A stretch of 64,000 nucleotides of DNA, taken from Pecten maximus (lineage: Eukaryota). The translations under genes and the position numbers were made by a program. Positions 1-64,000 of this stretch are shown in pieces. Below the pieces are notes generated by a model. That model was given only the letters and a program-made list of their open reading frames with translations. It was not told the DNA's origin and made no database searches. Location: contig NC_047017.1 in NCBI RefSeq assembly GCF_902652985.1, forward strand, positions 51,770,001 through 51,834,000. Reading direction: 5' to 3'. Positions within the stretch are counted from its first letter, which is position 1; each line of letters begins with the position of its first letter.

Positions 1-961
1 TATTACGACATGGAATCCAAAGTAATGTTATTTTGCATTTTTTTAAGATATGAGAAATTCGAAAGACTAGGTTTTGTACGAGTGTATTCTGGAGCAGCAC
101 ATCCCTTAGGGTCAGCTTCTATCCAGAAGGATGATGGTGAGAACTTTCTTTAGGTCACCGACATTTTTTTATCTTTACCTCCGATGCAATAAAGCCATAA
201 ATATCAAAATCATTGAGATATTCATTATTGGACAAGTTCGTACATTGGTAATATTTGCCACAAGCGAGAAGGTCTAGTTTCTGTAGGAGCGATGCATGTA
301 AGTCACGATCAGGACAAGACGGAATGACAAAGTTATTCCTAATGAGGTAAACATATGATTGGATATTGGATATAGAGACCCTGAGTTGTCAGACTAGTAT
401 TACTTTTTCACATCTCGCGCTACGTCCTTTCGCAATCCCTCCCCTCTCGCTAAACTAAGGTGAATAGATTAATTTTGAAAAAAAATGTGAAAATGACGTA
501 TACTTGCTGAAGGATTCGTGATTGAAAGTGTCCTGAAGTCATATTTGATTGAAAGTGTCCTGCAGTCATTCTTACGACAGAACAACATATTGTTCTGGGG
601 AGGGGGATATAACTTTTCGCGCAACAAAACCAACAGCTTGAATAGTTAATACAAGTGTTTGACCTCATTTTGAAAGGATTACACAATAAAAATATGAAAC
701 CGCATTTATTATGCAGAATAAAGTGTTTGATCATAGAAGTACACACATTCTTTTGGAGATAAAATATCAGTTCATGTAACACCTATGTCTTGCCTCTGAA
801 GATAAAAAGTGAAAGTCAGTATGATCTGGAATTATACAGTCTGATTTGGCTTATTCATATGTAACTGCATGAAAAGATAAACATCCAAAAAGATCGGATT
901 TTCATTCTTTATTCAAAATCCTTCAACCATGTGACCATTACTGCAGGAGCGTCATGCGTCC

Positions 962-968
962 TATAAAT
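962..968 (+). promoter_or_regulatory. TATA box of paralog A
   Basis: TATAAAT about 50 bp upstream of the ATG at 1014. Confidence 0.55.
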
Positions 969-1013
969 AAAGTAAAATTGATTTCGGTTGACACTTAGAA
1001 ACACAATTTCGAA

Positions 1014-3543
1014 ATGTTCAGGTTGTGGTGTCTGGCCTTACTCGCTTTGGTTTTGTTGGGACATTGTGGTAAGTTTTGTATCATGTTAGCTCTTTTCGTT
1101 AACATCAATCGAAAGCAATATATGTATGTTGTATTAATGAAACTACCACAACATTAGAAGCGTGCTCACCTTGAAATGAGGTAAGACAGGAGACTAAACA
1201 TGGGAGCTGTAAGTCTAATATTTAATACATTTTATATATTTTAAGGAAACATTAGAATGATATCTGAGTAATAGTATGCTAAATTGCATAGAAACAATGA
1301 AAGCAGAACATTTTTAAAAAAAGATATAATATATTTCCTACTATAAAATCTTGACATTTTCGTTTCCACAGCGGCCGAGGGCGATGATGGTGGTGATAGC
1401 GATGATGGCGATAGGAAAAAGAGAAGTATATCTACCCTCCACCTGCTCATTGTTTTGTTTTATAATATATCATATAAATTTAACGTACAGTAGGTAGATT
1501 TTGCACTTGTTTACACTGAAATGAATACATCAGGGTTTTTTTTTAATGAACCCCGAGCTTCTTCTATATTATGGCATTAAATTGGATACATGGTTCTAGC
1601 ATCATTGGCAGGATCCTACGAGAAAAAAACAGCAGTGTAGTGTTTCTAGAATCATTGACGAGACATCGGAGGAAGAAATAGCTGTCTAATGCAATTTCAT
1701 ATTACCATAATTGACGAGATTTAGAAGGAAAAACTAGCTATGTGAAGCAGTTTTATATTACCATCATTGACGAGATTTAGAAGGAAAAACTAGCTATGTG
1801 AAGCAGTTTTATATTACCATTATTGACGAGATTTAGATGGAAAAAAACTAGCTATGTGAAGCAGTTTTATAATACTATCTTTGAGATCTAGAAGGACGAA
1901 CTAACTTGGAATAATCAAAACGCATAGCCAAAAATCTGGCTTCATAAGCCTCATAGCGGACAGTTCCATCTCGTATACCATTCATTGTCTACTTTTTCTC
2001 ATTCATAACAATAGGATTTAAGAATATTTAGTCTCTTGCTATGAACTGCAATTAGACAATGGAATAGAAACAATAATCGTTAACCGTCATCTTAAGTAAA
2101 CCGGTTTAGTACATGTAACAGGAGAGGTGAAAATGTAGCGGCCAGACCGGGGTTCGAACCCGGGAGCTCTGAACACTAGCCGGATGCTCTACCAATTGAG
2201 CTACCTAGTCACCGATGATCGACCCAGTCCAGTCCCGCTACACACCTCCCTCCTTTTTTCCAAGTCTTCGCCCTCGAAGACACACGAGACCATTATACCA
2301 CCACCGTGGGTATTTTAGTTGGGCGCCAATTTTGTAACAGGAGAGGAGAAAATGTAGCGGCCAGAGCGGGGTTCGAACCCGGGACCTCCGAACACTAGCC
2401 GGATGCTCTACCAATTGAGCTACCTGTGATCGACCCAGTCCAGTCCCGCTACAGTACACTTATCAAATCTTTAAAAATGTTCATTTCGTATAGTTATATC
2501 TTAAATCTACTGTTATTTAACACAATGAAAATAAATTATTGATGCATACATTTCCCCTAGTATTGAGATTCTTCAAAATCAAGTTTGATGTCTTAGAAAG
2601 GCTGGCTGCTTCTGATGCCACTTATGTCACACTGTAGAACGGATTCGTAAAATCATAATTCTACAATATCATAGAAAAAAACTATTCACATATTTTTCAA
2701 ATAAGATAAATGATAAAATTTACGTTCCAGGTGGCCACATCTGTGGAATTTTAGCTCACTGGGATCTGCGATACTCGACCTGTATATGTGATACTGGATG
2801 CGGTGGGAACCCGTGGAATGAATGTCGTACGTTGATTGTTTCTTAGCAAAACACATCATACGGGATGTCAGCAATCTCAAAACAGTATCAATATGTCATT
2901 AGTTCAATGACATCACAGTTTACCTTAATGGTCGTACAATCAAGAGGTATTCCGCGTTTACGTCAGTATGGTTTTCTGTTTATTTAAAACTTGCATCATG
3001 AATAGTTTGTTTTGACCTCAAAATCCTTAGTTGACAGATAATGCAACATCTTTCCTATATTTAGGTATTCCGTTAGTACAGTACAAACATTGTTATTCAG
3101 CTGTAAATAACAAATTTCAACTTTAATCAAAGGTATTTAAAGTATATATTGAACTTATCAATCGGGATCTTGTTTTCCCCACAGGTTTACTAATACCACA
3201 ACATCCAGTGTATCACCCATTTCAGCCAGTGTATCACCCATTTCAGCCGGTTTATCATCCAGTTCAGCCGGTTTATCAACATATACAGCCTGTGTTCCAG
3301 CCATTACGCCGAGTGATTCAGCGCTTTGGCGGTGGAGGAGGAAGCAGTAGAGGAGGAGGAAGTAGCAGAGGAGGAGGAGGAAGTAGCAGAGGAGGAGGAA
3401 GTAGCAGAGGAGGAGGAGGAAGTAGCAGAGGAGGAGGAAGTAGCAGTAGAGGAGGAGGAAGTAGCAGTAGAGGAGGATATAGTAAACATGGAGGAGGAAG
3501 AAGTAGCAGAAGTGCAGAAGACAGTTACGACAGAGATGACTAA
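1014..3543 (+). CDS. Paralog A: secreted prepro-protein with mini EGF-like module, PVYHPFQ repeats and cationic GGGSSR tail (~187 aa, 4 coding exons)
   Basis: Hand-spliced exons 1014-1068 (MFRLWCLALLALVLLGHC, signal), 1372-1425 (AAEGDDGGDSDDGDRKKR), 2731-2826 (SGHICGILAHWDLRYSTCICDTGCGGNPWNEC), 3185-3543 (RLLIPQHPVYHPFQPVYHPFQPVYHPVQPVYQHIQPVFQPLRRVIQRFGGGGGSSR...RSSRSAEDSYDRDD*). All introns are GT-AG, phase 1, frame open. TATAAAT at 962; AATAAA at 3770. Confidence 0.85.
1655..1900. repeat. Intronic minisatellite, ~57-bp unit, ~4 copies
   Basis: Repeated ttgacgagatttagaaggaaaaactagctatgtgaagcagttttatattaccat. Confidence 0.85.
2114..2453 (-). mobile_element. Miniature non-autonomous LTR retrotransposon (TRIM) with tRNA-derived LTRs (Ajax/Cassandra-type design)
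   Basis: Direct repeats 2114-2242 and 2333-2453, each TG...CA; 5-bp TSD GTACA (2109-2113, 2454-2458). On the minus strand: PBS TGGCGCCCAAC (tRNA-Lys type, 2328-2318) just inside the 5' LTR, and PPT GGAAAAAAGGAGGGAGG (~2260-2245) before the 3' LTR. Each LTR contains tRNA A-box and B-box sequence (GGTAGCTCAATTGGTAGAGC...GGTTCGAACCC). Confidence 0.9.
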
Positions 3544-3882
3544 ATACAGTATACAACGGTATGGAACACATCATATCACCCAAAGAAATATACACATTAC
3601 ATACACATTGTTACATAGTATATCAAACCTTCAGATCATATCGCACTAACTCATATGATACTTTTATCTTATCGTGGTGAAAAGGACAAAAGACGACAAG
3701 CTCGGTTTATGGCTTTCCAAGTCCTAAAATCATGAATGATACAATACTCCTTATCTAATGCAAACGATAAATAAAAAATAGAACGTTTTTTTCTTTTCAA
3801 ATTGTACAGATTTTCTTTTTGTCTTAATTATACATATATGTCTTTAAACAGGTGCTATGAAGACGAAACCTACATATATATA

Positions 3883-5169
3883 TACTAGCGGAAAAAAAGA
3901 AAATCAAGTTCGGTTTTTCTAATTTAACTTTAAACGTGATCCAAATTTATTTTAATTTCAAACTGAGCTATCTCAAACCCCGCTCGATGCCGCATGTTTT
4001 TCAGCAGTTTGCTCAAGAAAGTGTGCATACCGGGTACCCTTGCACCATATGCAAATGTAAATCATTACAAATCGAACATTGGAAGAGTACAGATCAGTTA
4101 CACAATATTTCTTTTCGAAGCGGTTGTACAGCGAAATGTCGCGATTGGGTGAACTATAGGGGTAGGACCATTGCTCTGATAATGTAGGGGCATTCACAAC
4201 GTCATGTAGCCCAGCAATATGGTGTACATGAGACAAAAATATCCCGTTTAGTTGGGCGTCTCAGAGCCACATGGAGATATGGTCACCGTCCCGGGAAGAC
4301 GCCCGTGCATTACGTCACTACGTCAAGATAGAGGCATACGTCTCTCGCACCTCTGTAACTGATTTTAGACGGCGACGGCGACAGCACGTTAAGTTGTCGG
4401 CACTCGGAGTCGGCCAATGTATCCAGGAATGATTAGATTAGGAATCAGTTGCAGGAGTTTCAATTCAAGGCCACGACGTCCGCCAATTACGCGGAGACGA
4501 CGCCAACGTCGAACGCAGTGGCTGCTTGCACATGCTGTTAATAGGTTTCGTTTTGCCCCGCTGAAGACGCGTGCTGTTCACTGACGAGTTTTGCTTAACG
4601 CTTTACAGGTCAAATCGACATCGTTGAGATCGAAATTCTGACGGTTGCGTAACGGAATGCGACAGATTCAGGGGGTGGTCTGTTATAGTGAAGGCATGAA
4701 TATCTCAAGGCATCAAAACACCTCTCGTGGTTATCTATGGTAATCCTACAGCAGTAAGCTATCGGGAGTAGGTCTTGAGACCACACGATCCTCCTCTTAT
4801 CCATAAACTTCCGTTGCAGGAGGAAAACGCGAGGCCCAATATTGCTAGGGTTTGTCGTGGCTTTCTGGCTCAAAACAACATTCCAGGGAGCGCGTCAACG
4901 TCCCATATAACGTCGCTTAACTCACGCAGGCGATAGTAAGAGCAGTAACTTATGCCAGGGGTGGGCACACACGGTACTGATTTGGATTAGGAAACGGCGT
5001 ATGGTAACCTTGTTTTAACGGTATTCACGCAAACACCGTCTGTGATAGGACAACGAAAATCACTAAAATGTATTTAGTAATGATGAAATAATCGAAAAAC
5101 CCACACAATGAACACATCATCAAAGAATCATGTAAAATAATTACTATCGAAAATAAATTCCCGCTAGTA
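3883..5169 (+). mobile_element. Degenerate Tc1/mariner DNA transposon
   Basis: Terminal inverted repeats TACTAGCGG / CCGCTAGTA flanked by TA. Broken transposase ~4136-4890 with recognisable motifs (GHSQRHVAQQYGVHETKISRL HTH; RVLFTDE; VVIYGNPTAVSYRE*VLRPH; LQEENARPNIARVC) and many stops and frameshifts. Confidence 0.88.
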
Positions 5170-5959
5170 TATATTTTTAATATCCTATATAAAATATACA
5201 AATTTCAAATATAGTTTTCTTTTCTTCTGTAGATTAAAGACGTGACACTCAAATGTGTGACGTAAGGTATACTGTTATTCACACATAGGTGTTATATTTA
5301 TAATCTTCTTATTTTCAGATTCACCAATAAAATTGCCAGAGTGGTTGGCCATTTACCGGTCTGATCGCCGAAATCTTGCCTTCAACGTAAAATAAGGCAT
5401 GTTCCATTTTGAGACTGAAATATGAGGAAACTTATTTCAAATAAAACATTAATATATTGTGTTATACCATTGTTTTTTTCTCTATATTATTGTTTAACAC
5501 ATTAATGACTTACCAAAGACAGATTCATCAGTCCGTAAAATGATGGATCTCTAATGACTATATAATGACACCAAGAATACCCAGGAGGTATTTCATATAA
5601 TTCCGGGGTATGTTGGTAATGTCATCTCAAAAGGCACACTTAAAAAGTTTAACTGCTCAGTGATTCCAAATTAGATTAGGAAATGAAATTATCCAAATCC
5701 ACGATGTCTGTTATTTGGCTGTTTATTTGTGACTGCGTCCTCTGATGACTGAACATTTGCCATTTTGAAATGAAAAATATATGAAAATGCTATAACTGGA
5801 GTTAAGATGATTATAAAGTGTTTTCGTTTTTAAATAAAAAATAAAGCTGAACACTCAAAATTGATTAATGTACGAAGACAATTTTGAAGAACGATGCGTT
5901 ATTTGCCGTATTAAGTAAAAATACATGCATACCTTGAATTTCTTGATAATTTACAAAGT

Positions 5960-6170
5960 CTCATCCATTAAAACATAACAAAATGAAGAAAAAAACAAAA
6001 CTCTCAAATAGTGATAATGCATCATTTCGAGTCAGGCTGAGCATAACACAATGGGGAACATGTAAACAATGATTCGTCATCGGAATGTGTAAATTGCTAC
6101 AATGTAGATATCCATATATGGATACATTGGGCAAAACAAACGGGCGCAACATTAACCCCCATATGTGCGG
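5960..6170 (-). mobile_element. Fragment of the same non-autonomous DNA element as 9943-10936
   Basis: Reverse complement aligns by eye to 9943-10140 (gggttaatgtt...cattccgatg...cattgtttaca...gcctgac). Confidence 0.6.
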
Positions 6171-8429
6171 TGAAGATATATATATATATTTATGTGTGTT
6201 TGCGGAACTGTTCAAGCTTATGCCTATTTTATAAAACAGTCCCCACCTTTTATGTTGTCTATTGTTGCTAGGGTTTGGGGGGGGGGGAGGGGCGCCTATT
6301 CATCCGCTCGGCTAAAAACTACTCGTGACCTACTGATTCGAATAAAAAATAAAGTTCAGTTAGCTTTAAATCAATAGAATGTATACCACCAATTCACTAC
6401 TGACTGTAACTTTTAATTATTAGACAAAGTCTGTCCAGAGAGAGTGACAGTTTTCTCATTTGAAGGAGATCGGATTGCTGAAATTGTCTCGCAGAATTAA
6501 GTCCATTTTACCGGATTGAGTCCAATCCTTATGTAGTCTGTGGATGCTACACTCTTATAGAAAGTTTAATTATATTGTTCAAGAGATAACTCAAACAGAC
6601 TTGGTTGAAAAGTTTGGAAATTCTTGCTTGATAAAGCATCCAATGATTTAACCACATTGACATGGGCTTTCCCATTAGGTTAATGTGTGTACTTATACAA
6701 CCTTTATCTAGTGGTGACCTGTGTAACTACATACTGCGTTTATATCATTACTCTTCATAGGTTTAACTTTTAGGTATACACCAATGATAACTTTAGGTCG
6801 TTGCATATCACAACATGTTTTAAATTTAAACATGCTCCTGAATCTATTCCAGTGAAAGTTTTCTTTTTAACAATATGTCAGCTTACCATCGATAAAGGTT
6901 GACTTATACTTTATAGAGTTTATAAAGTGACATAGATCAATATTAACACTTGCGTTGCATTGTCACTAGATGAAGCTTATCAAGCCCAATATTATTAATT
7001 TTCGATAATTACGCACGGTGACTAGGCTTGCGCATCGATATCGGGCTGCCTCATTACACACTTGTAAAATATAAATGCGCGATGGTAAATTATGATGAAT
7101 ACGATCAAAGGAATATATATATAATGATGAATTATTAATTCCAACAAGTAAGAAGCAATGTCTAAATATTCTAATAAATATTTTAAAACATGTTGATTGC
7201 ATTGATTTCTTCCCGAACTATTTTGTTTACTTTGGGTCGCCAATGACGCAACGACAGCGCTATGTAGTGTTTTACGATTAATTTGACTGTTATATTAAGC
7301 TGACCGCTGTATAAGAAGATTTTTTTAAATGTCATAGTGATCAAGTGCTAATATAAGGATTGGTTGTTTTTTGTTGTTGTTTTTTTTGTAGCTGCATCGA
7401 AGTATATATACATTGGTGTTATGTTCGTTGCCCCTTACGATAATATATCTTTTCATTCCAGATACGCAGCCATACATACTTTTATTTCATGTTTGATAAA
7501 TGTACGTTATTGAACCGTACAACATATATAGTGAAGTACAATCATTAAATGGACCTTAGCTATTTTCTATAATGATAACATCCGAACGACTCTGTAATAA
7601 TACCTGATTTAGATGTCTAGCAAACGTTTTGAATTGTAAGAAATAGGAAGGAAAAAAAGGTTGGTCAGAGTGAATAGAGAGGTACTTGCTAACACAACAC
7701 TGCCTGCTCAGGTAGACAAAAGTTAACTGAATTTCTCATAAGTAAATAAGAAAAGTCACAATACTCAAATAACATATTTCATTTCAATTTCACATATTCT
7801 ATTTAAGGTACAGTGGATTACAGTAAACGTAGATATTAAAGACATTATGCTACTAAAGATATAATAACATTTTATTATGTATATTTTGAAACCTGCTTAA
7901 GGTTATTAATTGCATATCATTCACTCAATATTATTTTTAGAAAGCTGATATTTAACACAGAGGTTGTTTTTTTTAAAGATTTTTTTTTTTTTTTATTATT
8001 TATTTATTTTTTAGGCATGTTTGAGATAAACGTTCACCAAAATCTAAAGTGGTCAAAACCATCATGTTTCGCGTTAATTTTTGGATAATAATTTGCATTG
8101 GCTCTTCAGTCACTAATAATTTTGTGTTTTTGATAGCAATGTCACTGATATCCGACTTTATATGTAGTGGTAGCCAGTGGACAAGTATTGATGACATAGT
8201 GCTCTCAGAATATATCTACAGTAATAGTCAGTGATGTGGACATTTCATCTAACATCTCATTATACTCTACCTTATTGTATTGTCTTTGTTGTAAATTTAA
8301 TCCGGCATTAAGGAGATTATTGACTTCAGTCACCAACCTTTACATCAGGTACGAAATGATCATTTTAACTACTTGTTAATATCAACTTATATTATTGATG
8401 AAAAAAATGCATATTTATATATGAAACTA

Positions 8430-9027
8430 TATAGAGGATATTGAATGGTTTCCCGTTTTCCTGTCATACGGGTGAAATATATGTTATATTAAACGGAAAA
8501 CCATTACATTTTCTTTTTATTGAATTTGATATACTTAAAAACAAAATTACAAAACATCGGAAAATTAATAGTGTCAAAATTTGCGGGAATCAGTAACATA
8601 ATTCATGACGTCATCTCCTTGTGGCATTACTCCACGTCACATTGACGGTGCCATTTGAAGGGACTGATCAACGCAATTTAAACGTTTTCTACTGTTATCG
8701 GAGAATCTGTGCATGAATAGCTAACGTCAAGTGAGTATTTTGTCATAAAATAGTCTGAATATTTCGGAAATACAGCAAAATAACCAATCTATTTGTTTTC
8801 GCTTTCAATGAGGTGAATACAATGGTTCGCTCTGATTGGTCAAAAACGAAAACCTTATATTTTCACTGCAAAATCTAATATATTCACTGCAAAATCTTAT
8901 ATTTTCACTGAAAATCTTATATTGTCGCTGCAAAATCTGATATTTTCTAGGCTCATCGCTGCAGTGAAAATATGAGTTTTATTAGTTTGATAAATGTATA
9001 TACTTCACTGGCAAAAATGCAATAAAT
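8430..9027 (+). mobile_element. Interspersed non-autonomous repeat (inverted copy at 21535-22025)
   Basis: Shared blocks such as ctctgattggtcaaaaacgaaaa, ttcactgc repeats, and terminus gaggatattgaatg...ttcccgttt. Confidence 0.7.
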
Positions 9028-9399
9028 TATAATATATAAATATATGGGCACTTATACTAATAAAATTACATGTCTATAACAATTTCATCAATTTTGTAAG
9101 TAACAGTGATTAATATAATCTTTCCTTGCCTTGGGGTGTGACAAAGAAATCTCAATCCGAGGGAAAATTCATGACTGTCCAACCGAGGCTTGGGATGGAT
9201 TATTTTTCTATCACTGCTATAAATAATTGGATATCCCATCAGTGATTAAGGTGTGTTTGTACACAAATGCACATGATCGGTGCATGAATATCCTCATTTG
9301 AAGAAGTACCCATCACAAGTCAAAAGTTTGCATAACAATATCATTACACAAGAAAAATAAGTCTTAAAATGATTAACAATACGTATTTAATTTATTTAG

Positions 9400-11035
9400 T
9401 CTGAGTGTTGGCTAGACTGGATCCCCCAGATGGTTGGCTAGCATGGAATGATGTTCACTCAAAGGGTTGGCTAGACTGAAATGGTGTTCACTCTGAGGGT
9501 TGACCAAATTGAAATGGTGTTTACTCTGAGTGTTGACTACACTGGAATGATACGCACTCTAAGGGTTGACTAGAATGGAATGGTGTTCACTCCGAGGGCT
9601 GGCTGGACCTGAGTGGTATTCACCCTGAGTGTTTGCTAGACTCATTGATGTTCACTCTAAAAGTTGGCTAGACTGGAATGGTGTTCACTCTAAATTTGGC
9701 TATACTGAAATGGTGTTTACTCTTATGGTTGGCTAGACTGAAATGATGTTCAATCTGAGAGTTGACCAAACTGGAGTGGTGTTCACTCTGACGGTGCGCT
9801 AGACTGAAAGAGTGTTCACTATGAGTGTTGACTAGACTGGAATGGTGTTCAATCTGAAAGTTGACTAGACTGAATTGATGTTCACTCTGATGGTTGTCGA
9901 GACCGAAATGATGTTTACACTGAATGGTGACTAGACTGGAATCGCATGTGGGTTAATGTTACGTCCCATTTTGTTGCTCATTAGTGTATTCATGTAAAAT
10001 ATACATTGTTGTACATTGTTGCAACTTGTACATTCCGATGGCGTCACATTGTTTACAGATCCGGCGTTGTGTCTGCATTGCCTGACACGAATGCTTCATT
10101 CGGTGTTTTTTAGTGTGTTTGTTAGTTTTCTTATATTTCAATCGATCCGGCATGGTAAAACAACCTCAATCAATCTGAGATGTGAATGCAGTTTTAAGAA
10201 AAAACGGCATGTTGCGCATAAGACTTCAACTTTCACTTTGTCAGTGCATTCGTGATCGCAGCTTTGATCGACTGTCATGGCAACGACGAGGGCGGTGGTT
10301 TTACCACCGTGTTGAATCTACAAACTTGCATGTACAACCGAAAACTTCTAACTATACCTTATGTCTCTGGAAATCATCTACGAATAAATAATTTAGTTTA
10401 TAACGATCTATTGCATTCATCTATCAACGTTTGTTCGTTTCTATATGCCGATTTTGATACTTAAAACACTGAAGACTCCAATATTGAAGCATGAACATGA
10501 ACACTTGCTCTATAAATCGTCTTAGAGCACCCGACTTCCCAAAAAAATACTTATGACACAGATAAGAGCGTGGAGATATTTGTGCGACAACAACGAAAAG
10601 TGCTGTACATTCTTACGAAAATGACAAACATCGTCAAAATTATTAAAAATGTCAATATTAATCGGCAATTAATTAATATCAGTTTATAACAATAGAATAA
10701 TGTACAGCACTTTTCCTTTCACGTTTGTTTGTATGGCAAATACTTTAGTCGGGTGCTCTGGCCATATTTACCTACCAAGTGTTAATGTAGTTCTTCGTGC
10801 CGGTCACGTGACCACGCGAGAACACGAGGACTGACGAAAACATCCCGAAAAGGGAAATCACTTAATGATTAATTTATTTTAAAACATAACGGTTTTCGTT
10901 CTGTTTAATTATAAATGCAACATTAACCCACATGCGATGGTGTTCACTCAGAGGGTTGGCTAGACTGGAAAGGTGTTTACTCTAAGTATCGCTTAGACTG
11001 GAATGGTGTTCACTCAGAGGGTTAGACTGGAAAGA
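9400..11035. repeat. Degenerate ~32-bp tandem repeat (ggttggctagactggaatggtgttcactctga), interrupted by an insertion
   Basis: About 17 copies at 9400-9940; resumes at 10937-11035. Confidence 0.85.
9943..10936. mobile_element. Non-autonomous DNA transposon with 18-bp TIRs and AT target duplication
   Basis: CGCATGTGGGTTAATGTT at 9943 and AACATTAACCCACATGCG ending 10936; AT on both sides; removing the element restores the satellite unit ctggaATggtgttc. Confidence 0.8.
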
Positions 11036-13879
11036 ATCCTTAGGGGAGAATGTTCACAGGTCTGCAGCAAATTACATTTCAATGCATTTATCATCTATCA
11101 TGTTTTTTAAAAAAAATCTGGGACCACCGTATGGAAGCAACACCGGATATTGGTACTAAGCAAAGCTTGTCAGAAGGCAAAACAAGAAACACGATGTTGG
11201 AAAATTACAAAATATCTAAGGATCCAACAGGACCAAGGTTTGACACGATGATTTATGACGATTTCTATCGTCGGCCCAGCTAAAAATTGTACCAATTGTC
11301 ATATTTTCCGTATCGTTCATAAAACATGCCATCTAGTACTGGCCAAACGTTTGGTCTGTCAGCTTAATATCCATTTTGAACATTAAGTTTAGCTATATCC
11401 ATGCCCAATATGTCGTCTTTTTTTCATTAATAATCTCTATTAACGTTGATTATACATTTTTTCTGATGTTAATTCAAAATTGACCTCAAACTTGCTTAGA
11501 AAAGTTTTTCGAAAGTTATACGGCGCTTGAAGAGTTGTTGAAAATGAGTGTTCGGCAAATCGAGAGGTGAGGATGGACAAACAATTCTTCAAACGATCAT
11601 CCACATGGCATCACCTATTACTTTGTTATATCTTGCCCCTTTTCTTTTTTAATATGTTACTTTCTAAATAAAAAGAAATATTGATATGAGGACTTTGAGG
11701 ACACCAGCTTATTCGAGGCTGATCCCAGGTCTCTCCTCGACCCTTTTTGCTGAAGAAATAAAACAATACCTTAAAAATAATAGCATCTGGCCATTTATTG
11801 AAATGTATTGTACATTATCATGATATACGTCATGTTCAGTATAGTCTTGCAAGTGTAATGATCTTACAATGTAGAAAGCGAATTACATGACTTATAGCAT
11901 AACGAACAAAAAAAGTTGTCGAAAATGACAGGCATACATTGTAAACATTTGTACATTTAGAAGTGAAACCCGAAGACTAAGTATATAATTCTCTCACATT
12001 AGATATAATACAATGTCCTTTTGGGAGGATTTACATACAGTGTAAGCTTGGGAGAAGTAAAATGTAGAATATGTATTTGGATATTATTGATATTACCTAC
12101 AATAAATCTTACCTAATACTAAAAATGTAGAAGAAAAAAACTGGCCATGCTATTATTAGTTTACAATATCTTTAATGCTCAAATTACTTGACCATGACAA
12201 TTTTTTTCGATAAAACAGAAAACAGCATATATTAACCTCAAGGTCGTATGATGTTTAGATCTTATAGTTGTAGGATAACAGTATAAACAATTGTTTGATA
12301 GTTTCACACTTCTGATGGGAAGCGCTTAGCATACTTAAGCAAATGGTCTTTGGTCTTTTAACTTTACTTATTCAAAATATCTCATAGACTGTCTCCAAAA
12401 TTGCTACAAATAACACACAGTATTTATGAAATCGATTCGTTGGGAAAATTCTATTGTTCCTTCAATATCTTCAATGAATATACTATAGACCTGCCCGCAA
12501 AATGACATGAACATCCTATTATTTCCTTTGCTCTGCCACATCATCCAAGTAAATCATCATCGATGCCTATTTTGAATCACGCGATCTTCTATGTTCCCTT
12601 CCTTGCACTCTTAGTCAAGTAAAACTATGTTGAGTCAGGAATCCACCATTTGTTCCAATATCTAAATTTCTTACAAGGTATATGCCAAATGACATCATTT
12701 TACGAAATAAGAATAAACAACCAATTACAATAAAACTAGTTGTTTACTAAACCGCTTTGACGCCATGTTTCAAGGAAAAATTACTGTCATTTTGCCTTGA
12801 AACATTGTTTATAAAGTTGTTTATACGTGAGATATCTGAAAATCAAAATAATGAAAATGTTTAAAACGTAAACAATTATAGTATAGCCTTAATTATCATA
12901 ATATGCTTCAGTTCTACAAAAATATCGACATATATATATTACTGATTTATCTGTATTTAAATCAAAATGTCATTGTGACATCTGTTCCCACCTGTTTACA
13001 GAAATATTCTTGAATATCCAAATACCAATCAGATAAAGAAACGTGTTGATTTTCTTATGTTACCGACATTGTAGTGACACGTATGACTCTTATATATCTA
13101 TGAAGTAAACATAGTTGGCTTAACATTGTTACTCGTGTTTGAATGGTATTATACTTGTTATTCTCAACAAAAGCAACGAACATGTACAATCCCCTGCAAT
13201 ATTGACCGAATTTGCATAATCGTTGATGTGAACTCCCTCGAAGAAGTCTCAATACAGCTGGCGTACGGCCTCGCTTTAGGAAATAACGCATGTGATTACC
13301 CCTTGTTGAAAGGTACTATGAGTTGACAGGGTGCAGTTTGTCTGGACATTACAAGAAAAAACTAACCAAAGCAATTTTAGAACTTAATATATGAATCGTA
13401 ACTTGTCAAAATGTGATGTTGAGTACAAGAAAATTAATTTATCTTATATATTTTAGTTTAAGATTTATAGAAACTCTTCATGTTTTGTTATTGAGCATCA
13501 TATATAAAAAAAAAAAATTATTATATAATTAAGTCAAGTTAATCTTTCTTGCAAATTGATAAGTAATTGTTAATCAGGAATTGATCATGAATAAGCTTAT
13601 TGATAAGTAATAGGTAATCAGCTACCGATTCAAATAGGAAGATATTGTTCAGACGTTTTTGATTCAATCTTTCTTGAGTTATGTAACCAGATCTTCGAAC
13701 AGACCATTTGCATACTCTTGGGAACAAACCGTGCCCCTGTGTTAGCTGACTAAATTTTAGTCATAGAAAGCTGATTATATTGAAGAACTTATCAGAACAG
13801 GTAACCTTGAGACGTTGAAAAGTCCTTAGAATTCATCTATATATAGATGGTGTCTTAAAAACATGAATGACCATGTATA

Positions 13880-14310
13880 TGACATATATCCTGTAGACCA
13901 TGAAATCTAGAACAACACTGACTCTTCAAGATCAGCTGCCTACCTCGATCATTGCTTAAATTGTAAACAGTAGGATAGGATGTGCGTGATGATTTCAATT
14001 TTTATTTCTATATAAAAATATCGCTGCATCTCCTACCTACGATGCTTATTTGCCCCACTGGATTCGATGTTGAATTACAGTTGTTCCCAAAGCATTGTAT
14101 CACGATTCCCGTGGTAGGTATCGACTACTGAAGATGTTGAGGGTTTTGCAGGTTGATGAAGACCATTAGAATATCTAATGGTCGACTACATGATGTCATT
14201 TGGAAACAACCCAATGTGACTGAACTAGGATATACTTAGGTCTATATGGCTTGTGTCGTCGATTAAAGCAGAACGCGCTTACTTTTTTCAGAGCACCTGG
14301 TTCTATCGAC
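13880..14310 (+). mobile_element. Decayed Penelope-like retroelement RT C-terminal remnant
   Basis: Translates to TDSSRSAAYLD...DVRDDFNF...NIAASPTYDAYLPHWIRC, resembling PLE motifs (SASYLDL, KRDDFNF, NIPxxPAYGVYISQLIRY); tail cttac...cagagcacctg. Confidence 0.6.
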
Positions 14311-14851
14311 TTTAAGTTGGAATTGCTTATTATGTCGGTATTCTTTGTGGTTTCAGTCCAAATAATGTTTAAGAAATACGGGTGGGGAGATATAGTGCCA
14401 CTTTGGTAGCAAGACATATATTTGATAAACGCTCAGAAAATAGCATTGCTCTTCACTCACTTCTATTCAAATAGACCACTGGCAGCCATCCATCACTGTT
14501 CATTGCAATTAAAAGACGCATTATTTCAAAAGATCATTAAACCTAAACTTAACAATATAGACGGTCGTTTGCGAACAGAATATATGCTTGATATTGAATT
14601 AAACACAATTGTGGGTTAACTCCAACATGGGTTCCTGACACTTTAATCCCCTCGTATCAGGTTTATACTAATTAACTGGTAACACCAGATTTTCCTTTGT
14701 ATTTGTTATTTAAGCCTGTGGCATTATACACAGCTGTTGTGTTTTGCTTGTGTATGGACCCCATCGAATCGTTCACATTTGATACTTTGATGTTTTGACA
14801 TAAAAATTATGCTAATACAATGTTCTCTCATATTAAGCATTATTTAAGATG

Positions 14852-14858
14852 TATAAAT
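14852..14858 (+). promoter_or_regulatory. TATA box of paralog B
   Basis: TATAAAT about 80 bp upstream of the ATG at 14933. Confidence 0.5.
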
Positions 14859-14932
14859 ACATTGAGTTTCTTGTCTCAACATTTACTCCAAGGTTCTAGA
14901 ACAGGAGAGAATCTAACTGCTTTTCGGACAAG

Positions 14933-17900
14933 ATGTTTGCTTTTAAAGAACTTGTGTTGTTCACACTGCTAGTCATCGTCGGTAAGTTGCCTACAAACTG
15001 CCAAATTTTATTTTTCCTTTCCAGTAATTAATCCAAGTAGAAATTGTTTTTTCGTTAGTGTATTCATAGCCATGTAGTATACACATCATACACTTAAAAA
15101 TTCAACTCTTTGATTTTTTCTTAATGCAATTTGAATAATTTTACCGATTGTTTGCAACATTTTTGCATAAATATTAATACATTCCTTTTTGTGGTATAAT
15201 GAAAAAAAATTAATTAAGCGGTACTCGCCATTCCTTATGTGTCTATGAATGCTTTGTTTCCTTATCCGTGTAATGTACACGCCATCTTATAATTGTAGCG
15301 TTGGTCTTCATTTAATGACATGTATTAAAACGTTTACACAAAATTAAGATTACCTACAAAGTGATAGCAGTAGATGATGATGTACACGTATGTGTATCCT
15401 ATAGTTGTGGTATTAGAGGTCCAAATTTGAGTTACCTAACATCAACATATATTGAAATATTATAGGTAATTATTTTTTCAATAATGACGCTACATCCTGA
15501 ATCCGTTCGGGTTTTTTTTGATGTTGTGGATATTCTTGTATGCAAAACAGGGAATTAAAAAACATATTGGATATCAATTACGTTTTATAAGCTTGACACA
15601 TATTATGTAGAATGCACACATTTCAATATAGCAAGTAACAATTATTCTAAAGTTAACTATAAAGCTTGGTTTTCCCATGATAAAAATGTATTGTTTGCTT
15701 TACAATTCAAAATTAGATATATATTTTACAGCCGTGGAATGCTCAGAGCGGGAAAAAAGAAGTAAGTATCAAATAATTTTTTGAAAGATTATAAAGAAAT
15801 TAATTTTCATTCACTTCTGTCTGAATATTTTTACACTTTTAATAAATTCGATCTTATACCACATGATAACGTAATCAATGGAGCGGTATTTTTTTATGAT
15901 AGCCACCTGCGGAGCGCATGCGCATTACGATCCTCAAAACAATTGCTGCGTCTGTAATGATGGCTGGGAAGGAGACCCCTTGGTAGCCTGTGAGAGACAA
16001 GGTGAGTCGTTATGTCGTTTGGAATTTTTAAGTGTTTATTTAAATAATTAAATTCGCCAAAACATCTTTCACAAAATAACGCAAAGCACGACACAACGTC
16101 TAGACAGGAAAGTCGAACCTAGGTACCCGATACTTTCAAGGAAAAACTGACGACTTGGAGCCAACGAGACTTGTTCCCGTTAAAGTCTTGGGATTATGGG
16201 GATATCTTATTAACAACAATGGGATCGGAATTGTATTAAGCTGAATCGACCACTAGGGTTGCCATATTGACCACATGAAAATTGAAACACATGTCATTTA
16301 GTGTCCAGGACAGATTAAGTCCTTGGATATACTTCTCGCTCATCTCTAACCGCAGTAAACTCGTTAGTAGTAAATATGAACATGCTAGATTACATACTAT
16401 CTAATCTGAACAAGTTGATAATTATTTTACTACATTACTTCAATACACCTGGCCAGGGAAATAAAAAAAAACACCATAAAACACTGTTCTGATTGGTCCA
16501 TACTATTTTACGATATCATTAAATGATCACAATTGTTATATACGTTTAACAGCGATGATTTATTCTGATATTTCTCTGATAGAAATACAGTAAAATATTT
16601 CTACATAAATGCGACCCGCTGTATATCATCTTAACAGTCCCGATCCAATGATGGTTTTAGGCGTTGGATAAAATGCTTACTTAGATTGTAAATTTATCCG
16701 AATAAACCCTGTTATTGTAACTGTAAACTCTGTCGGTTTCAATCTTTTATATTCTTTAATTGAATTATTCGGAATTCCAATCGACGACCATCTTTGGCGT
16801 TGTAACTATGCATTAATTGTTTTAGTATTTAAATGATCTCGAAAATTTCCCTCAGAACTTTATAACGATAATGTCATCAGTTTTATTAAAACAGATTAAA
16901 TCATAATGGTGTAAAATAATATTATCCAATGATTTAACAGAGGAAGAAGAAAGTAGCAACGATGAGGATGATAATGGGGAAACTGACGAAACTTCCGGTG
17001 AGTATTACTATGCCAACGTAATTGATTCATGTACTGGTCTGATCTAAATTTCAATATGAGAAAGCAAGCTACTGTTGTCTGATGCGTTAAAATAGCCATT
17101 GTTGAAAATGAAAACGAACGATCAAGGTTTCAATTATATATCTATATTCCATCATTAAACGTCATGCATTTTAGTTGCTGAGCACAACAGGATAACGATA
17201 ATTATGTCATGAGAGTAATATTTGTTTGATATTCAATAAGAAAGCAATACCTTTCATTTTAAGGAAGAATATTTAGAATATACCAAAGCGATAAAAAGAC
17301 ACCAGTAACATACTGTCTTATTCAATTGTGGTTACCTTTGACACAAGAGGACAGTGCCATTTTGACTGAACTTAACTTTACCATGTGAGAAATTTCTGTT
17401 GTTATTCGACAAGTTATGCTTCAACTATGAATGAAAAGCAAAGTAGAGATTTGTCAAAAACAACGGTTTTATCAACAATAGTGATTAAAACTTAAATTTC
17501 ACTTGTCAAAATTAAACAAAATGTTTAATGGAGTCGATGTTTATGAATCCTGGTCCCCTTTTGTATTTCGGGTTTATTTTAAAAATTACGTTCGCCTCTC
17601 AAATTCTAAACTTCGGTAAATCACGGATGCCATCTTGAATGACGTCATATGACTACCATTATTGCTCTACCATTTATTATGGTAACATTACCTAAAACAT
17701 GAACTAACATTGATCGGATCGGTTTTCTTTAGCATTTCTATCAATATAATGTAAAATAATAATTTCGATTTTAACAGAGGAAGACGAAAGTAGCAACGAT
17801 AAGGATGATAATGGGGAAAGTGACGAATCTTCTGGTGAGTGTATTTATGTACTGGTCTGATATAAATTGTCAAATTAATTGTTTGTTTTTGACTTTTTTC

Positions 17901-20900
17901 ATATAATCAATCATTATTAGCAATGCATTACATAATCAGGGATTGTAAGGTATTGCTGTGAATGTACGTGCTGAGCTGACTTCTCTAAGCGAAGGTGTTT
18001 AAGTCAACTCGTCCCGAAGTTGATGTTCGGCTGTGCGTTACCACAATCGGCGTAGTCTACACTTGGTCAAGCTCGCATTATGACGTCTTTTACGCACCCA
18101 TACCTGTGTGATCGTAGACTACACTTGCCATTGTCGGCAATATAGATATTGAGTTTATAACATTGTATATTCGGTCATCTTTCCCAATAATATTGTTATT
18201 ACCACAGTGATCATAAAGGCTTAATAAAGATGATAAAATCTTATATTTCACTGGTAAAATTTTTAATAGAGTCGCTGTTTATGAGTTTCAGAGTACTGGT
18301 GCATTTTTTGTATCTAGGGTATATTTTATAAATTTCCTACGCTTCTAAATATCTGAAGTCCGATCGATATCACCTTGGATGACGTCATTTTATATCAAAG
18401 AATTTGGTTCTACGATTTCTAGATTATCACCAATTTGCTCACAGAAAGTATTAACATTGACGGCATCGGTTTTCTTTAACACTTTCTATCAAAATAATGA
18501 AGAATAATAGTTTCTATTAATTTAACAGAAGAAGACGAAAGTAGCAACGATGACGATGCTAATGGGGAAAGTGATGAAGCATCTGGTGAGTATATTTATA
18601 CCAACATAGTTTGCTTATGTACTAGTCTGATATGAACTTTCATATGAAATTTTGGTTACCTTTGACACAAGAGGACAGTGCCATTTTGACTGAACTTAAC
18701 TTTACCATGTGAGAAATTTCTGTTGTTATTCGACAAGTTATGCTTCAAATATTAATGAAAAGCAAAGTAGCGATTTGTCAAAAACAACGGTTTTATCAAC
18801 AATAGTGATTAAAACTTAAATTTCACTTGTCAAATATAAACAAAATGTTTAATGGAGTCGATGTTTATGAATCCTGGTCCCCTTTTGTATTTCGGGTTTA
18901 TTTTAAAAATTACTTTCGCCTCTCAAATTCTAAACTTCGGTAAATCACGGATGCCATCTTGGATGATGACGTCATATGACTACCATTATTGCTCTACCAT
19001 TTATTATGGTAACATTACCTAAAAAATGAACTAACATTGATCGGATCGGTTTTCTTTAGCATTTCCATCAATATAATGTAAAATAATAATTTCGATTTTA
19101 ACAGAGGAAGACGAAAGTAGCAATGATGAGGATGATAATGGGGAAAGTGACGAATCTTCTGGTGAGTGTATTTATGTACTGGTCTGATATAAATTGTCAA
19201 ATTAATTGTTTGTTTTTGCCTTTTTTCATATAATCAATCATTATTAGCAATGCATTACATAATCAGGGATTGTAAGGTATTGCTGTGAATGTACGTGCTG
19301 AGCTGACTTCTCTAAGCGAAGGTGTTTATGTCAACTCGTCCCGAAGTTGATGTTCGGCTGTGCGTTACCACAATCGGCGTAGTCTACACTTGGTCAAGCT
19401 CGCATTATGACGTCTTTTACGCACCCATACCTGTGTGATCGTAGACTACACTTTCTATTGTCGACAATATAGATATTGAGTTTATAACATTGTATATTCG
19501 GTCATCTTTCCCAATAATATTGTTATTACCACAGTGATCATAAAGGCTTAATAAAGATGATAAAATCTTATATTTCACTGGTAAAATTTTTAATAGAGTC
19601 GCTGTTTATGAGTTTCAGAGTCCTGGTGCATTTTTGTATCTAGGGTATATTTTATAAATTTCCTACGCTTCTAAATATCTGAAGTCCGATCGATATCACC
19701 TTGGATGACGTCATTTTATATCAAAGAATTTAGTTCTACGATTTCTAGATCATCACCAATTTGCTCACAGAAAGCATTAACATTGACGGCATCGGTTTTC
19801 TTTAACACTTTCTATCAAAACAATGAAGAATAATAGTTTCTATTAATTTAACAGAAGAAGACGAAAGTAGCAACGATGACGATGATAATGGGGAAAGTGA
19901 TGAAGCATCTGGTGAGTATATTTATACCAACATAGTTTGCTTATGTACTAGTCTGATATGAACTTTCATATGAAGTATATATTTATTTTTTTCAGATTAT
20001 AAATCGTTATGATCAATATATTATATAATGAATGTTTTCCATGAGCATGCTGAAGATATTCTAGTATCATCTGGTAGCACAGTAGCTTGACAAAGCTCTG
20101 AAAATTAAGTGATATATCTAACAGATGATTACCAAATTAACAAAATTCTACTGTTACCCTGACATTGACTCTCAGATGAAGATGTTTTCTCCAAAAACCT
20201 TCCTTAAATTAAACATCACTTACATGCTAATTGGAAAACTCCAATTTCAATTTTAACATTAAGTTATTTCACAGATTTCCCGTATTTTGAAAGTATGGAT
20301 TTTCTTTCTGAAAACCTAGCATTTCTACTATGGAGTAGGTTTGAGACTGGCCAAATTGAATTCTCGAACCAAATACAAATTTTGCATTCTAAGATCCCTC
20401 CAGTTCAACATATGTTTACCAATTTTACGGTATATTTCATTTTTAGATCTTTAAACACCAATTTATATTCACTGTGTGAAATATAATACGTGAGATACCA
20501 AGTTTCTGTGGTTTGGAATTTTGTAATAGCCACAGTTGAAAATTGTAACGATCAAGGTTTCGTCATTTAAATAATTAAGTGTTATACATTTCAGTTGCTG
20601 TGCATGACAGGGTAACGATACATTATGTCATAAGAGTACAATGTGTTTAATGATAAAGAGAAAATCATTCGTATTGTTCTATACATTTTATTTCAAGGAA
20701 GAACATTTAGAATTTTTTTTAAATACCAAAACGATAAAAATGTAAAGACATCAGTAACAAAATGTTTCTTGTCTTATTCCGTTGTCGTTACCCTTGACAC
20801 AAGAAGACAGCACCATTTCCACTTCACAATGTCAGATATTTCTGTTATTATCCAGCAGGTAATGCTTCAATTATGAATAAATAGCAAAGACGTAATTGGT

Positions 20901-23900
20901 CAAAACCCAAAGTCTTATCAACCATAGCGATCGTTCAATATTCGTATATTACCACAAGGATGATAGAGGCTTAATAAGGATGATAAAATTAGTATATTTC
21001 ACTAATACAATGTAAAAACATAGTAAAATGATCAATGGAGTCGCTGTTTATGATCTTAAGAGTGCTTCTGCAACCATTTTGTATATAGGGTTTATTTTAC
21101 AATTTACTTTCAAATTCTGAAGTTCGATCAATCACGGATGCCATCTAAGATGACTTCATATAATATTACTTTGATCATTGCTCAAACATCTATTATCACA
21201 ACATTGCCTAAAAAGGTATTAACATTGATCGGATCGGTTTTCTTTAGCAGTTTCTATTGAAATAATTTAAATAATATTATCGATTTATTTAACAGAGGAA
21301 GACGAAAGTAGCAATGGTGAGGATGGTAATGGGGAAAGTGACGAAACTTCTGGTGAGTGTATTTTAGTCAACAAAGTCATCTTATGTACCGTTCTGGTAT
21401 GAACTTTAATGAAAAAATGTTGGGGTTTTTTTCAGATAATAAATCATTATAATAAATGTGCTATATAATCAGGGATTGTAAGATACTCTTATTCCACCAT
21501 AGTGATGATATAGGCTTAATAAACGTAATAAATTCATTTATTGCATTTTGTCAGTGAAATATAGAAATTTATCAAACTAATACAATTTTCACTGCAGCGA
21601 TGAGCAGTGAAAATATAAGATTTTGCTGTGAAAATATAACTTTTTCGTTTTTGACCAATCAGAGCGAACCTTTGTGTTCACCACATTGTAACTTCCCGAT
21701 TTTTCCAATCGAAGTGAAGATAGATACATTGGTTATTTTGCTGTATTTCTGAAATATTCATACTAGCTTTTGACAAAATACTAACTTACGATAGCTATTC
21801 ATGCATAGATTCTCCGACAACAGTAGAAAACGCTTTAATTGCCATGATCAGTCCTTTCAAAATGGCGCCATCAAGTTGACGTGGAGTAACGCCACAAAGA
21901 GATGACGTCATGAATTCCCGCTCTTTTTGATACTATTAAATTCGTGAAAATATAGATGTTCTGTCATACTCGTGAAATATATGTTATATTAAACGGGAAA
22001 ACATTCAATATCCTTATATCCTATATATTTTTTAATTGAGTCACTGTTTACGACTTTTAGAATCCTGTTGTCATTTTTGTATCTAGAGTTTATTTTATAA
22101 TATTTTCCCGCTTCTCAAAGTATGAAGTTCGATTAATCGCGGGTGCCATCCTGGATGACGTCATATTTTATTTAAGATCATTGCTCTACGATTTCTATAT
22201 TATCATCACTTTGCCTTCAGAACGTATTATCATTGACGGCGTCAATATTCTTTTGCATTTTCTATCAAAATAATGTTAAATAATATTATCCAATGATTTA
22301 ACAGAGGAAGATGATAGTAGTAACGCTGGTAATGATAACGGAGAAAGAGACGAATCTTCTTTTTACCAACATAGTTTACTTATGTACTGGTCTGATATGA
22401 ATTTTCATGTGAAAAATATTCTTGTTTTCAGATTATCAATCATTATTTTCAAAGTACTATCTAATCAGGGTTTTCTATTAGCATACTGAAGACATTACAG
22501 TGACGTTATGCAGCACTGTAGCTTGACCAGATTTTGAAAATTTAATGATGTAAAAGGTTACCACATAAACAAATGCCTTAAAAACATACAATTTTATTGT
22601 TACCCTGACATTGACTCCCAAATGAAGATGTTTTCTCCAAAAACCTTTGACATTAAACATTACATACATGCTGATAGGGAAACTCATATTTCAGTTAAAA
22701 CTTTAAGTTATTTCACAAATTTCCCGTGTTTTGGCAGTATCGATTTTATTCTTTCTGCAAACCTAGCTTTTCTACTTTTGGTAAGTTTGAGACTGGCCAA
22801 ATTGAAATATCGAAGCAAATAAAACTTTTGCATTCTAAACTTATGTATCCCCACTCTCTTCACTTCATCATCTATACCAATTTTGGTGTATAATTTATTT
22901 TTAGATCGTTATACACCAATTGAAAAAATGTTATATTCATTGTATGAAAATATAACACGTGAGAGACCACGCTTCTGTGGTCTGATACTTTATAACAGAC
23001 ATGGTTATCGATCGATCGAGGTTTCCAACATTTAAATATATAGTTGATATTCAATGATGAATCATTAAATGTTATACATTTAAGTTGATGAGTATGACAG
23101 GATAATGATACATTCCGTCATGCGAGTAAAACCTTTTTAATGTTCAACAGGAAACCATTCGTAATATTCTATACATATCATTTACGGAAAGAACATTTAG
23201 AAAATACCAAAGCGATAAAAAGAAATGAAGACATCAGTAACATTATGTTGTCATATTCCATTGTCTTGACACAAGAATACATTACCATTTTGACCGAACT
23301 GAACTTTACAATTTCAAACAATTCCGTTAGTTATTTTTCAAATATGAATGTGATTGGTGAAAAAAATATTGTATCAACCATAGTGATTGTGCGATATTCG
23401 TTTGAAGATTTTAAGAGTTTTGAAACCTTTTTATCAAAGGTTTATCTTTACCACGCTTCTCAAATTCTGAAGTTCGATCAAAAAATGATGCCATCTTAGA
23501 TGACGTCATATGATACTAAGGGCTATTGCTCTACAAGTTTCTTTCGTCACTTTGCCCATAGAATGTTTAGCAATTTCTATGAAACGAAATGCAAAATGAC
23601 AGTATATATATTACTTTAACAGAGGAAGATGAAAATAGCAACGATGAGAATGATAATGGGGAAAGTGACGAATCATCTGGTCAGTATATTTAGGCCAACA
23701 TAATTTTTCTGATGAACTGGTCTTATATAAATTTTATATTACACTTGTAAAAGTAGAGTCTCTGTTTATGAGTTTAAGAGTTCTTATCCCATTTTGTATC
23801 TACGGTTTATTTTATAAAGTTCTTACGCTTCGCAAATTTTTTGCTCGATCAATTTCGGATACCATATTAGATGACGTAATATTATATTGAATATATCATT

Positions 23901-26650
23901 GCTCTACGAAATAGAAATCACTTTGCCTGCAGAAAGTATTAACACTGATTGGAATGGTATTTTTTAACATTCTCTATCAATGTAAATTAATAGTATCCAT
24001 TGCTTTAACAGAGGAAGACGAAAGTAGCAATGATGAGGATGGTAATGGGGAAAGTGACGAATCTTCTGGTGAGTATGTTTATGCCATCTTAATTTAGATT
24101 AACTGGTCTGAAATAAATTTGCATATGAAACATGTTTTTTGGTGGGGTTTTTTCAGATTATAAATCATTATTATCAATACATGTATATTATATAAACAAG
24201 GTTTTCAATTAGCATACTAAGTATAAAAAAAACCATAAAATTTCATTGTTACCCTGACGTTGACTCACGTATGAAAATGTTTTCTCCAAAAACCTTTCAA
24301 ACTTTACAACATCAATTACATGCTAATGTGGAAACCTAAATTTTAGATTCAACTTCAAGTTATTTCACAAATATCCCCGTTATGACGGTATGGATTTTTT
24401 TCTGGAAACCTAAATTTTCTACTATGGGGTAGGTTTGAGACTGGCCAAATTGAAATCTCGAACCAAATGCAAACTTTGCATTCTAAAATTATGTAAACCC
24501 ACTCTCTTTATTTCATCATTCATACCAATTTTGGTGTAGATTTTATTTTTAAATCTTTATACATCAATTTATAAAGAGGCTATGTATTATATAAAACTAT
24601 AACATGACCCGGCCAGGCTTCTGTGGTCTTATACTTCATTGTTACCACGGTTGAAAATGAAAACGAACATCATCTAAATATGTATAGTCAATGATAATTT
24701 TCTTGAATATTATACATTTAATTAAATGAGTATTTAACAATAGTGATATACTCTGTCATTAGTAATACACTATTTATTCTTATGTATATAGATGTATAAT
24801 GTAATTTTTAGAAGCATAATGTTTCCTATCGTATGCTTATGTGGTAACACTTGACAGCGGGATATTTCACCTGTAAAAGCGTAATAAAATATACACCCGT
24901 TGATCAACAAAGTTATAAAAAATCTTCGTATCAATGATGTCACTCTATATAAATAGAAACTAATCAACAGTAGGCAATAATTCCTGCATGTCTGTAGTGT
25001 TTACAACCTTTAGGGCAATGTTTTGGGATGGTGTTGGGGACAGCCCTGGTGTACGCATCATGTAATTTGTGCGTCAGTGATATAAACAATAGTATCAAAT
25101 TACAAAACAACTTGCAGACTTTCATATAGGCTCCTGATAACCGACTATTCCATCACTTGCCTGTTTTAATTGATAAAAAGACATCTCTGTCAGACAAAAG
25201 GGTATCAATTATATTCTGCTGAAATAGTTTAAACCCGTAAATATTAAATATATATATGTGGGATATTCACTTGAAATAGGTGGTTAATAGTTTTTACTGT
25301 CACTACAGTGGCAGAAGGAGGAGATAGCGTGGGTAACCAAAATGGCAATGCTAATCAAGGAGAGAGCGATCCTCATCGTAAGTATACTTCTTAGGAAATT
25401 TTTGACGATATACTGGTCAGATATGATACATTTATACATAGATCTGAAAGGATAAAATGACTAGTATGAAATATGCATCAACATTTAAAGATGGTGTTAC
25501 TGAGTACGTCATCATGGTTTGAAATTAAGGTCTGACTCATATCAATGTTTAGTAAAGTCTTCGTGAATATCCTTATTTTGCATTAAGGTATTGTACGCAT
25601 ATCTGTTATAGCTTAATAATGATTGGCATGACGATTCCTACTTGTGTTACTACGTGGTACTCTCTTTACATTAGAAATAGAGAAAACCCATATTCAAACG
25701 AAACCCTCATATCGCCCGTAGGTGTTTCTTGTTTATTCAACGACACATGCCGTGAACGTTTTGGTCAAATTCTGCTGATGTCAAATGAAAGTTTAGGTCA
25801 AATCCTGGTGACGTCACCTTTTTGGATGAACACTACTGTAAATCAACAGACAACCTGCAGACGTTTTCCCACGAAAGGCTATGATGTAATGATATTGAAT
25901 ACGTTCAATTATTTGCAGCACATTTTTAAAATGCCGTTACATTTTTTCTATGATAGGCAGCTGTGGAAGTCATGCCCATTACGATGTTCAAAACGAATGC
26001 TGCGTCTGTAATGAAGGCTGGGAAGGCGACCCATCTACCGACTGTGATAAAAAAGGTCAGCTGCCTATCTATTTGTTCATTTGTATTATCATTATTTTCT
26101 ATCATTTATTTATTTCCTGTAAACGTTTAATTGGTGTATTACCGTTATTTTCTCTACATTATTCATTAACAACATCAATTCAGAACTTTGCTTGTTCTTT
26201 CAGTGACAGGAGTTGACGGGAATCAAAATGTTGGTGATAGTGAAGAAGATAGCTTTTCTCGCTGTAAGTGTTTTGATAAAACGTAATACTCAACTCATCT
26301 ATTGGGATCTGATGCGTAATACATTGTTAAGGCGCTGAATTTATATTTAAATTAATCTACATAGAAAGTAAATCCTAAGTGTAATATATAACAGATCAGG
26401 CAACTTTCTTGCTATTTCAGCATTCTTTTTAAGTGATGTTTTCATTTACATGCCATGCCCTTCATATAATCTTCTAGAGCGAAACATACGTGCACGTTTT
26501 TTCATGATTTTATGAAAATTCGTTCTTAAACATTATTAATGTCATGTTTGGATATACATTTGTACATGTAGATTTTCTGCTTATTATTGAGTTGGGATTG
26601 TACAAAAGATACACAAGATATTAATAAAACATTTTTTTTCAGATCGTTGA
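14933..26650 (+). CDS. Paralog B: secreted highly acidic (Asp/Glu/Ser) protein with two mini EGF-like modules (~289 aa, ~15 coding exons)
   Basis: Exons 14933-14981 (MFAFKELVLFTLLVIV), 15732-15761 (AVECSEREKR), 15903-16001 (TTCGAHAHYDPQNNCCVCNDGWEGDPLVACERQ). Then 57-bp acidic exons (consensus EEDESSNDEDDNGESDESS) at 16941-16997, 17778-17834, 18529-18585, 19105-19161, 19855-19911, 21296-21352, 23623-23679, 24012-24068. Then 25309-25377 (VAEGGDSVGNQNGNANQGESDPH), 25957-26055 (RSCGSHAHYDVQNECCVCNEGWEGDPSTDCDKK), 26204-26263 (VTGVDGNQNVGDSEEDSFSR), and probable last exon 26643-26650 (YR*). All GT-AG, phase 1; AATAAA at 26747. The last exon is the least certain. Confidence 0.82.
17326..19975 (+). 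repeat. Recent intragenic tandem duplication, ~1.33-kb unit x2, each carrying two acidic microexons
   Basis: ~17326-18652 is nearly identical to ~18653-19975; homologous exons are offset by 1327 and 1326 bp. Confidence 0.9.
21535..22025 (-). mobile_element. Inverted copy of the 8430-9027 repeat inside a paralog B intron
   Basis: Reverse-complement similarity (tttttgaccaatcagagcgaacc; aaacgggaaaacattcaatatcct). Confidence 0.7.
22305..22360 (+). other. Ninth acidic microexon copy that has lost its original splice donor
   Basis: tttaacag acceptor intact, reads EEDDSSNAGNDNGERDESS, but the G|GTGAGT donor is deleted; an internal in-frame G|GTAATG exists after 22328. Confidence 0.6.
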
Positions 26651-28392
26651 TATCCAGAACGAATGCACGTGATCTTACATCCAATCCAGGAAGTACATCT
26701 GATATCGACAATAATGCAGTGGATAGATCTATGTAATATTTAAATCAATAAATATTTAACATTTCTGGTTTAAGCATTGTGTGTCTTTTGGGTTATTCAA
26801 TCGTGTCTAGAGTAATGTCGTTCTTGCTCGCGCTTACGATGACCATACTTCTTGTAAGTGTGGTAATGTTTTAGGTAGTGAAAATTAATTTAAGACAGTG
26901 AAAAACATCGATCTCCAACAAATACAAGCTGTGTATTCCCTCTATTTAAAAAAACCATAAAGAATACATGTAATCTCACCAACGTTTATTCCAAGCTCTT
27001 CACGTCAACGCAATCAAGATTTCATTCCCGCAGTTATCCGATTTGCCCACGTGTCTGAGGCTGTCAGCTTGTTGATTTGAGGTTAAACGTTCAAGTTGAT
27101 ATCAACAGGAGTGGATGTGCAAAGCATAACATGTAAGGTTATTCATTATTGAAATCATGTATGAAAAAAAATACTTCTATAAATCGAGCAAAGTACCTGT
27201 TTTACTATTTTCAAGTTTTGATTGCGTTTGAGTTTTTCCTTTTAGTGTTTTATTCGGCGGACATATTATCACAGTGATCTCGTCTTTATTCTCACGGTAT
27301 TAACAGCGCCTCATCAGTCAACAGTATATCGACTGGTAATGTTCACTCTATCTATACAGTCGCCTGCCCGTCAGAGAATGTTTTTTTCAAGATGGCGGGC
27401 CATCATGATCACGGACAATAGTAGTGCACTTTAAGCTACAAAATCACTTATTTATCAGAACAATCCTACTGAGACAAAAACAAAATAGAAAGATCAAAAT
27501 CATATTACCATATTAATCAGATGTTGTGTATTTTATAGAAATGAACAATGAACCTTTTATAAACAACTATGAATCTTTCGCCAAGTTGGGGAAACTGTAA
27601 AATTCTCCGTCACGGCCGTGTGTTTTGGCTCATATTAAATTATCAAAACAGCCTAATGTTTATCTTTAGAAAGACTCCCTGATGACATCCGCTTTCAAGC
27701 AATGACATGTTTAAGCTCACAGCCCTATAATATTTACAAAAAAAAGGGAAAACGATTTTGTTTACCTTACGGATTGGTCTCCCAAATTGTATAGCATGTT
27801 CAGCCGAAAATGTGACGGATTAGTTTACAAAAAGACCTGCATTTTGGCTACGGATTGATTAAAAATAATGAGCGCAATAGAAATTCCTTCTTCGTCAGAA
27901 TTTAGCGGACATTTGGAAAAGACAAAATGTCAAATTACATTGTCAAATTTAGTGCTGGAACCGTTTCAGAAAGTAAGAAGCCCTGGCTTCATTCACATAA
28001 TTGTGTACCTTTACCTGTGTGCCAAGAGAAACAACAAAAAAGTGAAGAATTACCTTAACCTTTGATGAGGATGAAAATGAGAAAATCGAACATCTCGCAC
28101 AGAAAGTTTCTGGCTACTTAATTCTTAAAATTGTACGGAGCTTGTGAGAGACATGTATAAATAGCTGGGTACTAAGAGGACCAATCGACCACGTTTGTTG
28201 AGGGAACGTGAGCTGATTCTTGATAGATACACATACCTGTCTGCTTAGAACAGGTGTAAACTTAAATGTATTGGCGAACCTGGTAAAGTACATTGTAGAT
28301 TTTATAAAGAAATAACTCTTGTCATGTTACAAAAAGCATCTGAATAGTGACGAGGTTCAGAATAAATGTATGTACTCAATGTACTCAATGGT

Positions 28393-28600
28393 TGGTCGAG
28401 TAGCATATTGGTAACACACTTGTCTTTCACCTAGACGGCTTGGGTTCTATCCCCCGGCCGGACGTGAAAGGTATGAGGTCACTTGCCCAAACAATTGGGT
28501 TTCAACCCACACGAAGACCTCTAGCGCGCTTCCATCCGGCCCAACAAGCGTGATAAATATAAGATACAACTTGTTTCGCAATCGTTGTAAAATAGATAAA
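28393..28600 (+). mobile_element. tRNA-derived SINE remnant
   Basis: tRNA-like head (tagcatattggtaacacac...gggttctatcccc) followed by a SINE-like body. Confidence 0.5.
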
Positions 28601-29674
28601 GTTTATCTAGTTTAAGCATCCTTTTGCAATTGAGTATTAAAAAATCATGATATTTATTGGAATTATAAGTCATATGTTTGTCAGAAATAAGGACTGGGCC
28701 GTGAGTCCTTCTGACTATAAAATATTAAATGTAACCGGTAAATACCAGACACTTTGTACAGTTTACATAGGTGGAACAAAACAGAAACCTAGACAGCAAA
28801 TACACCTCGTCGAAACCGGACCCTGTAAACGACGACAATACATCAGATGATTGACGGACAGTCAGCATTGATTTATATGTCTGCGTTATGTCGACATAAC
28901 TTTACACTTTTGACACAAGGTCAGATTTCAACATTATGGGAATGGCCAATTACAAAACGATCAATGAAGGCGATTAGGAAATGAAACAAGTTATCTGTCA
29001 TAATGACCGCGTACAATGGAAGATTGATATCCACAAAAGACCAACAGAAATCGCTGTTATCGCCAGCAGTTGAATGAGAAATTGGAAAGAAACAATGCCT
29101 TTGTTATTGTTCAGAAAGCCACTGAAAATTTGGCTTTTTGGACCCTGCGGGCTTGAATAAGGCACTAGGTAAATCGGTTCAACCTACCAACACGCAAAAT
29201 AAAATCATAGGGAAATTAGCAGGATTTGAAACTTATATACAAATGCTACATCATGTAAACACCAGCGATATTTAGTCGTTTTGTGATCAATGGGGTCCAG
29301 GGTATGATATCGTAGATAAAAATGGTGTAGGATATCTCACCAACCTTCTCTAGAAGACTAATGATGATCCCGTATTCCAAAACCCAGCAGTACAGCGAGT
29401 ACTCACATTTCGTGGTTTTACATTGTGGGATTCAAGATGAAAGAGACCGCTGTCTGACACCCGCGGGATTATATACGGGCCAACGTGCGGAAGTTCCAAC
29501 CAATTTTCACTACCATTTCTAATAAACTTAGGAAAGGCAGGATTCAGAAAATGTATGCAGGAAATTTGAGCATTCGTAGATGTTAGCACCTGTAAAGTCG
29601 TAACTCTACGTAACCTTCATTTACGACCTTTACCGAAAGGATATTAGTTTTCTTTTGTATCCAATATGTGAACG

Positions 29675-29880
29675 CATCGTTGGTAACCTTGACCCACATT
29701 CTCGTGTGGTCGGTTTGTGAACAGCATTGGTAACCCTAATACTAATTCTTGAGTGATCGGTAGTGAACCAACCATTGGCAACCCTTACACATTCTCGTGT
29801 GGCCAGTTTGTGAACACAACATTGGTCACCCTACACACATTGTCATGTGACCGGTATGTGAATATATCCTCGGTAACATT
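29675..29880. repeat. Degenerate short tandem repeat (~45-50 bp)
   Basis: Recurrent ttggtaacc...cacattctcgtgtgg...tttgtgaac. Confidence 0.55.
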
Positions 29881-30017
29881 ACTGTCTCACCTGTCCGATT
29901 CGTTGGTATACGAAGTGTTCATCAGACACGAACTATAGTCCACGTAGTCCAAATTTCCTGAATTCATCAATTATACAAAAATAACTCTTTATCTCTTTGA
30001 AGTAGAATTCGAGGCAG

Positions 30018-30320
30018 AAGGCACGATGGTCAAGTGGTAGGACGCAAGGCTATGTGACCACAAAGGTTCGCTAGTTCGAGTACCGGCACAGGAACTGTGT
30101 TGTATTATTGCACAAAATTCTTCAGTTGTGGTCCGGTCTACTCAGCTGTAACGGACAGCACAATAAATATGTGTACCCTGTTAGCACCGAATGACAGCTC
30201 ACGTTGTATGCTCTTCAGGGAGTTGAAAACTACATTGGATGATTGCTAAAGACCAATCACCACGGATGATAAGATCAGATTTGTGTGCGACAGCTGTGGT
30301 GCTGGGATAGAGCAGTATTT
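30018..30320 (+). mobile_element. tRNA-derived SINE remnant (CORE/Deu-like body)
   Basis: Head ggcacgatggtcaagtggtaggacgc...agttcgagtacc; body ctactcagctgtaa...gtatgctcttcagggagttga. Confidence 0.5.
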
Positions 30321-30932
30321 AAAAGACCTGCAAAGTATCATTTTTATTAATAGAATTACATTTCTGTTGTTTATTAATAGTCTGATAAAAATAGTCTGGT
30401 TCATTGATGAAAATATTATATAGATTAGAGTTCATTTGCTTCAATGAAAACACCAACAAATATAAGTATACATCACAGTTATAATGAGCGCTTATTTGTT
30501 AGAAGGCTTCCCCTGAGGTATGTCGGCGAATTCAATATAATTTAGCAAGTTCCATAACGAGGGAGCGAGATAAAGCTAGAAAATGTCTGTAAGACATAAA
30601 TGCCCCCGTTGCCACTCGACACCACGCAGATTGGTGATGATCGCATCAACAGTTCCTGAGATTAGCTAGTTACATTGCATCGGGATGGGACGAGACGTTG
30701 TTATGTGATTAGAAATAAATAAAGTAGTGAAAATTGTCTATTTCGTATTGTTAATAACCACGTACTCCGTCGTTATTTTTGCTGCAGTTTTTATTGTTAT
30801 CCAACCCATCATCTATCAATATGAATGGGCAAATTGTGATGTATATCATCGAACAAGAGGCGTGTGGTGGTCAATATGATTATATTGTTCTGGGGCTGTC
30901 GATAATTTGGTTGCATTGTTAACAATATCACT

Positions 30933-31109
30933 TACTGTTAATCATTTATATTTCGCGTGGGATTAATTCGTAAATTCGCTTTATTACGCGAGGAGAGTGA
31001 ATCGATCAATGAAATCTTCAATAGGTTACGAAAGCATGCATTTGTGAATATATCTGAAGAGGTAAATTCGCGAAATAAAGCATTCGCGATACCTTGGTGA
31101 TTTACAGTA
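30933..31109. mobile_element. Small Tc1/mariner-type MITE
   Basis: Ends TACTGTTAATCA ... TGATTTACAGTA, with internal ttcgcg/cgcgaa motifs. Confidence 0.55.
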
Positions 31110-32944
31110 CGTCATACAAATCTTTATGTCTTTGACTAATTATCAGATCAGATGGGGAAATGACTAGCGCGAGTATGATGTATAATTTTAATCCCAATGT
31201 TTGGATGTATAACTTCTTCCTTACTGTTTCTTATTTAACTATGTCAAGGTCATTGTAATGTTCATATTTGTTAATTTTGCCATGGGAGCTTGGTCTATGA
31301 GATGCTTCAAATGCAAAGCAATATTATACAAATTTGCATATGTCATCATAAGCAAAACGCTGTGTGGCCTCGCCCATCGTTCTCCTCGGCTTTTTGTCGT
31401 GTAGCATTCTTTACAAACATCAGTGTTTTAAAATTCGTGCATCGCAGTGTCTTTAATCGTTTCACTATTTATAAGAATAAATTAGCGTTTAATGAGTTAA
31501 GTATACAATCTAGAGTTACAGTTGATTTAACGGAAATAGTTACGTTATAAATTGCGACAATATTGATGCACTGTAGCACATACATAATGTGTTTATATTT
31601 ATATGTACTTAATGTGCACGTGTCAAATAATAGTTCTCATGTTCCTAATGATTACCATTGAGACTATCACTTGATTCAGAGGCTTTTCACGCTGTTTGGA
31701 CGTCAGTGCATCGTGAACCAATCTTTTTTTAAGTTAGATGCCGATATAACTTTTTTTAGCACTTTTTGAAAGTCGAATTTCCCAACAAGGGACCATTAAC
31801 ATCAATTAATCTGCCCAGGCTAACACACCTTGGTTATTTCGATACACAAGTACCCCTCTTATTTCTCAACGTTATTTAAACCCCATTTCTCCAAATGTTC
31901 TTACAAGACAGTCATAAAACAGCTGAATTTGGACCACCTGGAACACCAATCTTTTTCTTATTTTGAGAATGTGATTTAACACGGATTTGACCTTGGTATG
32001 GATCGCGGATGTCGTTGATGAGGACGCTTACCCTTTTGGAATACTTGGTCTTAATCTCCTCCCTGTCCTTTTTAATTTGTATCCATGCGATATTATTGTT
32101 ATATTTTATACCGGTTGTTATCCAATCTGAAGAACATTGAATATGGAACAGACAACCAAACACTTTTTACAGATGGAAGGAGGATTTTAGAAGTTTTAAC
32201 ACTGTAGATTTGGATGCCTTCTGCTCCACGATATCATATCATCCGGGGAAACCGGAATGCAGACGATTTGTGGACAGTAGTGTTCTTTTGTATATTGCAA
32301 TTGTTATGTATATCTAATCAATCTCTCTCTCTCTCTCTCTTCTTTTTTAACAACAATCTTCTTCCTAATGTCTCCCTTGAGAATGCCTTAGTCTTTACCC
32401 TGAGTTGGGCGTTTCTCCCGCTAGGAATATTTTGGGTCCTGTTCCCTGGCCGAGACATACCAGAGTCTATTAAATGGTAGTTGCTGCTCCCACTTAACAT
32501 TATAGGCGTTCCGCTCTATCACAGCCGGAATCCCGACCTTCACTACCCTTTGTTAGCTCATTTTTTCGGCCCTTTTAAGTGTCTAGCATTTCGTTGAATG
32601 CTATGTTATGGCGATTTTTGGGCAACCCCAATAAGTCTAGCTAACATGGTATTGAGGATAATGTACTGATGCTGTAGTTGCTTTATATTGTTTATTAAAA
32701 TTACTGTGTTTTGGAATTTATTGTTTATTTTTCATAATGACTTGTGTTTTCGAGTCATGGGACTGACTAGTTTATATTATAAATTCTAATGGCACCATTT
32801 TGGTGGCTATTTCCATTTAAAACCTGTTGTTAATGATTTTTTTTTGTTACAACGTAGGTAATGGAATAAATAATGTCAGTTTCTTCAAAAGGTGATTCCA
32901 ACAGACAGTTGTTCAAAATCACTGTAAGACATCAGTTATTAAAA

Positions 32945-33195
32945 GCGTGTAACACCACAAACATATCAACAGTTTGACTGGGAGGATTTAGTTTTAGTAT
33001 AATTACGCGTGTAACACCACAAACATATCAACAGTTTGACTGGGAGGATTTAATTATAGTATAAATATGCCTGTTAAACCACAAACATATCAACAGTTTG
33101 ACTGAGAGGATTTAGTTTTAGTATAATTACGCGTGTAACACCATAAACATATCAACAGTTTGACTGGGAGGATTTAGTTATAGTGAACTTATACG
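32945..33195. repeat. ~62-bp tandem repeat, 4 copies
   Basis: gcgtgtaacaccacaaacatatcaacagtttgactgggaggatttagttttagtataattac repeated. Confidence 0.85.
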
Positions 33196-33805
33196 TGTTT
33201 AGTACTTTATTCACTCCCTTCAATATTTCCTCCTTTTACAATTTAACCGTATAAAACAATACGATACTGATTGAACCATGTAGTTGTAATCTCTATCCCA
33301 TCAAAGGACCTTTTATTTGTAAGTCTTTCATTTATAATGGCCATTGGTTGATACCAAATATACATACAAGTCAGAAGAAAATCGAATGACTCAAGTTTTA
33401 TTTTTAATAATTGATTGTATTTCTCATTACACACAATCTAACAGCAATTAAGGTTACTGGTGTATCTGAAAATAAAACATACAGTATTAAGAAATACGAC
33501 GATATATCAGAAATGTACGTTCTTACAATATTGTCTTTACGTTACAATTGCATGTGATTGCTCTAGATTTAGTTTTTATATTGTATATATGCATGCATAA
33601 ATGTAGAGGAAACAGACGATATTAAACATCAAACCTAACAATTGCCCTCGTCAGTCGTCATGCCCAATAACAGATATACTTGTTTATTTTGGTTTCGTGT
33701 GAAGTTCTTCATATTTTAAACTTTATTCAGTTAATGATATGTACATGTATTTTATGGAGAACATGATTAATGCCTCACCGTTATATGCTAGGGTCTTTTT
33801 TAGTA

Positions 33806-35558
33806 TTAATCCCCGCTGCTATTACTTCCGTTTTTGCTACTTTTACTTCCGCTGTTGCTACTGTTACTTCCGATCTCGCTACTTTCACTTCCGATCTCGC
33901 TACTTTCACTTTCGCTCTCGCTACTTTCACTTTCGCTACTACTGCTACTGCTGCTACTGCTACTGCTACTGCTACTGCTGCTGCTGCTGCTGCTACTACT
34001 ACTACTGCTTTCGCTGTCTTGTATCACGTCTGGCTCTGGCTGAAGGACTGGTAGTGGTTGAGCTACGGTGATTAAATCTAATGGGAAAGAATATGTAATC
34101 GATAATGAAATTAAGTACAAATTGAATTGATAATAATTGTATTTGGTTTATGATTGCAGAACAAATGTACCCATTCTTATTTGTGAAGAGTGCTCCACGA
34201 GAAATTGATATTTTCATACATTCGGATTTTACCGAAACACAACACAGAATATTATCATAGTATCCGTCAAATGGAATATGATATGAATGCACATTGTACC
34301 ATCTTGTTAAATGAGCGTTCGACTAATATTTGACATAATTAAAATGATCCACATTATCCTATTAACTCCTGGTTTTCCAAGAAAACTGCGCACTAACTTT
34401 CTCAATTGGCACCTGACATATTTGATTAATGATTCATAAACCGGTGTTCAGGAATCAAAAATGACCTTTCTGTCAAAAATGACAATAGCTATTATTAATA
34501 TAGTGAGTGATATAGCATTATCAATCCGTTTATAGACTTAAAGGGCAGCCATGAGACCTGTATATGGCATATACTGAATGGAAACTTACGACATCCAGTA
34601 TCTGGAGTTCCACTGCATCCATGGTCACATACACATGCTCCAGCATTCCAGTCATAATGAGCCAAGAATCCACATTCCACAGGAGCCCCAAAAAGGTAGC
34701 CTAAATAAACAGCAAGCTGAACATACACACGAAAATACAGTGTTTCCTTGATATGATATACTGACTGAATTAATTTTGATTTTAATGCAGATTGCTATAT
34801 CTAAAATATATAATATAACGTAGGACAAACAAAAACAAACTTGTTTCTGTTGTTAGAAACAAAATATGATTTTTTTTTTTTTATAATAAAGGAGAGGAGA
34901 CAGATTACCGCATGTAAATTAAAGCCAGCCAAATGTTGTAGTAACGAATGTAGTATACAACACGATCCGGCTGACTCCTATTTCAAATATATACTTCCAA
35001 AAATTACAAGATCTCCATAAATACCTCTCTTTTCTCTCCTCAGGTCAGCTCCATCCGCCACTGTTAAACCAATAGTTACTTTTGTAATTTGTTTTATTTC
35101 TCATTCAAAACATTATAATTTTATTAAATACTAAATGTCAATATCCATCTTTGTTCTAAAGTTCATTTACCTATTTATGGAGTTGATTTTTTCAATGTCA
35201 GCCCGTAAATTAAGCAATGGCGTCGCTGTTTGTTACATCGCTTTTCACTGGCTGTGCATCATTAAAAGTGGCATTGCCGTTTGTGTTAGCAACGAAATTA
35301 TTATGAGCTGCGCATATGTCAATAGTGTACATCATTTTATTGTATTTTTTTATATCACAAAATATTCACTGCCTATCTTATTAAGCATTATTTGATATAT
35401 AAGATCATGGTATTGTATTTAGGTGAGTCTTTATACCACTAGTTATTCATTCCTTACCTAATCAAGCTGTATTTGATATTTAAGTCAACAAATACATACT
35501 CACCCCAACATCCGACCACGACCAACGTTAGCAACGTAAGATCTCTGATCCCAAACAT
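33806..35558 (-). CDS. Paralog C: secreted prepro-protein with mini EGF-like module and poly-Ser / Ser-Glu tail (~157 aa, 4 coding exons)
   Basis: Exons 35558-35504 (MFGIRDLTLLTLVVVGCW), 35060-35025 (VADGADLRREKR), 34700-34590 (GYLFGAPVECGFLAHYDWNAGACVCDHGCSGTPDTGC), 34077-33806 (HLITVAQPLPVLQPEPDVIQDSE-S25-ESESSESESESSEIGSESSEIGSNSSNSGSKSSKNGSNSSGD*). All GT-AG, phase 1; TATA-like at ~35602-35608; AATAAA (minus strand) at 33727-33722. Confidence 0.85.
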
Positions 35559-37648
35559 CCTGTACAAATGCTATGGCTGGTCAACGGATGAGTGTACAGT
35601 ACTTATATGGTGTGACACACCTGTCTTAACGCCATAACCACACGCTACATTGCCTTTATAAAGAATGGAAAGCCGATCTTTCCGGCTATTTAGGTTTTCG
35701 TCCAGTTACATATATAAAAGTCAAATAAAGACTAATCATACATACGACTTCGTCACTAATCTTTTCCGTTTTGACGTCAAAATAAGGGACAGGTGTTACA
35801 AGTGTTAATTTCACAATGCCTTGACACGATACAGATTTACAGTGTGTTCAGTACACTACATATCTTTTGATAGTTTGATGTGTTTGAAGTTTTAAAAGTT
35901 CCCTGAGTAAGGTATTATTAAACCGAATGATTAGATTTCTAGATTTGTATTTCCTAAGTTAAAAACGTCTTGGTATAGCTAGTGATATCCCAACCATTCT
36001 TATGTGTATTACACTTGACAGACAGCTGGCTTTTACCAATTAATGATGTCATTCATTTCATTTCTAGTTATTCTTTTATTTTATGATCTATACGTTTATT
36101 AGCATGACGAAAGCCAAATTCTGCGTCAGGACTGCCACATTATCATAAGATGAAATGGCAATTAAGGGGTTCATAATCTGTGGACAACTTCATTACATGC
36201 CATCATCTGTTGCCGGAATGTAAGTAGATATACATCATCTGTTGCCGGGATGTAAGTAGATTATGCATTATATTGTTATTACGGGATGTTAGTATATACA
36301 CATTATTTGGTGATTGTGAGAGATTGGGTGAAGGAAAATTATATTGAAATGAATTACGTAATTTGGGAAACATATACATCATTATTGATAAATATCGAAT
36401 CTGGTATTAGGTTCCCTTGGGAACGGGGACCGCTATATTTAGATACCATCATCGAATTGAGGTAAAAGTATATCTTTTATATTAAATCAAAATACATGTA
36501 GATAATATAAGTACTTTTAAAGCAAGATATCACATCCATGTTATTATTGCAAGCATTCCAATGGCGAAAAAAACCCGATAAATGTTAAGTTCGTAACTTT
36601 GCTGCCGAATCCATATCACGTAAAATGGAGATACCTAAGACCTGATGAATGCCTTCCGTAGTGCCATACCACATGTGTTTTCATTGTATTCTGCACTAGA
36701 TTTTTATGCGGATTACATTGATTTGTTTTTGTTTTTGGACCCTAGTGGGTTTTTTTTCTGATGTTTACTATCTGTTCGTATCGTTTGTTTCAATACTTAT
36801 TTCCTTTATTTGTTTATTTGATTATCTATTTATTTATCTATTCTTTTTTATTTATCATTTACTTATTAATGGGAGCTATGTACAAAAAGAAATATGTTGA
36901 TGAAATCTGAATATAGTACTTATACAATACTCAGCCTGTGGACTATTTGTCTCTTCAGTTTAGCGGTCTCTCCCTTGCATATGAAACTTAGAGGTTTAAT
37001 GAGAGCTACGACGTGAAAGTCAGATTAGAATGATTCGTTGTCATACGGTGATGGAACAGACCGACATTAGAATATTGCCATTAAGAATACGGTATGATGT
37101 AATATATTCATTAATCCCCATTGTAATGTATCTCGGCGCTAGAGATCAATCCATTGGAGTATATGTACTCGGCTGCCCTGCTTTAACTGGCCTATTTTTT
37201 CTTTGTGTAACCGTTTCCTGTCTGTAGGATTGGAGTAATTTGGACAGTCCATATATAATGGTGTATTAGTACATTACTATAGTATGATAAATCTAATAAA
37301 CATTACTTTATATGTAAATACCAGAGGTCATAGGTCAAAAACAAAAACCAATATTTCGAGATATTTTTTAAGATAAACCTATTTCATGGTAGTCTGCTTC
37401 GTTCAGTCATCTGTTTTTAAATATGTTGATAACTAGGGATTATACATCATGTGTGTGTATGGTTCCACTCTTACCTCAGCATATGAATAGGAATTAAGTT
37501 GTAAATAATGGCTTTGCACTTTGATCTGAAGCATATGACAACCATTACGAAGCAATAAGGGGCGGTACGATATGCTATATACAGTAACTAAATTAGGTCT
37601 TACCTTTTACAGGATTAAGATCCACTCTGATACAAGACGTTCGCCGAC

Positions 37649-39551
37649 ATGACGCCACTTCGAAATATATTGTTTTCTTTGATCATTGCTTTTGGTAAGT
37701 TATTGTTTATTGTAATCGACCGTTACTTAACTACATTTAACCGGTATCATTTCTGTTAAAACGTTAATTGTATCAATGTTTATGAGTTTGAATACACTAA
37801 CTGAATATTTCGCATGTTTAAATTTTTATTTAAAACACGTTGACGACATGAACTTGGCCGGTTATATAGCTGGATTCTAAAAGTGTGTATTAAATAGTTT
37901 TCCTAAAGAAATAGCATACATTTTAACAATTAAATCGGTTTGATGACAATCATTTAATTCGTGAATTCAATAAATATAGATTAAATACAGCTTTCGCTGA
38001 ATGGCAACATTAGGTATTCATCTAAAGTATGTCAACACAATTTCTTATTTCAGCAGTGGAATGTGCTCTTCTAGGAAAACGAGGTTTGTGCTACCGTGTT
38101 CTGATTTATCTAAGATTAAGATACATTTGTACTTTGTCAGTAAGAACGATGTCACTTGAGTTCTAGCTTGAAATGTACATTTCATCGTTAAATAACGATA
38201 AGCTTTTATTAGTGCAGTCGTAACTAGGCGGAACTTTTCCACCAATAAAGGCGCTGAAATGATAACAATGTTAAAATATGTACGCTTTATTACATGAAAT
38301 CCAAAGTAATGAACATTTATTTTAGTTCTAGTTTGATGTTTTGAGAGCACGCTGCCTCAATGGTGGATGCATACCTCTTCATATCGAAACAGATACTTTT
38401 TGTCAAATTTCCCCATCACTATTTTCAAATCTACGCCACCGATTCTAAAAAAGCAAATAAGAATAAAGGTACCAGAGAGATATAAAAATTATTGAGATGA
38501 ATTAAATCATTAATACATTATGAATCTTTCTCACAAAAGAGACTTTTTTCGAAAATATCAAATTGGCTTTCTCATTTCATTTTTAACATATTTGCTGATG
38601 ATTATAAACAGTTTTCTTGACTACTTATTACAGACCAATGTTTTAATAAAAGTTTGACTCATTTTATTACTGAAGAATCACGATCTGTAGGAAGTAGTAG
38701 TGGAGGATACAACATTGACAGCGTTATCAGTGACAGCAGCAGTGGAGAACACGGCTGTATTCACGGTAATATAACAGTACAGTAGCGACGAGGTGCCAAC
38801 CTATCATTTCGTTATGAAATAACAAAATTTACGTCACATTTTGATAACTTTTTATACAAAAACAAATGCCTTATTCTCAACCAATAGGCCAATAATACAA
38901 TAATTATATTGTCCTTACACGTCCTAGAAGGACGAACCATCAAAACCTCAGCGTGTTGTTAATCGTTATCGCCATCAAATGAAGTGATAGTTAAAATTAG
39001 ACTTAAAATGTATTTACAGTTATCAAGTGAGGCGTTCAATACCGAGATTACAAAATGATTGTCTTAAACTAATCCGAAATTCGTTTACAGCAATCAAGTG
39101 TGGAGTTCGAGCTTATCCTCTAGGACGAATGTGTGTATGTTACCCGGAATACAAAGGCAATCCTTATACAAACTGCTATGGTAAGTAGTTAATAAACGAA
39201 AAAAACACGGACGAACGGCCATGCTTAAACAAAGATAGTGCATACACATTGCTTTCCAGAATATCATCTTTACAGCACATGTCTGTATCTAGAATGTTTC
39301 TTTTTTTCAAAATCATTCAGACAAATGTTAAACACCACTCAGTCGTATGAAAACAATAGTTCATATATCATTTGGAAACAATACTTTAAACAATACTTTA
39401 TATTTCCTGTGAAAACAATAGTTCATATATCATTTGGAAACAATTGTGTAGGTTTATGCAATAATTCTGTGCCGAAGATAACCTGTATTAAATGTAGGAA
39501 TTTTAACAAATAGTCTTACTTTCTTTTTCAGACAAGGAGAATCATGAGTAA
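37649..39551 (+). CDS. Paralog D: small secreted prepro-peptide with Ser/Gly segment and mini EGF-like module (~91 aa, 5 coding exons)
   Basis: Exons 37649-37694 (MTPLRNILFSLIIAF), 38054-38083 (AVECALLGKR, homologous to B exon 2), 38676-38765 (ESRSVGSSSGGYNIDSVISDSSSGEHGCIH; alternative in-frame acceptor at 38690), 39091-39180 (AIKCGVRAYPLGRMCVCYPEYKGNPYTNCY), 39532-39551 (DKENHE*). Phase-1 introns; AATAAA at 39605. Confidence 0.78.
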
Positions 39552-39706
39552 AAACAATACATAATCACCACATTACCTCGTATCTTACATGATCCAGTTG
39601 TTCAAATAAAATGTTATCTAACATCAATATACAAAGTCTGTTGTGTATTCCTTAAAAATAAAATCTAAGAGCAAATAAACAAAAACAATTTTTGCGAAAA
39701 GACACT

Positions 39707-42455
39707 CACAAATAGATCTGTACTGAATTCATTAACACCACCAATATATATGTACTGAATTCATTAACACCACCAATAGATATGTACTGAATTTATTAAC
39801 ACCACAAATAGATCAGTACTGAATTCATTAACACCACAAATAGATCAGTACTGAATTCATTAACACCACAAATAGATCTGTACTGAATTCGTTAACACCA
39901 CAAATATATATGTACTGAATTCCCTAACACCACCAATAGATCTGTACTGAATTCATTAACACCACAAATAGATCAGTACTGAATTCGTTAACACCACAAA
40001 TAGATCTGTACTGAATTCATTAACACCACAAACAGATCTGTACTGAATTCATTAACACCACAAATAGATCTGTACTGAATTCCGTAACACCACCAATAGA
40101 TATGTACTGAATTCCCTAACACCACAAACAGATCTGTACTGAATTCCCTAACACCACAAATAGATCAGTACTGAATTCCTTAACACCACAAATAGATCTA
40201 TACTGAATTCCTAAACACCACCAATAGATCTGTACTGAATTCCCTAACACCACCAATAGATCAGTACTGAATTCATTAACACCACAAATAGATCTGTACC
40301 GAATTCATCAAAACCACAAATAGATCTGTACTGAATTCCTTAACACCACCAATAGATCTATACTGAATTCATTAACACCACAAATATATATGTACTGAAT
40401 TCCCTAACACCACAAACAGATCTGTACTGAATTCCTTAACACCACAAATAGATCTGTACTGAATTCCCTAACACCACAAATAGATCTATACTGAATTCAT
40501 TAACACCACAAATAGATCTGTACTGAATTCATTAACACCACAAATAGATCTATACTGAATTCATTAACACCACAAATAGATCTATACTGAATTCATTAAC
40601 ACCACAATAGATCTGTACTGAATTCCCTAACACCACAAATAGATCTGTACTGAATTCATTAACACCACAAATAGATCTGTACTGAATTCATCAAAACCAC
40701 AAATAGATCTGTACTGAATTCATTAACACCACAAATAGATCTGTACTGAATTCCTTACAACCACAAATAGATCTAGTACTGAATTCCTAACACCACCAAG
40801 AGATCTGTACTGAATTGCCCTAACACCACCGATAGATCATGTACTGAATTTCATTAATCACCACTAAATAGATCTGTACTGAAATTCATCTAAACACCGC
40901 ACAAATAGATCTGTACTGAATTCCCTTAACACCACAAATATATCTAGTACTGAGGAATTACCTAGACACCACAAATAGATATGTACTGAATTCATTAACA
41001 CCACAAATAGATCTGTACTGAATTCATTAACACCACAAATAGATCTGTACTGAATTCCCTAACACCACAAACAGATCTGTACTGAATTCCTTAACACCAC
41101 AAATAGATCAGTACTGAATTCGTTAACATCACCAATAGCTCTGTACTGAATTCATTAACACCACAAATAGATCTGTACTGAATTCCTTAACACCATAAAT
41201 AGATCTGTACTGAATTCCCTAACACCACAAATATATATGTACTGAATTCCCTAACACCACAAACATATCTGTACTGAATTCCTTAACACCACAAATAGAT
41301 CTGTACTGAATTCCATAACACCACAAATAGATCTGTACTGAATTCATCAAAACCACAAATAGATCTATACTGAATTCATTAACACCACAAACAGATCTGT
41401 ACTGAATTCCTTAACACCACCAATAGATATGTACTGAATTTATTAACACCATCAATAGATCTGTACTGAATTCTCTAACACCGCAAACAGATCTGTACTG
41501 AATTCCCTAACACCACAAATATATATGTACTGAATTCATTAACACCACAAACAGATCTGTACTGAATTCCTTAACACCACAAATAGATCTGTACTGAATT
41601 CCTTAACACCACAAATAGATCTGTACTGAATTCCTTACAACCACAAATAGATCTTTACTGAATTCGTTAACACCACCAATAGATATTACTGAATTCATTA
41701 ACACCACAAATAGATCAGTACTGAATTCGTTAACACCACAAATAGATCTGTACTGAATTCATTAACACCACAAATAGATCTGTACTGAATTCATTAACAC
41801 CACAAATAGATCTGTACTGAATTCATTAACACCATCAATAGATCTGTAATGAATTCATTAACACCACAAATAGATCTGTACTGAATTCATTAACACCATA
41901 AATAGATCTGTACTGAATTCGTTAACACCACAAATATATCTATACTGAATTCATTAACACCACAAATAGATCTATACTGAATTCGTTAACACCACAAATA
42001 GATCTATACTGAATTCGTTAACACCACAAATAGATCTGTACTGAATTCATTAACACCACAAATAGATCAGTACTGAATTCGTTAACACCACAAATAGATC
42101 TATACTGAATTCATTAACACCACAAACAGATCAGTACTGAATTTCTTAACACCACAAATAGATCAGTACTGAATTCCCTAACACCACAAATAGATCTGTA
42201 CTGAATTTCTTAACACCACAAATAGATATGTACTGAATTCCTTAACACCACAAATAGATCTGTACTGAATTTCTTAACACCACAAATAGATCAGTACTGA
42301 ATTCGTTAACACCACCAATAGATCTATACTGAATTCGTTAACACCACCAATAGATCAGTACTGAATTCCCTTACACCACAAATATATATATACTGAATTC
42401 CTTAACACCACAAATAGATCAGTACTGAATTCCTTAACACCACAAATAGATATGT
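39707..42455. repeat. 32-bp satellite array, ~85 copies
   Basis: Unit aaatagatctgtactgaattcattaacaccac (contains AGATCT and GAATTC); no unique spacers. Confidence 0.97.
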
Positions 42456-42569
42456 CCTGTACAGAATCTATGTTTGGGATAAGCTTCATTTAAAGTTGGT
42501 CAGTTAGTGAATGTTTGTAACATTGGAGATTCCATCTATATTTGTGTTTGTGTCTTACGCTGGTTTTAT

Positions 42570-42905
42570 CGATTTTGAGGTGGAATTTCGGTTTCGTTAT
42601 TAAGTCGGTATTCTCTGTTAATTTGGAGTTCGAATTTTGGTTTCGTTATTTAGACGGTATTCTCTGTTGATTTGGAGGCGGAATTTTGGTTTCGTTATTT
42701 AGACGGTATTCTCTGTTCATTTGGAGTTAAAATTTCTGTTTCGTTGTAAGGTCGGTATTCTCTGTTGATTTTGAAATGGAGTTCCGGTTTCGTTATTATG
42801 TCGGTATTCTCTGTTAATTTGGAGTTGGAATATCGGTTTCGTTATTATGTCAGTATTCTCTGTTGATTTGGAGTCGGAATTTCGGTTTCGTTATTAAGTC
42901 GGCAT
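42570..42905. repeat. 49-bp tandem repeat, ~7 copies
   Basis: ggtattctctgttgatttggagtcggaatttcggtttcgttattaagtc repeated. Confidence 0.85.
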
Positions 42906-44409
42906 TCTTTATTATTATCCTGATATGACCCTGACAGGTGACAGGACGTTAAATAACATGGAAAATATGTTTTTAATTGGATATAATATTCTTAAAAATC
43001 AGCTTATAATTATTTCGTATACGTCAATCTCTTTTCTGATCAATTATATTTTTATTGACTGAAATAATATATAAATGCATAATCTCATCATCAAAATCAC
43101 ATCATTAATGAAATGCCTCAAGTGAAATATAATCACTAGCAAGTTTTCATGTTTTATACTTTATGATGTTCGCTCGAGAGGAGACACACACCGTACAACC
43201 GACAAACAAGCCCATTTAAGGCAATCTTGATTTTGAGTGCTCCATGATGATTGGTCCGCACGACCAGGAAGTTGTTTTATCGTCAACGATATCTTTGACA
43301 TCGCAACATGACTACCGTTTTTGTTTTTGATTTTCTGTTTTTTAATGCAGCAGCCTACTTAAGGACGAAATCGGTCGTGAGTATCATAACTTCAACATTG
43401 ACGTGCCGTTTATCACAATTCCTGCAACTTGAACAATTATGGCTTTTGTAGACGTTTCAAAAATATCTTGTCAACAATTTTACCGAATGACAACGCGAAA
43501 CTCATATGGATTGTGCACGAAAACTACTAAGATGGCAGTCGTGTATTAAGGGTCATTTGAGGTTATTTTCTTCTATTTTAAAGATCCCCATTGGTCCAAT
43601 ACACATTTCGTAGAGCGATACATTGGGTTTCACTTCGTTCATTTAAGGGAATACGACATGGAAATAACAGACTGATTGTCCTGACAATTGATATTGTTTT
43701 TGCACCACTACTAGCATTTGCTTTATTGCAAAAGATCACCGTCTTTTTCTGCTCATTTTTAGTGACCTAGACTTGTTTAGAGGAATTTTTTATCTTCAAA
43801 AACGCAATTATTGTTTTATCAGAGGAAAATTTATATGTAAATAATTAGTTGTTTTTATAACTATGCCAGACTGTACATGTATGTTTGACGTTAGATTGGT
43901 AATCTTGACAACAACTTGACATTTAACTTATTTTCTCAAATTGCCCGTGTAACTTTGCCACCACATACATTGGGATTGGCACACGCTTTTGCCTCAGTAG
44001 TCCAAATATTCTTACCACGACCCGGAACATTTGAAATTACATACACAATTTATATGAATTATGCGTTGTCATTTGTTGGAACAAATATCATTGTTGTAAA
44101 TGTCTACAAAACCTCTAAATGTTCGGGCTAAAGGAATTATGATATACTGCACGTCGAAGTTAAAGCTACGAAATAATGACCGATGTTGTCAAGTAGACCA
44201 CTGTATACTATTGGTAACTTGAGTAAGACTACGGCAGTCATGTCATGTCGTGTTACTTCAGATCCCAAACGTATTTGGTATTCAATCCAGGTCACCGCGT
44301 TAGAAATTACTACGACTATATAATTAATCAACAAAATGTTGTGACTACCAGCAATCACGTCAATATTTCCCTCTCGTTGTGAACTATTTGTATTTTAGTA
44401 AGACCGAGA

Positions 44410-44825
44410 CAGAGGACATCTAACAGTGTCTTCAGTAATACCAAATATATTTCACGAGTGGGGCTAATATTTTGATATGTTTCACGAGTGCGCAGCACGA
44501 GTGAAAAATATCAAAATATTAGCCGCATGAGTGAAATATATTTGGTGTAACTGAAGACAATGTTAGATATTCTGTTTATTACATTTGTTATCAACGAAAA
44601 CCCTACCCCGTATGCTAACTAGGACTACAGCGATAATTTGTAAACAAAAAAAGTAGTTTCCCCTGTCCAGGTGCTGACATATATATGTCGGGCTTTCTGA
44701 TTGGTCAATTATTTTGGTATTTTCTAATCATTAATTTGATTGGTCAAATCAGCAAAAGTGATATGGATCACTTTTATAGAATGAATATTTTTTTTTATAT
44801 TTCACTGGTAAAAATGTAATAAATA
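44410..44825. mobile_element. Non-autonomous repeat with ~160-bp palindrome
   Basis: 44412-44572 folds on itself (tctaaca.tgtcttcagt...tttcacgagtg-cgcag-cacgagtgaaa...actgaagaca.tgttaga); end ttcactggtaaaaatgtaataaa resembles the end of 8430-9027. Confidence 0.65.
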
Positions 44826-44903
44826 GCTATATTACATACATAGAAGATACCTTGATCCTACAAGAACTATCACAGGTTTGGTCAAGGTAGGCAATATAAA
44901 CTA

Positions 44904-45244
44904 TAACAAGGGGCCGTTGGATAACTCCGCTAATAAGGGGGTAAGGGGCATAATTTTGGTATGTGACACTCCGGCTCATCTAGATGTATATTTGTGTTAA
45001 GCATGGAGAGCTCAACACCATATGTGCCCGAAGTAAAATCATCAAAGGGGAATAACTCCACAACTATGGGGGTAAGGGGCATGCTGTCGGTATGCGTCAC
45101 TCCGGCTCATCAATATATATATATTTGTGTCAAGTATGGAGAGCCTGGGTCGAGTAGTATTGGTGTAATGGTCCGGACAACATATGTGCCCGCCCGCCAA
45201 CATGATAACATAATACGTCCCGTCTTTCGTCGGGCGTATAAAAA
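44904..45244. mobile_element. Helentron-associated (HINE-like) element
   Basis: Starts aacaaggggcc, has internal repeats, ends ataatacgtcccgtctttcgtcgggcgtataaaaa (terminal hairpin). Confidence 0.6.
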
Positions 45245-47174
45245 GTAGCCACAAATGTGAGGGCAATGCCATTCCATCAGTGTTGTCTTTTTAAACACGT
45301 ACGAGGGATATATTTAATAAATTTAATCAAAATCAGACTATGTTTAAATATGATATGAATTCTCAGTTTGATTACAGATAAACACACACTTTAATAAACC
45401 TCAAACACGGCGAGAATTCGATGGTTCACTGTGGCTGTTATGAAAATAATTATCGAGTAGTTGAATCTGCAGCCATTTACACCAACTAATACCATATGTC
45501 TTTAAAATCATGGTTTTATTTTAATTTAAAATCGTTTATGAAATAATCTAGTTATAGGCTATTACCGAAATTAAAACCTACACTGCAATGCGTTTTTATC
45601 ATGAAGTATTATCATTTCACATGAATTTTTGCTTTTTGCTTTTTGGATATGTTTTTTATGGGTTGTTTTTTTTTTTATTAGAATCCTTTCTTTCGTCAGT
45701 TACTGAGAAGGGATGGCGACAGGTGTGCTTTACTTCCCTGTTAACATCGGATTACCACGTGCATGGAAGTAGGTTTCGCAGCTCTAACGGATTTACATTA
45801 TCCTCAGTCGTAATGCTTGTAATTCCCCCGGACGTAACAATAGCATTAGGTATACATGTGGTTGATCCCTAAGGAGATCGGATAACGACCTTACAACGTA
45901 CATCATTTCACCCAATAAATTTCTTTTTTTTCGAAATTTGCTATTAGACATTGCGTGATAGTGTTCCGTAAATATAAATTAAACCAATGACCCAAATATG
46001 ATGAAAATTGGTTTGTAAGAGTAAGCTTTAATGCAAGTCCATTGTGATTCCTAGTTAATCCACATATCGTGTTTTAGATTGCAATTCTACGTATTACATC
46101 GCTCCAACATTATAAGGTCCTGTAATGACAAGGCGCATTTCTAATGGACAAACACATTCGATCTTATGCAGCGACTACCAGACCATCATGGGTCCAGTGA
46201 AAAATTACACGGAAATCCAATATAAAAGCAAAATGAAACCAGACACATGCAGAAACGTACGCGCTGTCGTATAAATATGGGTGTCGTAAGTGGTGAAAGA
46301 GAAACCAGACAGGGCTGTGATTGTGTGTGTACTCCAAATAGGAAAAATGCATTGAAATCGAGTAAGAATGAGGCTAATCCATCGAGATAGATTTGCAAAC
46401 AACATTACGAACCTCGGCGAGGTAAATTGATAAGGATACTAGACGACACTCTGTCAATTGTTTCGGAAGCACTAGTCTTCCCTCCAGATTCATTTGCATT
46501 TTGGAAGACAGAACACGGAAATTGACACAAGAAACGATCCATGTAAAAGCATTTCTATAAGTAATGTTCGCTATAGGATTAAGACTGATACTACCAGTTA
46601 TCGATCTCTTGAATGGTGGCTACAAACAAAGAATTGTTTACGGACTTGTCGCCTCGGGTAAACAAGGGCGGTGTATTCCCTGATAACTGACAGACGTGGC
46701 ATTTAACGCCATAGTGAGAAGATGGTAGATAAATGTAATATTTGTGGATTAGGGAATTACCACAGTGATGATTGATAAACATCAAGTATTCAGGTTGTTT
46801 AATCTCACTGTTCATTTATTCCTGTTTGAACATTATTTATTGTTCCCAACTTTTACTTGTTGGATGAATAGTGGGCTTATATCCAAGTCAGTCTTTTGGA
46901 ATGTTTTTGATGGCCGGAATTCATCATCAAACGATGACTTCTTGAAAGCATTTTGAGGTCTGCAAATGAAGTATGCAAACGACAGAACAATTTGGTTGCC
47001 AGGTTAAAAATGAAAATTAAATTCAGCATTCGGTCATAGAATGGAGCTTTCCTGTGTACTTAACCTAGCTGTATGATATATCTGTTGATCTGTAATAAAA
47101 ACAAACGAAACATTTAAATGGTAAAATATGAAATCTATTTACATGTTTGTATGTACAGGTTCTTGTTAACAGTG

Positions 47175-50100
47175 TTACACTTCCTCGATTGTCATTCGCG
47201 ACACATAGTCCTTATATAATATACATCCTTTCTCGGGATCCACGGCGGCAGACAGCATTTCTTCCATTTCTTCTTGTTGGAATGGTTCACCTGTGAAACA
47301 AATTAACAAAAACAAATAAACTACAGATCATATCATTATTTTGCATAGGATTAACATGATTATAAAATCGGAATATTATTTCGAATTACAGTTGATTAAT
47401 ATCTAAATTGAAAAAGGGGTGGGTTATGAGGTTGCGATTAGATAATCTAACCTGTATATTAGTTAAATGTAACTGTCGTATTCTACAAATCGTAATACAA
47501 TCAATCAACGTTCTCTGAAAATCACATTTCATCAGTTGGCATGTCACGACAGGTTGGTGCTGTCATCAGGACGACATTTACAAATTCCACATACCCTGAT
47601 ATATTCTGTTGATACCTATAAGGTACGTATCGATACCATCACCCATATTTATAACGACAAGAGTTTTAAAATGTAAGGCATCCATGAATCATGACAAAAT
47701 TACTGAAATACACAACCAAGGATTTTCAAGAGGAAAACAAAGTGGACAATCTGAATCCTTACAATAGCGGTCTGATTTATCAATATTCTAAAATAGAAAT
47801 GTCGCAATTAGATTGAGCATAATATGCTGCTTCGTTTAACTCTTCAACGAAAATTGACAAGTACTGAAATTATATACACCCAAAAAAGAGTTCAGAAAAA
47901 TGTCATAATTTCTGGCAACATGAAAGTCTTCGGTAAGGTTTGTCAATATACCACAATCAGATGAGTCTCAATTTATTTTACGCTGTCGCTTCGAAAGATT
48001 TTTTTTATCTCTCTGTCGTTTGTACAATCCATTGACCTGTCAAGAGGAAGAGGAAACCTTACGACCAACACTCACCATCCTCTGACATGTATTTGGCCAA
48101 GTCTTCTTGTGTAAGAAAGCCCTTGTTGTCGTGGTCCAGAACTTGGAACGCCTTCAACAGCTGATCCTCTGGTAGAGGTTTGTATCTGTAACAGGTCCAC
48201 GAAAACTCTAGCTGTATATATCTAATTACCTAAAATCTTATCATTCCAAGAAATATGTAACATTAATCCGTGTTCTTTTATTTGATTTACTTGAACTCAG
48301 AATTTTAACTTTTCCTGTGCGCAGTCTTAACTTTATTATCAAAATTGAATTTTCACTATAATGCTGGCAGAAAACTTAATTATAGCCGCAGGTCGACTAC
48401 CAGAGTTTTAATATGATGTACTTCATCTGACAGTATACGGAGCCTGGAGAACGCCGACGGTTAAGTCGTGTCAATTGGATTTGCAATGATTTAAACAGGA
48501 AATAAATAGATTGAATTATGGTACAATTTCATAACTTTTTCTGAATAACAATTTATAATTAAAACAAAAAATAAATCAGCTATGAATGCAGAAAATAAGT
48601 TTCATTAATTGATTAAGCTGAAATAAGGAATTTCACCTTTGTTTACTGACACGTATTGTGTAATGGTTAAAATAATATCATAAGCTACTCATATTTAAAT
48701 ATTTCAGTACCGTCTCTCCATCAAAACTTTCGTCATCATCGGTAAAAACTTCTCAAAACGAATATATCCTGTTGGCTCCTCTTCTTCTATCTGTTGACAA
48801 AACATTTTATTTTATTGAAATAGCATGCTTGCTAAAATGCTATAGAGCATATAAACTCAAATTAATGCCTGGATTACCCTAAATCTCACTGTCACATTCA
48901 ATTTGAAAATGTTCTTGCTATGATAAAACATTGTATTTAGGAAGGGTCAGAAATCAATGTGTTACATAACGTTATCTAAACTTATATACCACACGTACTT
49001 GGCATGACTTCTCGACCCCTGATATATTTATACCAGTAAGTATTACTGTATCTTCATCAATTCTCATACAATAAGCCCAACCCCCACTTTGTTATTCCGT
49101 TGTCCTACACAATAACCCCACCCCTACTTTGTTATTCCGTTGTCCTACACAATAACCCCACCCCTACTTTGTTATTCCGTTGACCTACACAATAACCCCA
49201 CCCCTACTTTGTTATTCTGTTGTCCTACAATAAGCCCACCCCTACTTTGTTATTCTGTTGTCCTACAATAAGCCCACCCCTACTTTGTTATTATGTTGTC
49301 CTACAATAAGCCCACCCCTACTTTGTTATTCTGTTGTCCTACAATAAGCCCACACTCTACTTTGTTATTCCGTTGTCCTACACAATTAGCCCACCCCCTA
49401 CATTGTTATTATGTTGTTCTACAATAAGCCCGCCCCCTACTTTGTTATTATATTGTCCTATAATAAGCCCACACTCTTCTTTGTTATTCTGTAGTCCTAC
49501 AATAAGCCCACCCCCTACATTGTTATTACATTGTCACACAAAGCCCACCCCCTACTTTGTTATTATGTTGTTCTACAATAAGCCCGCCCCCTACTTTGTT
49601 ATTATATTGTCCTATAATAAGCCCACACTCTTCTTTGTTATTCTGTAGTCCTACAATAAGCCCACCCCCTACATTGTTATTACATTGTCACACAAAGCCC
49701 ACCCCCTGCTTTGTTATTATGTTGTTCACAATAACCCCACCCCCTACTTTGTTATTATGTTGTTCACAATAACCCCACTCCCTACTTTGTTATTATGTTG
49801 TTCACAATAAACCCACACCCTACTTTGTTATTCCGTTGTCCTACAATAAGCCTGCCCTCTACTTTGTTATTCCGTTGTCCTACAATAAGCCCACCCCTTC
49901 TTTGTTATTCTGTTGTCCTACAATAACACCACCCCCAACTTTGTTATTCTGTTGTCCTACAATAAGCCCACCCCTACATTGTTATTCTGTTGTCCTACAA
50001 TAACACCACCCCCAACTTTGCTATTATGTTGTCCTACAATAAGCCCACCCCCTACATTGTTATTATGTTGTCCTGCAATAAGCCCACACTCTACTTTGTT

Positions 50101-53100
50101 ATTCTGTTGTCCTACAATAAGCCCACCCCAACTTTGTTATTCTGTTGTCCTACAATAAGCCCACCTCCTACTTTGTTATTCTGTTGTCCTACAATAAGCC
50201 CACCCCCAACTTTGTTATTCTGTTGTCCTACAATAAGCCCACCTCCTACTTTGTTATTCCCTTGTCCTACAATAAGCCCATCCCCTACTTTGTTATTCTG
50301 TTGTTCACAATAACCCCACCCCTACTTTGTTATTCTGTTGTTCACAATAACCCCACCCCTACTTTGTTATTCTGTTGTTCACAATAACCCCACCCCCTAC
50401 TTTGAATCAGAATTTAGGTGAGGGCTTCTTTTGTTTATTACCATATCTATACACAAATTAGCTCCTCCTCTGATATAAAGAATAAAGATTTAGTAAGTGT
50501 CCAATTACAAGCACCGGATAAGCTTCACCACTTTACAAAGTTTGAATATATGAATTTTGTCTTAGGACTGATGAGCTATAGCTATTACACAAAAACCTGT
50601 GCCTTGTGACCTGGTTACCATGACAACCCAACTTTCTGCCAGAAAATACATGCATATCTACATATGGTCCCTAACATCCCTGTGTAGTTTCATTGAAATT
50701 GGTCCACAAGTTTTGGAGTTGTATGGACAAACAGACAAGACAGATTGACTGACAAGCTGATTCCAGTATACTCCTTGCAGAAGAGCATAATGATAGTACA
50801 TTCTCCTCACTTTTACTCGTATACAACAGAACCACAGTACATGTAACATATTAGTCATCTATGTATGAATAAATGTATCTCTATTTTTATGGTTCATGCA
50901 TATGTACTTACCTCTGCAAGCATGTCATGGAGTTCAGTCTCACTGGGACAACAGCCTAAGGAGCGAATGATTGTACCCACTTCCCTAAATAAAGTACAAA
51001 TCAATGAGGATTTTTTTCATTTTTTTTAAATTATTACATGTATATCTATATTGATTACACAAAGTTCCACAACCTTTTCATTATTGTATTAATAATTCAG
51101 CAACACAAACCCAAAGGTCTTTATATCTCAAAATAATGCACAATTGTGCACAGGGGCTGGACATGTTCCTATGAACTAGAATTTAATATGGCCCTGGGGT
51201 AATATATATTCCATTCTGGGTCATAGGAATGTGTCAAGTCCCTGTGCATAAATGTATACATTTGGTAAATAAACACAGACAGCATTTAAGACAAAATATT
51301 ACATAAAGTTACAGTGTGCCTGACATGGTAAGGAAAGGTCTAATTAAAATCTATAACAAATCATGTGTATCAAGTCAATTTCTAACACTGTTTTACTGCA
51401 TATATATGTAAGTATGAATTTGTTATTATAGTTCTTGTAATGAATATTTACTTATCCATAATGAAAACAAATAAATTTACTTTATTATCTGAGACTGATA
51501 CCTATATTTTGATACAATATAGTACAACAAATACATTAAGGAGATTGTTCATTTGGACATAAATACAAAATGTCTAAATGCCAAATAAGTTGAATTTTGA
51601 CTTTTTATCTATTCATCTAATAGATAAATATCTTTAATTGGTAGAACAGTACGATACAACATTCTCTTTTCACTGTATCAAGTTAGTGGGGAATGGGGAA
51701 TAACTCAATTTGATATTAAACATTCAAAGTATATACCTGTACCTTAGGGTAGCTCAGATGTAAATATTCTATGTATACTATAGTTTTACATTTCATTTGT
51801 CTTAAAGATTGAATCACTGTTAACATATCAAATGAAAGGGTGTGTTACTTAATAGGACAGAATGTTTCAGGATAGGCCCATTGTCTTAAATACAATGTAT
51901 ATATAATTATCATTCTAGCTATTATTTTAAAACTTTTGACTCAAAAATGCTTGTTTTATGAAAGTCCTAAAGGACAAAAATACGCTTTTTTGTTGTTTGC
52001 CCTTTGTCACAGTATATAATGTTCTAAATATCATTTTAGATTAATTGTCAAAAATTGATGGTAAATTGAAATTTAATTTTGTTAATAAATTACCTGACAT
52101 CAACTGTTTTGTTATTTTCATTGTCAAAAATGTCAAATGCATCTGTAATCCTTTTCTGGATATCAGCCAACAAGGAATCTGTAAGTAAAATACAGGTTAA
52201 AATGCTAATCACTGAAATAACTAAAATTTTAAACACAAAGAAACATTAAAACATCTGAGATTAAGTCTTAGTCCTGTTCACGTTAGAATCATGTGTCTGT
52301 ATTCAACAAAAAAGAAATTATGAGCCCGCAGTTAAAAAAAGACATTGAAGCAATTGAGAATGTCCGAAGGAGAGCTACTAAACTGGTCAGGAATATATAT
52401 CTCATCTCCCTTATCCAGAAAGACTCCCTCACCTCGGGCTCCCATCACTCCAGTACAGGGGGAAAAGATACGACATGATTCAGGTATTCAGAATCCTTAA
52501 TGGGATGGATGTGACTTCAGAGGATCTATTACAAATAACTGGAGAAGGCAGGACAAGAGGACACAATAAGAAACTGGCAAAACCACACACAAGGCTAAGC
52601 ATCAGAAAAAATTCATTCCCAGCCAGAGTTGTCGATGACTGGAACAGTTTACCATCGTCAGTCGTCAATTCACCATCAATCAACTCATTTAAAAGCAACC
52701 TCAACAAGCACTGGACTAACAAGGAGATCAAGTTCCACCCATCCTACTATGTGTACTAGTTAAACAACGACCCGCCAAAATACTCTGTATAACACCTACT
52801 ACCTATACAGTTTATACATGTATATAAAGATAGTGACCGTAGATACAGATGGTGTGTTAATAATCTAAATATGAAACTGAGCACCAATTCGTCTTTTATG
52901 AATGATATTTGATGACCGTATTGAGGAAATTTGAATTTGAACTACCATATTTTAAATGAGGAATCTACTATACTTGATACATGATTGAGTATGCGTACTG
53001 TAAATAGAATAATAAAAACAGGTGGTTAAGAAGCGGACACGCTTATAAAAAGACCGATGACTGCTATTGCTAATTGTATACATATGTTCTATATAAGGCT

Positions 53101-53677
53101 CATTACAATTACTGTGTACCTGGGGAACAATGTAGGATAATGGCAGGTTACTTGATGAACTCTGTACATTTATATCAAATTGTTAATCGCCATATGAGGC
53201 AAGCAGCATGCTACAAATTAAGTGAGAAATAATGTTAGGCATTACACCCCCAAGGATCAGTGTGAGGCACAATATTATTGATAGAACGTCAGACTCCCAA
53301 ACACAACACTACTGCATGAGTACAGTTGTTACGGCAGTAGCGGATTATCGACGGATCACTTGAAAAACTAAACCTGATTATGACAAAATAACTCCCAGGA
53401 GGGTGTTTGTTGTACAAATTTGTTAATCAATCATTTTTAGTGTATACAACAAAACATCACCGTGACAGAATACAAAGAGGCAATCAATGAGACAAAATGA
53501 CACAATCAATCAGTATATATTCCTTTGTTTGTAGAAAATAACTCCCTTCAAAGTAAAAGCGGATTTTTTAAACAATGACATAAAGTGAACACGACACATA
53601 AAAATAATCGCCAAACATCGTCTTTGCTGACAAGATCATTTACCTGTGTTCTCTTTCTGTTCGTCGGCTCCGGCCAT
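47175..53677 (-). CDS. EFCAB2: EF-hand calcium-binding domain protein 2 / dynein regulatory complex subunit 8 (165 aa, 6 exons)
   Basis: Exons 53677-53644, 52178-52094, 50984-50912, 48790-48711, 48185-48076, 47290-47175 give MAGADEQKENTDSLLADIQKRITDAFDIFDNENNKTVDVREVGTIIRSLGCCPSETELHDMLAEIEEEEPTGYIRFEKFLPMMTKVLMERRYKPLPEDQLLKAFQVLDHDNKGFLTQEDLAKYMSEDGEPFQQEEMEEMLSAAVDPEKGCILYKDYVSRMTIEEV*. This matches the EFCAB2/DRC8 signature (TVDVREIGTIIRSLGCCP, EEEEPTGYIRFEKFLP). Confidence 0.95.
49068..50403. repeat. ~38-bp intronic minisatellite, ~35 copies
   Basis: ctactttgttattctgttgtcctacaataagcccaccc repeated. Confidence 0.95.
52321..52830 (+). mobile_element. 5'-truncated CR1-type LINE 3' end in EFCAB2 intron 1
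   Basis: KKDIEAIENVRRRATKLV...DMIQVFRIL...RTRGHNKKL...RKNSFPARVVDDWNSLP: typical CR1 ORF2 C-terminus, with a frameshift. Confidence 0.85.
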
Positions 53678-54020
53678 GTTGTTTACTTCGGTTGCCAGAT
53701 GAAAACGGTTTATCAATATTACAAAATTTCATAAATATGTGATCGGTTCTATAAATAGTTATATTTCTGTATCAAATTCATATAAACTTTTTTTATCAGT
53801 TAACAATTTAAATATTTCTTCTTTTATTTTATAGTATGCATTTTGTTGTATATATAATATATATGTTATATTTATTATCTTGCTTTCGTTAACAAATACT
53901 TCATGTAAAGTAGATTCTGGAATATGCATTAACCAATATGGCCGCGTCCAGATAATGTAGATTGCAGTGAACAACATAGGAAGTCTTACAGATATATATG
54001 TCCTATATTCGTAAACGGCA
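53678..54020. promoter_or_regulatory. Putative bidirectional promoter between EFCAB2 and PAXX
   Basis: Divergent ATGs only 343 bp apart. Confidence 0.6.
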
Positions 54021-55112
54021 ATGTCGAGTTTAAGAGCGCTTCTGGTCGAAGCCAAAGTTGATGAATTGCATGTAGTTGAAACAACGAACAACACCAAAAG
54101 CTTGTATTTCACAGGAATAGGAGCAAATGACAAATGGAAAATATGCTCAACAAATGGGACGGACGTGTGGAAAGTTGAACTAGATACAGATGAGCTCGAA
54201 TCTTATAAAGATGCAGCAGAAGTCAGCACTGTAGAAGCATTCTTGTCAAAATTCAGGTAAATATATTTCAAACGTCAACTTCTTCTTCATTACGCTGTCA
54301 CACTAGGAAAGTAGTACCGTGAATTAAATGTTGAAGGCACATTGTGTCAGGGGAGGTAACTGTGTTTATTTTGATCTGTTAGGGATCAATATTTTCAACT
54401 ATGAAATTGGTGCATTGACATAAGTAAAAGTTAACACATTGTCAAATAATAACTCTAATTATTCGAAAGATCATTAGATACAGAATTTAAAAATGTATAC
54501 ATATTAGGAGAATAAGACATGGATATGGATATTAATTAAGAGCTTTTTAAAAGTGAATATTTCTGGTTCCATGTGGGGGGGGGGGGAGAAAGAATTAAAA
54601 GCACAATTACACTTTGCCTTCCTCTTATTATAAGTTGTCTACATCAGGTATATGAATTCTAAATCTCTGGTTATTCCACTAAATATGTTTAATATTCTAA
54701 TTGTTATGGTACTATTTTTGGTCCTTTTTTCATTCCCAGGAAAGGTTTTGTTGGTGGAGACATTACAACACTTATCGGAGGAACAAAGATAACCATCAAC
54801 ATCGGCAAAGGAACCGACAAAATAGCAGTCGATGTTTTTGAGGCAAAAGCAGCTGAAAGGAAAACAGAACTTCAGAATGTGTTGTTTCGATTGGCTGATA
54901 AGAATATGTCCCTGCAAGCAGATTTGGCTGCTGCTGAAAAAACAGTTGTTGCCTTGAAAGCACAAAAAGGTCAGGGAGCTGCTGGGTTTTCCTTGAATGA
55001 CATAGGACCAAAGACTTCTAACCAGTCTAAAGCTAGGCCAAAGACAGGCATGAGTGCCATCAATCCAAACAGTAAAAAGAGAAAAGCACCCACTGGTGTT
55101 GTGTTTGATTAG
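54021..55112 (+). CDS. PAXX: PAXX (paralog of XRCC4 and XLF), NHEJ factor (202 aa, 2 exons)
   Basis: Exons 54021-54256 and 54740-55112 (phase-2 GT-AG intron). Head domain with CSTNGTDVW, a coiled coil, and C-terminal Ku-binding motif GMSAINPNSKKRKAPTGVVFD. AATAAA at 55512. Confidence 0.88.
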
Positions 55113-55741
55113 ATGATCAGTTCCAAATTTCGTTCTGTAGACATTTTCCCACCCTTTAAAATTTACATATTTCTACGCATTGTTGTAGTTAATAATGATG
55201 GCAGCTATCTATGTACCATGCAGCTTCTTGTGTCAGTTATTGTCAGTTGTTAACTCAAAACTGGTTCTGGTTATAATTTTACAAGTAGTTTCACCTAAAA
55301 TTATTTTTTCAAATTAAAAAGCAAAAAATGTTGTGTTTAAAAAACTGTAGAAATACAGCCTTCTTGAACAATATTTGATACATTGTACATTTTTAGCATT
55401 TTTATCAATGTGGTTAAATTGAAGTAGAACTTTGTGTAGTAGGACCTACATGCTTAGTTAATGTCTGTACATGGTATATTTATCATATTGAACATAGCAC
55501 TGTGTATCACCAATAAAATTGTGTAAGACTACCACTGTACATTGTTTTAATATTTTTATATTGATCAAGTTTAATGCTGCTCACATAGTTTGTATTTTGA
55601 TGTAAATGTATAACAATTGAAAACAGGCTTATCCTCATACTGCTCAGTTGGACCATACCTGAAAAGGATAATCTTTAAAAACCCTGAAGTCATCAAATAA
55701 AGATGGTTATCTAGAATCTTTGCTTCAAGAAACCAGAGAAG

Positions 55742-58700
55742 TTTTTAGCTCGCCTGTTATGTAGGACCGATGAGCTTATGCCATGGCATAGTGTCTGTCA
55801 ACTTTTATTTTGAATTGCTGCTAGTTATAAAATAATAAATGGATCTTGACCAAATTTGGTCGGAGACATCCTTTGTGGAAGGGGAACAAATTCTGGGTGA
55901 CTCTGGCCCCCATGGGCCTGGAGGGAAGGCAGCAATATGTGAAATAGAGTTAAGTTCTTTAAATCACAACTGATAATGAATTTAAGTGAATTGTTTTTTT
56001 AGCAAATTTGGCCATTAGCGTCCTTAGGAGAAAGGGTAAAAAAATTGTATAAAAGGTGACACTAGCCCCTATTTGGCCTTAGGGGAAGGGCCCAGAAGAG
56101 TGAATAGAAACAAGTTCTTTAAATCGCTTCTATTCATGAAAGAATTGTGAAAGAAATGAATTGTGAAATTGGGTCAGAAAAATCTTTTGGGGAAGTGGAA
56201 AAAATTTTGCATAAATCCCCTCCCCCTTTTCCTTTGGGCCAGAGGGGTGGGGCCAAATTTCGAAAATAGAAGTCCCTTAAATACTAGTAGTCATTAAAGG
56301 ACATAATCGATTTTGACCAATTTTGGTCAGAAGCATAATTTGCTGAAGGGGTATTAATTTCGTATAAAACGTCAATCTTTTTTTTTTTAATCCTTCTGTA
56401 GAAATGTAGTATTGTGTCCTTATATAAATGGTCTCACTAGCAAACTTAAATGCCCAGAATTTATAGAATTTATTACAAAACATGATATGATCTGTATCAC
56501 AGAGTCTAAGACTGATAGTGCAGACTTGGTAGATATTGAAGGCTACACTTCATTTTGTAAACATAGAAAGTCATTATCAACCATCAAATCTGGTGGTATT
56601 GTTGTATATATCAAGGATGAATATGTAAAATATGTATCTCAAATAAGAACAGACAATGATAATGTACTATGGGTTAAAATGAATAATTCTATTTTCAACA
56701 ACGATGGCAATGTATTGTTTGGTGTAACATATATACCTCCTGCCAATTCGAATTATTCTACACTTGATTGTTTTGAAGAAATCGAAAACGAATTACTAAA
56801 CTCCAGTAATGATGTTAAATGTATTTGTCTTTTGGGCGATTTTAATAGTAGAACAGCAAACGCTCCTGATTTTATAGATGATATAGATGATGATCTTGAT
56901 GACCAGGATGTAAATAAATTTGAAGAAATACATGTACCAAAGACAAGATTTTCTCAAGATCAAGTACGAAATAATTATGGCGGGCGTTTATTAGACATGT
57001 GTAAACACTGTAATATCTTTATTTTAAATGGTAGAATGGGCGAAGACCGAGATGTCGGTAAACTTACATGTAAGAATGCAAGTGTTGTAGATTATTGTAT
57101 AGGGAATTTTGAACTGTTTAAATTAGTAGATGATTTTTCTATTAATGAATTTTCTTTTCTTTTGTCAGATGTACACTGTCCAATGCACCTAAATCTACTT
57201 AAAACATGTAATATTACAAACGATTGTGATAATGAGATTTCCGAAGAGGATTGTTTTATTCCCAAACCAAAAAAATGGAATGATATTGAAAAGGATAAGT
57301 TTGTACAGTCAGTATCTGAAAGATACTCGTATATAGAGAATATTGTAAATAACATGTGCAATAATGAAATTGAAAATGTAACTTTTATCAATGAAACTGT
57401 AAATACTTTGAGTGAAATTTTCGTCGATGCCGCTAAACATGCTTTTGGTACTACCCAACCTATGACCAAACATTCCAATTTCAAAAAGCCATGGTTCACT
57501 AAAGATTGTAAATCAGCAAGACAGAATTACAGAAAAGCCAAAAGATTATATAAAAGGTATGGTGACCAAGTATTTAAAGAAGATTTATACGATAAGGAAC
57601 GCAAATATCGTAAAACGCTGAAGTCATCAGTTACTGCACATAAAATTCAGATTAAAACGAAATTAAACAATTTAAGATCTAGAAACCCAAAAGAATATTG
57701 GAAAATATTAAACAAAGGTAGTCCTAGTAAGAAAAAAACATGTAAGGCAGATATCGAGGATCTCTACAATTATTTCAGTAAATATTTTAACCATAATGTT
57801 GAGGGAACTTATAATCATATATTTTCCAGTGAACAGCTCCAAGAGTTATCGAACCTGGGAGCCAATACTTGTTTAAATATACCTATATCTTCATCAGAAA
57901 TATCAAAATGTATTTTTAGATTAAAAAACAATAAGGCTTTTGGTGAAGATCTAGTATGTAATGAATATATAAAATCTACTGCAGATATCATGCTACCATT
58001 ATACGTCAAACTCTTTAATTATATATTCGACACTGGTAATATCCCAGATGTGTGGTTGATGGGCAATATTATACCAGTTTTTAAAAATAAAGGAGATATC
58101 CATGATGCTAATAATTACAGACCAATTACACTGGTAAGCTGTCTGGGTAAGTTATTTACAACCATTATCAATGAACGACTCACCAATTATGCAGATAGCA
58201 TTGAACTTATACTAGAAAACCAAGCGGGATTTAGAAAACATCATTCTACAACTGATCATATTTTTTCACTCTATTCTTTAATTGAACTATCAAAACAATT
58301 CAAAAGTAAAATGTACTGTGCATTTATAGATTTTGAGAAAGCCTTCGACAGTGTCTGGAGATTAGGACTGTGGAACAAATTAATTACAAGTAATATAGGA
58401 GGGAAATGTTTTAAAGTCATAATTAATATGTACAATGGAATTAAGGCCAAGGCGGTTCTGTCTCTAATATTTTTAATTGTAATTCCGGTGCAAGACAAGG
58501 GGAAAATTTGTCCCCATTTTTATTTTCAATCTTTTTAAATGATCTAGAACATTTCTTAATATCACATGACTGTAGAGGTTTATCTAATTTGGCGGGAAAA
58601 CTAGAGACAGAGCTACAAGTTTATCTCAAGTTGTATATAATGTTGTATGCCGATGATACCATTCTACTTGCAGAGTCAGTAGAAGATTTACAAACACAAC

Positions 58701-60000
58701 TTAACGTATTTCACACCTACTCAAAATTGTGGCATCTTAAAGTTAACATTGACAAGACTAAGATAATGGTTTTTGGGAGAGGAACGGTGTCACGAAATAT
58801 ACAGTTCACCTATGATGGCAATAATTTAGAAATTGTGAAAATTTTTAAATATCTCGGGGTTTGTTTCACTAGAAATGGTTTTACACATTTGAATATCAAA
58901 CAATTATATGAAAAAGGCCTTAGGGCCATGTATGGCGCTATTTCAAAATGCAGAAATCATAATCTGTCCATCGATTGTAAAATGGATATTTTTGATAAAG
59001 CAATCAAACCGATTATACTATATGGCTGTGAGGTTTGGGTGTTTTGTGACACCAAGCTCTTAGAACGTCTACATTTGAAATTCTGTAAACATATCCTTAG
59101 ATTAAAAACATCTACACCAAACTTTATGATATATGGAGAATTGGGAAGGTTTCCATTAAGTATAAATATAAAAGTTCGTATGATTGGATTTTGGGCCAAA
59201 ATGATGGTCTCAACTCATAATAAATTGAGCAACAAATTTTTCCAAATTTTAAGACATTATAATGCTCAATGGTCTAACTATATTAAAAATATTTTTGAAG
59301 AATGTAATTTATTAGATGTTTTTGAAAACCATGAATTTACTAGTATACGCTGCTTAAAAAATACTGTTTTTCATACCCTAAGAAATTTGTTCATATGTAA
59401 TTGGAAAAATGACGTTTTCAATTCTCCGAAAGGGACCAATTACAGAATTTATAAACATGATTTAAGTTTAGAAAAATATCTACTTGACCTCCCCCCTAAG
59501 CTAGCTAATTCCTATTGTAAATTTCGAACTTGTAACATTAAATTACCAATCGAATACGGAAGATGGAATAACATCCCAAGAGAAAATAGAATCTGTAGTC
59601 TGTGTAACCTGAATGAAATAGGAGACGAATTCCATTATCTATTTAATTGCAGCGATCATCAAATAGCATTAAACAGAAAAAAATATATATCTAGATACTA
59701 TTATGAAAGACCAAGTACATTCAAATTTAATACACTTTTTAATTTTGTAGTAGACGATGAATTGAAATCACTTGTGAAATTAATTAAAGAAATAAGTATA
59801 CGACTCAACAATATTTAAGATAATCTCTTGCTTAACAAATGTATCGATGTATTATATCATATGTCCTGTACAAATTTTGTATGTATATAATTCTCTACAC
59901 TTTATATGTTTATGCGAATAAAATATTGTCTTTGTCATTGTCATTGTCATTATTACTGCGATATCCATGTGAGCAATATAGACCCTCTGGGCCTCTTGTT
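55742..60000 (+). mobile_element. HINE-like Helentron-associated element split by a LINE insertion
   Basis: Left end ttttagctcgcctg...gagctt, internal ~160-bp repeats, right end gtgagcaatatagaccctctgggcctcttgtt at ~59965-60000. Confidence 0.65.
56405..59950 (+). mobile_element. LINE retrotransposon ORF2 (AP endonuclease + RT + C-terminal Cys/His motif), 5'-truncated, one internal frameshift; CR1/L2/RTE-X group
   Basis: ORFs 56412-58538 and 58508-59818: LGDFNSRT, SDVHCP, NYRPITL, QAGFRK, FIDFEKAFDSV, (G)ARQGENLSP, YADD, ICSLC...GDEFHYLFNC. Frameshift near 58450; AATAAA followed by a (TTGTCA)n tail. Confidence 0.93.
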
Positions 60001-60592
60001 ATCAAATTTGATGAGACTTCAGTGATGTGGTCATCAGACACTGATGCTGGTTACCTGCTCTGATTTTGTATATTTTAAGGAAGGTATTGACTGCAGAATC
60101 TTGCTAATTTTGGCCCTTTTACCGTAAATTCGTAATTGTTTGGGACGAAATGTGAATCGAGATGAATTAAGGATCAGGTGGTAAACATATAAGTCGGCCA
60201 TCCTAATGACAGGTCTAGTTTTCACGGGTTTCTTTTCTTTTAATCACAATTTTTGAGGATAGAAAATAAAATCATGAAAGAAGCAGCGTCGAAAATGAAA
60301 TGATTTTTTTTAACAATTGTAATGAAGGAAAATAAACAAACAATAATAGTATTAGGGACGGCAGTGTGAGATACTTATAATACTACACATCAAAACGTTA
60401 GGAATTTGTTCTAAATACCACACAGACGACCGTGATAGTCCATGATAGGGGGAGTTGACATTGAAATCGCTAGGGAAATGTTACAAATATTTTGTAAATC
60501 AGGTTATTCAGTTAAAGGTACTACGTATTTCTATTTAATCATTCTGTAAATCACTATGAACCATTTGTACCAGAACCAAATACTATCTCCAC

Positions 60593-62597
60593 ATCTGTTA
60601 GGGATCAATATTTTCAACTATGAAATTGGTGCATTGACATAAGTAAAAGTTAACACATTGTCAAATAATAACTGTAATTATTCGAAAGATCATTAGATAC
60701 AGAATTCAAAAATGTTTACATATTAGGAGAATAAGACATGGATATTAATTAAGAGCTTTTTAAAAGTGAATATTTCTGGTTCCATGGGGGGGGGGGGGGA
60801 AGAAAGAATTAAAAGCACAATAACATCTGATGTGTTACTTTTTTTTCCCCATTTATTGTATTGATTTACACTTTGCCTTCTCTTATTATAAGTTATCTAC
60901 ATCAGGTATATGTATTCTAAATCTAATGTTGATTGATCTCTGGTTATGCCACTAAATATGTTTAATATTCTAATTGTTATGGTACTATTTTTGGTCCTTT
61001 TTTCATTCCCAGGAAAGGTTTTGTTGGTGGAGACATTACAACACTTATCGGTGGAACAAAGATAACCATCAACATCGGCAAAGGAACCGACAAAATAGCA
61101 GTTGATGTTTTTGAGGCAAAAGCAGCTGAAAGGAAAACAGAACTTCAGAATGTGTTGTTTCGATTGGCTGATAAGAATATGTCCCTGCAAGCAGATTTGG
61201 CTGCTGCTGAAAAAACAGTTGTTGCCTTGAAAGCACAAAAAGGTCAGGGAGCTGCTGGGTTTTCCTTGAATGACATAGGACCAAAGACTTCTAACCAGTC
61301 TAAAGCTAGGCCAAAGACAGGCATGAGTGCCATCAATCCAAACAGTAAAAAGAGAAAAGCACCCACTGGTGTTGTGTTTGATTAGATGACCAGTTCCAAA
61401 TTTCGTCCTGTAGCCATTTTCCCACCCTTTAAAATTTACATATTTCTACGCATTGTTGTAGTTAATAATGATGGCAGCTATCTATGTACCATGCAGCTTC
61501 TTGTGTCAGTTATTGTCAGTTGTTAACTCAAAACTGGTTCTGGTTATAATTTTACTAGTAGTTTCACCTAAAATTATTTCTTCAAATTAAAAAGCAAAAA
61601 TGTTGTGTTTAAAAAACTGTAGAAATACAGCCTTCTTGAACAATATTTAATACATTGTACATTTTTAGCATTTTTATCAATGTGGTTAAATTGAAGTAGA
61701 ACTTTGTGTAGTAGGACCTACATGCTTAGTTAATGTCTGTACATGGTATATTTATCATATTGAACATAGCACTGTGTATCACCAATAAAATTGTGTAAGA
61801 CTACCACTGTACATTGTTTTAATATTTTCATATTGATATAGTTTAATGCTGCTCACATAGTTTGAATTTTGATGTAAATGTATAACAATTGAAAACAGGC
61901 TTATCCTCATACTGCTCAGTTGGACCATACCTGAAAAGGATAATCTTTAAAAACCCTGAAGTCATCAAATAAAGATGGTTATCTAGAATCTTTGCTTCAA
62001 GAAACCAGAGAAGTTTTTAGCTCACTTGTTATGTAGGACCCATGAGCTTATGCCATGGCATAGTGTGTGTCAACTTTTATTTTGAATTGCTGCTAGTTAT
62101 AGAATAATAAATGGATCTTGACCAAATTTGGTCGGAGACATCCTTTGTGGAAGGGGAACAAATTCTGGGTGAATGTGGCCCCCATGGGGCTGGAGGGAAG
62201 GCAGCAATATGTGAAATAGAGGTAAGTTCTTTAAATCACAACTGATAATGAATTTAAGTGAATTGTTTTTGACCAAATTTGGCCAGTAGCGTCCTTAGGG
62301 GAAAGGGTAAACAAATTTGTATAAAAGGTGACACTAGCCCCTATTTGGCCTTAGGGGAAGGGCCCAGAAGAGTGAATAGAAGCAAGTTCTTTCAATCGCT
62401 TAAATTCATGAAAGAATTGTGAAAGAAACGAATTGTGAAATTAGGTCAGAAAAATCTTTTGGGGAAGTAGAAAAATTTTTTGCATAAATGAATCAAGATG
62501 AATTAAGGATCAGGTGGTAAACATATTAATCGGTCATCCTAATGACAGGTCTAGTTTTCACGGGTTTCTTTTCTTTTAATCACAATTTTTGAGGATA
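60593..62597 (+). repeat. Segmental duplicate of 54374-56216 plus ~60157-60260
   Basis: Near-identical copy of PAXX intron, exon 2, 3' UTR and HINE left part, joined directly to the sequence that follows the LINE region in copy 1. Confidence 0.92.
61013..61385 (+). pseudogene. PAXX: Duplicated PAXX exon 2 without exon 1 (pseudo-exon, alternative last exon, or haplotype artefact)
   Basis: Intact acceptor and stop; only synonymous differences seen (GGA>GGT, GTC>GTT); no exon 1 upstream in this copy. Confidence 0.65.
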
Positions 62598-63758
62598 TAT
62601 TTGCCTGGTAGCATCACTATGGGGTGGGGATTCAAAATTGTACAAATGATGGGGCTGACCCCCCAGGGGCGTGAGGGGCGGGGCCGAATGTGGTAAATCT
62701 GGCTATATTCATATAAACAACTTCTTTTCTGAAACCAAGCAATAGCTATAGCTCATATTTGCCTGGTAGCATCACTATGGGGTGAAGTTTCAAAATTGTA
62801 CAAATGATGGGGCTGCATGACCCCCCAGGGGCCTGAGGGGTGGGGCCGAATGTGATCAATCCGGCTATATTGATGTAAACGACTTCTCTGAAACCGAGCA
62901 ATGGCTGTCGCTCATATTTGCCTGGTAGCATCACTTTGGGGTGGGGATTCAAAATTGTACAAATGATGGGGCTGACCCCCCAGGGGCCTGAGGGGCGCGG
63001 CCGAATTTGATCAATCCGGCTATATTGATGTAAACGACTTCTCTGAAACCGAGCAATGGCTGTCGCTCATATTTGCCTGGTAGCATCATTTGGGGGTGGG
63101 GATTCAAAATTTTACAAATGATGGGGCTGACCCCCCAGGGGCCTGAGGGGCGGGGCCAAATGTGGTCAATCCGGCTATATTCATATAATTGACTTCTTCT
63201 CCTGAACCAAGCAATGGATATCTCTCATATTTTACTGGTAGCATCACCTTGGGGTAGGAATTAATTTGAAATTGTACAAATGACGGGGCCGATCCCCCTG
63301 GGGGCTGAGGGGCGGGTCCAAAAGGGATCAGTTTGCAGAATTGATATAAACGACTTCTCTAAAACTAAGCAATGGATATCGCTCATATTTTACTGGTAGC
63401 ATCCCTATGGGGTGGGGATTAAAAATTGTACAAATGGTGGGACTGACCCCCCAGGGGCCTGAGGGGCGGGGCCAAAATTGGTCAATTTGTTTAAACAACT
63501 TCTTCTCTGAAACTAAGCAATGGACATCACTCACATTTGTGTGGTAGGATCCCTATGGGGTAGCACCAAAAGTCAATTTCATTTCATGGATTAATGCACT
63601 TTTGGCATTTTTAGTATTAAAATAAAACCGATTCCCATATAAAATGCTTATGAAATATATTGACATATCAATACCAGCAACAAATATACTTAAGCATCAT
63701 TCTTGTTTCATATCTCATGAAACCAGGTGAGCGATACAGGCCCTCTGGGCCTCTTGTT
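62598..63758 (+). mobile_element. HINE-like Helentron-associated element with ~157-bp internal tandem repeats
   Basis: About 6 copies of tatttgcctggtagcatcac...ggggctgaccccccaggggcctgaggggcggggcc; right end caggtgagcgatacaggccctctgggcctcttgtt. Confidence 0.75.
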
Positions 63759-64000
63759 AGAAACTTGAGTTGGCCCACAGTACTGATCAGAAACTTGAGT
63801 TAGGCCCACAGTACTGGTCAGAAACTTGAGTTGGCCCACAGTACTGGTCAGAAACTGGAGTTAGCCCACAGTACTGGTCAGAAACTGGAGTTAGCCCACA
63901 GTACTGGTCAGAAACTGGAGTTAGCCCACAGTACTGGTCAGAAACTTGAGTTGGCCCACACTACTGGTCAGAAACTTGAGTTAGCCCACACTACTGGTCA
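63759..64000. repeat. 30-31-bp satellite running off the window end
   Basis: agaaacttgagttggcccacagtactggtc repeated. Confidence 0.92.

Follow-up and report, generated by a model that had tools for sequence, protein, structure and literature searches.

Five mini-EGF module exons in a tandem cluster of Pecten maximus outline a candidate scallop-restricted family of small secreted proteins

The window, that is, the whole 64,000-nt stretch of Pecten maximus DNA analysed here, contains five module exons arranged in a tandem cluster, with genes A, B, E and D on the plus strand and gene C on the minus strand (Table 1). A preliminary description of this DNA had proposed a cluster of four genes; a profile search showed that the paralog cluster is real, but its members number five, gene E having been missed. 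The signal exons of A, B, C and D are 55, 49, 55 and 46 nt long, the pro exons, 54, 30, 36 and 30 nt, and the module exons, 96, 99, 111 and 90 nt, all within the ranges claimed earlier; the corresponding exons of E have 52, 69 and 99 nt. All introns of all models have GT-AG borders and, as had been stated, are in phase 1. The pro exons were said to end in KR, and this is the case for A (KKR), B and C (both EKR), and D (GKR), but not for E. The R-x-[KR]-R motif is present in the propeptides of A, B, C and of all three orthologs.

Table 1. Features of the cluster. E exon 1, E exon 4 and D exon 5 are predicted from the sequence only.
Feature	Position	Strand	Description
A upstream region	754..1013	+	promoter-like block in common with C; core 871-912; AAAGATCGG at 889, about -125 from ATG
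A exon 1	1014..1068	+	signal peptide MFRLW...GHC, 55 nt; donor gtaagt, phase 1; same exon in Argopecten ortholog P0021
A exon 2	1372..1425	+	acidic propeptide, R-K-K-R end (furin-type site), 54 nt; 68% identity to P0021 (tblastn)
A exon 3	2731..2826	+	mini-EGF module, 5 Cys, 96 nt
A exon 4	3185..3543	+	PVYHPFQP-type repeats, then GGGSSR repeats, acidic end; stop 3541-3543
B exon 1	14933..14981	+	signal peptide, 49 nt; 81% nt identity to exon 1 of Mizuhopecten LOC110466052
B exon 2	15732..15761	+	propeptide AVECSEREKR, 30 nt; 81% nt identity to Mizuhopecten pro exon
B exon 3	15903..16001	+	mini-EGF module, CCVC type, 99 nt
B acidic array	16941..24068	+	eight 57-nt phase-1 microexons; B 3' end undefined in the model
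B microexon starts	16941, 17778, 18529, 19105, 19855, 21296, 23623, 24012	+	
E exon 1 (putative, uncertain)	24792..24843	+	weak signal peptide MYNVIFRSIMFPIVCLC, 52 nt
E exon 2	25309..25377	+	pro-like (V)AEGGDSVGNQNGNANQGESDPH, 69 nt; dibasic end absent
E exon 3	25957..26055	+	fifth mini-EGF module; top profile score in the genome, E 3.5e-15
E exon 4	26204..26286	+	short acidic tail VTGVDGNQNVGDSEEDSFSRCKCFDKT*, provided the donor at 26264 is unused
C exon 4	33700..34077	-	tail and 3'UTR; stop 33806-33808
C exon 3	34590..34700	-	mini-EGF module, 111 nt, 5 Cys
C exon 2	35025..35060	-	propeptide, R-E-K-R end, 36 nt
C exon 1	35504..35638	-	5'UTR and signal peptide; ATG at 35558, MFGIRDL...; contigs in 4 runs reach 35563-35638
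C upstream region	35640..35818	-	block in common with A at 35658-35699; AAAGATCGG at 35681
D exon 1	37649..37694	+	signal peptide MTPLRNILFSLIIAF, 46 nt
D exon 2	38054..38083	+	propeptide AVECALLGKR, 30 nt; P4 Arg absent
D exon 3	38676..38765	+	Ser/Gly-rich, 30 residues, one Cys, 90 nt; weak acceptor; before the module
D exon 4	39091..39180	+	mini-EGF module, 4 Cys
D exon 5	39532..39551	+	DKENHE and stop

The modules were described by the pattern C-G-x2-A-x(6-8)-C-x-C-x2-[GE]-x2-G-[NDT]-P-x3-C. In a search of the HMM type that had been suggested, a profile of the five modules was run over the 918-Mb genome, and strong matches were produced by these five alone (E 1e-11 to 4e-15); the next-best matches (E at least 0.003) were ordinary six-cysteine EGF exons on other chromosomes. 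Given this search, the resemblance within the cluster is far beyond chance.

The module is an EGF-like unit where the positions of Cys2, Cys4, Cys5 and Cys6 are kept, Cys1 and Cys3 are absent, the place of Cys3 being occupied by Tyr or Trp, and one additional cysteine, the fifth, is present. The Pfam search of the modules yielded no EGF model at or above the cut-off. In the AF2 model of P0015, the Mizuhopecten ortholog of D, both modules have pLDDT of 81-91 and consist of four short strands each, and the linker is disordered. The top rows of the structural search were all EGF domains, none of them significant, and the ESM Atlas neighbours of the module belong to Dumpy/EGF_3 clusters. The A module is 76% identical to that of Argopecten (pN 0.16, pS 0.81); the values for B and D compared to Mizuhopecten are 0.29 and 0.76, and 0.23 and 0.57, respectively. 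In these comparisons pN is well below pS, and purifying selection acts on the modules.

In protein searches, the only homologs of the family came from two scallops, Argopecten and Mizuhopecten, in agreement with the proposed lineage-specific cluster. They are XP_069119227 (Argopecten irradians) and XP_021377979/78 and XP_021377970 (Mizuhopecten yessoensis), and their exon structure is identical. Synteny, which takes in a flanking EF-hand gene, links A, B and D to orthologs that follow the same exon grammar. The system had been called undescribed, and no study describing this family was found in the literature searched, but the orthologs are already annotated in RefSeq under the label "uncharacterized". 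In Mizuhopecten, both the B ortholog and the D ortholog carry two modules: the former has a Gly/Ser linker in place of the acidic array, and the latter, a 95-residue acidic tail and the additional module. Thus, tails differ even between orthologs, and together with the phase-1 exons this bears out the notion of a common disulfide module combined with interchangeable regions. The tail of A, with a 39-nt repeat at 3334-3510 (TRF), shows 42% identity, with indels, to the tail of its Argopecten ortholog, which is far less repetitive.

The RNA evidence consists of assembled contigs; the runs bearing C are coded X1-X4 and come from one study. Spliced reads had been expected over the predicted junctions, and for C all three were found: the joint 35060|35504 in spliced contigs of all four runs, the joint 34699/34700|35024/35025 in X1-X4, and the joint 34077|34590, with exon 4 contigs spanning 33700-33897 and 34020-34077. 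Hence, transcription and splicing of C follow the model exactly. The TTTATAAAG box lies approximately 25-30 nt upstream of the outermost RNA contig end of C. The upstream regions of A and C share a block (871-912 and 35658-35699, 81% identity over 42 nt by blastn), and in the MAFFT alignment the two regions have long common blocks at equal distances from the ATG; therefore, A and C are probably co-expressed. RNA-contig support is confined to C and, at low depth, to D, where the contigs cross exon borders unspliced.

The acidic part of B is encoded by the microexon array, each unit yielding about EEDESSNDEDDNGESDESS. A further unit, at 22305-22361, is decayed and no longer has its donor, and the latest exon-plus-intron duplication (17312-18648 and 18636-19974) retains 97.7% identity. 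In our reading, such duplication is one mode of growth of the family; another is gain or loss of modules, the first module having been lost in D and a second one being present in the orthologs.

Genes D and E raise the question of how many members are functional. One could suppose that A, B and C alone are live, that D is what remains of a decaying gene with two modules, and that E is a pseudo-exon or belongs to B as its second module, so that the cluster would comprise two or three genes plus relics. The treatment of D as an ordinary member indeed did not hold, since it lacks the first module, as well as most of the low-complexity exon, of its Mizuhopecten ortholog, and the available contigs are unspliced: one of them (38708-38938) reads through the exon 3 donor, both borders of exon 4 are crossed, and the contigs continue into a 32-bp satellite. 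The weak acceptor of exon 3 and the propeptide without P4 Arg point in the same direction. On the other hand, open frames, GT-AG borders and phase are kept in all D exons, and contigs cannot show the absence of a spliced form. The D module retains pN below pS, and the promoter-proximal region is conserved (37487-37581, 75% identity with the sequence preceding Mizuhopecten LOC110466046). The module most resembles the second, C-terminal one of its Mizuhopecten ortholog (59% amino acid and 78% nucleotide identity), and the D pro exon matches AVECAPREKR of P0015 (LOC110466046; tblastx). As for E, its weak signal exon, the lack of KR, a possible in-frame joining to the last B microexon and the two-module structure of the B and D orthologs fit the reduced count. 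However, the E module has the best score in the genome, and its Mizuhopecten counterpart is situated 10 kb downstream of the B ortholog, past the stop codon of the latter. The B and E modules share 79% nucleotide identity, and the start of E exon 2 is similar to the A pro exon (AEGDDGGDS). E may stand as a gene of its own or supply B with a second module, and we consider the reading with relics rather unlikely.

The composition of the tails agrees with what had been described, except that the low-complexity part of D precedes the module. Mature A has the net charge of +8 and contains 11 Pro, 8 His, 7 Tyr, 35 Gly and the GGGSSR repeats; B has the charge of -85, arising from the eight microexons; C, with 47 Ser in 127 residues, -15; and E, -7. 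The tail of C starts with a QP-rich segment followed by a run of 26 Ser and then by SE and S/N/G/K repeats. In other invertebrates, chimeric antimicrobial peptides such as penaeidins, arasins and hyastatin join Pro/Gly-rich and Cys-rich parts, and the family could likewise produce processed bioactive or host-defence peptides and not a matrix, if the convertase frees a disulfide-knotted peptide with the cationic Pro/His/Gly-rich extension of A, the acidic paralogs being neutralising partners or having drifted. The signal peptide, anionic pro-piece, dibasic site and Cys-rich peptide form a layout typical of secreted bioactive peptides, A combines the positive charge with a Cys knot, and rapid divergence of tails between species is common in immune effectors. 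Nevertheless, this explanation seems improbable, as the strongly anionic B, C and E are unlike such peptides, the Argopecten A tail is much less repetitive, and no similarity to known antimicrobial families was found in Pfam or protein searches.

For the family as a whole we infer a matrix, biomineral or adhesive function. Asp/Glu/Ser repeats of extreme acidity and poly-Ser tracts are familiar chiefly from mineral-associated and adhesive proteins. They speak against another extracellular role tolerant of hypervariable disorder, such as that of egg or sperm coat, mucus or larval settlement proteins instead of shell or byssus. The lineage restriction and the fast-evolving low-complexity regions would suit such a role, the runs expressing C carry codes in place of tissue names, and oocytes and larvae are among the sources of the RNA sets published for P. 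maximus (PMC7191990); with nothing specific in its favour, we regard it as very unlikely.

We give about even chances to a tandem family of five paralogs restricted to scallops (Pectinidae), encoding small secreted pro-proteins with a joint role in a matrix, as had been proposed. As modelled, each gene comprises, in phase-1 exons, a signal peptide, a short propeptide, one truncated EGF-like module and a disordered low-complexity region. After removal of the signal peptide, a furin-type convertase would cut at the dibasic site and free the module with its tail. The module may fold into a double beta-hairpin with two disulfides, and the one thiol left unpaired could take part in cross-linking or covalent dimerisation. 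In B and C, the Ser-x-Glu-rich and poly-Ser tails may be phosphorylated by Golgi kinases of the Fam20C type; Fam20C-like loci are present in the P. maximus genome. The polyanionic B and C, the polycationic A and the short members would then cooperate as components of an extracellular matrix, the candidates being the shell organic matrix, the periostracum and the byssal secretion. Overall, the preliminary observation is confirmed with the above corrections, and its interpretation as a whole is partly supported.

Among known systems, the module shares with the EGF_3/Dumpy-type EGF (C-x-C-x2-G-[FYW]-x-G-[DN]-P-x3-C) the C-terminal half-motif, the CG-x-[NH]A-x start, the encoding of one module per phase-1 exon and the predicted double beta-hairpin. 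Six-cysteine EGF exons on the P. maximus contigs C6 and C15, which rank next in the profile search, have CGxHAxC...CxCxxGFxG[DN]PxxxCERK in common with it. The differences are the absence of Cys1 and Cys3, and hence of the first EGF disulfide, the added fifth Cys, and the occurrence once per protein (twice in some orthologs) and not in long arrays.

The bivalve shell-matrix EGFL/EGFZP proteins of the Gigasin-2 type, encoded by tandem clusters in pteriomorph bivalves, P. maximus among them, and in some cases having furin sites, are similarly secreted mollusc proteins with EGF-like modules, but in them a tandem pair of complete EGF-like domains precedes a ZP or ZP-like domain (PMC9290575). The scallop family lacks any ZP-like part; its single truncated module stands between an N-terminal propeptide and a low-complexity region, as a rule a tail. 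The byssal 4C-repeat and EGF-like proteins of Chlamys farreri, whose four-cysteine units are proposed to form disulfides and cross-link the byssus, are also scallop-specific, secreted and Cys-rich; as described, they differ in having multiple 4C repeats (PMC9168380).

The best non-scallop matches to the module profile come from bacterial metagenomes (Solobacterium MAG MBR2829499.1 and MBQ6532997.1, and one JGI protein). These repeats (CG-x-[NH]AH...C-V-C-D-x-G-x-E-G-D-P-x3-C) have four cysteines, with Cys1 and Cys3 missing as in the scallop module, and also the AHWD motif, but are situated in tandem in larger proteins that lack the propeptide and the low-complexity tail; convergence, common ancestry and transfer are candidate readings of this likeness.

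Finally, the cluster had been called SCPP-like. The vertebrate SCPP genes form a tandem cluster of small secreted members, acidic Ser-x-Glu-rich and Pro/Gln-rich, with turnover of low-complexity regions via repeat and exon duplication; they have no disulfide module, their introns are in phase 0, their ancestor is SPARC-like 1, and they occur only in vertebrates. The scallop cluster is also tandem, has both acidic and Pro/Gln-rich members and shows quick low-complexity turnover, and the comparison stands as to the style of the cluster but not as to membership: because its introns are in phase 1, its common unit is an unrelated EGF derivative, and scallops are not vertebrates, the likeness is one of analogy only.

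Module exons were located by a six-frame pattern scan of the window, which has a GC content of ~33-39% and zero N, and the gene models were rebuilt by script after reading the flanks. The scan yielded five exons encoding the module, a truncated EGF-like unit, so that the gene count of four in the preliminary description does not hold, and a fifth member, E, was added. At every exon border of the models the GT-AG rule is observed. The proposed phase 1 of the introns proved to be true for every intron, and the proposed exon length ranges fit the rebuilt models as well.

Module pattern matches and rebuilt exons of the five mini-EGF genes (window coordinates; gene C is listed in the direction of transcription)
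Gene	Strand	Module pattern match (six-frame scan)	Rebuilt exons
A	+	2781-2825	1014-1068, 1372-1425, 2731-2826, 3185-3543
B	+	15947-15991	14933-14981, 15732-15761, 15903-16001, then eight 57-nt microexons within 16941-24068
C	minus	34591-34635	35558-35504, 35060-35025, 34700-34590, 34077-33806
D	+	39132-39176	37649-37694, 38054-38083, 38676-38765, 39091-39180, 39532-39551
E	+	26001-26045	24792-24843 (putative), 25309-25377, 25957-26055, 26204-26286

In the alignment of the five modules, the positions C, G, A, C, C, G, P and C are invariant. We searched the five-module profile against the entire assembly (918,306,378 bases, 3,983 contigs), and genome-wide the strong scores (E 1e-11 to 3.5e-15) were limited to these five modules. 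The next matches, with E of at least 0.003, were ordinary six-Cys EGF exons clustered on two other contigs, C6 and C15. As the five matches are situated inside 38 kb of a 918-Mb genome, their proximity is not due to chance. A composition-based scan for additional exons of E and for a 3' exon of B gave nothing convincing.

The EGF-like domain has six conserved Cys, paired C1-C3, C2-C4 and C5-C6. Set against six-Cys EGF exons from elsewhere in this genome, such as CSGRKCGEHAICLDNRCVCVTGFQGDPYIKCERK, the module retains Cys2, Cys4, Cys5 and Cys6 together with the G-x-x-G-[DN]-P turn; Cys1 is missing, and the position of Cys3 is taken by Tyr or Trp. Judged by this residue pattern, the module is an EGF derivative minus the first disulfide. 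A, B, C and E have a fifth, non-canonical Cys, which forms CCVC in B and E and replaces the aromatic residue of G-[FYW]-x-G in A and C. Mature A, B, C and D contain five Cys each, hence one unpaired thiol per molecule is likely.

Formally, the module is not an EGF domain, as only four positions of the six-Cys definition of the Pfam EGF clan are invariant. The best Pfam result, EGF_Teneurin, was obtained for the E module only, with 16.9 bits versus the cut-off of 24.3, and neither the modules of A, B, C and D nor the full-length orthologs had any Pfam match above the cut-off. AlphaFold2, run on the family alignment, predicted both modules of the Mizuhopecten protein P0015 with pLDDT 81-91 and four short strands each, and a disordered linker between them. 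The top Foldseek rows were nearly all EGF domains, none of them significant (E > 2); the best VIA-align match, a NELL1 EGF domain (Z 2.8, 32 residues, rmsd 2.3), was not significant either, and no usable match came from the ESM Atlas feature search. The next-best matches in the genome share the pattern CGxHAxC...CxCxxGFxG[DN]PxxxCERK with the module, and the introns are in phase 1. Thus, though outside the formal EGF definition with its six Cys and Pfam threshold, the module clearly derives, by its sequence pattern, from EGF exons. Large clusters of one-EGF-per-exon genes, six-Cys and of the same G[DN]P type, are found in G000:C6:24.99-25.29 Mb and G000:C15:8.45-8.79 Mb, and this gene family probably gave rise to the module.

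Tandem four-Cys repeats in proteins from Solobacterium metagenome bins also match the module, including the AHWD motif. In P0006 and P0014 (Solobacterium MAG) and in P0005 and P0016 (bacterial or metagenomic), the repeats have the form CG-x-x-AH[WY]D...CVCD-x-G-x-EGDP-x3-C, with Cys1 and Cys3 lost likewise. Thus, the module type is not unique to scallops, whereas the gene architecture is.

Homology searches with the spliced models were performed exon by exon. The word-index protein search with the A tail (the low-complexity disordered region) returned only an unrelated Gly/Ser-rich protein and is uninformative, as low complexity swamped the search; the E module within its open frame had zero candidates, and the family alignment retrieved nothing beyond the proteins it was built from. 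An exhaustive HMM search based on the module profile, close to a check suggested in the preliminary description, recovered mainly multi-EGF proteins and, in addition, three small ones of the same architecture, all from scallops and annotated as 'uncharacterized protein': XP_069119227.1 of Argopecten irradians (P0021), XP_021377979.1 and XP_021377978.1 of Mizuhopecten yessoensis (P0011 and P0056, LOC110466052), and XP_021377970.1 of the same species (P0015, LOC110466046). Their loci (L032, L033 and L031) share the exon grammar of the cluster, that is, signal exon, pro (propeptide) exon with a KR or RR end, module, and low-complexity region; both Mizuhopecten proteins have a second module at the C-terminus. 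The same search found this architecture in no non-scallop homolog, consistent with the initial suggestion of a lineage-restricted family, as the architecture occurs in P. maximus, Argopecten and Mizuhopecten. In the literature searched, queries with accessions, LOC numbers and sequence motifs brought up no paper naming these loci or their motifs.

By synteny, the counterpart of A is the Argopecten gene, that of B is LOC110466052, with 81% nucleotide identity in the signal and pro exons, and that of D is LOC110466046, as seen in the upstream region, the pro exon and the module. The counterpart of the E module is a third Mizuhopecten module located 10 kb past the stop codon of LOC110466052 (L033:23146-23238; NEDP02005560.1, ~443.2 kb). 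It lies outside the two annotated proteins retrieved and has one Cys replaced by Arg, and may belong to an unannotated or decaying E-like gene. In both species, the cluster is followed by an EF-hand gene of opposite orientation (46.2-48.8 kb of the window, minus strand), and this conserved neighbor anchors the synteny; several segments of window 46200-48800 (minus) have 71-91% nucleotide identity to the EF-hand gene flanking the Mizuhopecten D ortholog. Hence, the cluster is older than the split of Pecten and Mizuhopecten, and A is older than the split from Argopecten.

Reads were searched for 33700-39600, covering genes C and D, in Logan contigs of four runs from one 2015 study, the run type being presumed RNA ('RNA?'); 9-12% of the words of this segment were present in each run. 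In all four runs, one contig per run joins 35504 to 35060, 35024/5 to 34699/700, and 34590 to 34077; the ends are GT..AG when read on the minus strand, and the joints coincide exactly with the three predicted introns of C. The tail and 3'UTR of C are covered by separate contigs, and the RNA 5' limit of C is at 35638. The coverage of D (depth 2-3) is unbroken from 38708 past 39600, and the contigs read unspliced through the exon 3 donor and both borders of the module exon; exons 1 and 2 of D had zero contigs in the four runs over 33700-39600. Thus, the spliced form of D has no support in these contigs, which by their nature cannot show absence. Of the junctions proposed initially, the three of C are seen in RNA, and those of D at the exon 3 donor and the module exon are crossed unspliced. 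By member, one gene is confirmed by RNA (C) and three by syntenic orthologs (A, B and D).

A 32-bp satellite of ~86 copies with 89% matches lies directly downstream of D, at 39702-42459; it accounts for the strong GC skew at 40-42 kb, and RNA-like contigs of low depth from around D seem to enter it. Two direct copies inside intron 2 of A (2114-2242 and 2333-2453) are 90% identical and tRNA-like or SINE-like. Other tandem arrays, at 49067-50404 (39/154 bp), 62597-63476 (155 bp) and 9432-9942 (33/99 bp), are seemingly unrelated to the family.

The unspliced contigs of D could be explained if the cluster were partly dead, D being a relic and E either a pseudo-exon or a portion of B; we consider this rather unlikely. 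The pN/pS values of the modules are 0.16/0.81 for A versus Argopecten, 0.29/0.76 for B and 0.23/0.57 for D versus Mizuhopecten, and 0.20/0.36 for B versus E; as pN is below pS, the modules are constrained. The tails are unconstrained. The A tail and that of its ortholog are 42% identical, with indels; in Mizuhopecten, the place of the B acidic array is taken by a Gly/Ser linker; and the 30-residue Ser/Gly piece of D corresponds to a 95-residue Ser/Asp/Asn/Glu exon and an additional first module in the same species. The acidic domain of B is made of duplicated exon-plus-intron units, the youngest pair being 97.7% identical over 1,340 bp. A ninth copy of the microexon, at 22305-22361, keeps the acceptor and the open frame, but its GT donor is gone, which makes it a dead microexon within the array.

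Two subtypes can be distinguished. In A and C, the signal exon measures 55 nt, the pro exon starts with A-[AD/E]-G and the tail with [RH]-L-[LI]...QP, and both genes have a common upstream block at an equal distance from the ATG. B and D have 30-nt 'AVEC...KR' pro exons and two-module orthologs, and E mixes features of both subtypes. E could be the second module of B, as joining 24068 to 25309 stays in frame, yet a separate gene is the somewhat more probable variant. The derivation of C as an inversion-derived chimera of the lost front half of D was considered and is unnecessary, as the promoter, signal, pro exon and tail start of C are A-like.

Taken together, we conclude that the five genes form a real scallop-specific family, in which a degenerate EGF anchor is combined with interchangeable disordered regions, and we hold the description as a gene family to be very probably correct.

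In all models, the small predicted proteins start with an N-terminal hydrophobic leader. The pro exon, initially described as ending in KR, does so in A (RKKR), B (REKR), C (REKR) and D (LGKR), but not in E (DPHR). At the pro/module boundary, the ends of A, B and C conform to the furin-type R-x-[KR]-R, as do those of the orthologs (RKKR in Argopecten; RERR and REKR in Mizuhopecten), while D and E lack the motif. The chemically extreme and differing tails noticed at the outset were evident in the mature models, with net charges of +8 (A), -85 (B), -15 (C), -7 (E) and -2 (D), and 47 Ser among the 127 residues of C. Fam20C-type motifs are present in C (39 S-x-[E/S]) and B (seven strict S-x-E within exons, and junction-spanning ones), and the genome has two Fam20C-like loci above the Pfam cut-off.

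The following order of events may be envisaged. The small proteins would be secreted, and a furin-type convertase would cut off the propeptide; the module would then fold as a two-disulfide hairpin pair, leaving one thiol free to pair covalently or to cross-link. The genome-encoded Fam20C-type kinases would phosphorylate the Ser-x-Glu and poly-Ser tracts, and oppositely charged members would act jointly as an extracellular matrix. The promoter block common to A and C suggests that a cationic and a polyanionic member are expressed together. Peptides processed for host defence or signalling would suit A but neither B nor C, and we regard this as improbable; another extracellular role, in a gamete coat, mucus or larval settlement, seems very unlikely. 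A matrix function is a tentative reading, a little short of an even chance, and for the family description and matrix function combined the chances are about even. The fullest version is unlikely as a whole: a scallop-invented charge-complementary matrix kit, where one promoter type would co-express polycationic A and poly-phosphoserine C, along with ultra-acidic B, all thiol-tethered via the degenerate EGF knot into a disulfide-cross-linked coacervate or mineral-binding phase of shell or byssus, convergent with SCPP and with the polyphosphoserine/cationic cements of tube worms, and evolving by phase-1 exon swaps.

If the matrix reading is true, this compact locus would be a tractable natural experiment in building biomaterial proteins, as a single family keeps reusing one small folded anchor and exchanges the functional disordered region, the types being cationic Pro/His/Tyr with RGG-like, Asp/Glu/Ser, poly-Ser, and Gly/Ser. 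It would also supply a set of candidates, specific to scallops, for work on foliated-calcite shell or byssus. The birth of a disordered region is directly datable in B from its microexon-plus-intron duplications. Regardless of the function, the locus demonstrates that ORF-based views can miss taxonomically restricted secreted genes, and documents both a degenerate four-Cys EGF variant absent from Pfam and module gain or loss between orthologs of two scallop genera.

The vertebrate SCPP family has phase-0 introns throughout, descends from SPARC-like 1, and has no Cys-rich domain. The scallop genes, on the contrary, have phase-1 introns and a conserved Cys module, and their host is a bivalve. 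Hence, the genes are not members of the SCPP family, and the SCPP-like cluster proposed initially is only an analogy. EGFL/EGFZP proteins of the bivalve shell matrix combine a signal peptide with a tandem pair of EGF-like domains and a ZP or ZP-like domain (PMC9290575), whereas each scallop protein has a single truncated module and a low-complexity tail; as a ZP-like region and Pfam matches are both lacking, membership in this group is ruled out. Compared by their published description, the Chlamys farreri byssal proteins with '4C-repeat' units (PMC9168380) are the most intriguing of the possible relatives.

What the first reader, a model, noticed from the sequence alone, without database searches (positions are those of the whole stretch)
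2731..39180. Every Cys module carries exactly five cysteines, with the odd Cys in three different positions
Seen: A CGILAHWDLRYSTCICDTGCGGNPWNEC and C CGFLAHYDWNAGACVCDHGCSGTPDTGC put the extra Cys at the EGF G-[YFW] aromatic position. Both B modules (CGAHAHYDPQNNCCVCNDGWEGDPLVAC, CGSHAHYDVQNECCVCNEGWEGDPSTDC) have a CC doublet. D has four Cys in the module exon plus one five residues upstream (GCIHAIKC). Known: EGF domains have 6 Cys paired 1-3, 2-4, 5-6; these modules look like the C2/C4/C5/C6 core (CG..A...CxC..G..GdP...C) without the 1-3 bridge. Inference: repeated retention of one unpaired thiol suggests selection for intermolecular disulfides. B, with two modules at opposite ends of an acidic spacer, could act as a bifunctional cross-linker, while A, C and D would be monovalent caps.
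Basis: partly seen in the sequence, partly recalled or inferred. Interest (0 to 1): 0.8.

Follow-up and report, generated by a model that had tools for sequence, protein, structure and literature searches.

The report
Scallop mini-EGF proteins with odd cysteine
Four neighbouring, unannotated king-scallop genes encode small secreted proteins built around a cut-down EGF-like module that keeps one extra cysteine with no partner inside the module. This is probably a handle for covalent linking, as in teneurins, but that is untested and the tidy "five everywhere" picture holds only in part.

Summary
All five peptide strings are present where stated. A, B1, B2 and C each have five Cys in a 28-residue module, and each module lies in a symmetric phase 1-1 exon. 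The modules come from the 6-Cys CGxNAxC...CxCxxG[FY]xGxP...C type that is common in this genome (Pecten maximus). An extra Cys is rare in other modules of this type (1 of 40).

- Every gene has a small propeptide exon ending in a furin-like site (RKKR, REKR, REKR; D has only GKR).
- A conserved Cys sits at the signal-peptide/propeptide boundary in all seven family proteins.
- D's upstream exon carries a second Cys, so mature D probably has six.

RNA contigs confirm the splicing of gene C. D showed only unspliced, low-depth cover.

Mature A and C, and A's Argopecten orthologue, have exactly five Cys in the whole chain, so one cannot pair within the chain. Mizuhopecten relatives have 5+5 and 6+5.

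An intermolecular disulfide is the best reading. Precedents are teneurin EGF2/5 and scallop Sbp8-1. Pairing with the boundary Cys is a live rival. The cross-linker/cap scheme remains speculation.

The parts
1014..1068 (+). Gene A exon 1: signal peptide MFRLWCLALLALVLLGHC, ending G|gtaagt (phase 1)
   Evidence: tblastn of the Argopecten orthologue P0020 matches 1035-1067.
1372..1425 (+). Gene A propeptide exon: (A)AEGDDGGDSDDGDRKKR(S), with furin-like RKKR
   Evidence: It matches P0020 DDGDDSDDGRKKRS.
2731..2826 (+). Gene A module exon (phase 1-1): GHICGILAHWDLRYSTCICDTGCGGNPWNEC, 5 Cys, with the extra Cys at the aromatic position
3185..3543 (+). Gene A last exon: Pro/His-rich stretch followed by basic GGGSSR repeats, then the stop codon; no Cys
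14933..14981 (+). Gene B exon 1: signal peptide MFAFKELVLFTLLVIV
   Evidence: It is 75% identical to the signal peptide of Mizuhopecten P0010.
15732..15761 (+). Gene B propeptide exon: (A)VECSEREKR(T)
   Evidence: It matches P0010 AVECSDRRERRS.
15903..16001 (+). Gene B module exon B1: TCGAHAHYDPQNNCCVCNDGWEGDPLVACERQ, 5 Cys, with a CC doublet
16941..24068 (+). Gene B acidic spacer. Eight intact 57-nt phase 1-1 microexons at 16941-16997, 17778-17834, 18529-18585, 19105-19161, 19855-19911, 21296-21352, 23623-23679 and 24012-24068, each encoding about EDESSNDEDDNGESDESS. A decayed copy at 22305-22361 has no GT donor.
25957..26055 (+). Gene B module exon B2: SCGSHAHYDVQNECCVCNEGWEGDPSTDCDKK, 5 Cys, with a CC doublet
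   Evidence: No signal-peptide exon lies upstream of it.
26204..26263 (+). Gene B further acidic exon: (V)TGVDGNQNVGDSEEDSFSR. It ends at a perfect T|gtaagt donor. If it is not spliced, it reads on as CKCFDKT* to 26285. The 3' end of B is unresolved.
35504..35638 (-). Gene C exon 1: 5'UTR plus signal peptide MFGIRDLTLLTLVVVGCW (coding part 35558-35504)
   Evidence: RNA contigs and the joint 35060/35504.
35025..35060 (-). Gene C propeptide exon: (V)ADGADLRREKR(G)
   Evidence: Both of its joints are seen in RNA contigs from 4 runs.
34590..34700 (-). Gene C module exon: YLFGAPVECGFLAHYDWNAGACVCDHGCSGTPDTGC, 5 Cys, with the extra Cys at the aromatic position
   Evidence: Both joints are seen in RNA contigs.
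33806..34077 (-). Gene C last exon, coding part: Pro-rich linker followed by a poly-Ser and Ser/Glu acidic tail, then the stop codon; no Cys. The 3'UTR continues below 33806.
37649..37694 (+). Gene D candidate exon 1: signal peptide MTPLRNILFSLIIAF
   Evidence: Splice signals only; there is no RNA cover.
38054..38083 (+). Gene D candidate propeptide exon: (A)VECALLGKR(D)
   Evidence: There is no RNA cover.
38634..38765 (+). Gene D candidate spacer exon: QCFNKSLTHFITEESRSVGSSSGGYNIDSVISDSSSGEHGCIH, 2 Cys
   Evidence: RNA contigs run unspliced across its donor.
39091..39180 (+). Gene D module exon: IKCGVRAYPLGRMCVCYPEYKGNPYTNCY, 4 Cys. If the donor is not used, it reads on as GK* (stop at 39186-39188).
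   Evidence: Unspliced low-depth contigs cover 38708-39600.

Best explanation
This is a scallop-restricted tandem cluster of four genes (A, B and D on the + strand, C on the - strand) that encode small secreted pre-pro-proteins.

Shown from sequence, RNA or orthologues:
- Each gene has a signal-peptide exon, then a short propeptide exon ending in R-x-K/R-R (D has only KR).
- One (A, C, D) or two (B) exon-sized truncated EGF-like modules follow.
- The rest is low-complexity tail or spacer: basic Gly/Ser/Arg in A, acidic poly-Ser/Glu in C, and an acidic Asp/Glu/Ser/Asn microexon array in B.
- The module derives from the local 6-Cys CGxNAxC type. It has lost C1 and has Tyr or Trp in place of C3.
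- It carries one supernumerary Cys.

Inferred:
- The core is held by the C2-C4 and C5-C6 disulfides.
- After convertase cleavage, mature A and C have five Cys in all, so one thiol cannot pair within the chain. It most likely forms an intermolecular disulfide, either a covalent homo- or heterodimer or a link to another matrix protein, before or on secretion. This is how teneurin EGF2/EGF5 work, where C3 is also replaced by Tyr or Phe.
- The two thiols of B could polymerise it or close it into a loop.
- The tails suggest an extracellular matrix role in shell, periostracum or byssus. The tissue was not established.
For: - The strings and phase 1-1 exons are.
- In a six-frame search of the 918-Mb genome, only these five modules score above 50 bits; the next best scores 28.
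- Canonical neighbours fix the mapping of C1 to C6.
- The background rate of an extra Cys is 1 in 40 modules.
- RNA contigs from 4 runs of one study give exactly the predicted joints of gene C.
- The tails of A and C hold no Cys.
- A's orthologue in Argopecten irradians (XP_069119227) keeps the same five Cys, the RKKR site and the exon order.
- Mizuhopecten relatives XP_021377970 and XP_021377979 have modules with 5, 5, 5 and 6 Cys.
- The B1 and B2 exons are 77% identical while their flanks are about 50% identical.
- Four-Cys versions with an aromatic residue at C3 exist elsewhere (a Solobacterium MAG), so the 4-Cys core can stand alone.
- Pfam's best hit is EGF_Teneurin.
- The AF2 model of the module has pLDDT 76 and a beta-hairpin, and its only two VIA hits are NELL1/NELL2 EGF domains.
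- Precedents: teneurin EGF2/5 have an odd Cys count and form disulfide dimers (PMC2185078). Extra free Cys polymerise scallop Sbp8-1 (PMC5975577).
Against: - No protein-level evidence of any kind exists for these genes.
- A conserved Cys at the signal-peptide/propeptide boundary (GHC, GCW, VEC) could pair with the odd Cys in the pro-form.
- D probably has six Cys and is not seen spliced.
- P0010 module 1 has six Cys.
- Two-module proteins have even totals and could pair internally.
- B's 3' end is unknown.
- The EGF assignment is below every statistical threshold: Pfam 16.9 bits against a cut-off of 24.3, PDB sequence E>0.2, and structural Z 2.9.
- The tissue of the RNA runs is not known.
Confidence: 0.5

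Rival explanations
1. The odd Cys is masked within the chain by the propeptide. Signal peptidase cuts before the conserved boundary Cys (for example IVA|VEC or VVG|CW). The pro-forms of the single-module proteins then have six Cys, and the odd Cys is disulfide-bonded to the propeptide Cys. After furin-type cleavage the short propeptide either stays tethered or leaves by exchange. The fifth Cys is therefore not free in the cell.
For: - A Cys lies within three residues of the exon 1/exon 2 junction in all seven family proteins, although their signal peptides are otherwise diverged.
- An Ala precedes VEC in B, D, P0010 and P0014, which gives canonical small residues at -3 and -1 for cleavage before VEC.
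- The pro-forms of A, C and P0020 would have an even count of six.
- The dibasic site is conserved in 7 of 7 proteins, and 6 of 7 have the full R-x-K/R-R.
Against: - Cleavage directly after the Cys (Cys at -1, Gly or Val at -3) fits the same rule in all seven proteins and would remove the Cys.
- The pro-forms of the two-module proteins would then be odd (11).
- D would have 7.
- No cleavage-site predictor or protein data were available.
Confidence: 0.2
2. The fifth Cys is kept as a free thiol for chemistry other than protein-protein disulfides. Possible uses are addition to DOPA-quinone in a tanned matrix (periostracum or byssus), metal binding, or redox buffering as in mussel mfp-6.
For: Free thiols and Cys-DOPA chemistry are discussed for scallop and mussel adhesives (PMC5975577). 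The low-complexity tails suit a matrix protein. A's tail contains Tyr- and His-rich PVYHPFQ repeats.
Against: The tissue is unknown. No tyrosinase or similar enzyme gene was seen in the window, although only ORFs of 90 aa or more in 42500-64000 were listed. Secreted proteins with an exposed lone thiol are usually retained or dimerised in the ER (general knowledge).
Confidence: 0.12
3. The extra Cys has no special role. These are fast-evolving, lineage-specific genes with relaxed constraint, and the count of five is an accident of shared ancestry. At least D may be a decaying copy.
For: - The sample is small and consists of paralogues.
- The tree of 28-column modules is poorly resolved.
- D is not seen spliced.
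- One module has six Cys and one has four.
- One microexon copy has already decayed.
Against: - The extra Cys is kept between Pecten and Argopecten at the same site.
- It is kept in both old B duplicates.
- The same aromatic-position Cys recurs in five other modules (C and four Mizuhopecten modules), although shared ancestry cannot be excluded.
- The background rate is only 1 in 40.
Confidence: 0.1
4. These are precursors of small bioactive peptides, of the antimicrobial or signalling type. The disulfide-rich module is the released product and the charged tails are pro-regions.
For: The order signal peptide, propeptide, dibasic site and Cys-rich peptide is typical of such precursors (general knowledge).
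Against: There is no dibasic site after the module. The tails are long repeats typical of matrix proteins. B carries a spacer of about 150 residues between two modules.
Confidence: 0.08

Closest known systems
Teneurin (Ten-m/Odz) EGF-like repeats 2 and 5
   Same: These are tenascin-type EGF modules in which the third Cys is replaced by Tyr or Phe. That leaves an odd Cys count, and the odd Cys makes intermolecular disulfide dimers (PMC2185078). Here C3 is also replaced by Tyr or Trp, and the best Pfam hit is EGF_Teneurin.
   Different: In teneurin the orphaned C1 is the free Cys. The modules sit in an 8-EGF rod of a very large type II membrane protein. Here C1 is also gone, except perhaps in D, and a new Cys appears at the aromatic position or beside C4. 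The proteins are small and secreted, with low-complexity tails. The Pfam score is below the cut-off.
Invertebrate CGxNAxC...CxCxxG[FY]xG[DN]P...C EGF-like arrays (Dumpy-like; oyster K1R013, labelled 'Tenascin-R'/'MEGF10')
   Same: This is the parent module type, with one module per phase 1-1 exon. Dozens of copies lie on C6 and C15 of this genome. In the oyster proteins the last module also has a Cys at the aromatic position.
   Different: Those modules keep all six Cys and occur as long tandem arrays. The scallop family has one or two modules, each lacking C1 and C3.
Mollusc shell-matrix EGFL/EGFZP proteins (gigasin-2, EGFL1/2, LUSP-17)
   Same: These are small secreted proteins with EGF-like domains from pteriomorph bivalves. 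Their genes are tandemly arranged, and furin sites are noted in EGFZP (PMC9290575).
   Different: They have two adjacent canonical EGF-like domains followed by a ZP or ZP-like domain, and their scallop locus is flanked by ATE1. The proteins here have no ZP part, and their modules have 4+1 Cys.
Scallop byssal protein Sbp8-1 (atypical TIMP)
   Same: This scallop matrix protein has supernumerary free Cys that cause disulfide polymerisation. It has been proposed as a cross-linker (PMC5975577).
   Different: It has a different fold (TIMP). The extra Cys lie in its C-terminal part, and there are two per chain.

Membership tests
EGF-like domain (Pfam EGF clan, e.g. PF23106 EGF_Teneurin, PF07974 EGF_2) | Six conserved Cys paired 1-3, 2-4 and 5-6 | tested here: not met
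   C1 is absent and C3 is replaced by Tyr or Trp, as shown by alignment with canonical modules of the same genome. The pairing itself cannot be tested.
EGF-like domain (Pfam EGF clan, e.g. PF23106 EGF_Teneurin, PF07974 EGF_2) | C4-x-C5-x2-G-aromatic-x-G ... C6 signature | tested here: met
   CVCNDGWEGDP...C in B and CVCYPEYKGNP...C in D. A and C have Cys in place of the aromatic residue.
EGF-like domain (Pfam EGF clan, e.g. PF23106 EGF_Teneurin, PF07974 EGF_2) | Score above the curated Pfam cut-off | tested here: not met
   The best hit is 16.9 bits against a cut-off of 24.3 (B2 against PF23106). Three of the five modules have no hit at all. The PDB sequence search gave E>0.2.
EGF-like domain (Pfam EGF clan, e.g. 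PF23106 EGF_Teneurin, PF07974 EGF_2) | EGF fold (two-stranded major hairpin plus C-terminal loop) | tested here: inconclusive
   The AF2 model of the C module has pLDDT 76 and a hairpin at residues 14-17/22-25. Foldseek found nothing significant; its top hit was a T. gondii EGF domain at E 3.5. VIA-align wide gave only two hits with Z>=2, both EGF domains of NELL1/NELL2 (Z 2.9 and 2.1).
EGF-like domain (Pfam EGF clan, e.g. PF23106 EGF_Teneurin, PF07974 EGF_2) | Module encoded by a symmetric phase 1-1 exon | tested here: met
   All five module exons are phase 1-1 with AG/GT boundaries. The C exon is confirmed by RNA joints.
Teneurin-type dimerising odd-Cys EGF | Third Cys replaced by an aromatic residue | tested here: met
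   Trp (A) or Tyr (B1, B2, C) at C2+6, which is the C3 column of canonical modules.
Teneurin-type dimerising odd-Cys EGF | The orphaned C1 is the unpaired Cys | tested here: not met
   A, B1, B2 and C have no C1, and their extra Cys lies elsewhere. Only D may have a C1-like Cys, through an unconfirmed splice.
Teneurin-type dimerising odd-Cys EGF | Disulfide-linked dimer on non-reducing gels | not testable with these tools
   This needs protein biochemistry.
Teneurin-type dimerising odd-Cys EGF | Teneurin architecture (type II membrane protein, 8 EGF, YD repeats) | tested here: not met
   The gene models give proteins of about 150-350 residues with an N-terminal signal peptide and low-complexity tails.
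Mollusc EGFL/EGFZP shell-matrix proteins | Two adjacent canonical EGF-like domains followed by a ZP or ZP-like domain | tested here: not met
   A, C and D have single modules. B's two modules are separated by an acidic spacer of about 150 residues. The tails are repeats and no ZP part is present (definition from PMC9290575).
Proprotein-convertase-processed secretory precursor | N-terminal signal peptide followed by R-x-K/R-R before the mature part | tested here: met
   RKKR (A), REKR (B) and REKR (C); D has only GKR. The relatives have RERR, REKR and RKKR. The signal peptides were judged by eye only.
Proprotein-convertase-processed secretory precursor | Cleavage actually occurs | not testable with these tools
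   This needs N-terminal sequencing or MS.

The most novel reading that the evidence does not exclude
The cluster encodes a covalent assembly kit. A thiol is kept caged by the conserved boundary Cys of a short propeptide until convertase cleavage. It then drives disulfide exchange outside the cell. Bivalent B chains with acidic spacers polymerise and are capped or decorated by monovalent A (basic tail) and C (phospho-Ser-like acidic tail). This would set the length and charge of a matrix copolymer in the scallop shell or byssus.
Probability: 0.1. Interest if true: 0.75.

Novelty: new variant of a known kind. Interest (0 to 1): 0.45.

Why it matters
If the odd Cys is a cross-linking handle, this is a compact natural example of an EGF-derived 4-Cys scaffold carrying one reactive thiol joined to interchangeable charged tails. 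That would interest people working on biomineral and bioadhesive matrix assembly and on protein-material design. It would also be a second, independent case after teneurins of losing the C1-C3 bridge to make a covalent oligomerisation module. No protein matching these P. maximus genes was found in the protein collection, and their relatives in other scallops are named only 'uncharacterized protein'. The gene models given here, especially the RNA-confirmed gene C, are therefore directly usable.

Tried and rejected
- Three word-index protein searches, with P0020, P0014 and P0055, returned only the queries or their own cluster. No protein matching the window's genes was found in that collection.
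I could not inspect the Mizuhopecten or Argopecten loci or their neighbouring paralogues.
- A paper search for the relatives' accession numbers found nothing. The P. maximus shell-proteome paper has no supplements held as text, and its main text says nothing specific.
- The AF2 model of the two-module Mizuhopecten protein had pLDDT 56, and its structure search was dominated by the signal-peptide helix, so it was uninformative.
- Model coordinates are not exposed, so Cys-Cys distances could not be measured.
- The PDB sequence search gave nothing significant.
- I considered and rejected the idea that B1 and B2 are two genes. No signal-peptide exon lies before B2, and the phase 1-1 microexon chain between them is uninterrupted.
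- I considered and rejected membership in the EGFL/EGFZP shell-protein family.
Single exons and database orthologues were used instead.
- The window has no N runs.

Full report
**Source.** The window is G000:C3:51770001-51834000 of an assembly with 918,306,378 bases in 3,983 contigs. These figures equal the published Pecten maximus assembly, 918.3 Mb in 3,983 scaffolds (PMC7191990). Notes by other agents on this genome also name the king scallop. The window is 35% G+C and has no N runs.

**Observation.** The four full strings are at A 2742-2825 (+), B1 15908-15991 (+), B2 25962-26045 (+) and C 34591-34674 (-). The D module is at 39099-39176 (+). A, B1, B2 and C each hold five Cys in 28 residues, and D holds four.

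Each module lies in an exon with AG/GT boundaries and phase 1 at both ends: A 2731-2826, B1 15903-16001, B2 25957-26055, C 34700-34590 and D 39091-39180.

A six-frame profile search of the whole genome gives 52-66 bits for these five modules. The next best hit scores 28 bits. The family is therefore confined to this locus.

**What the module is.** The weaker genomic hits are ordinary one-exon modules of the form C1-x3/4-C2-G-x-x-A-x-C3-...-C4-x-C5-x-x-G-[FY]-x-G-[DN]-P-x3-C6. Aligned with them, the family keeps C2, C4, C5 and C6. It has Trp or Tyr exactly at C3 and lacks C1.

Statistical support for "EGF" is weak:
- Pfam gives only sub-threshold EGF_Teneurin hits, 16.9 bits against a cut-off of 24.3.
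- The PDB sequence search is not significant.
- An AF2 model of the C module exon has pLDDT 76 and one beta-hairpin. Foldseek finds nothing significant.
- An exhaustive VIA-align search returns only two chains with Z>=2. Both are EGF domains, from NELL1 and NELL2, at Z 2.9 and 2.1.

Four-Cys versions with an aromatic residue at C3 (CG..AHWD....CVCDEG.EGDP...C) occur in a Solobacterium MAG protein. The 4-Cys core can evidently stand alone.

**Is the fifth Cys more than chance?** Among 40 other modules of this type taken from fetched loci of the same genome, 39 have no supernumerary Cys and one has CCC. In the family the extra Cys sits at the aromatic position (A, C), beside C4 (B1, B2), or upstream (D). 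The B1 and B2 exons are 77% identical, whereas their flanks are about 50% identical. That is an old duplication kept under constraint.

| Gene | Propeptide exon | Peptide |
|---|---|---|
| A | 1372-1425 | AEGDDGGDSDDGDRKKR |
| B | 15732-15761 | VECSEREKR |
| C | 35060-35025 | ADGADLRREKR |
| D | 38054-38083 | VECALLGKR |

All introns are GT-AG and phase 1.

- **Gene C.** It is confirmed by RNA contigs from four runs of one 2015 study. The joints are 35504/35060, 35025/34700 and 34590/34077.
- **Gene A.** It is supported by its Argopecten irradians orthologue XP_069119227 (P0020). That protein has the same order of parts, the same RKKR site and the same five Cys.
- **Gene B.** It has eight intact 57-nt acidic microexons between B1 and B2, and no signal-peptide exon lies before B2. 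Two-module relatives exist in Mizuhopecten yessoensis: XP_021377979 (P0010) and XP_021377970 (P0014). B's 3' end is open. Exon 26204-26263 either ends at a perfect GTAAGT donor or reads on through two more Cys to a stop.
- **Gene D.** This is the weakest model. Its first two exons have no RNA cover. The stretch 38708-39600 is covered only by low-depth contigs that are colinear with the genome across both predicted splice sites. Its spacer exon 38634-38765 begins QCFNK and ends GCIH, so it holds two Cys.

**Cys accounting.**
- The tails of A and C have no Cys. After the dibasic site, A and C have exactly five Cys in the whole chain, and so does P0020.
- D would have six.
- B would have ten, or twelve if the last exon reads through.
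- P0014 has 5+5.
- P0010 has 6+5. Its first module carries both the CC doublet and the aromatic-position Cys.
- All seven family proteins also have a Cys within three residues of the exon 1/exon 2 junction: GHC, GYC, GCW or VEC.

By the -3/-1 rule, signal peptidase could cut just after this boundary Cys, which removes it. It could equally cut just before it, which leaves it at the start of the propeptide. I could not decide between the two.

**Mechanism.** A chain with five Cys must leave one thiol unpaired or bonded to another molecule. The closest precedent is teneurin. In its EGF repeats 2 and 5 the third Cys is Tyr or Phe, the count is odd, and the repeats make disulfide-linked dimers (PMC2185078). 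Within scallops, two extra free Cys polymerise the byssal protein Sbp8-1 (PMC5975577).

I therefore rate an intermolecular disulfide as the most likely role, at 0.5. The main rival, at 0.2, is pairing with the boundary Cys in the pro-form. That would make the single-module precursors even (six Cys). It would also explain why the boundary Cys is conserved across otherwise diverged signal peptides. The remaining rivals are thiol chemistry other than disulfides, no function, and a bioactive-peptide precursor.

Both Mizuhopecten members have two modules, so the mix of one- and two-module proteins is not conserved.

**Relation to known families.** The proteins differ from the known mollusc EGFL/EGFZP shell proteins. 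Those have two adjacent canonical EGF-like domains plus a ZP or ZP-like part and lie at another locus (PMC9290575). They are not teneurins. They are best described as a new, scallop-restricted variant of odd-Cys EGF-like modules. A small tree of the modules pairs A with P0020, C with P0014 module 1, and D with P0014 module 2. It is poorly resolved.

**Limits.**
- All three word-index protein searches found only the queries or their own cluster.
- Joined spliced models were neither searched nor folded.
- The tissue of the RNA runs is coded and unknown.

Noticed in passing
P0005 and P0013 (Solobacterium sp. MAG proteins MBR2829499, MBQ6532997): These bacterial MAG proteins carry 4-Cys modules, such as CGIGAHWDFDQENCVCDEGLEGDPWKGC, that are strikingly like the scallop modules. 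In a poorly resolved tree one of them falls among the scallop modules. This could be convergence, gene transfer or contamination; I did not resolve which.
   Followed up: partly
P0011, P0019, P0056 (Crassostrea virginica XP_078330874; Magallana gigas K1R013; C. virginica XP_022312004): These basic oyster proteins have five to six canonical 6-Cys modules. The last module also has a Cys at the aromatic position (KPSCHGNP, TTGCAGDP, STGCAGDP), giving 6+1. The same odd-Cys device may be used more widely in bivalves.
   Followed up: partly
window 38708-39600: Low-depth RNA contigs from four runs tile this stretch without any splice. They run across D's predicted intron and on towards the satellite at 39702. 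Nothing covers 35870-38700. This could be D pre-mRNA, a different transcript or an antisense transcript.
   Followed up: no
window 39702-42459: A satellite with a 32-bp unit and about 86 copies at 89% identity, with strong negative GC skew. It lies directly after gene D.
   Followed up: no
window 49067-50404; 62597-63476; 63759-64000: Further tandem arrays with units of 39/154 bp, 155 bp and 30 bp.
   Followed up: no
window 56412-59818: Two long ORFs of 708 and 436 aa resemble a non-LTR retrotransposon (an inference from the sequence; they were not scanned against a family library). They are flanked by near-identical segments at 54639-54965 and 60897-61238.
   Followed up: no
window 22305-22361: A ninth copy of B's 57-nt acidic microexon (EDDSSNAGNDNGERDESS) has lost its GT donor. 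It is a decayed exon inside the array.
   Followed up: partly
window 2241-2459 (- strand): A tRNA-like repeat lies inside the intron of gene A between the propeptide exon and the module exon.
   Followed up: no
L027 (G000:C15, about 8.65 Mb): One canonical module in the large C15 array reads CGADDRCCCNKGYYGDPYVGC. It was the only one of the 40 background modules with an extra Cys, and the extra Cys is beside C4, as in gene B.
   Followed up: no
window 34326-34343 and 35707-35727: Long, deep RNA contigs (1.4-2.4 kb, depth 34-39) touch the window only by pieces of 18-21 nt at these two places in the runs where they appear (X2-X4). They may be chance repeats or tiny exons of another transcript.
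   Followed up: no
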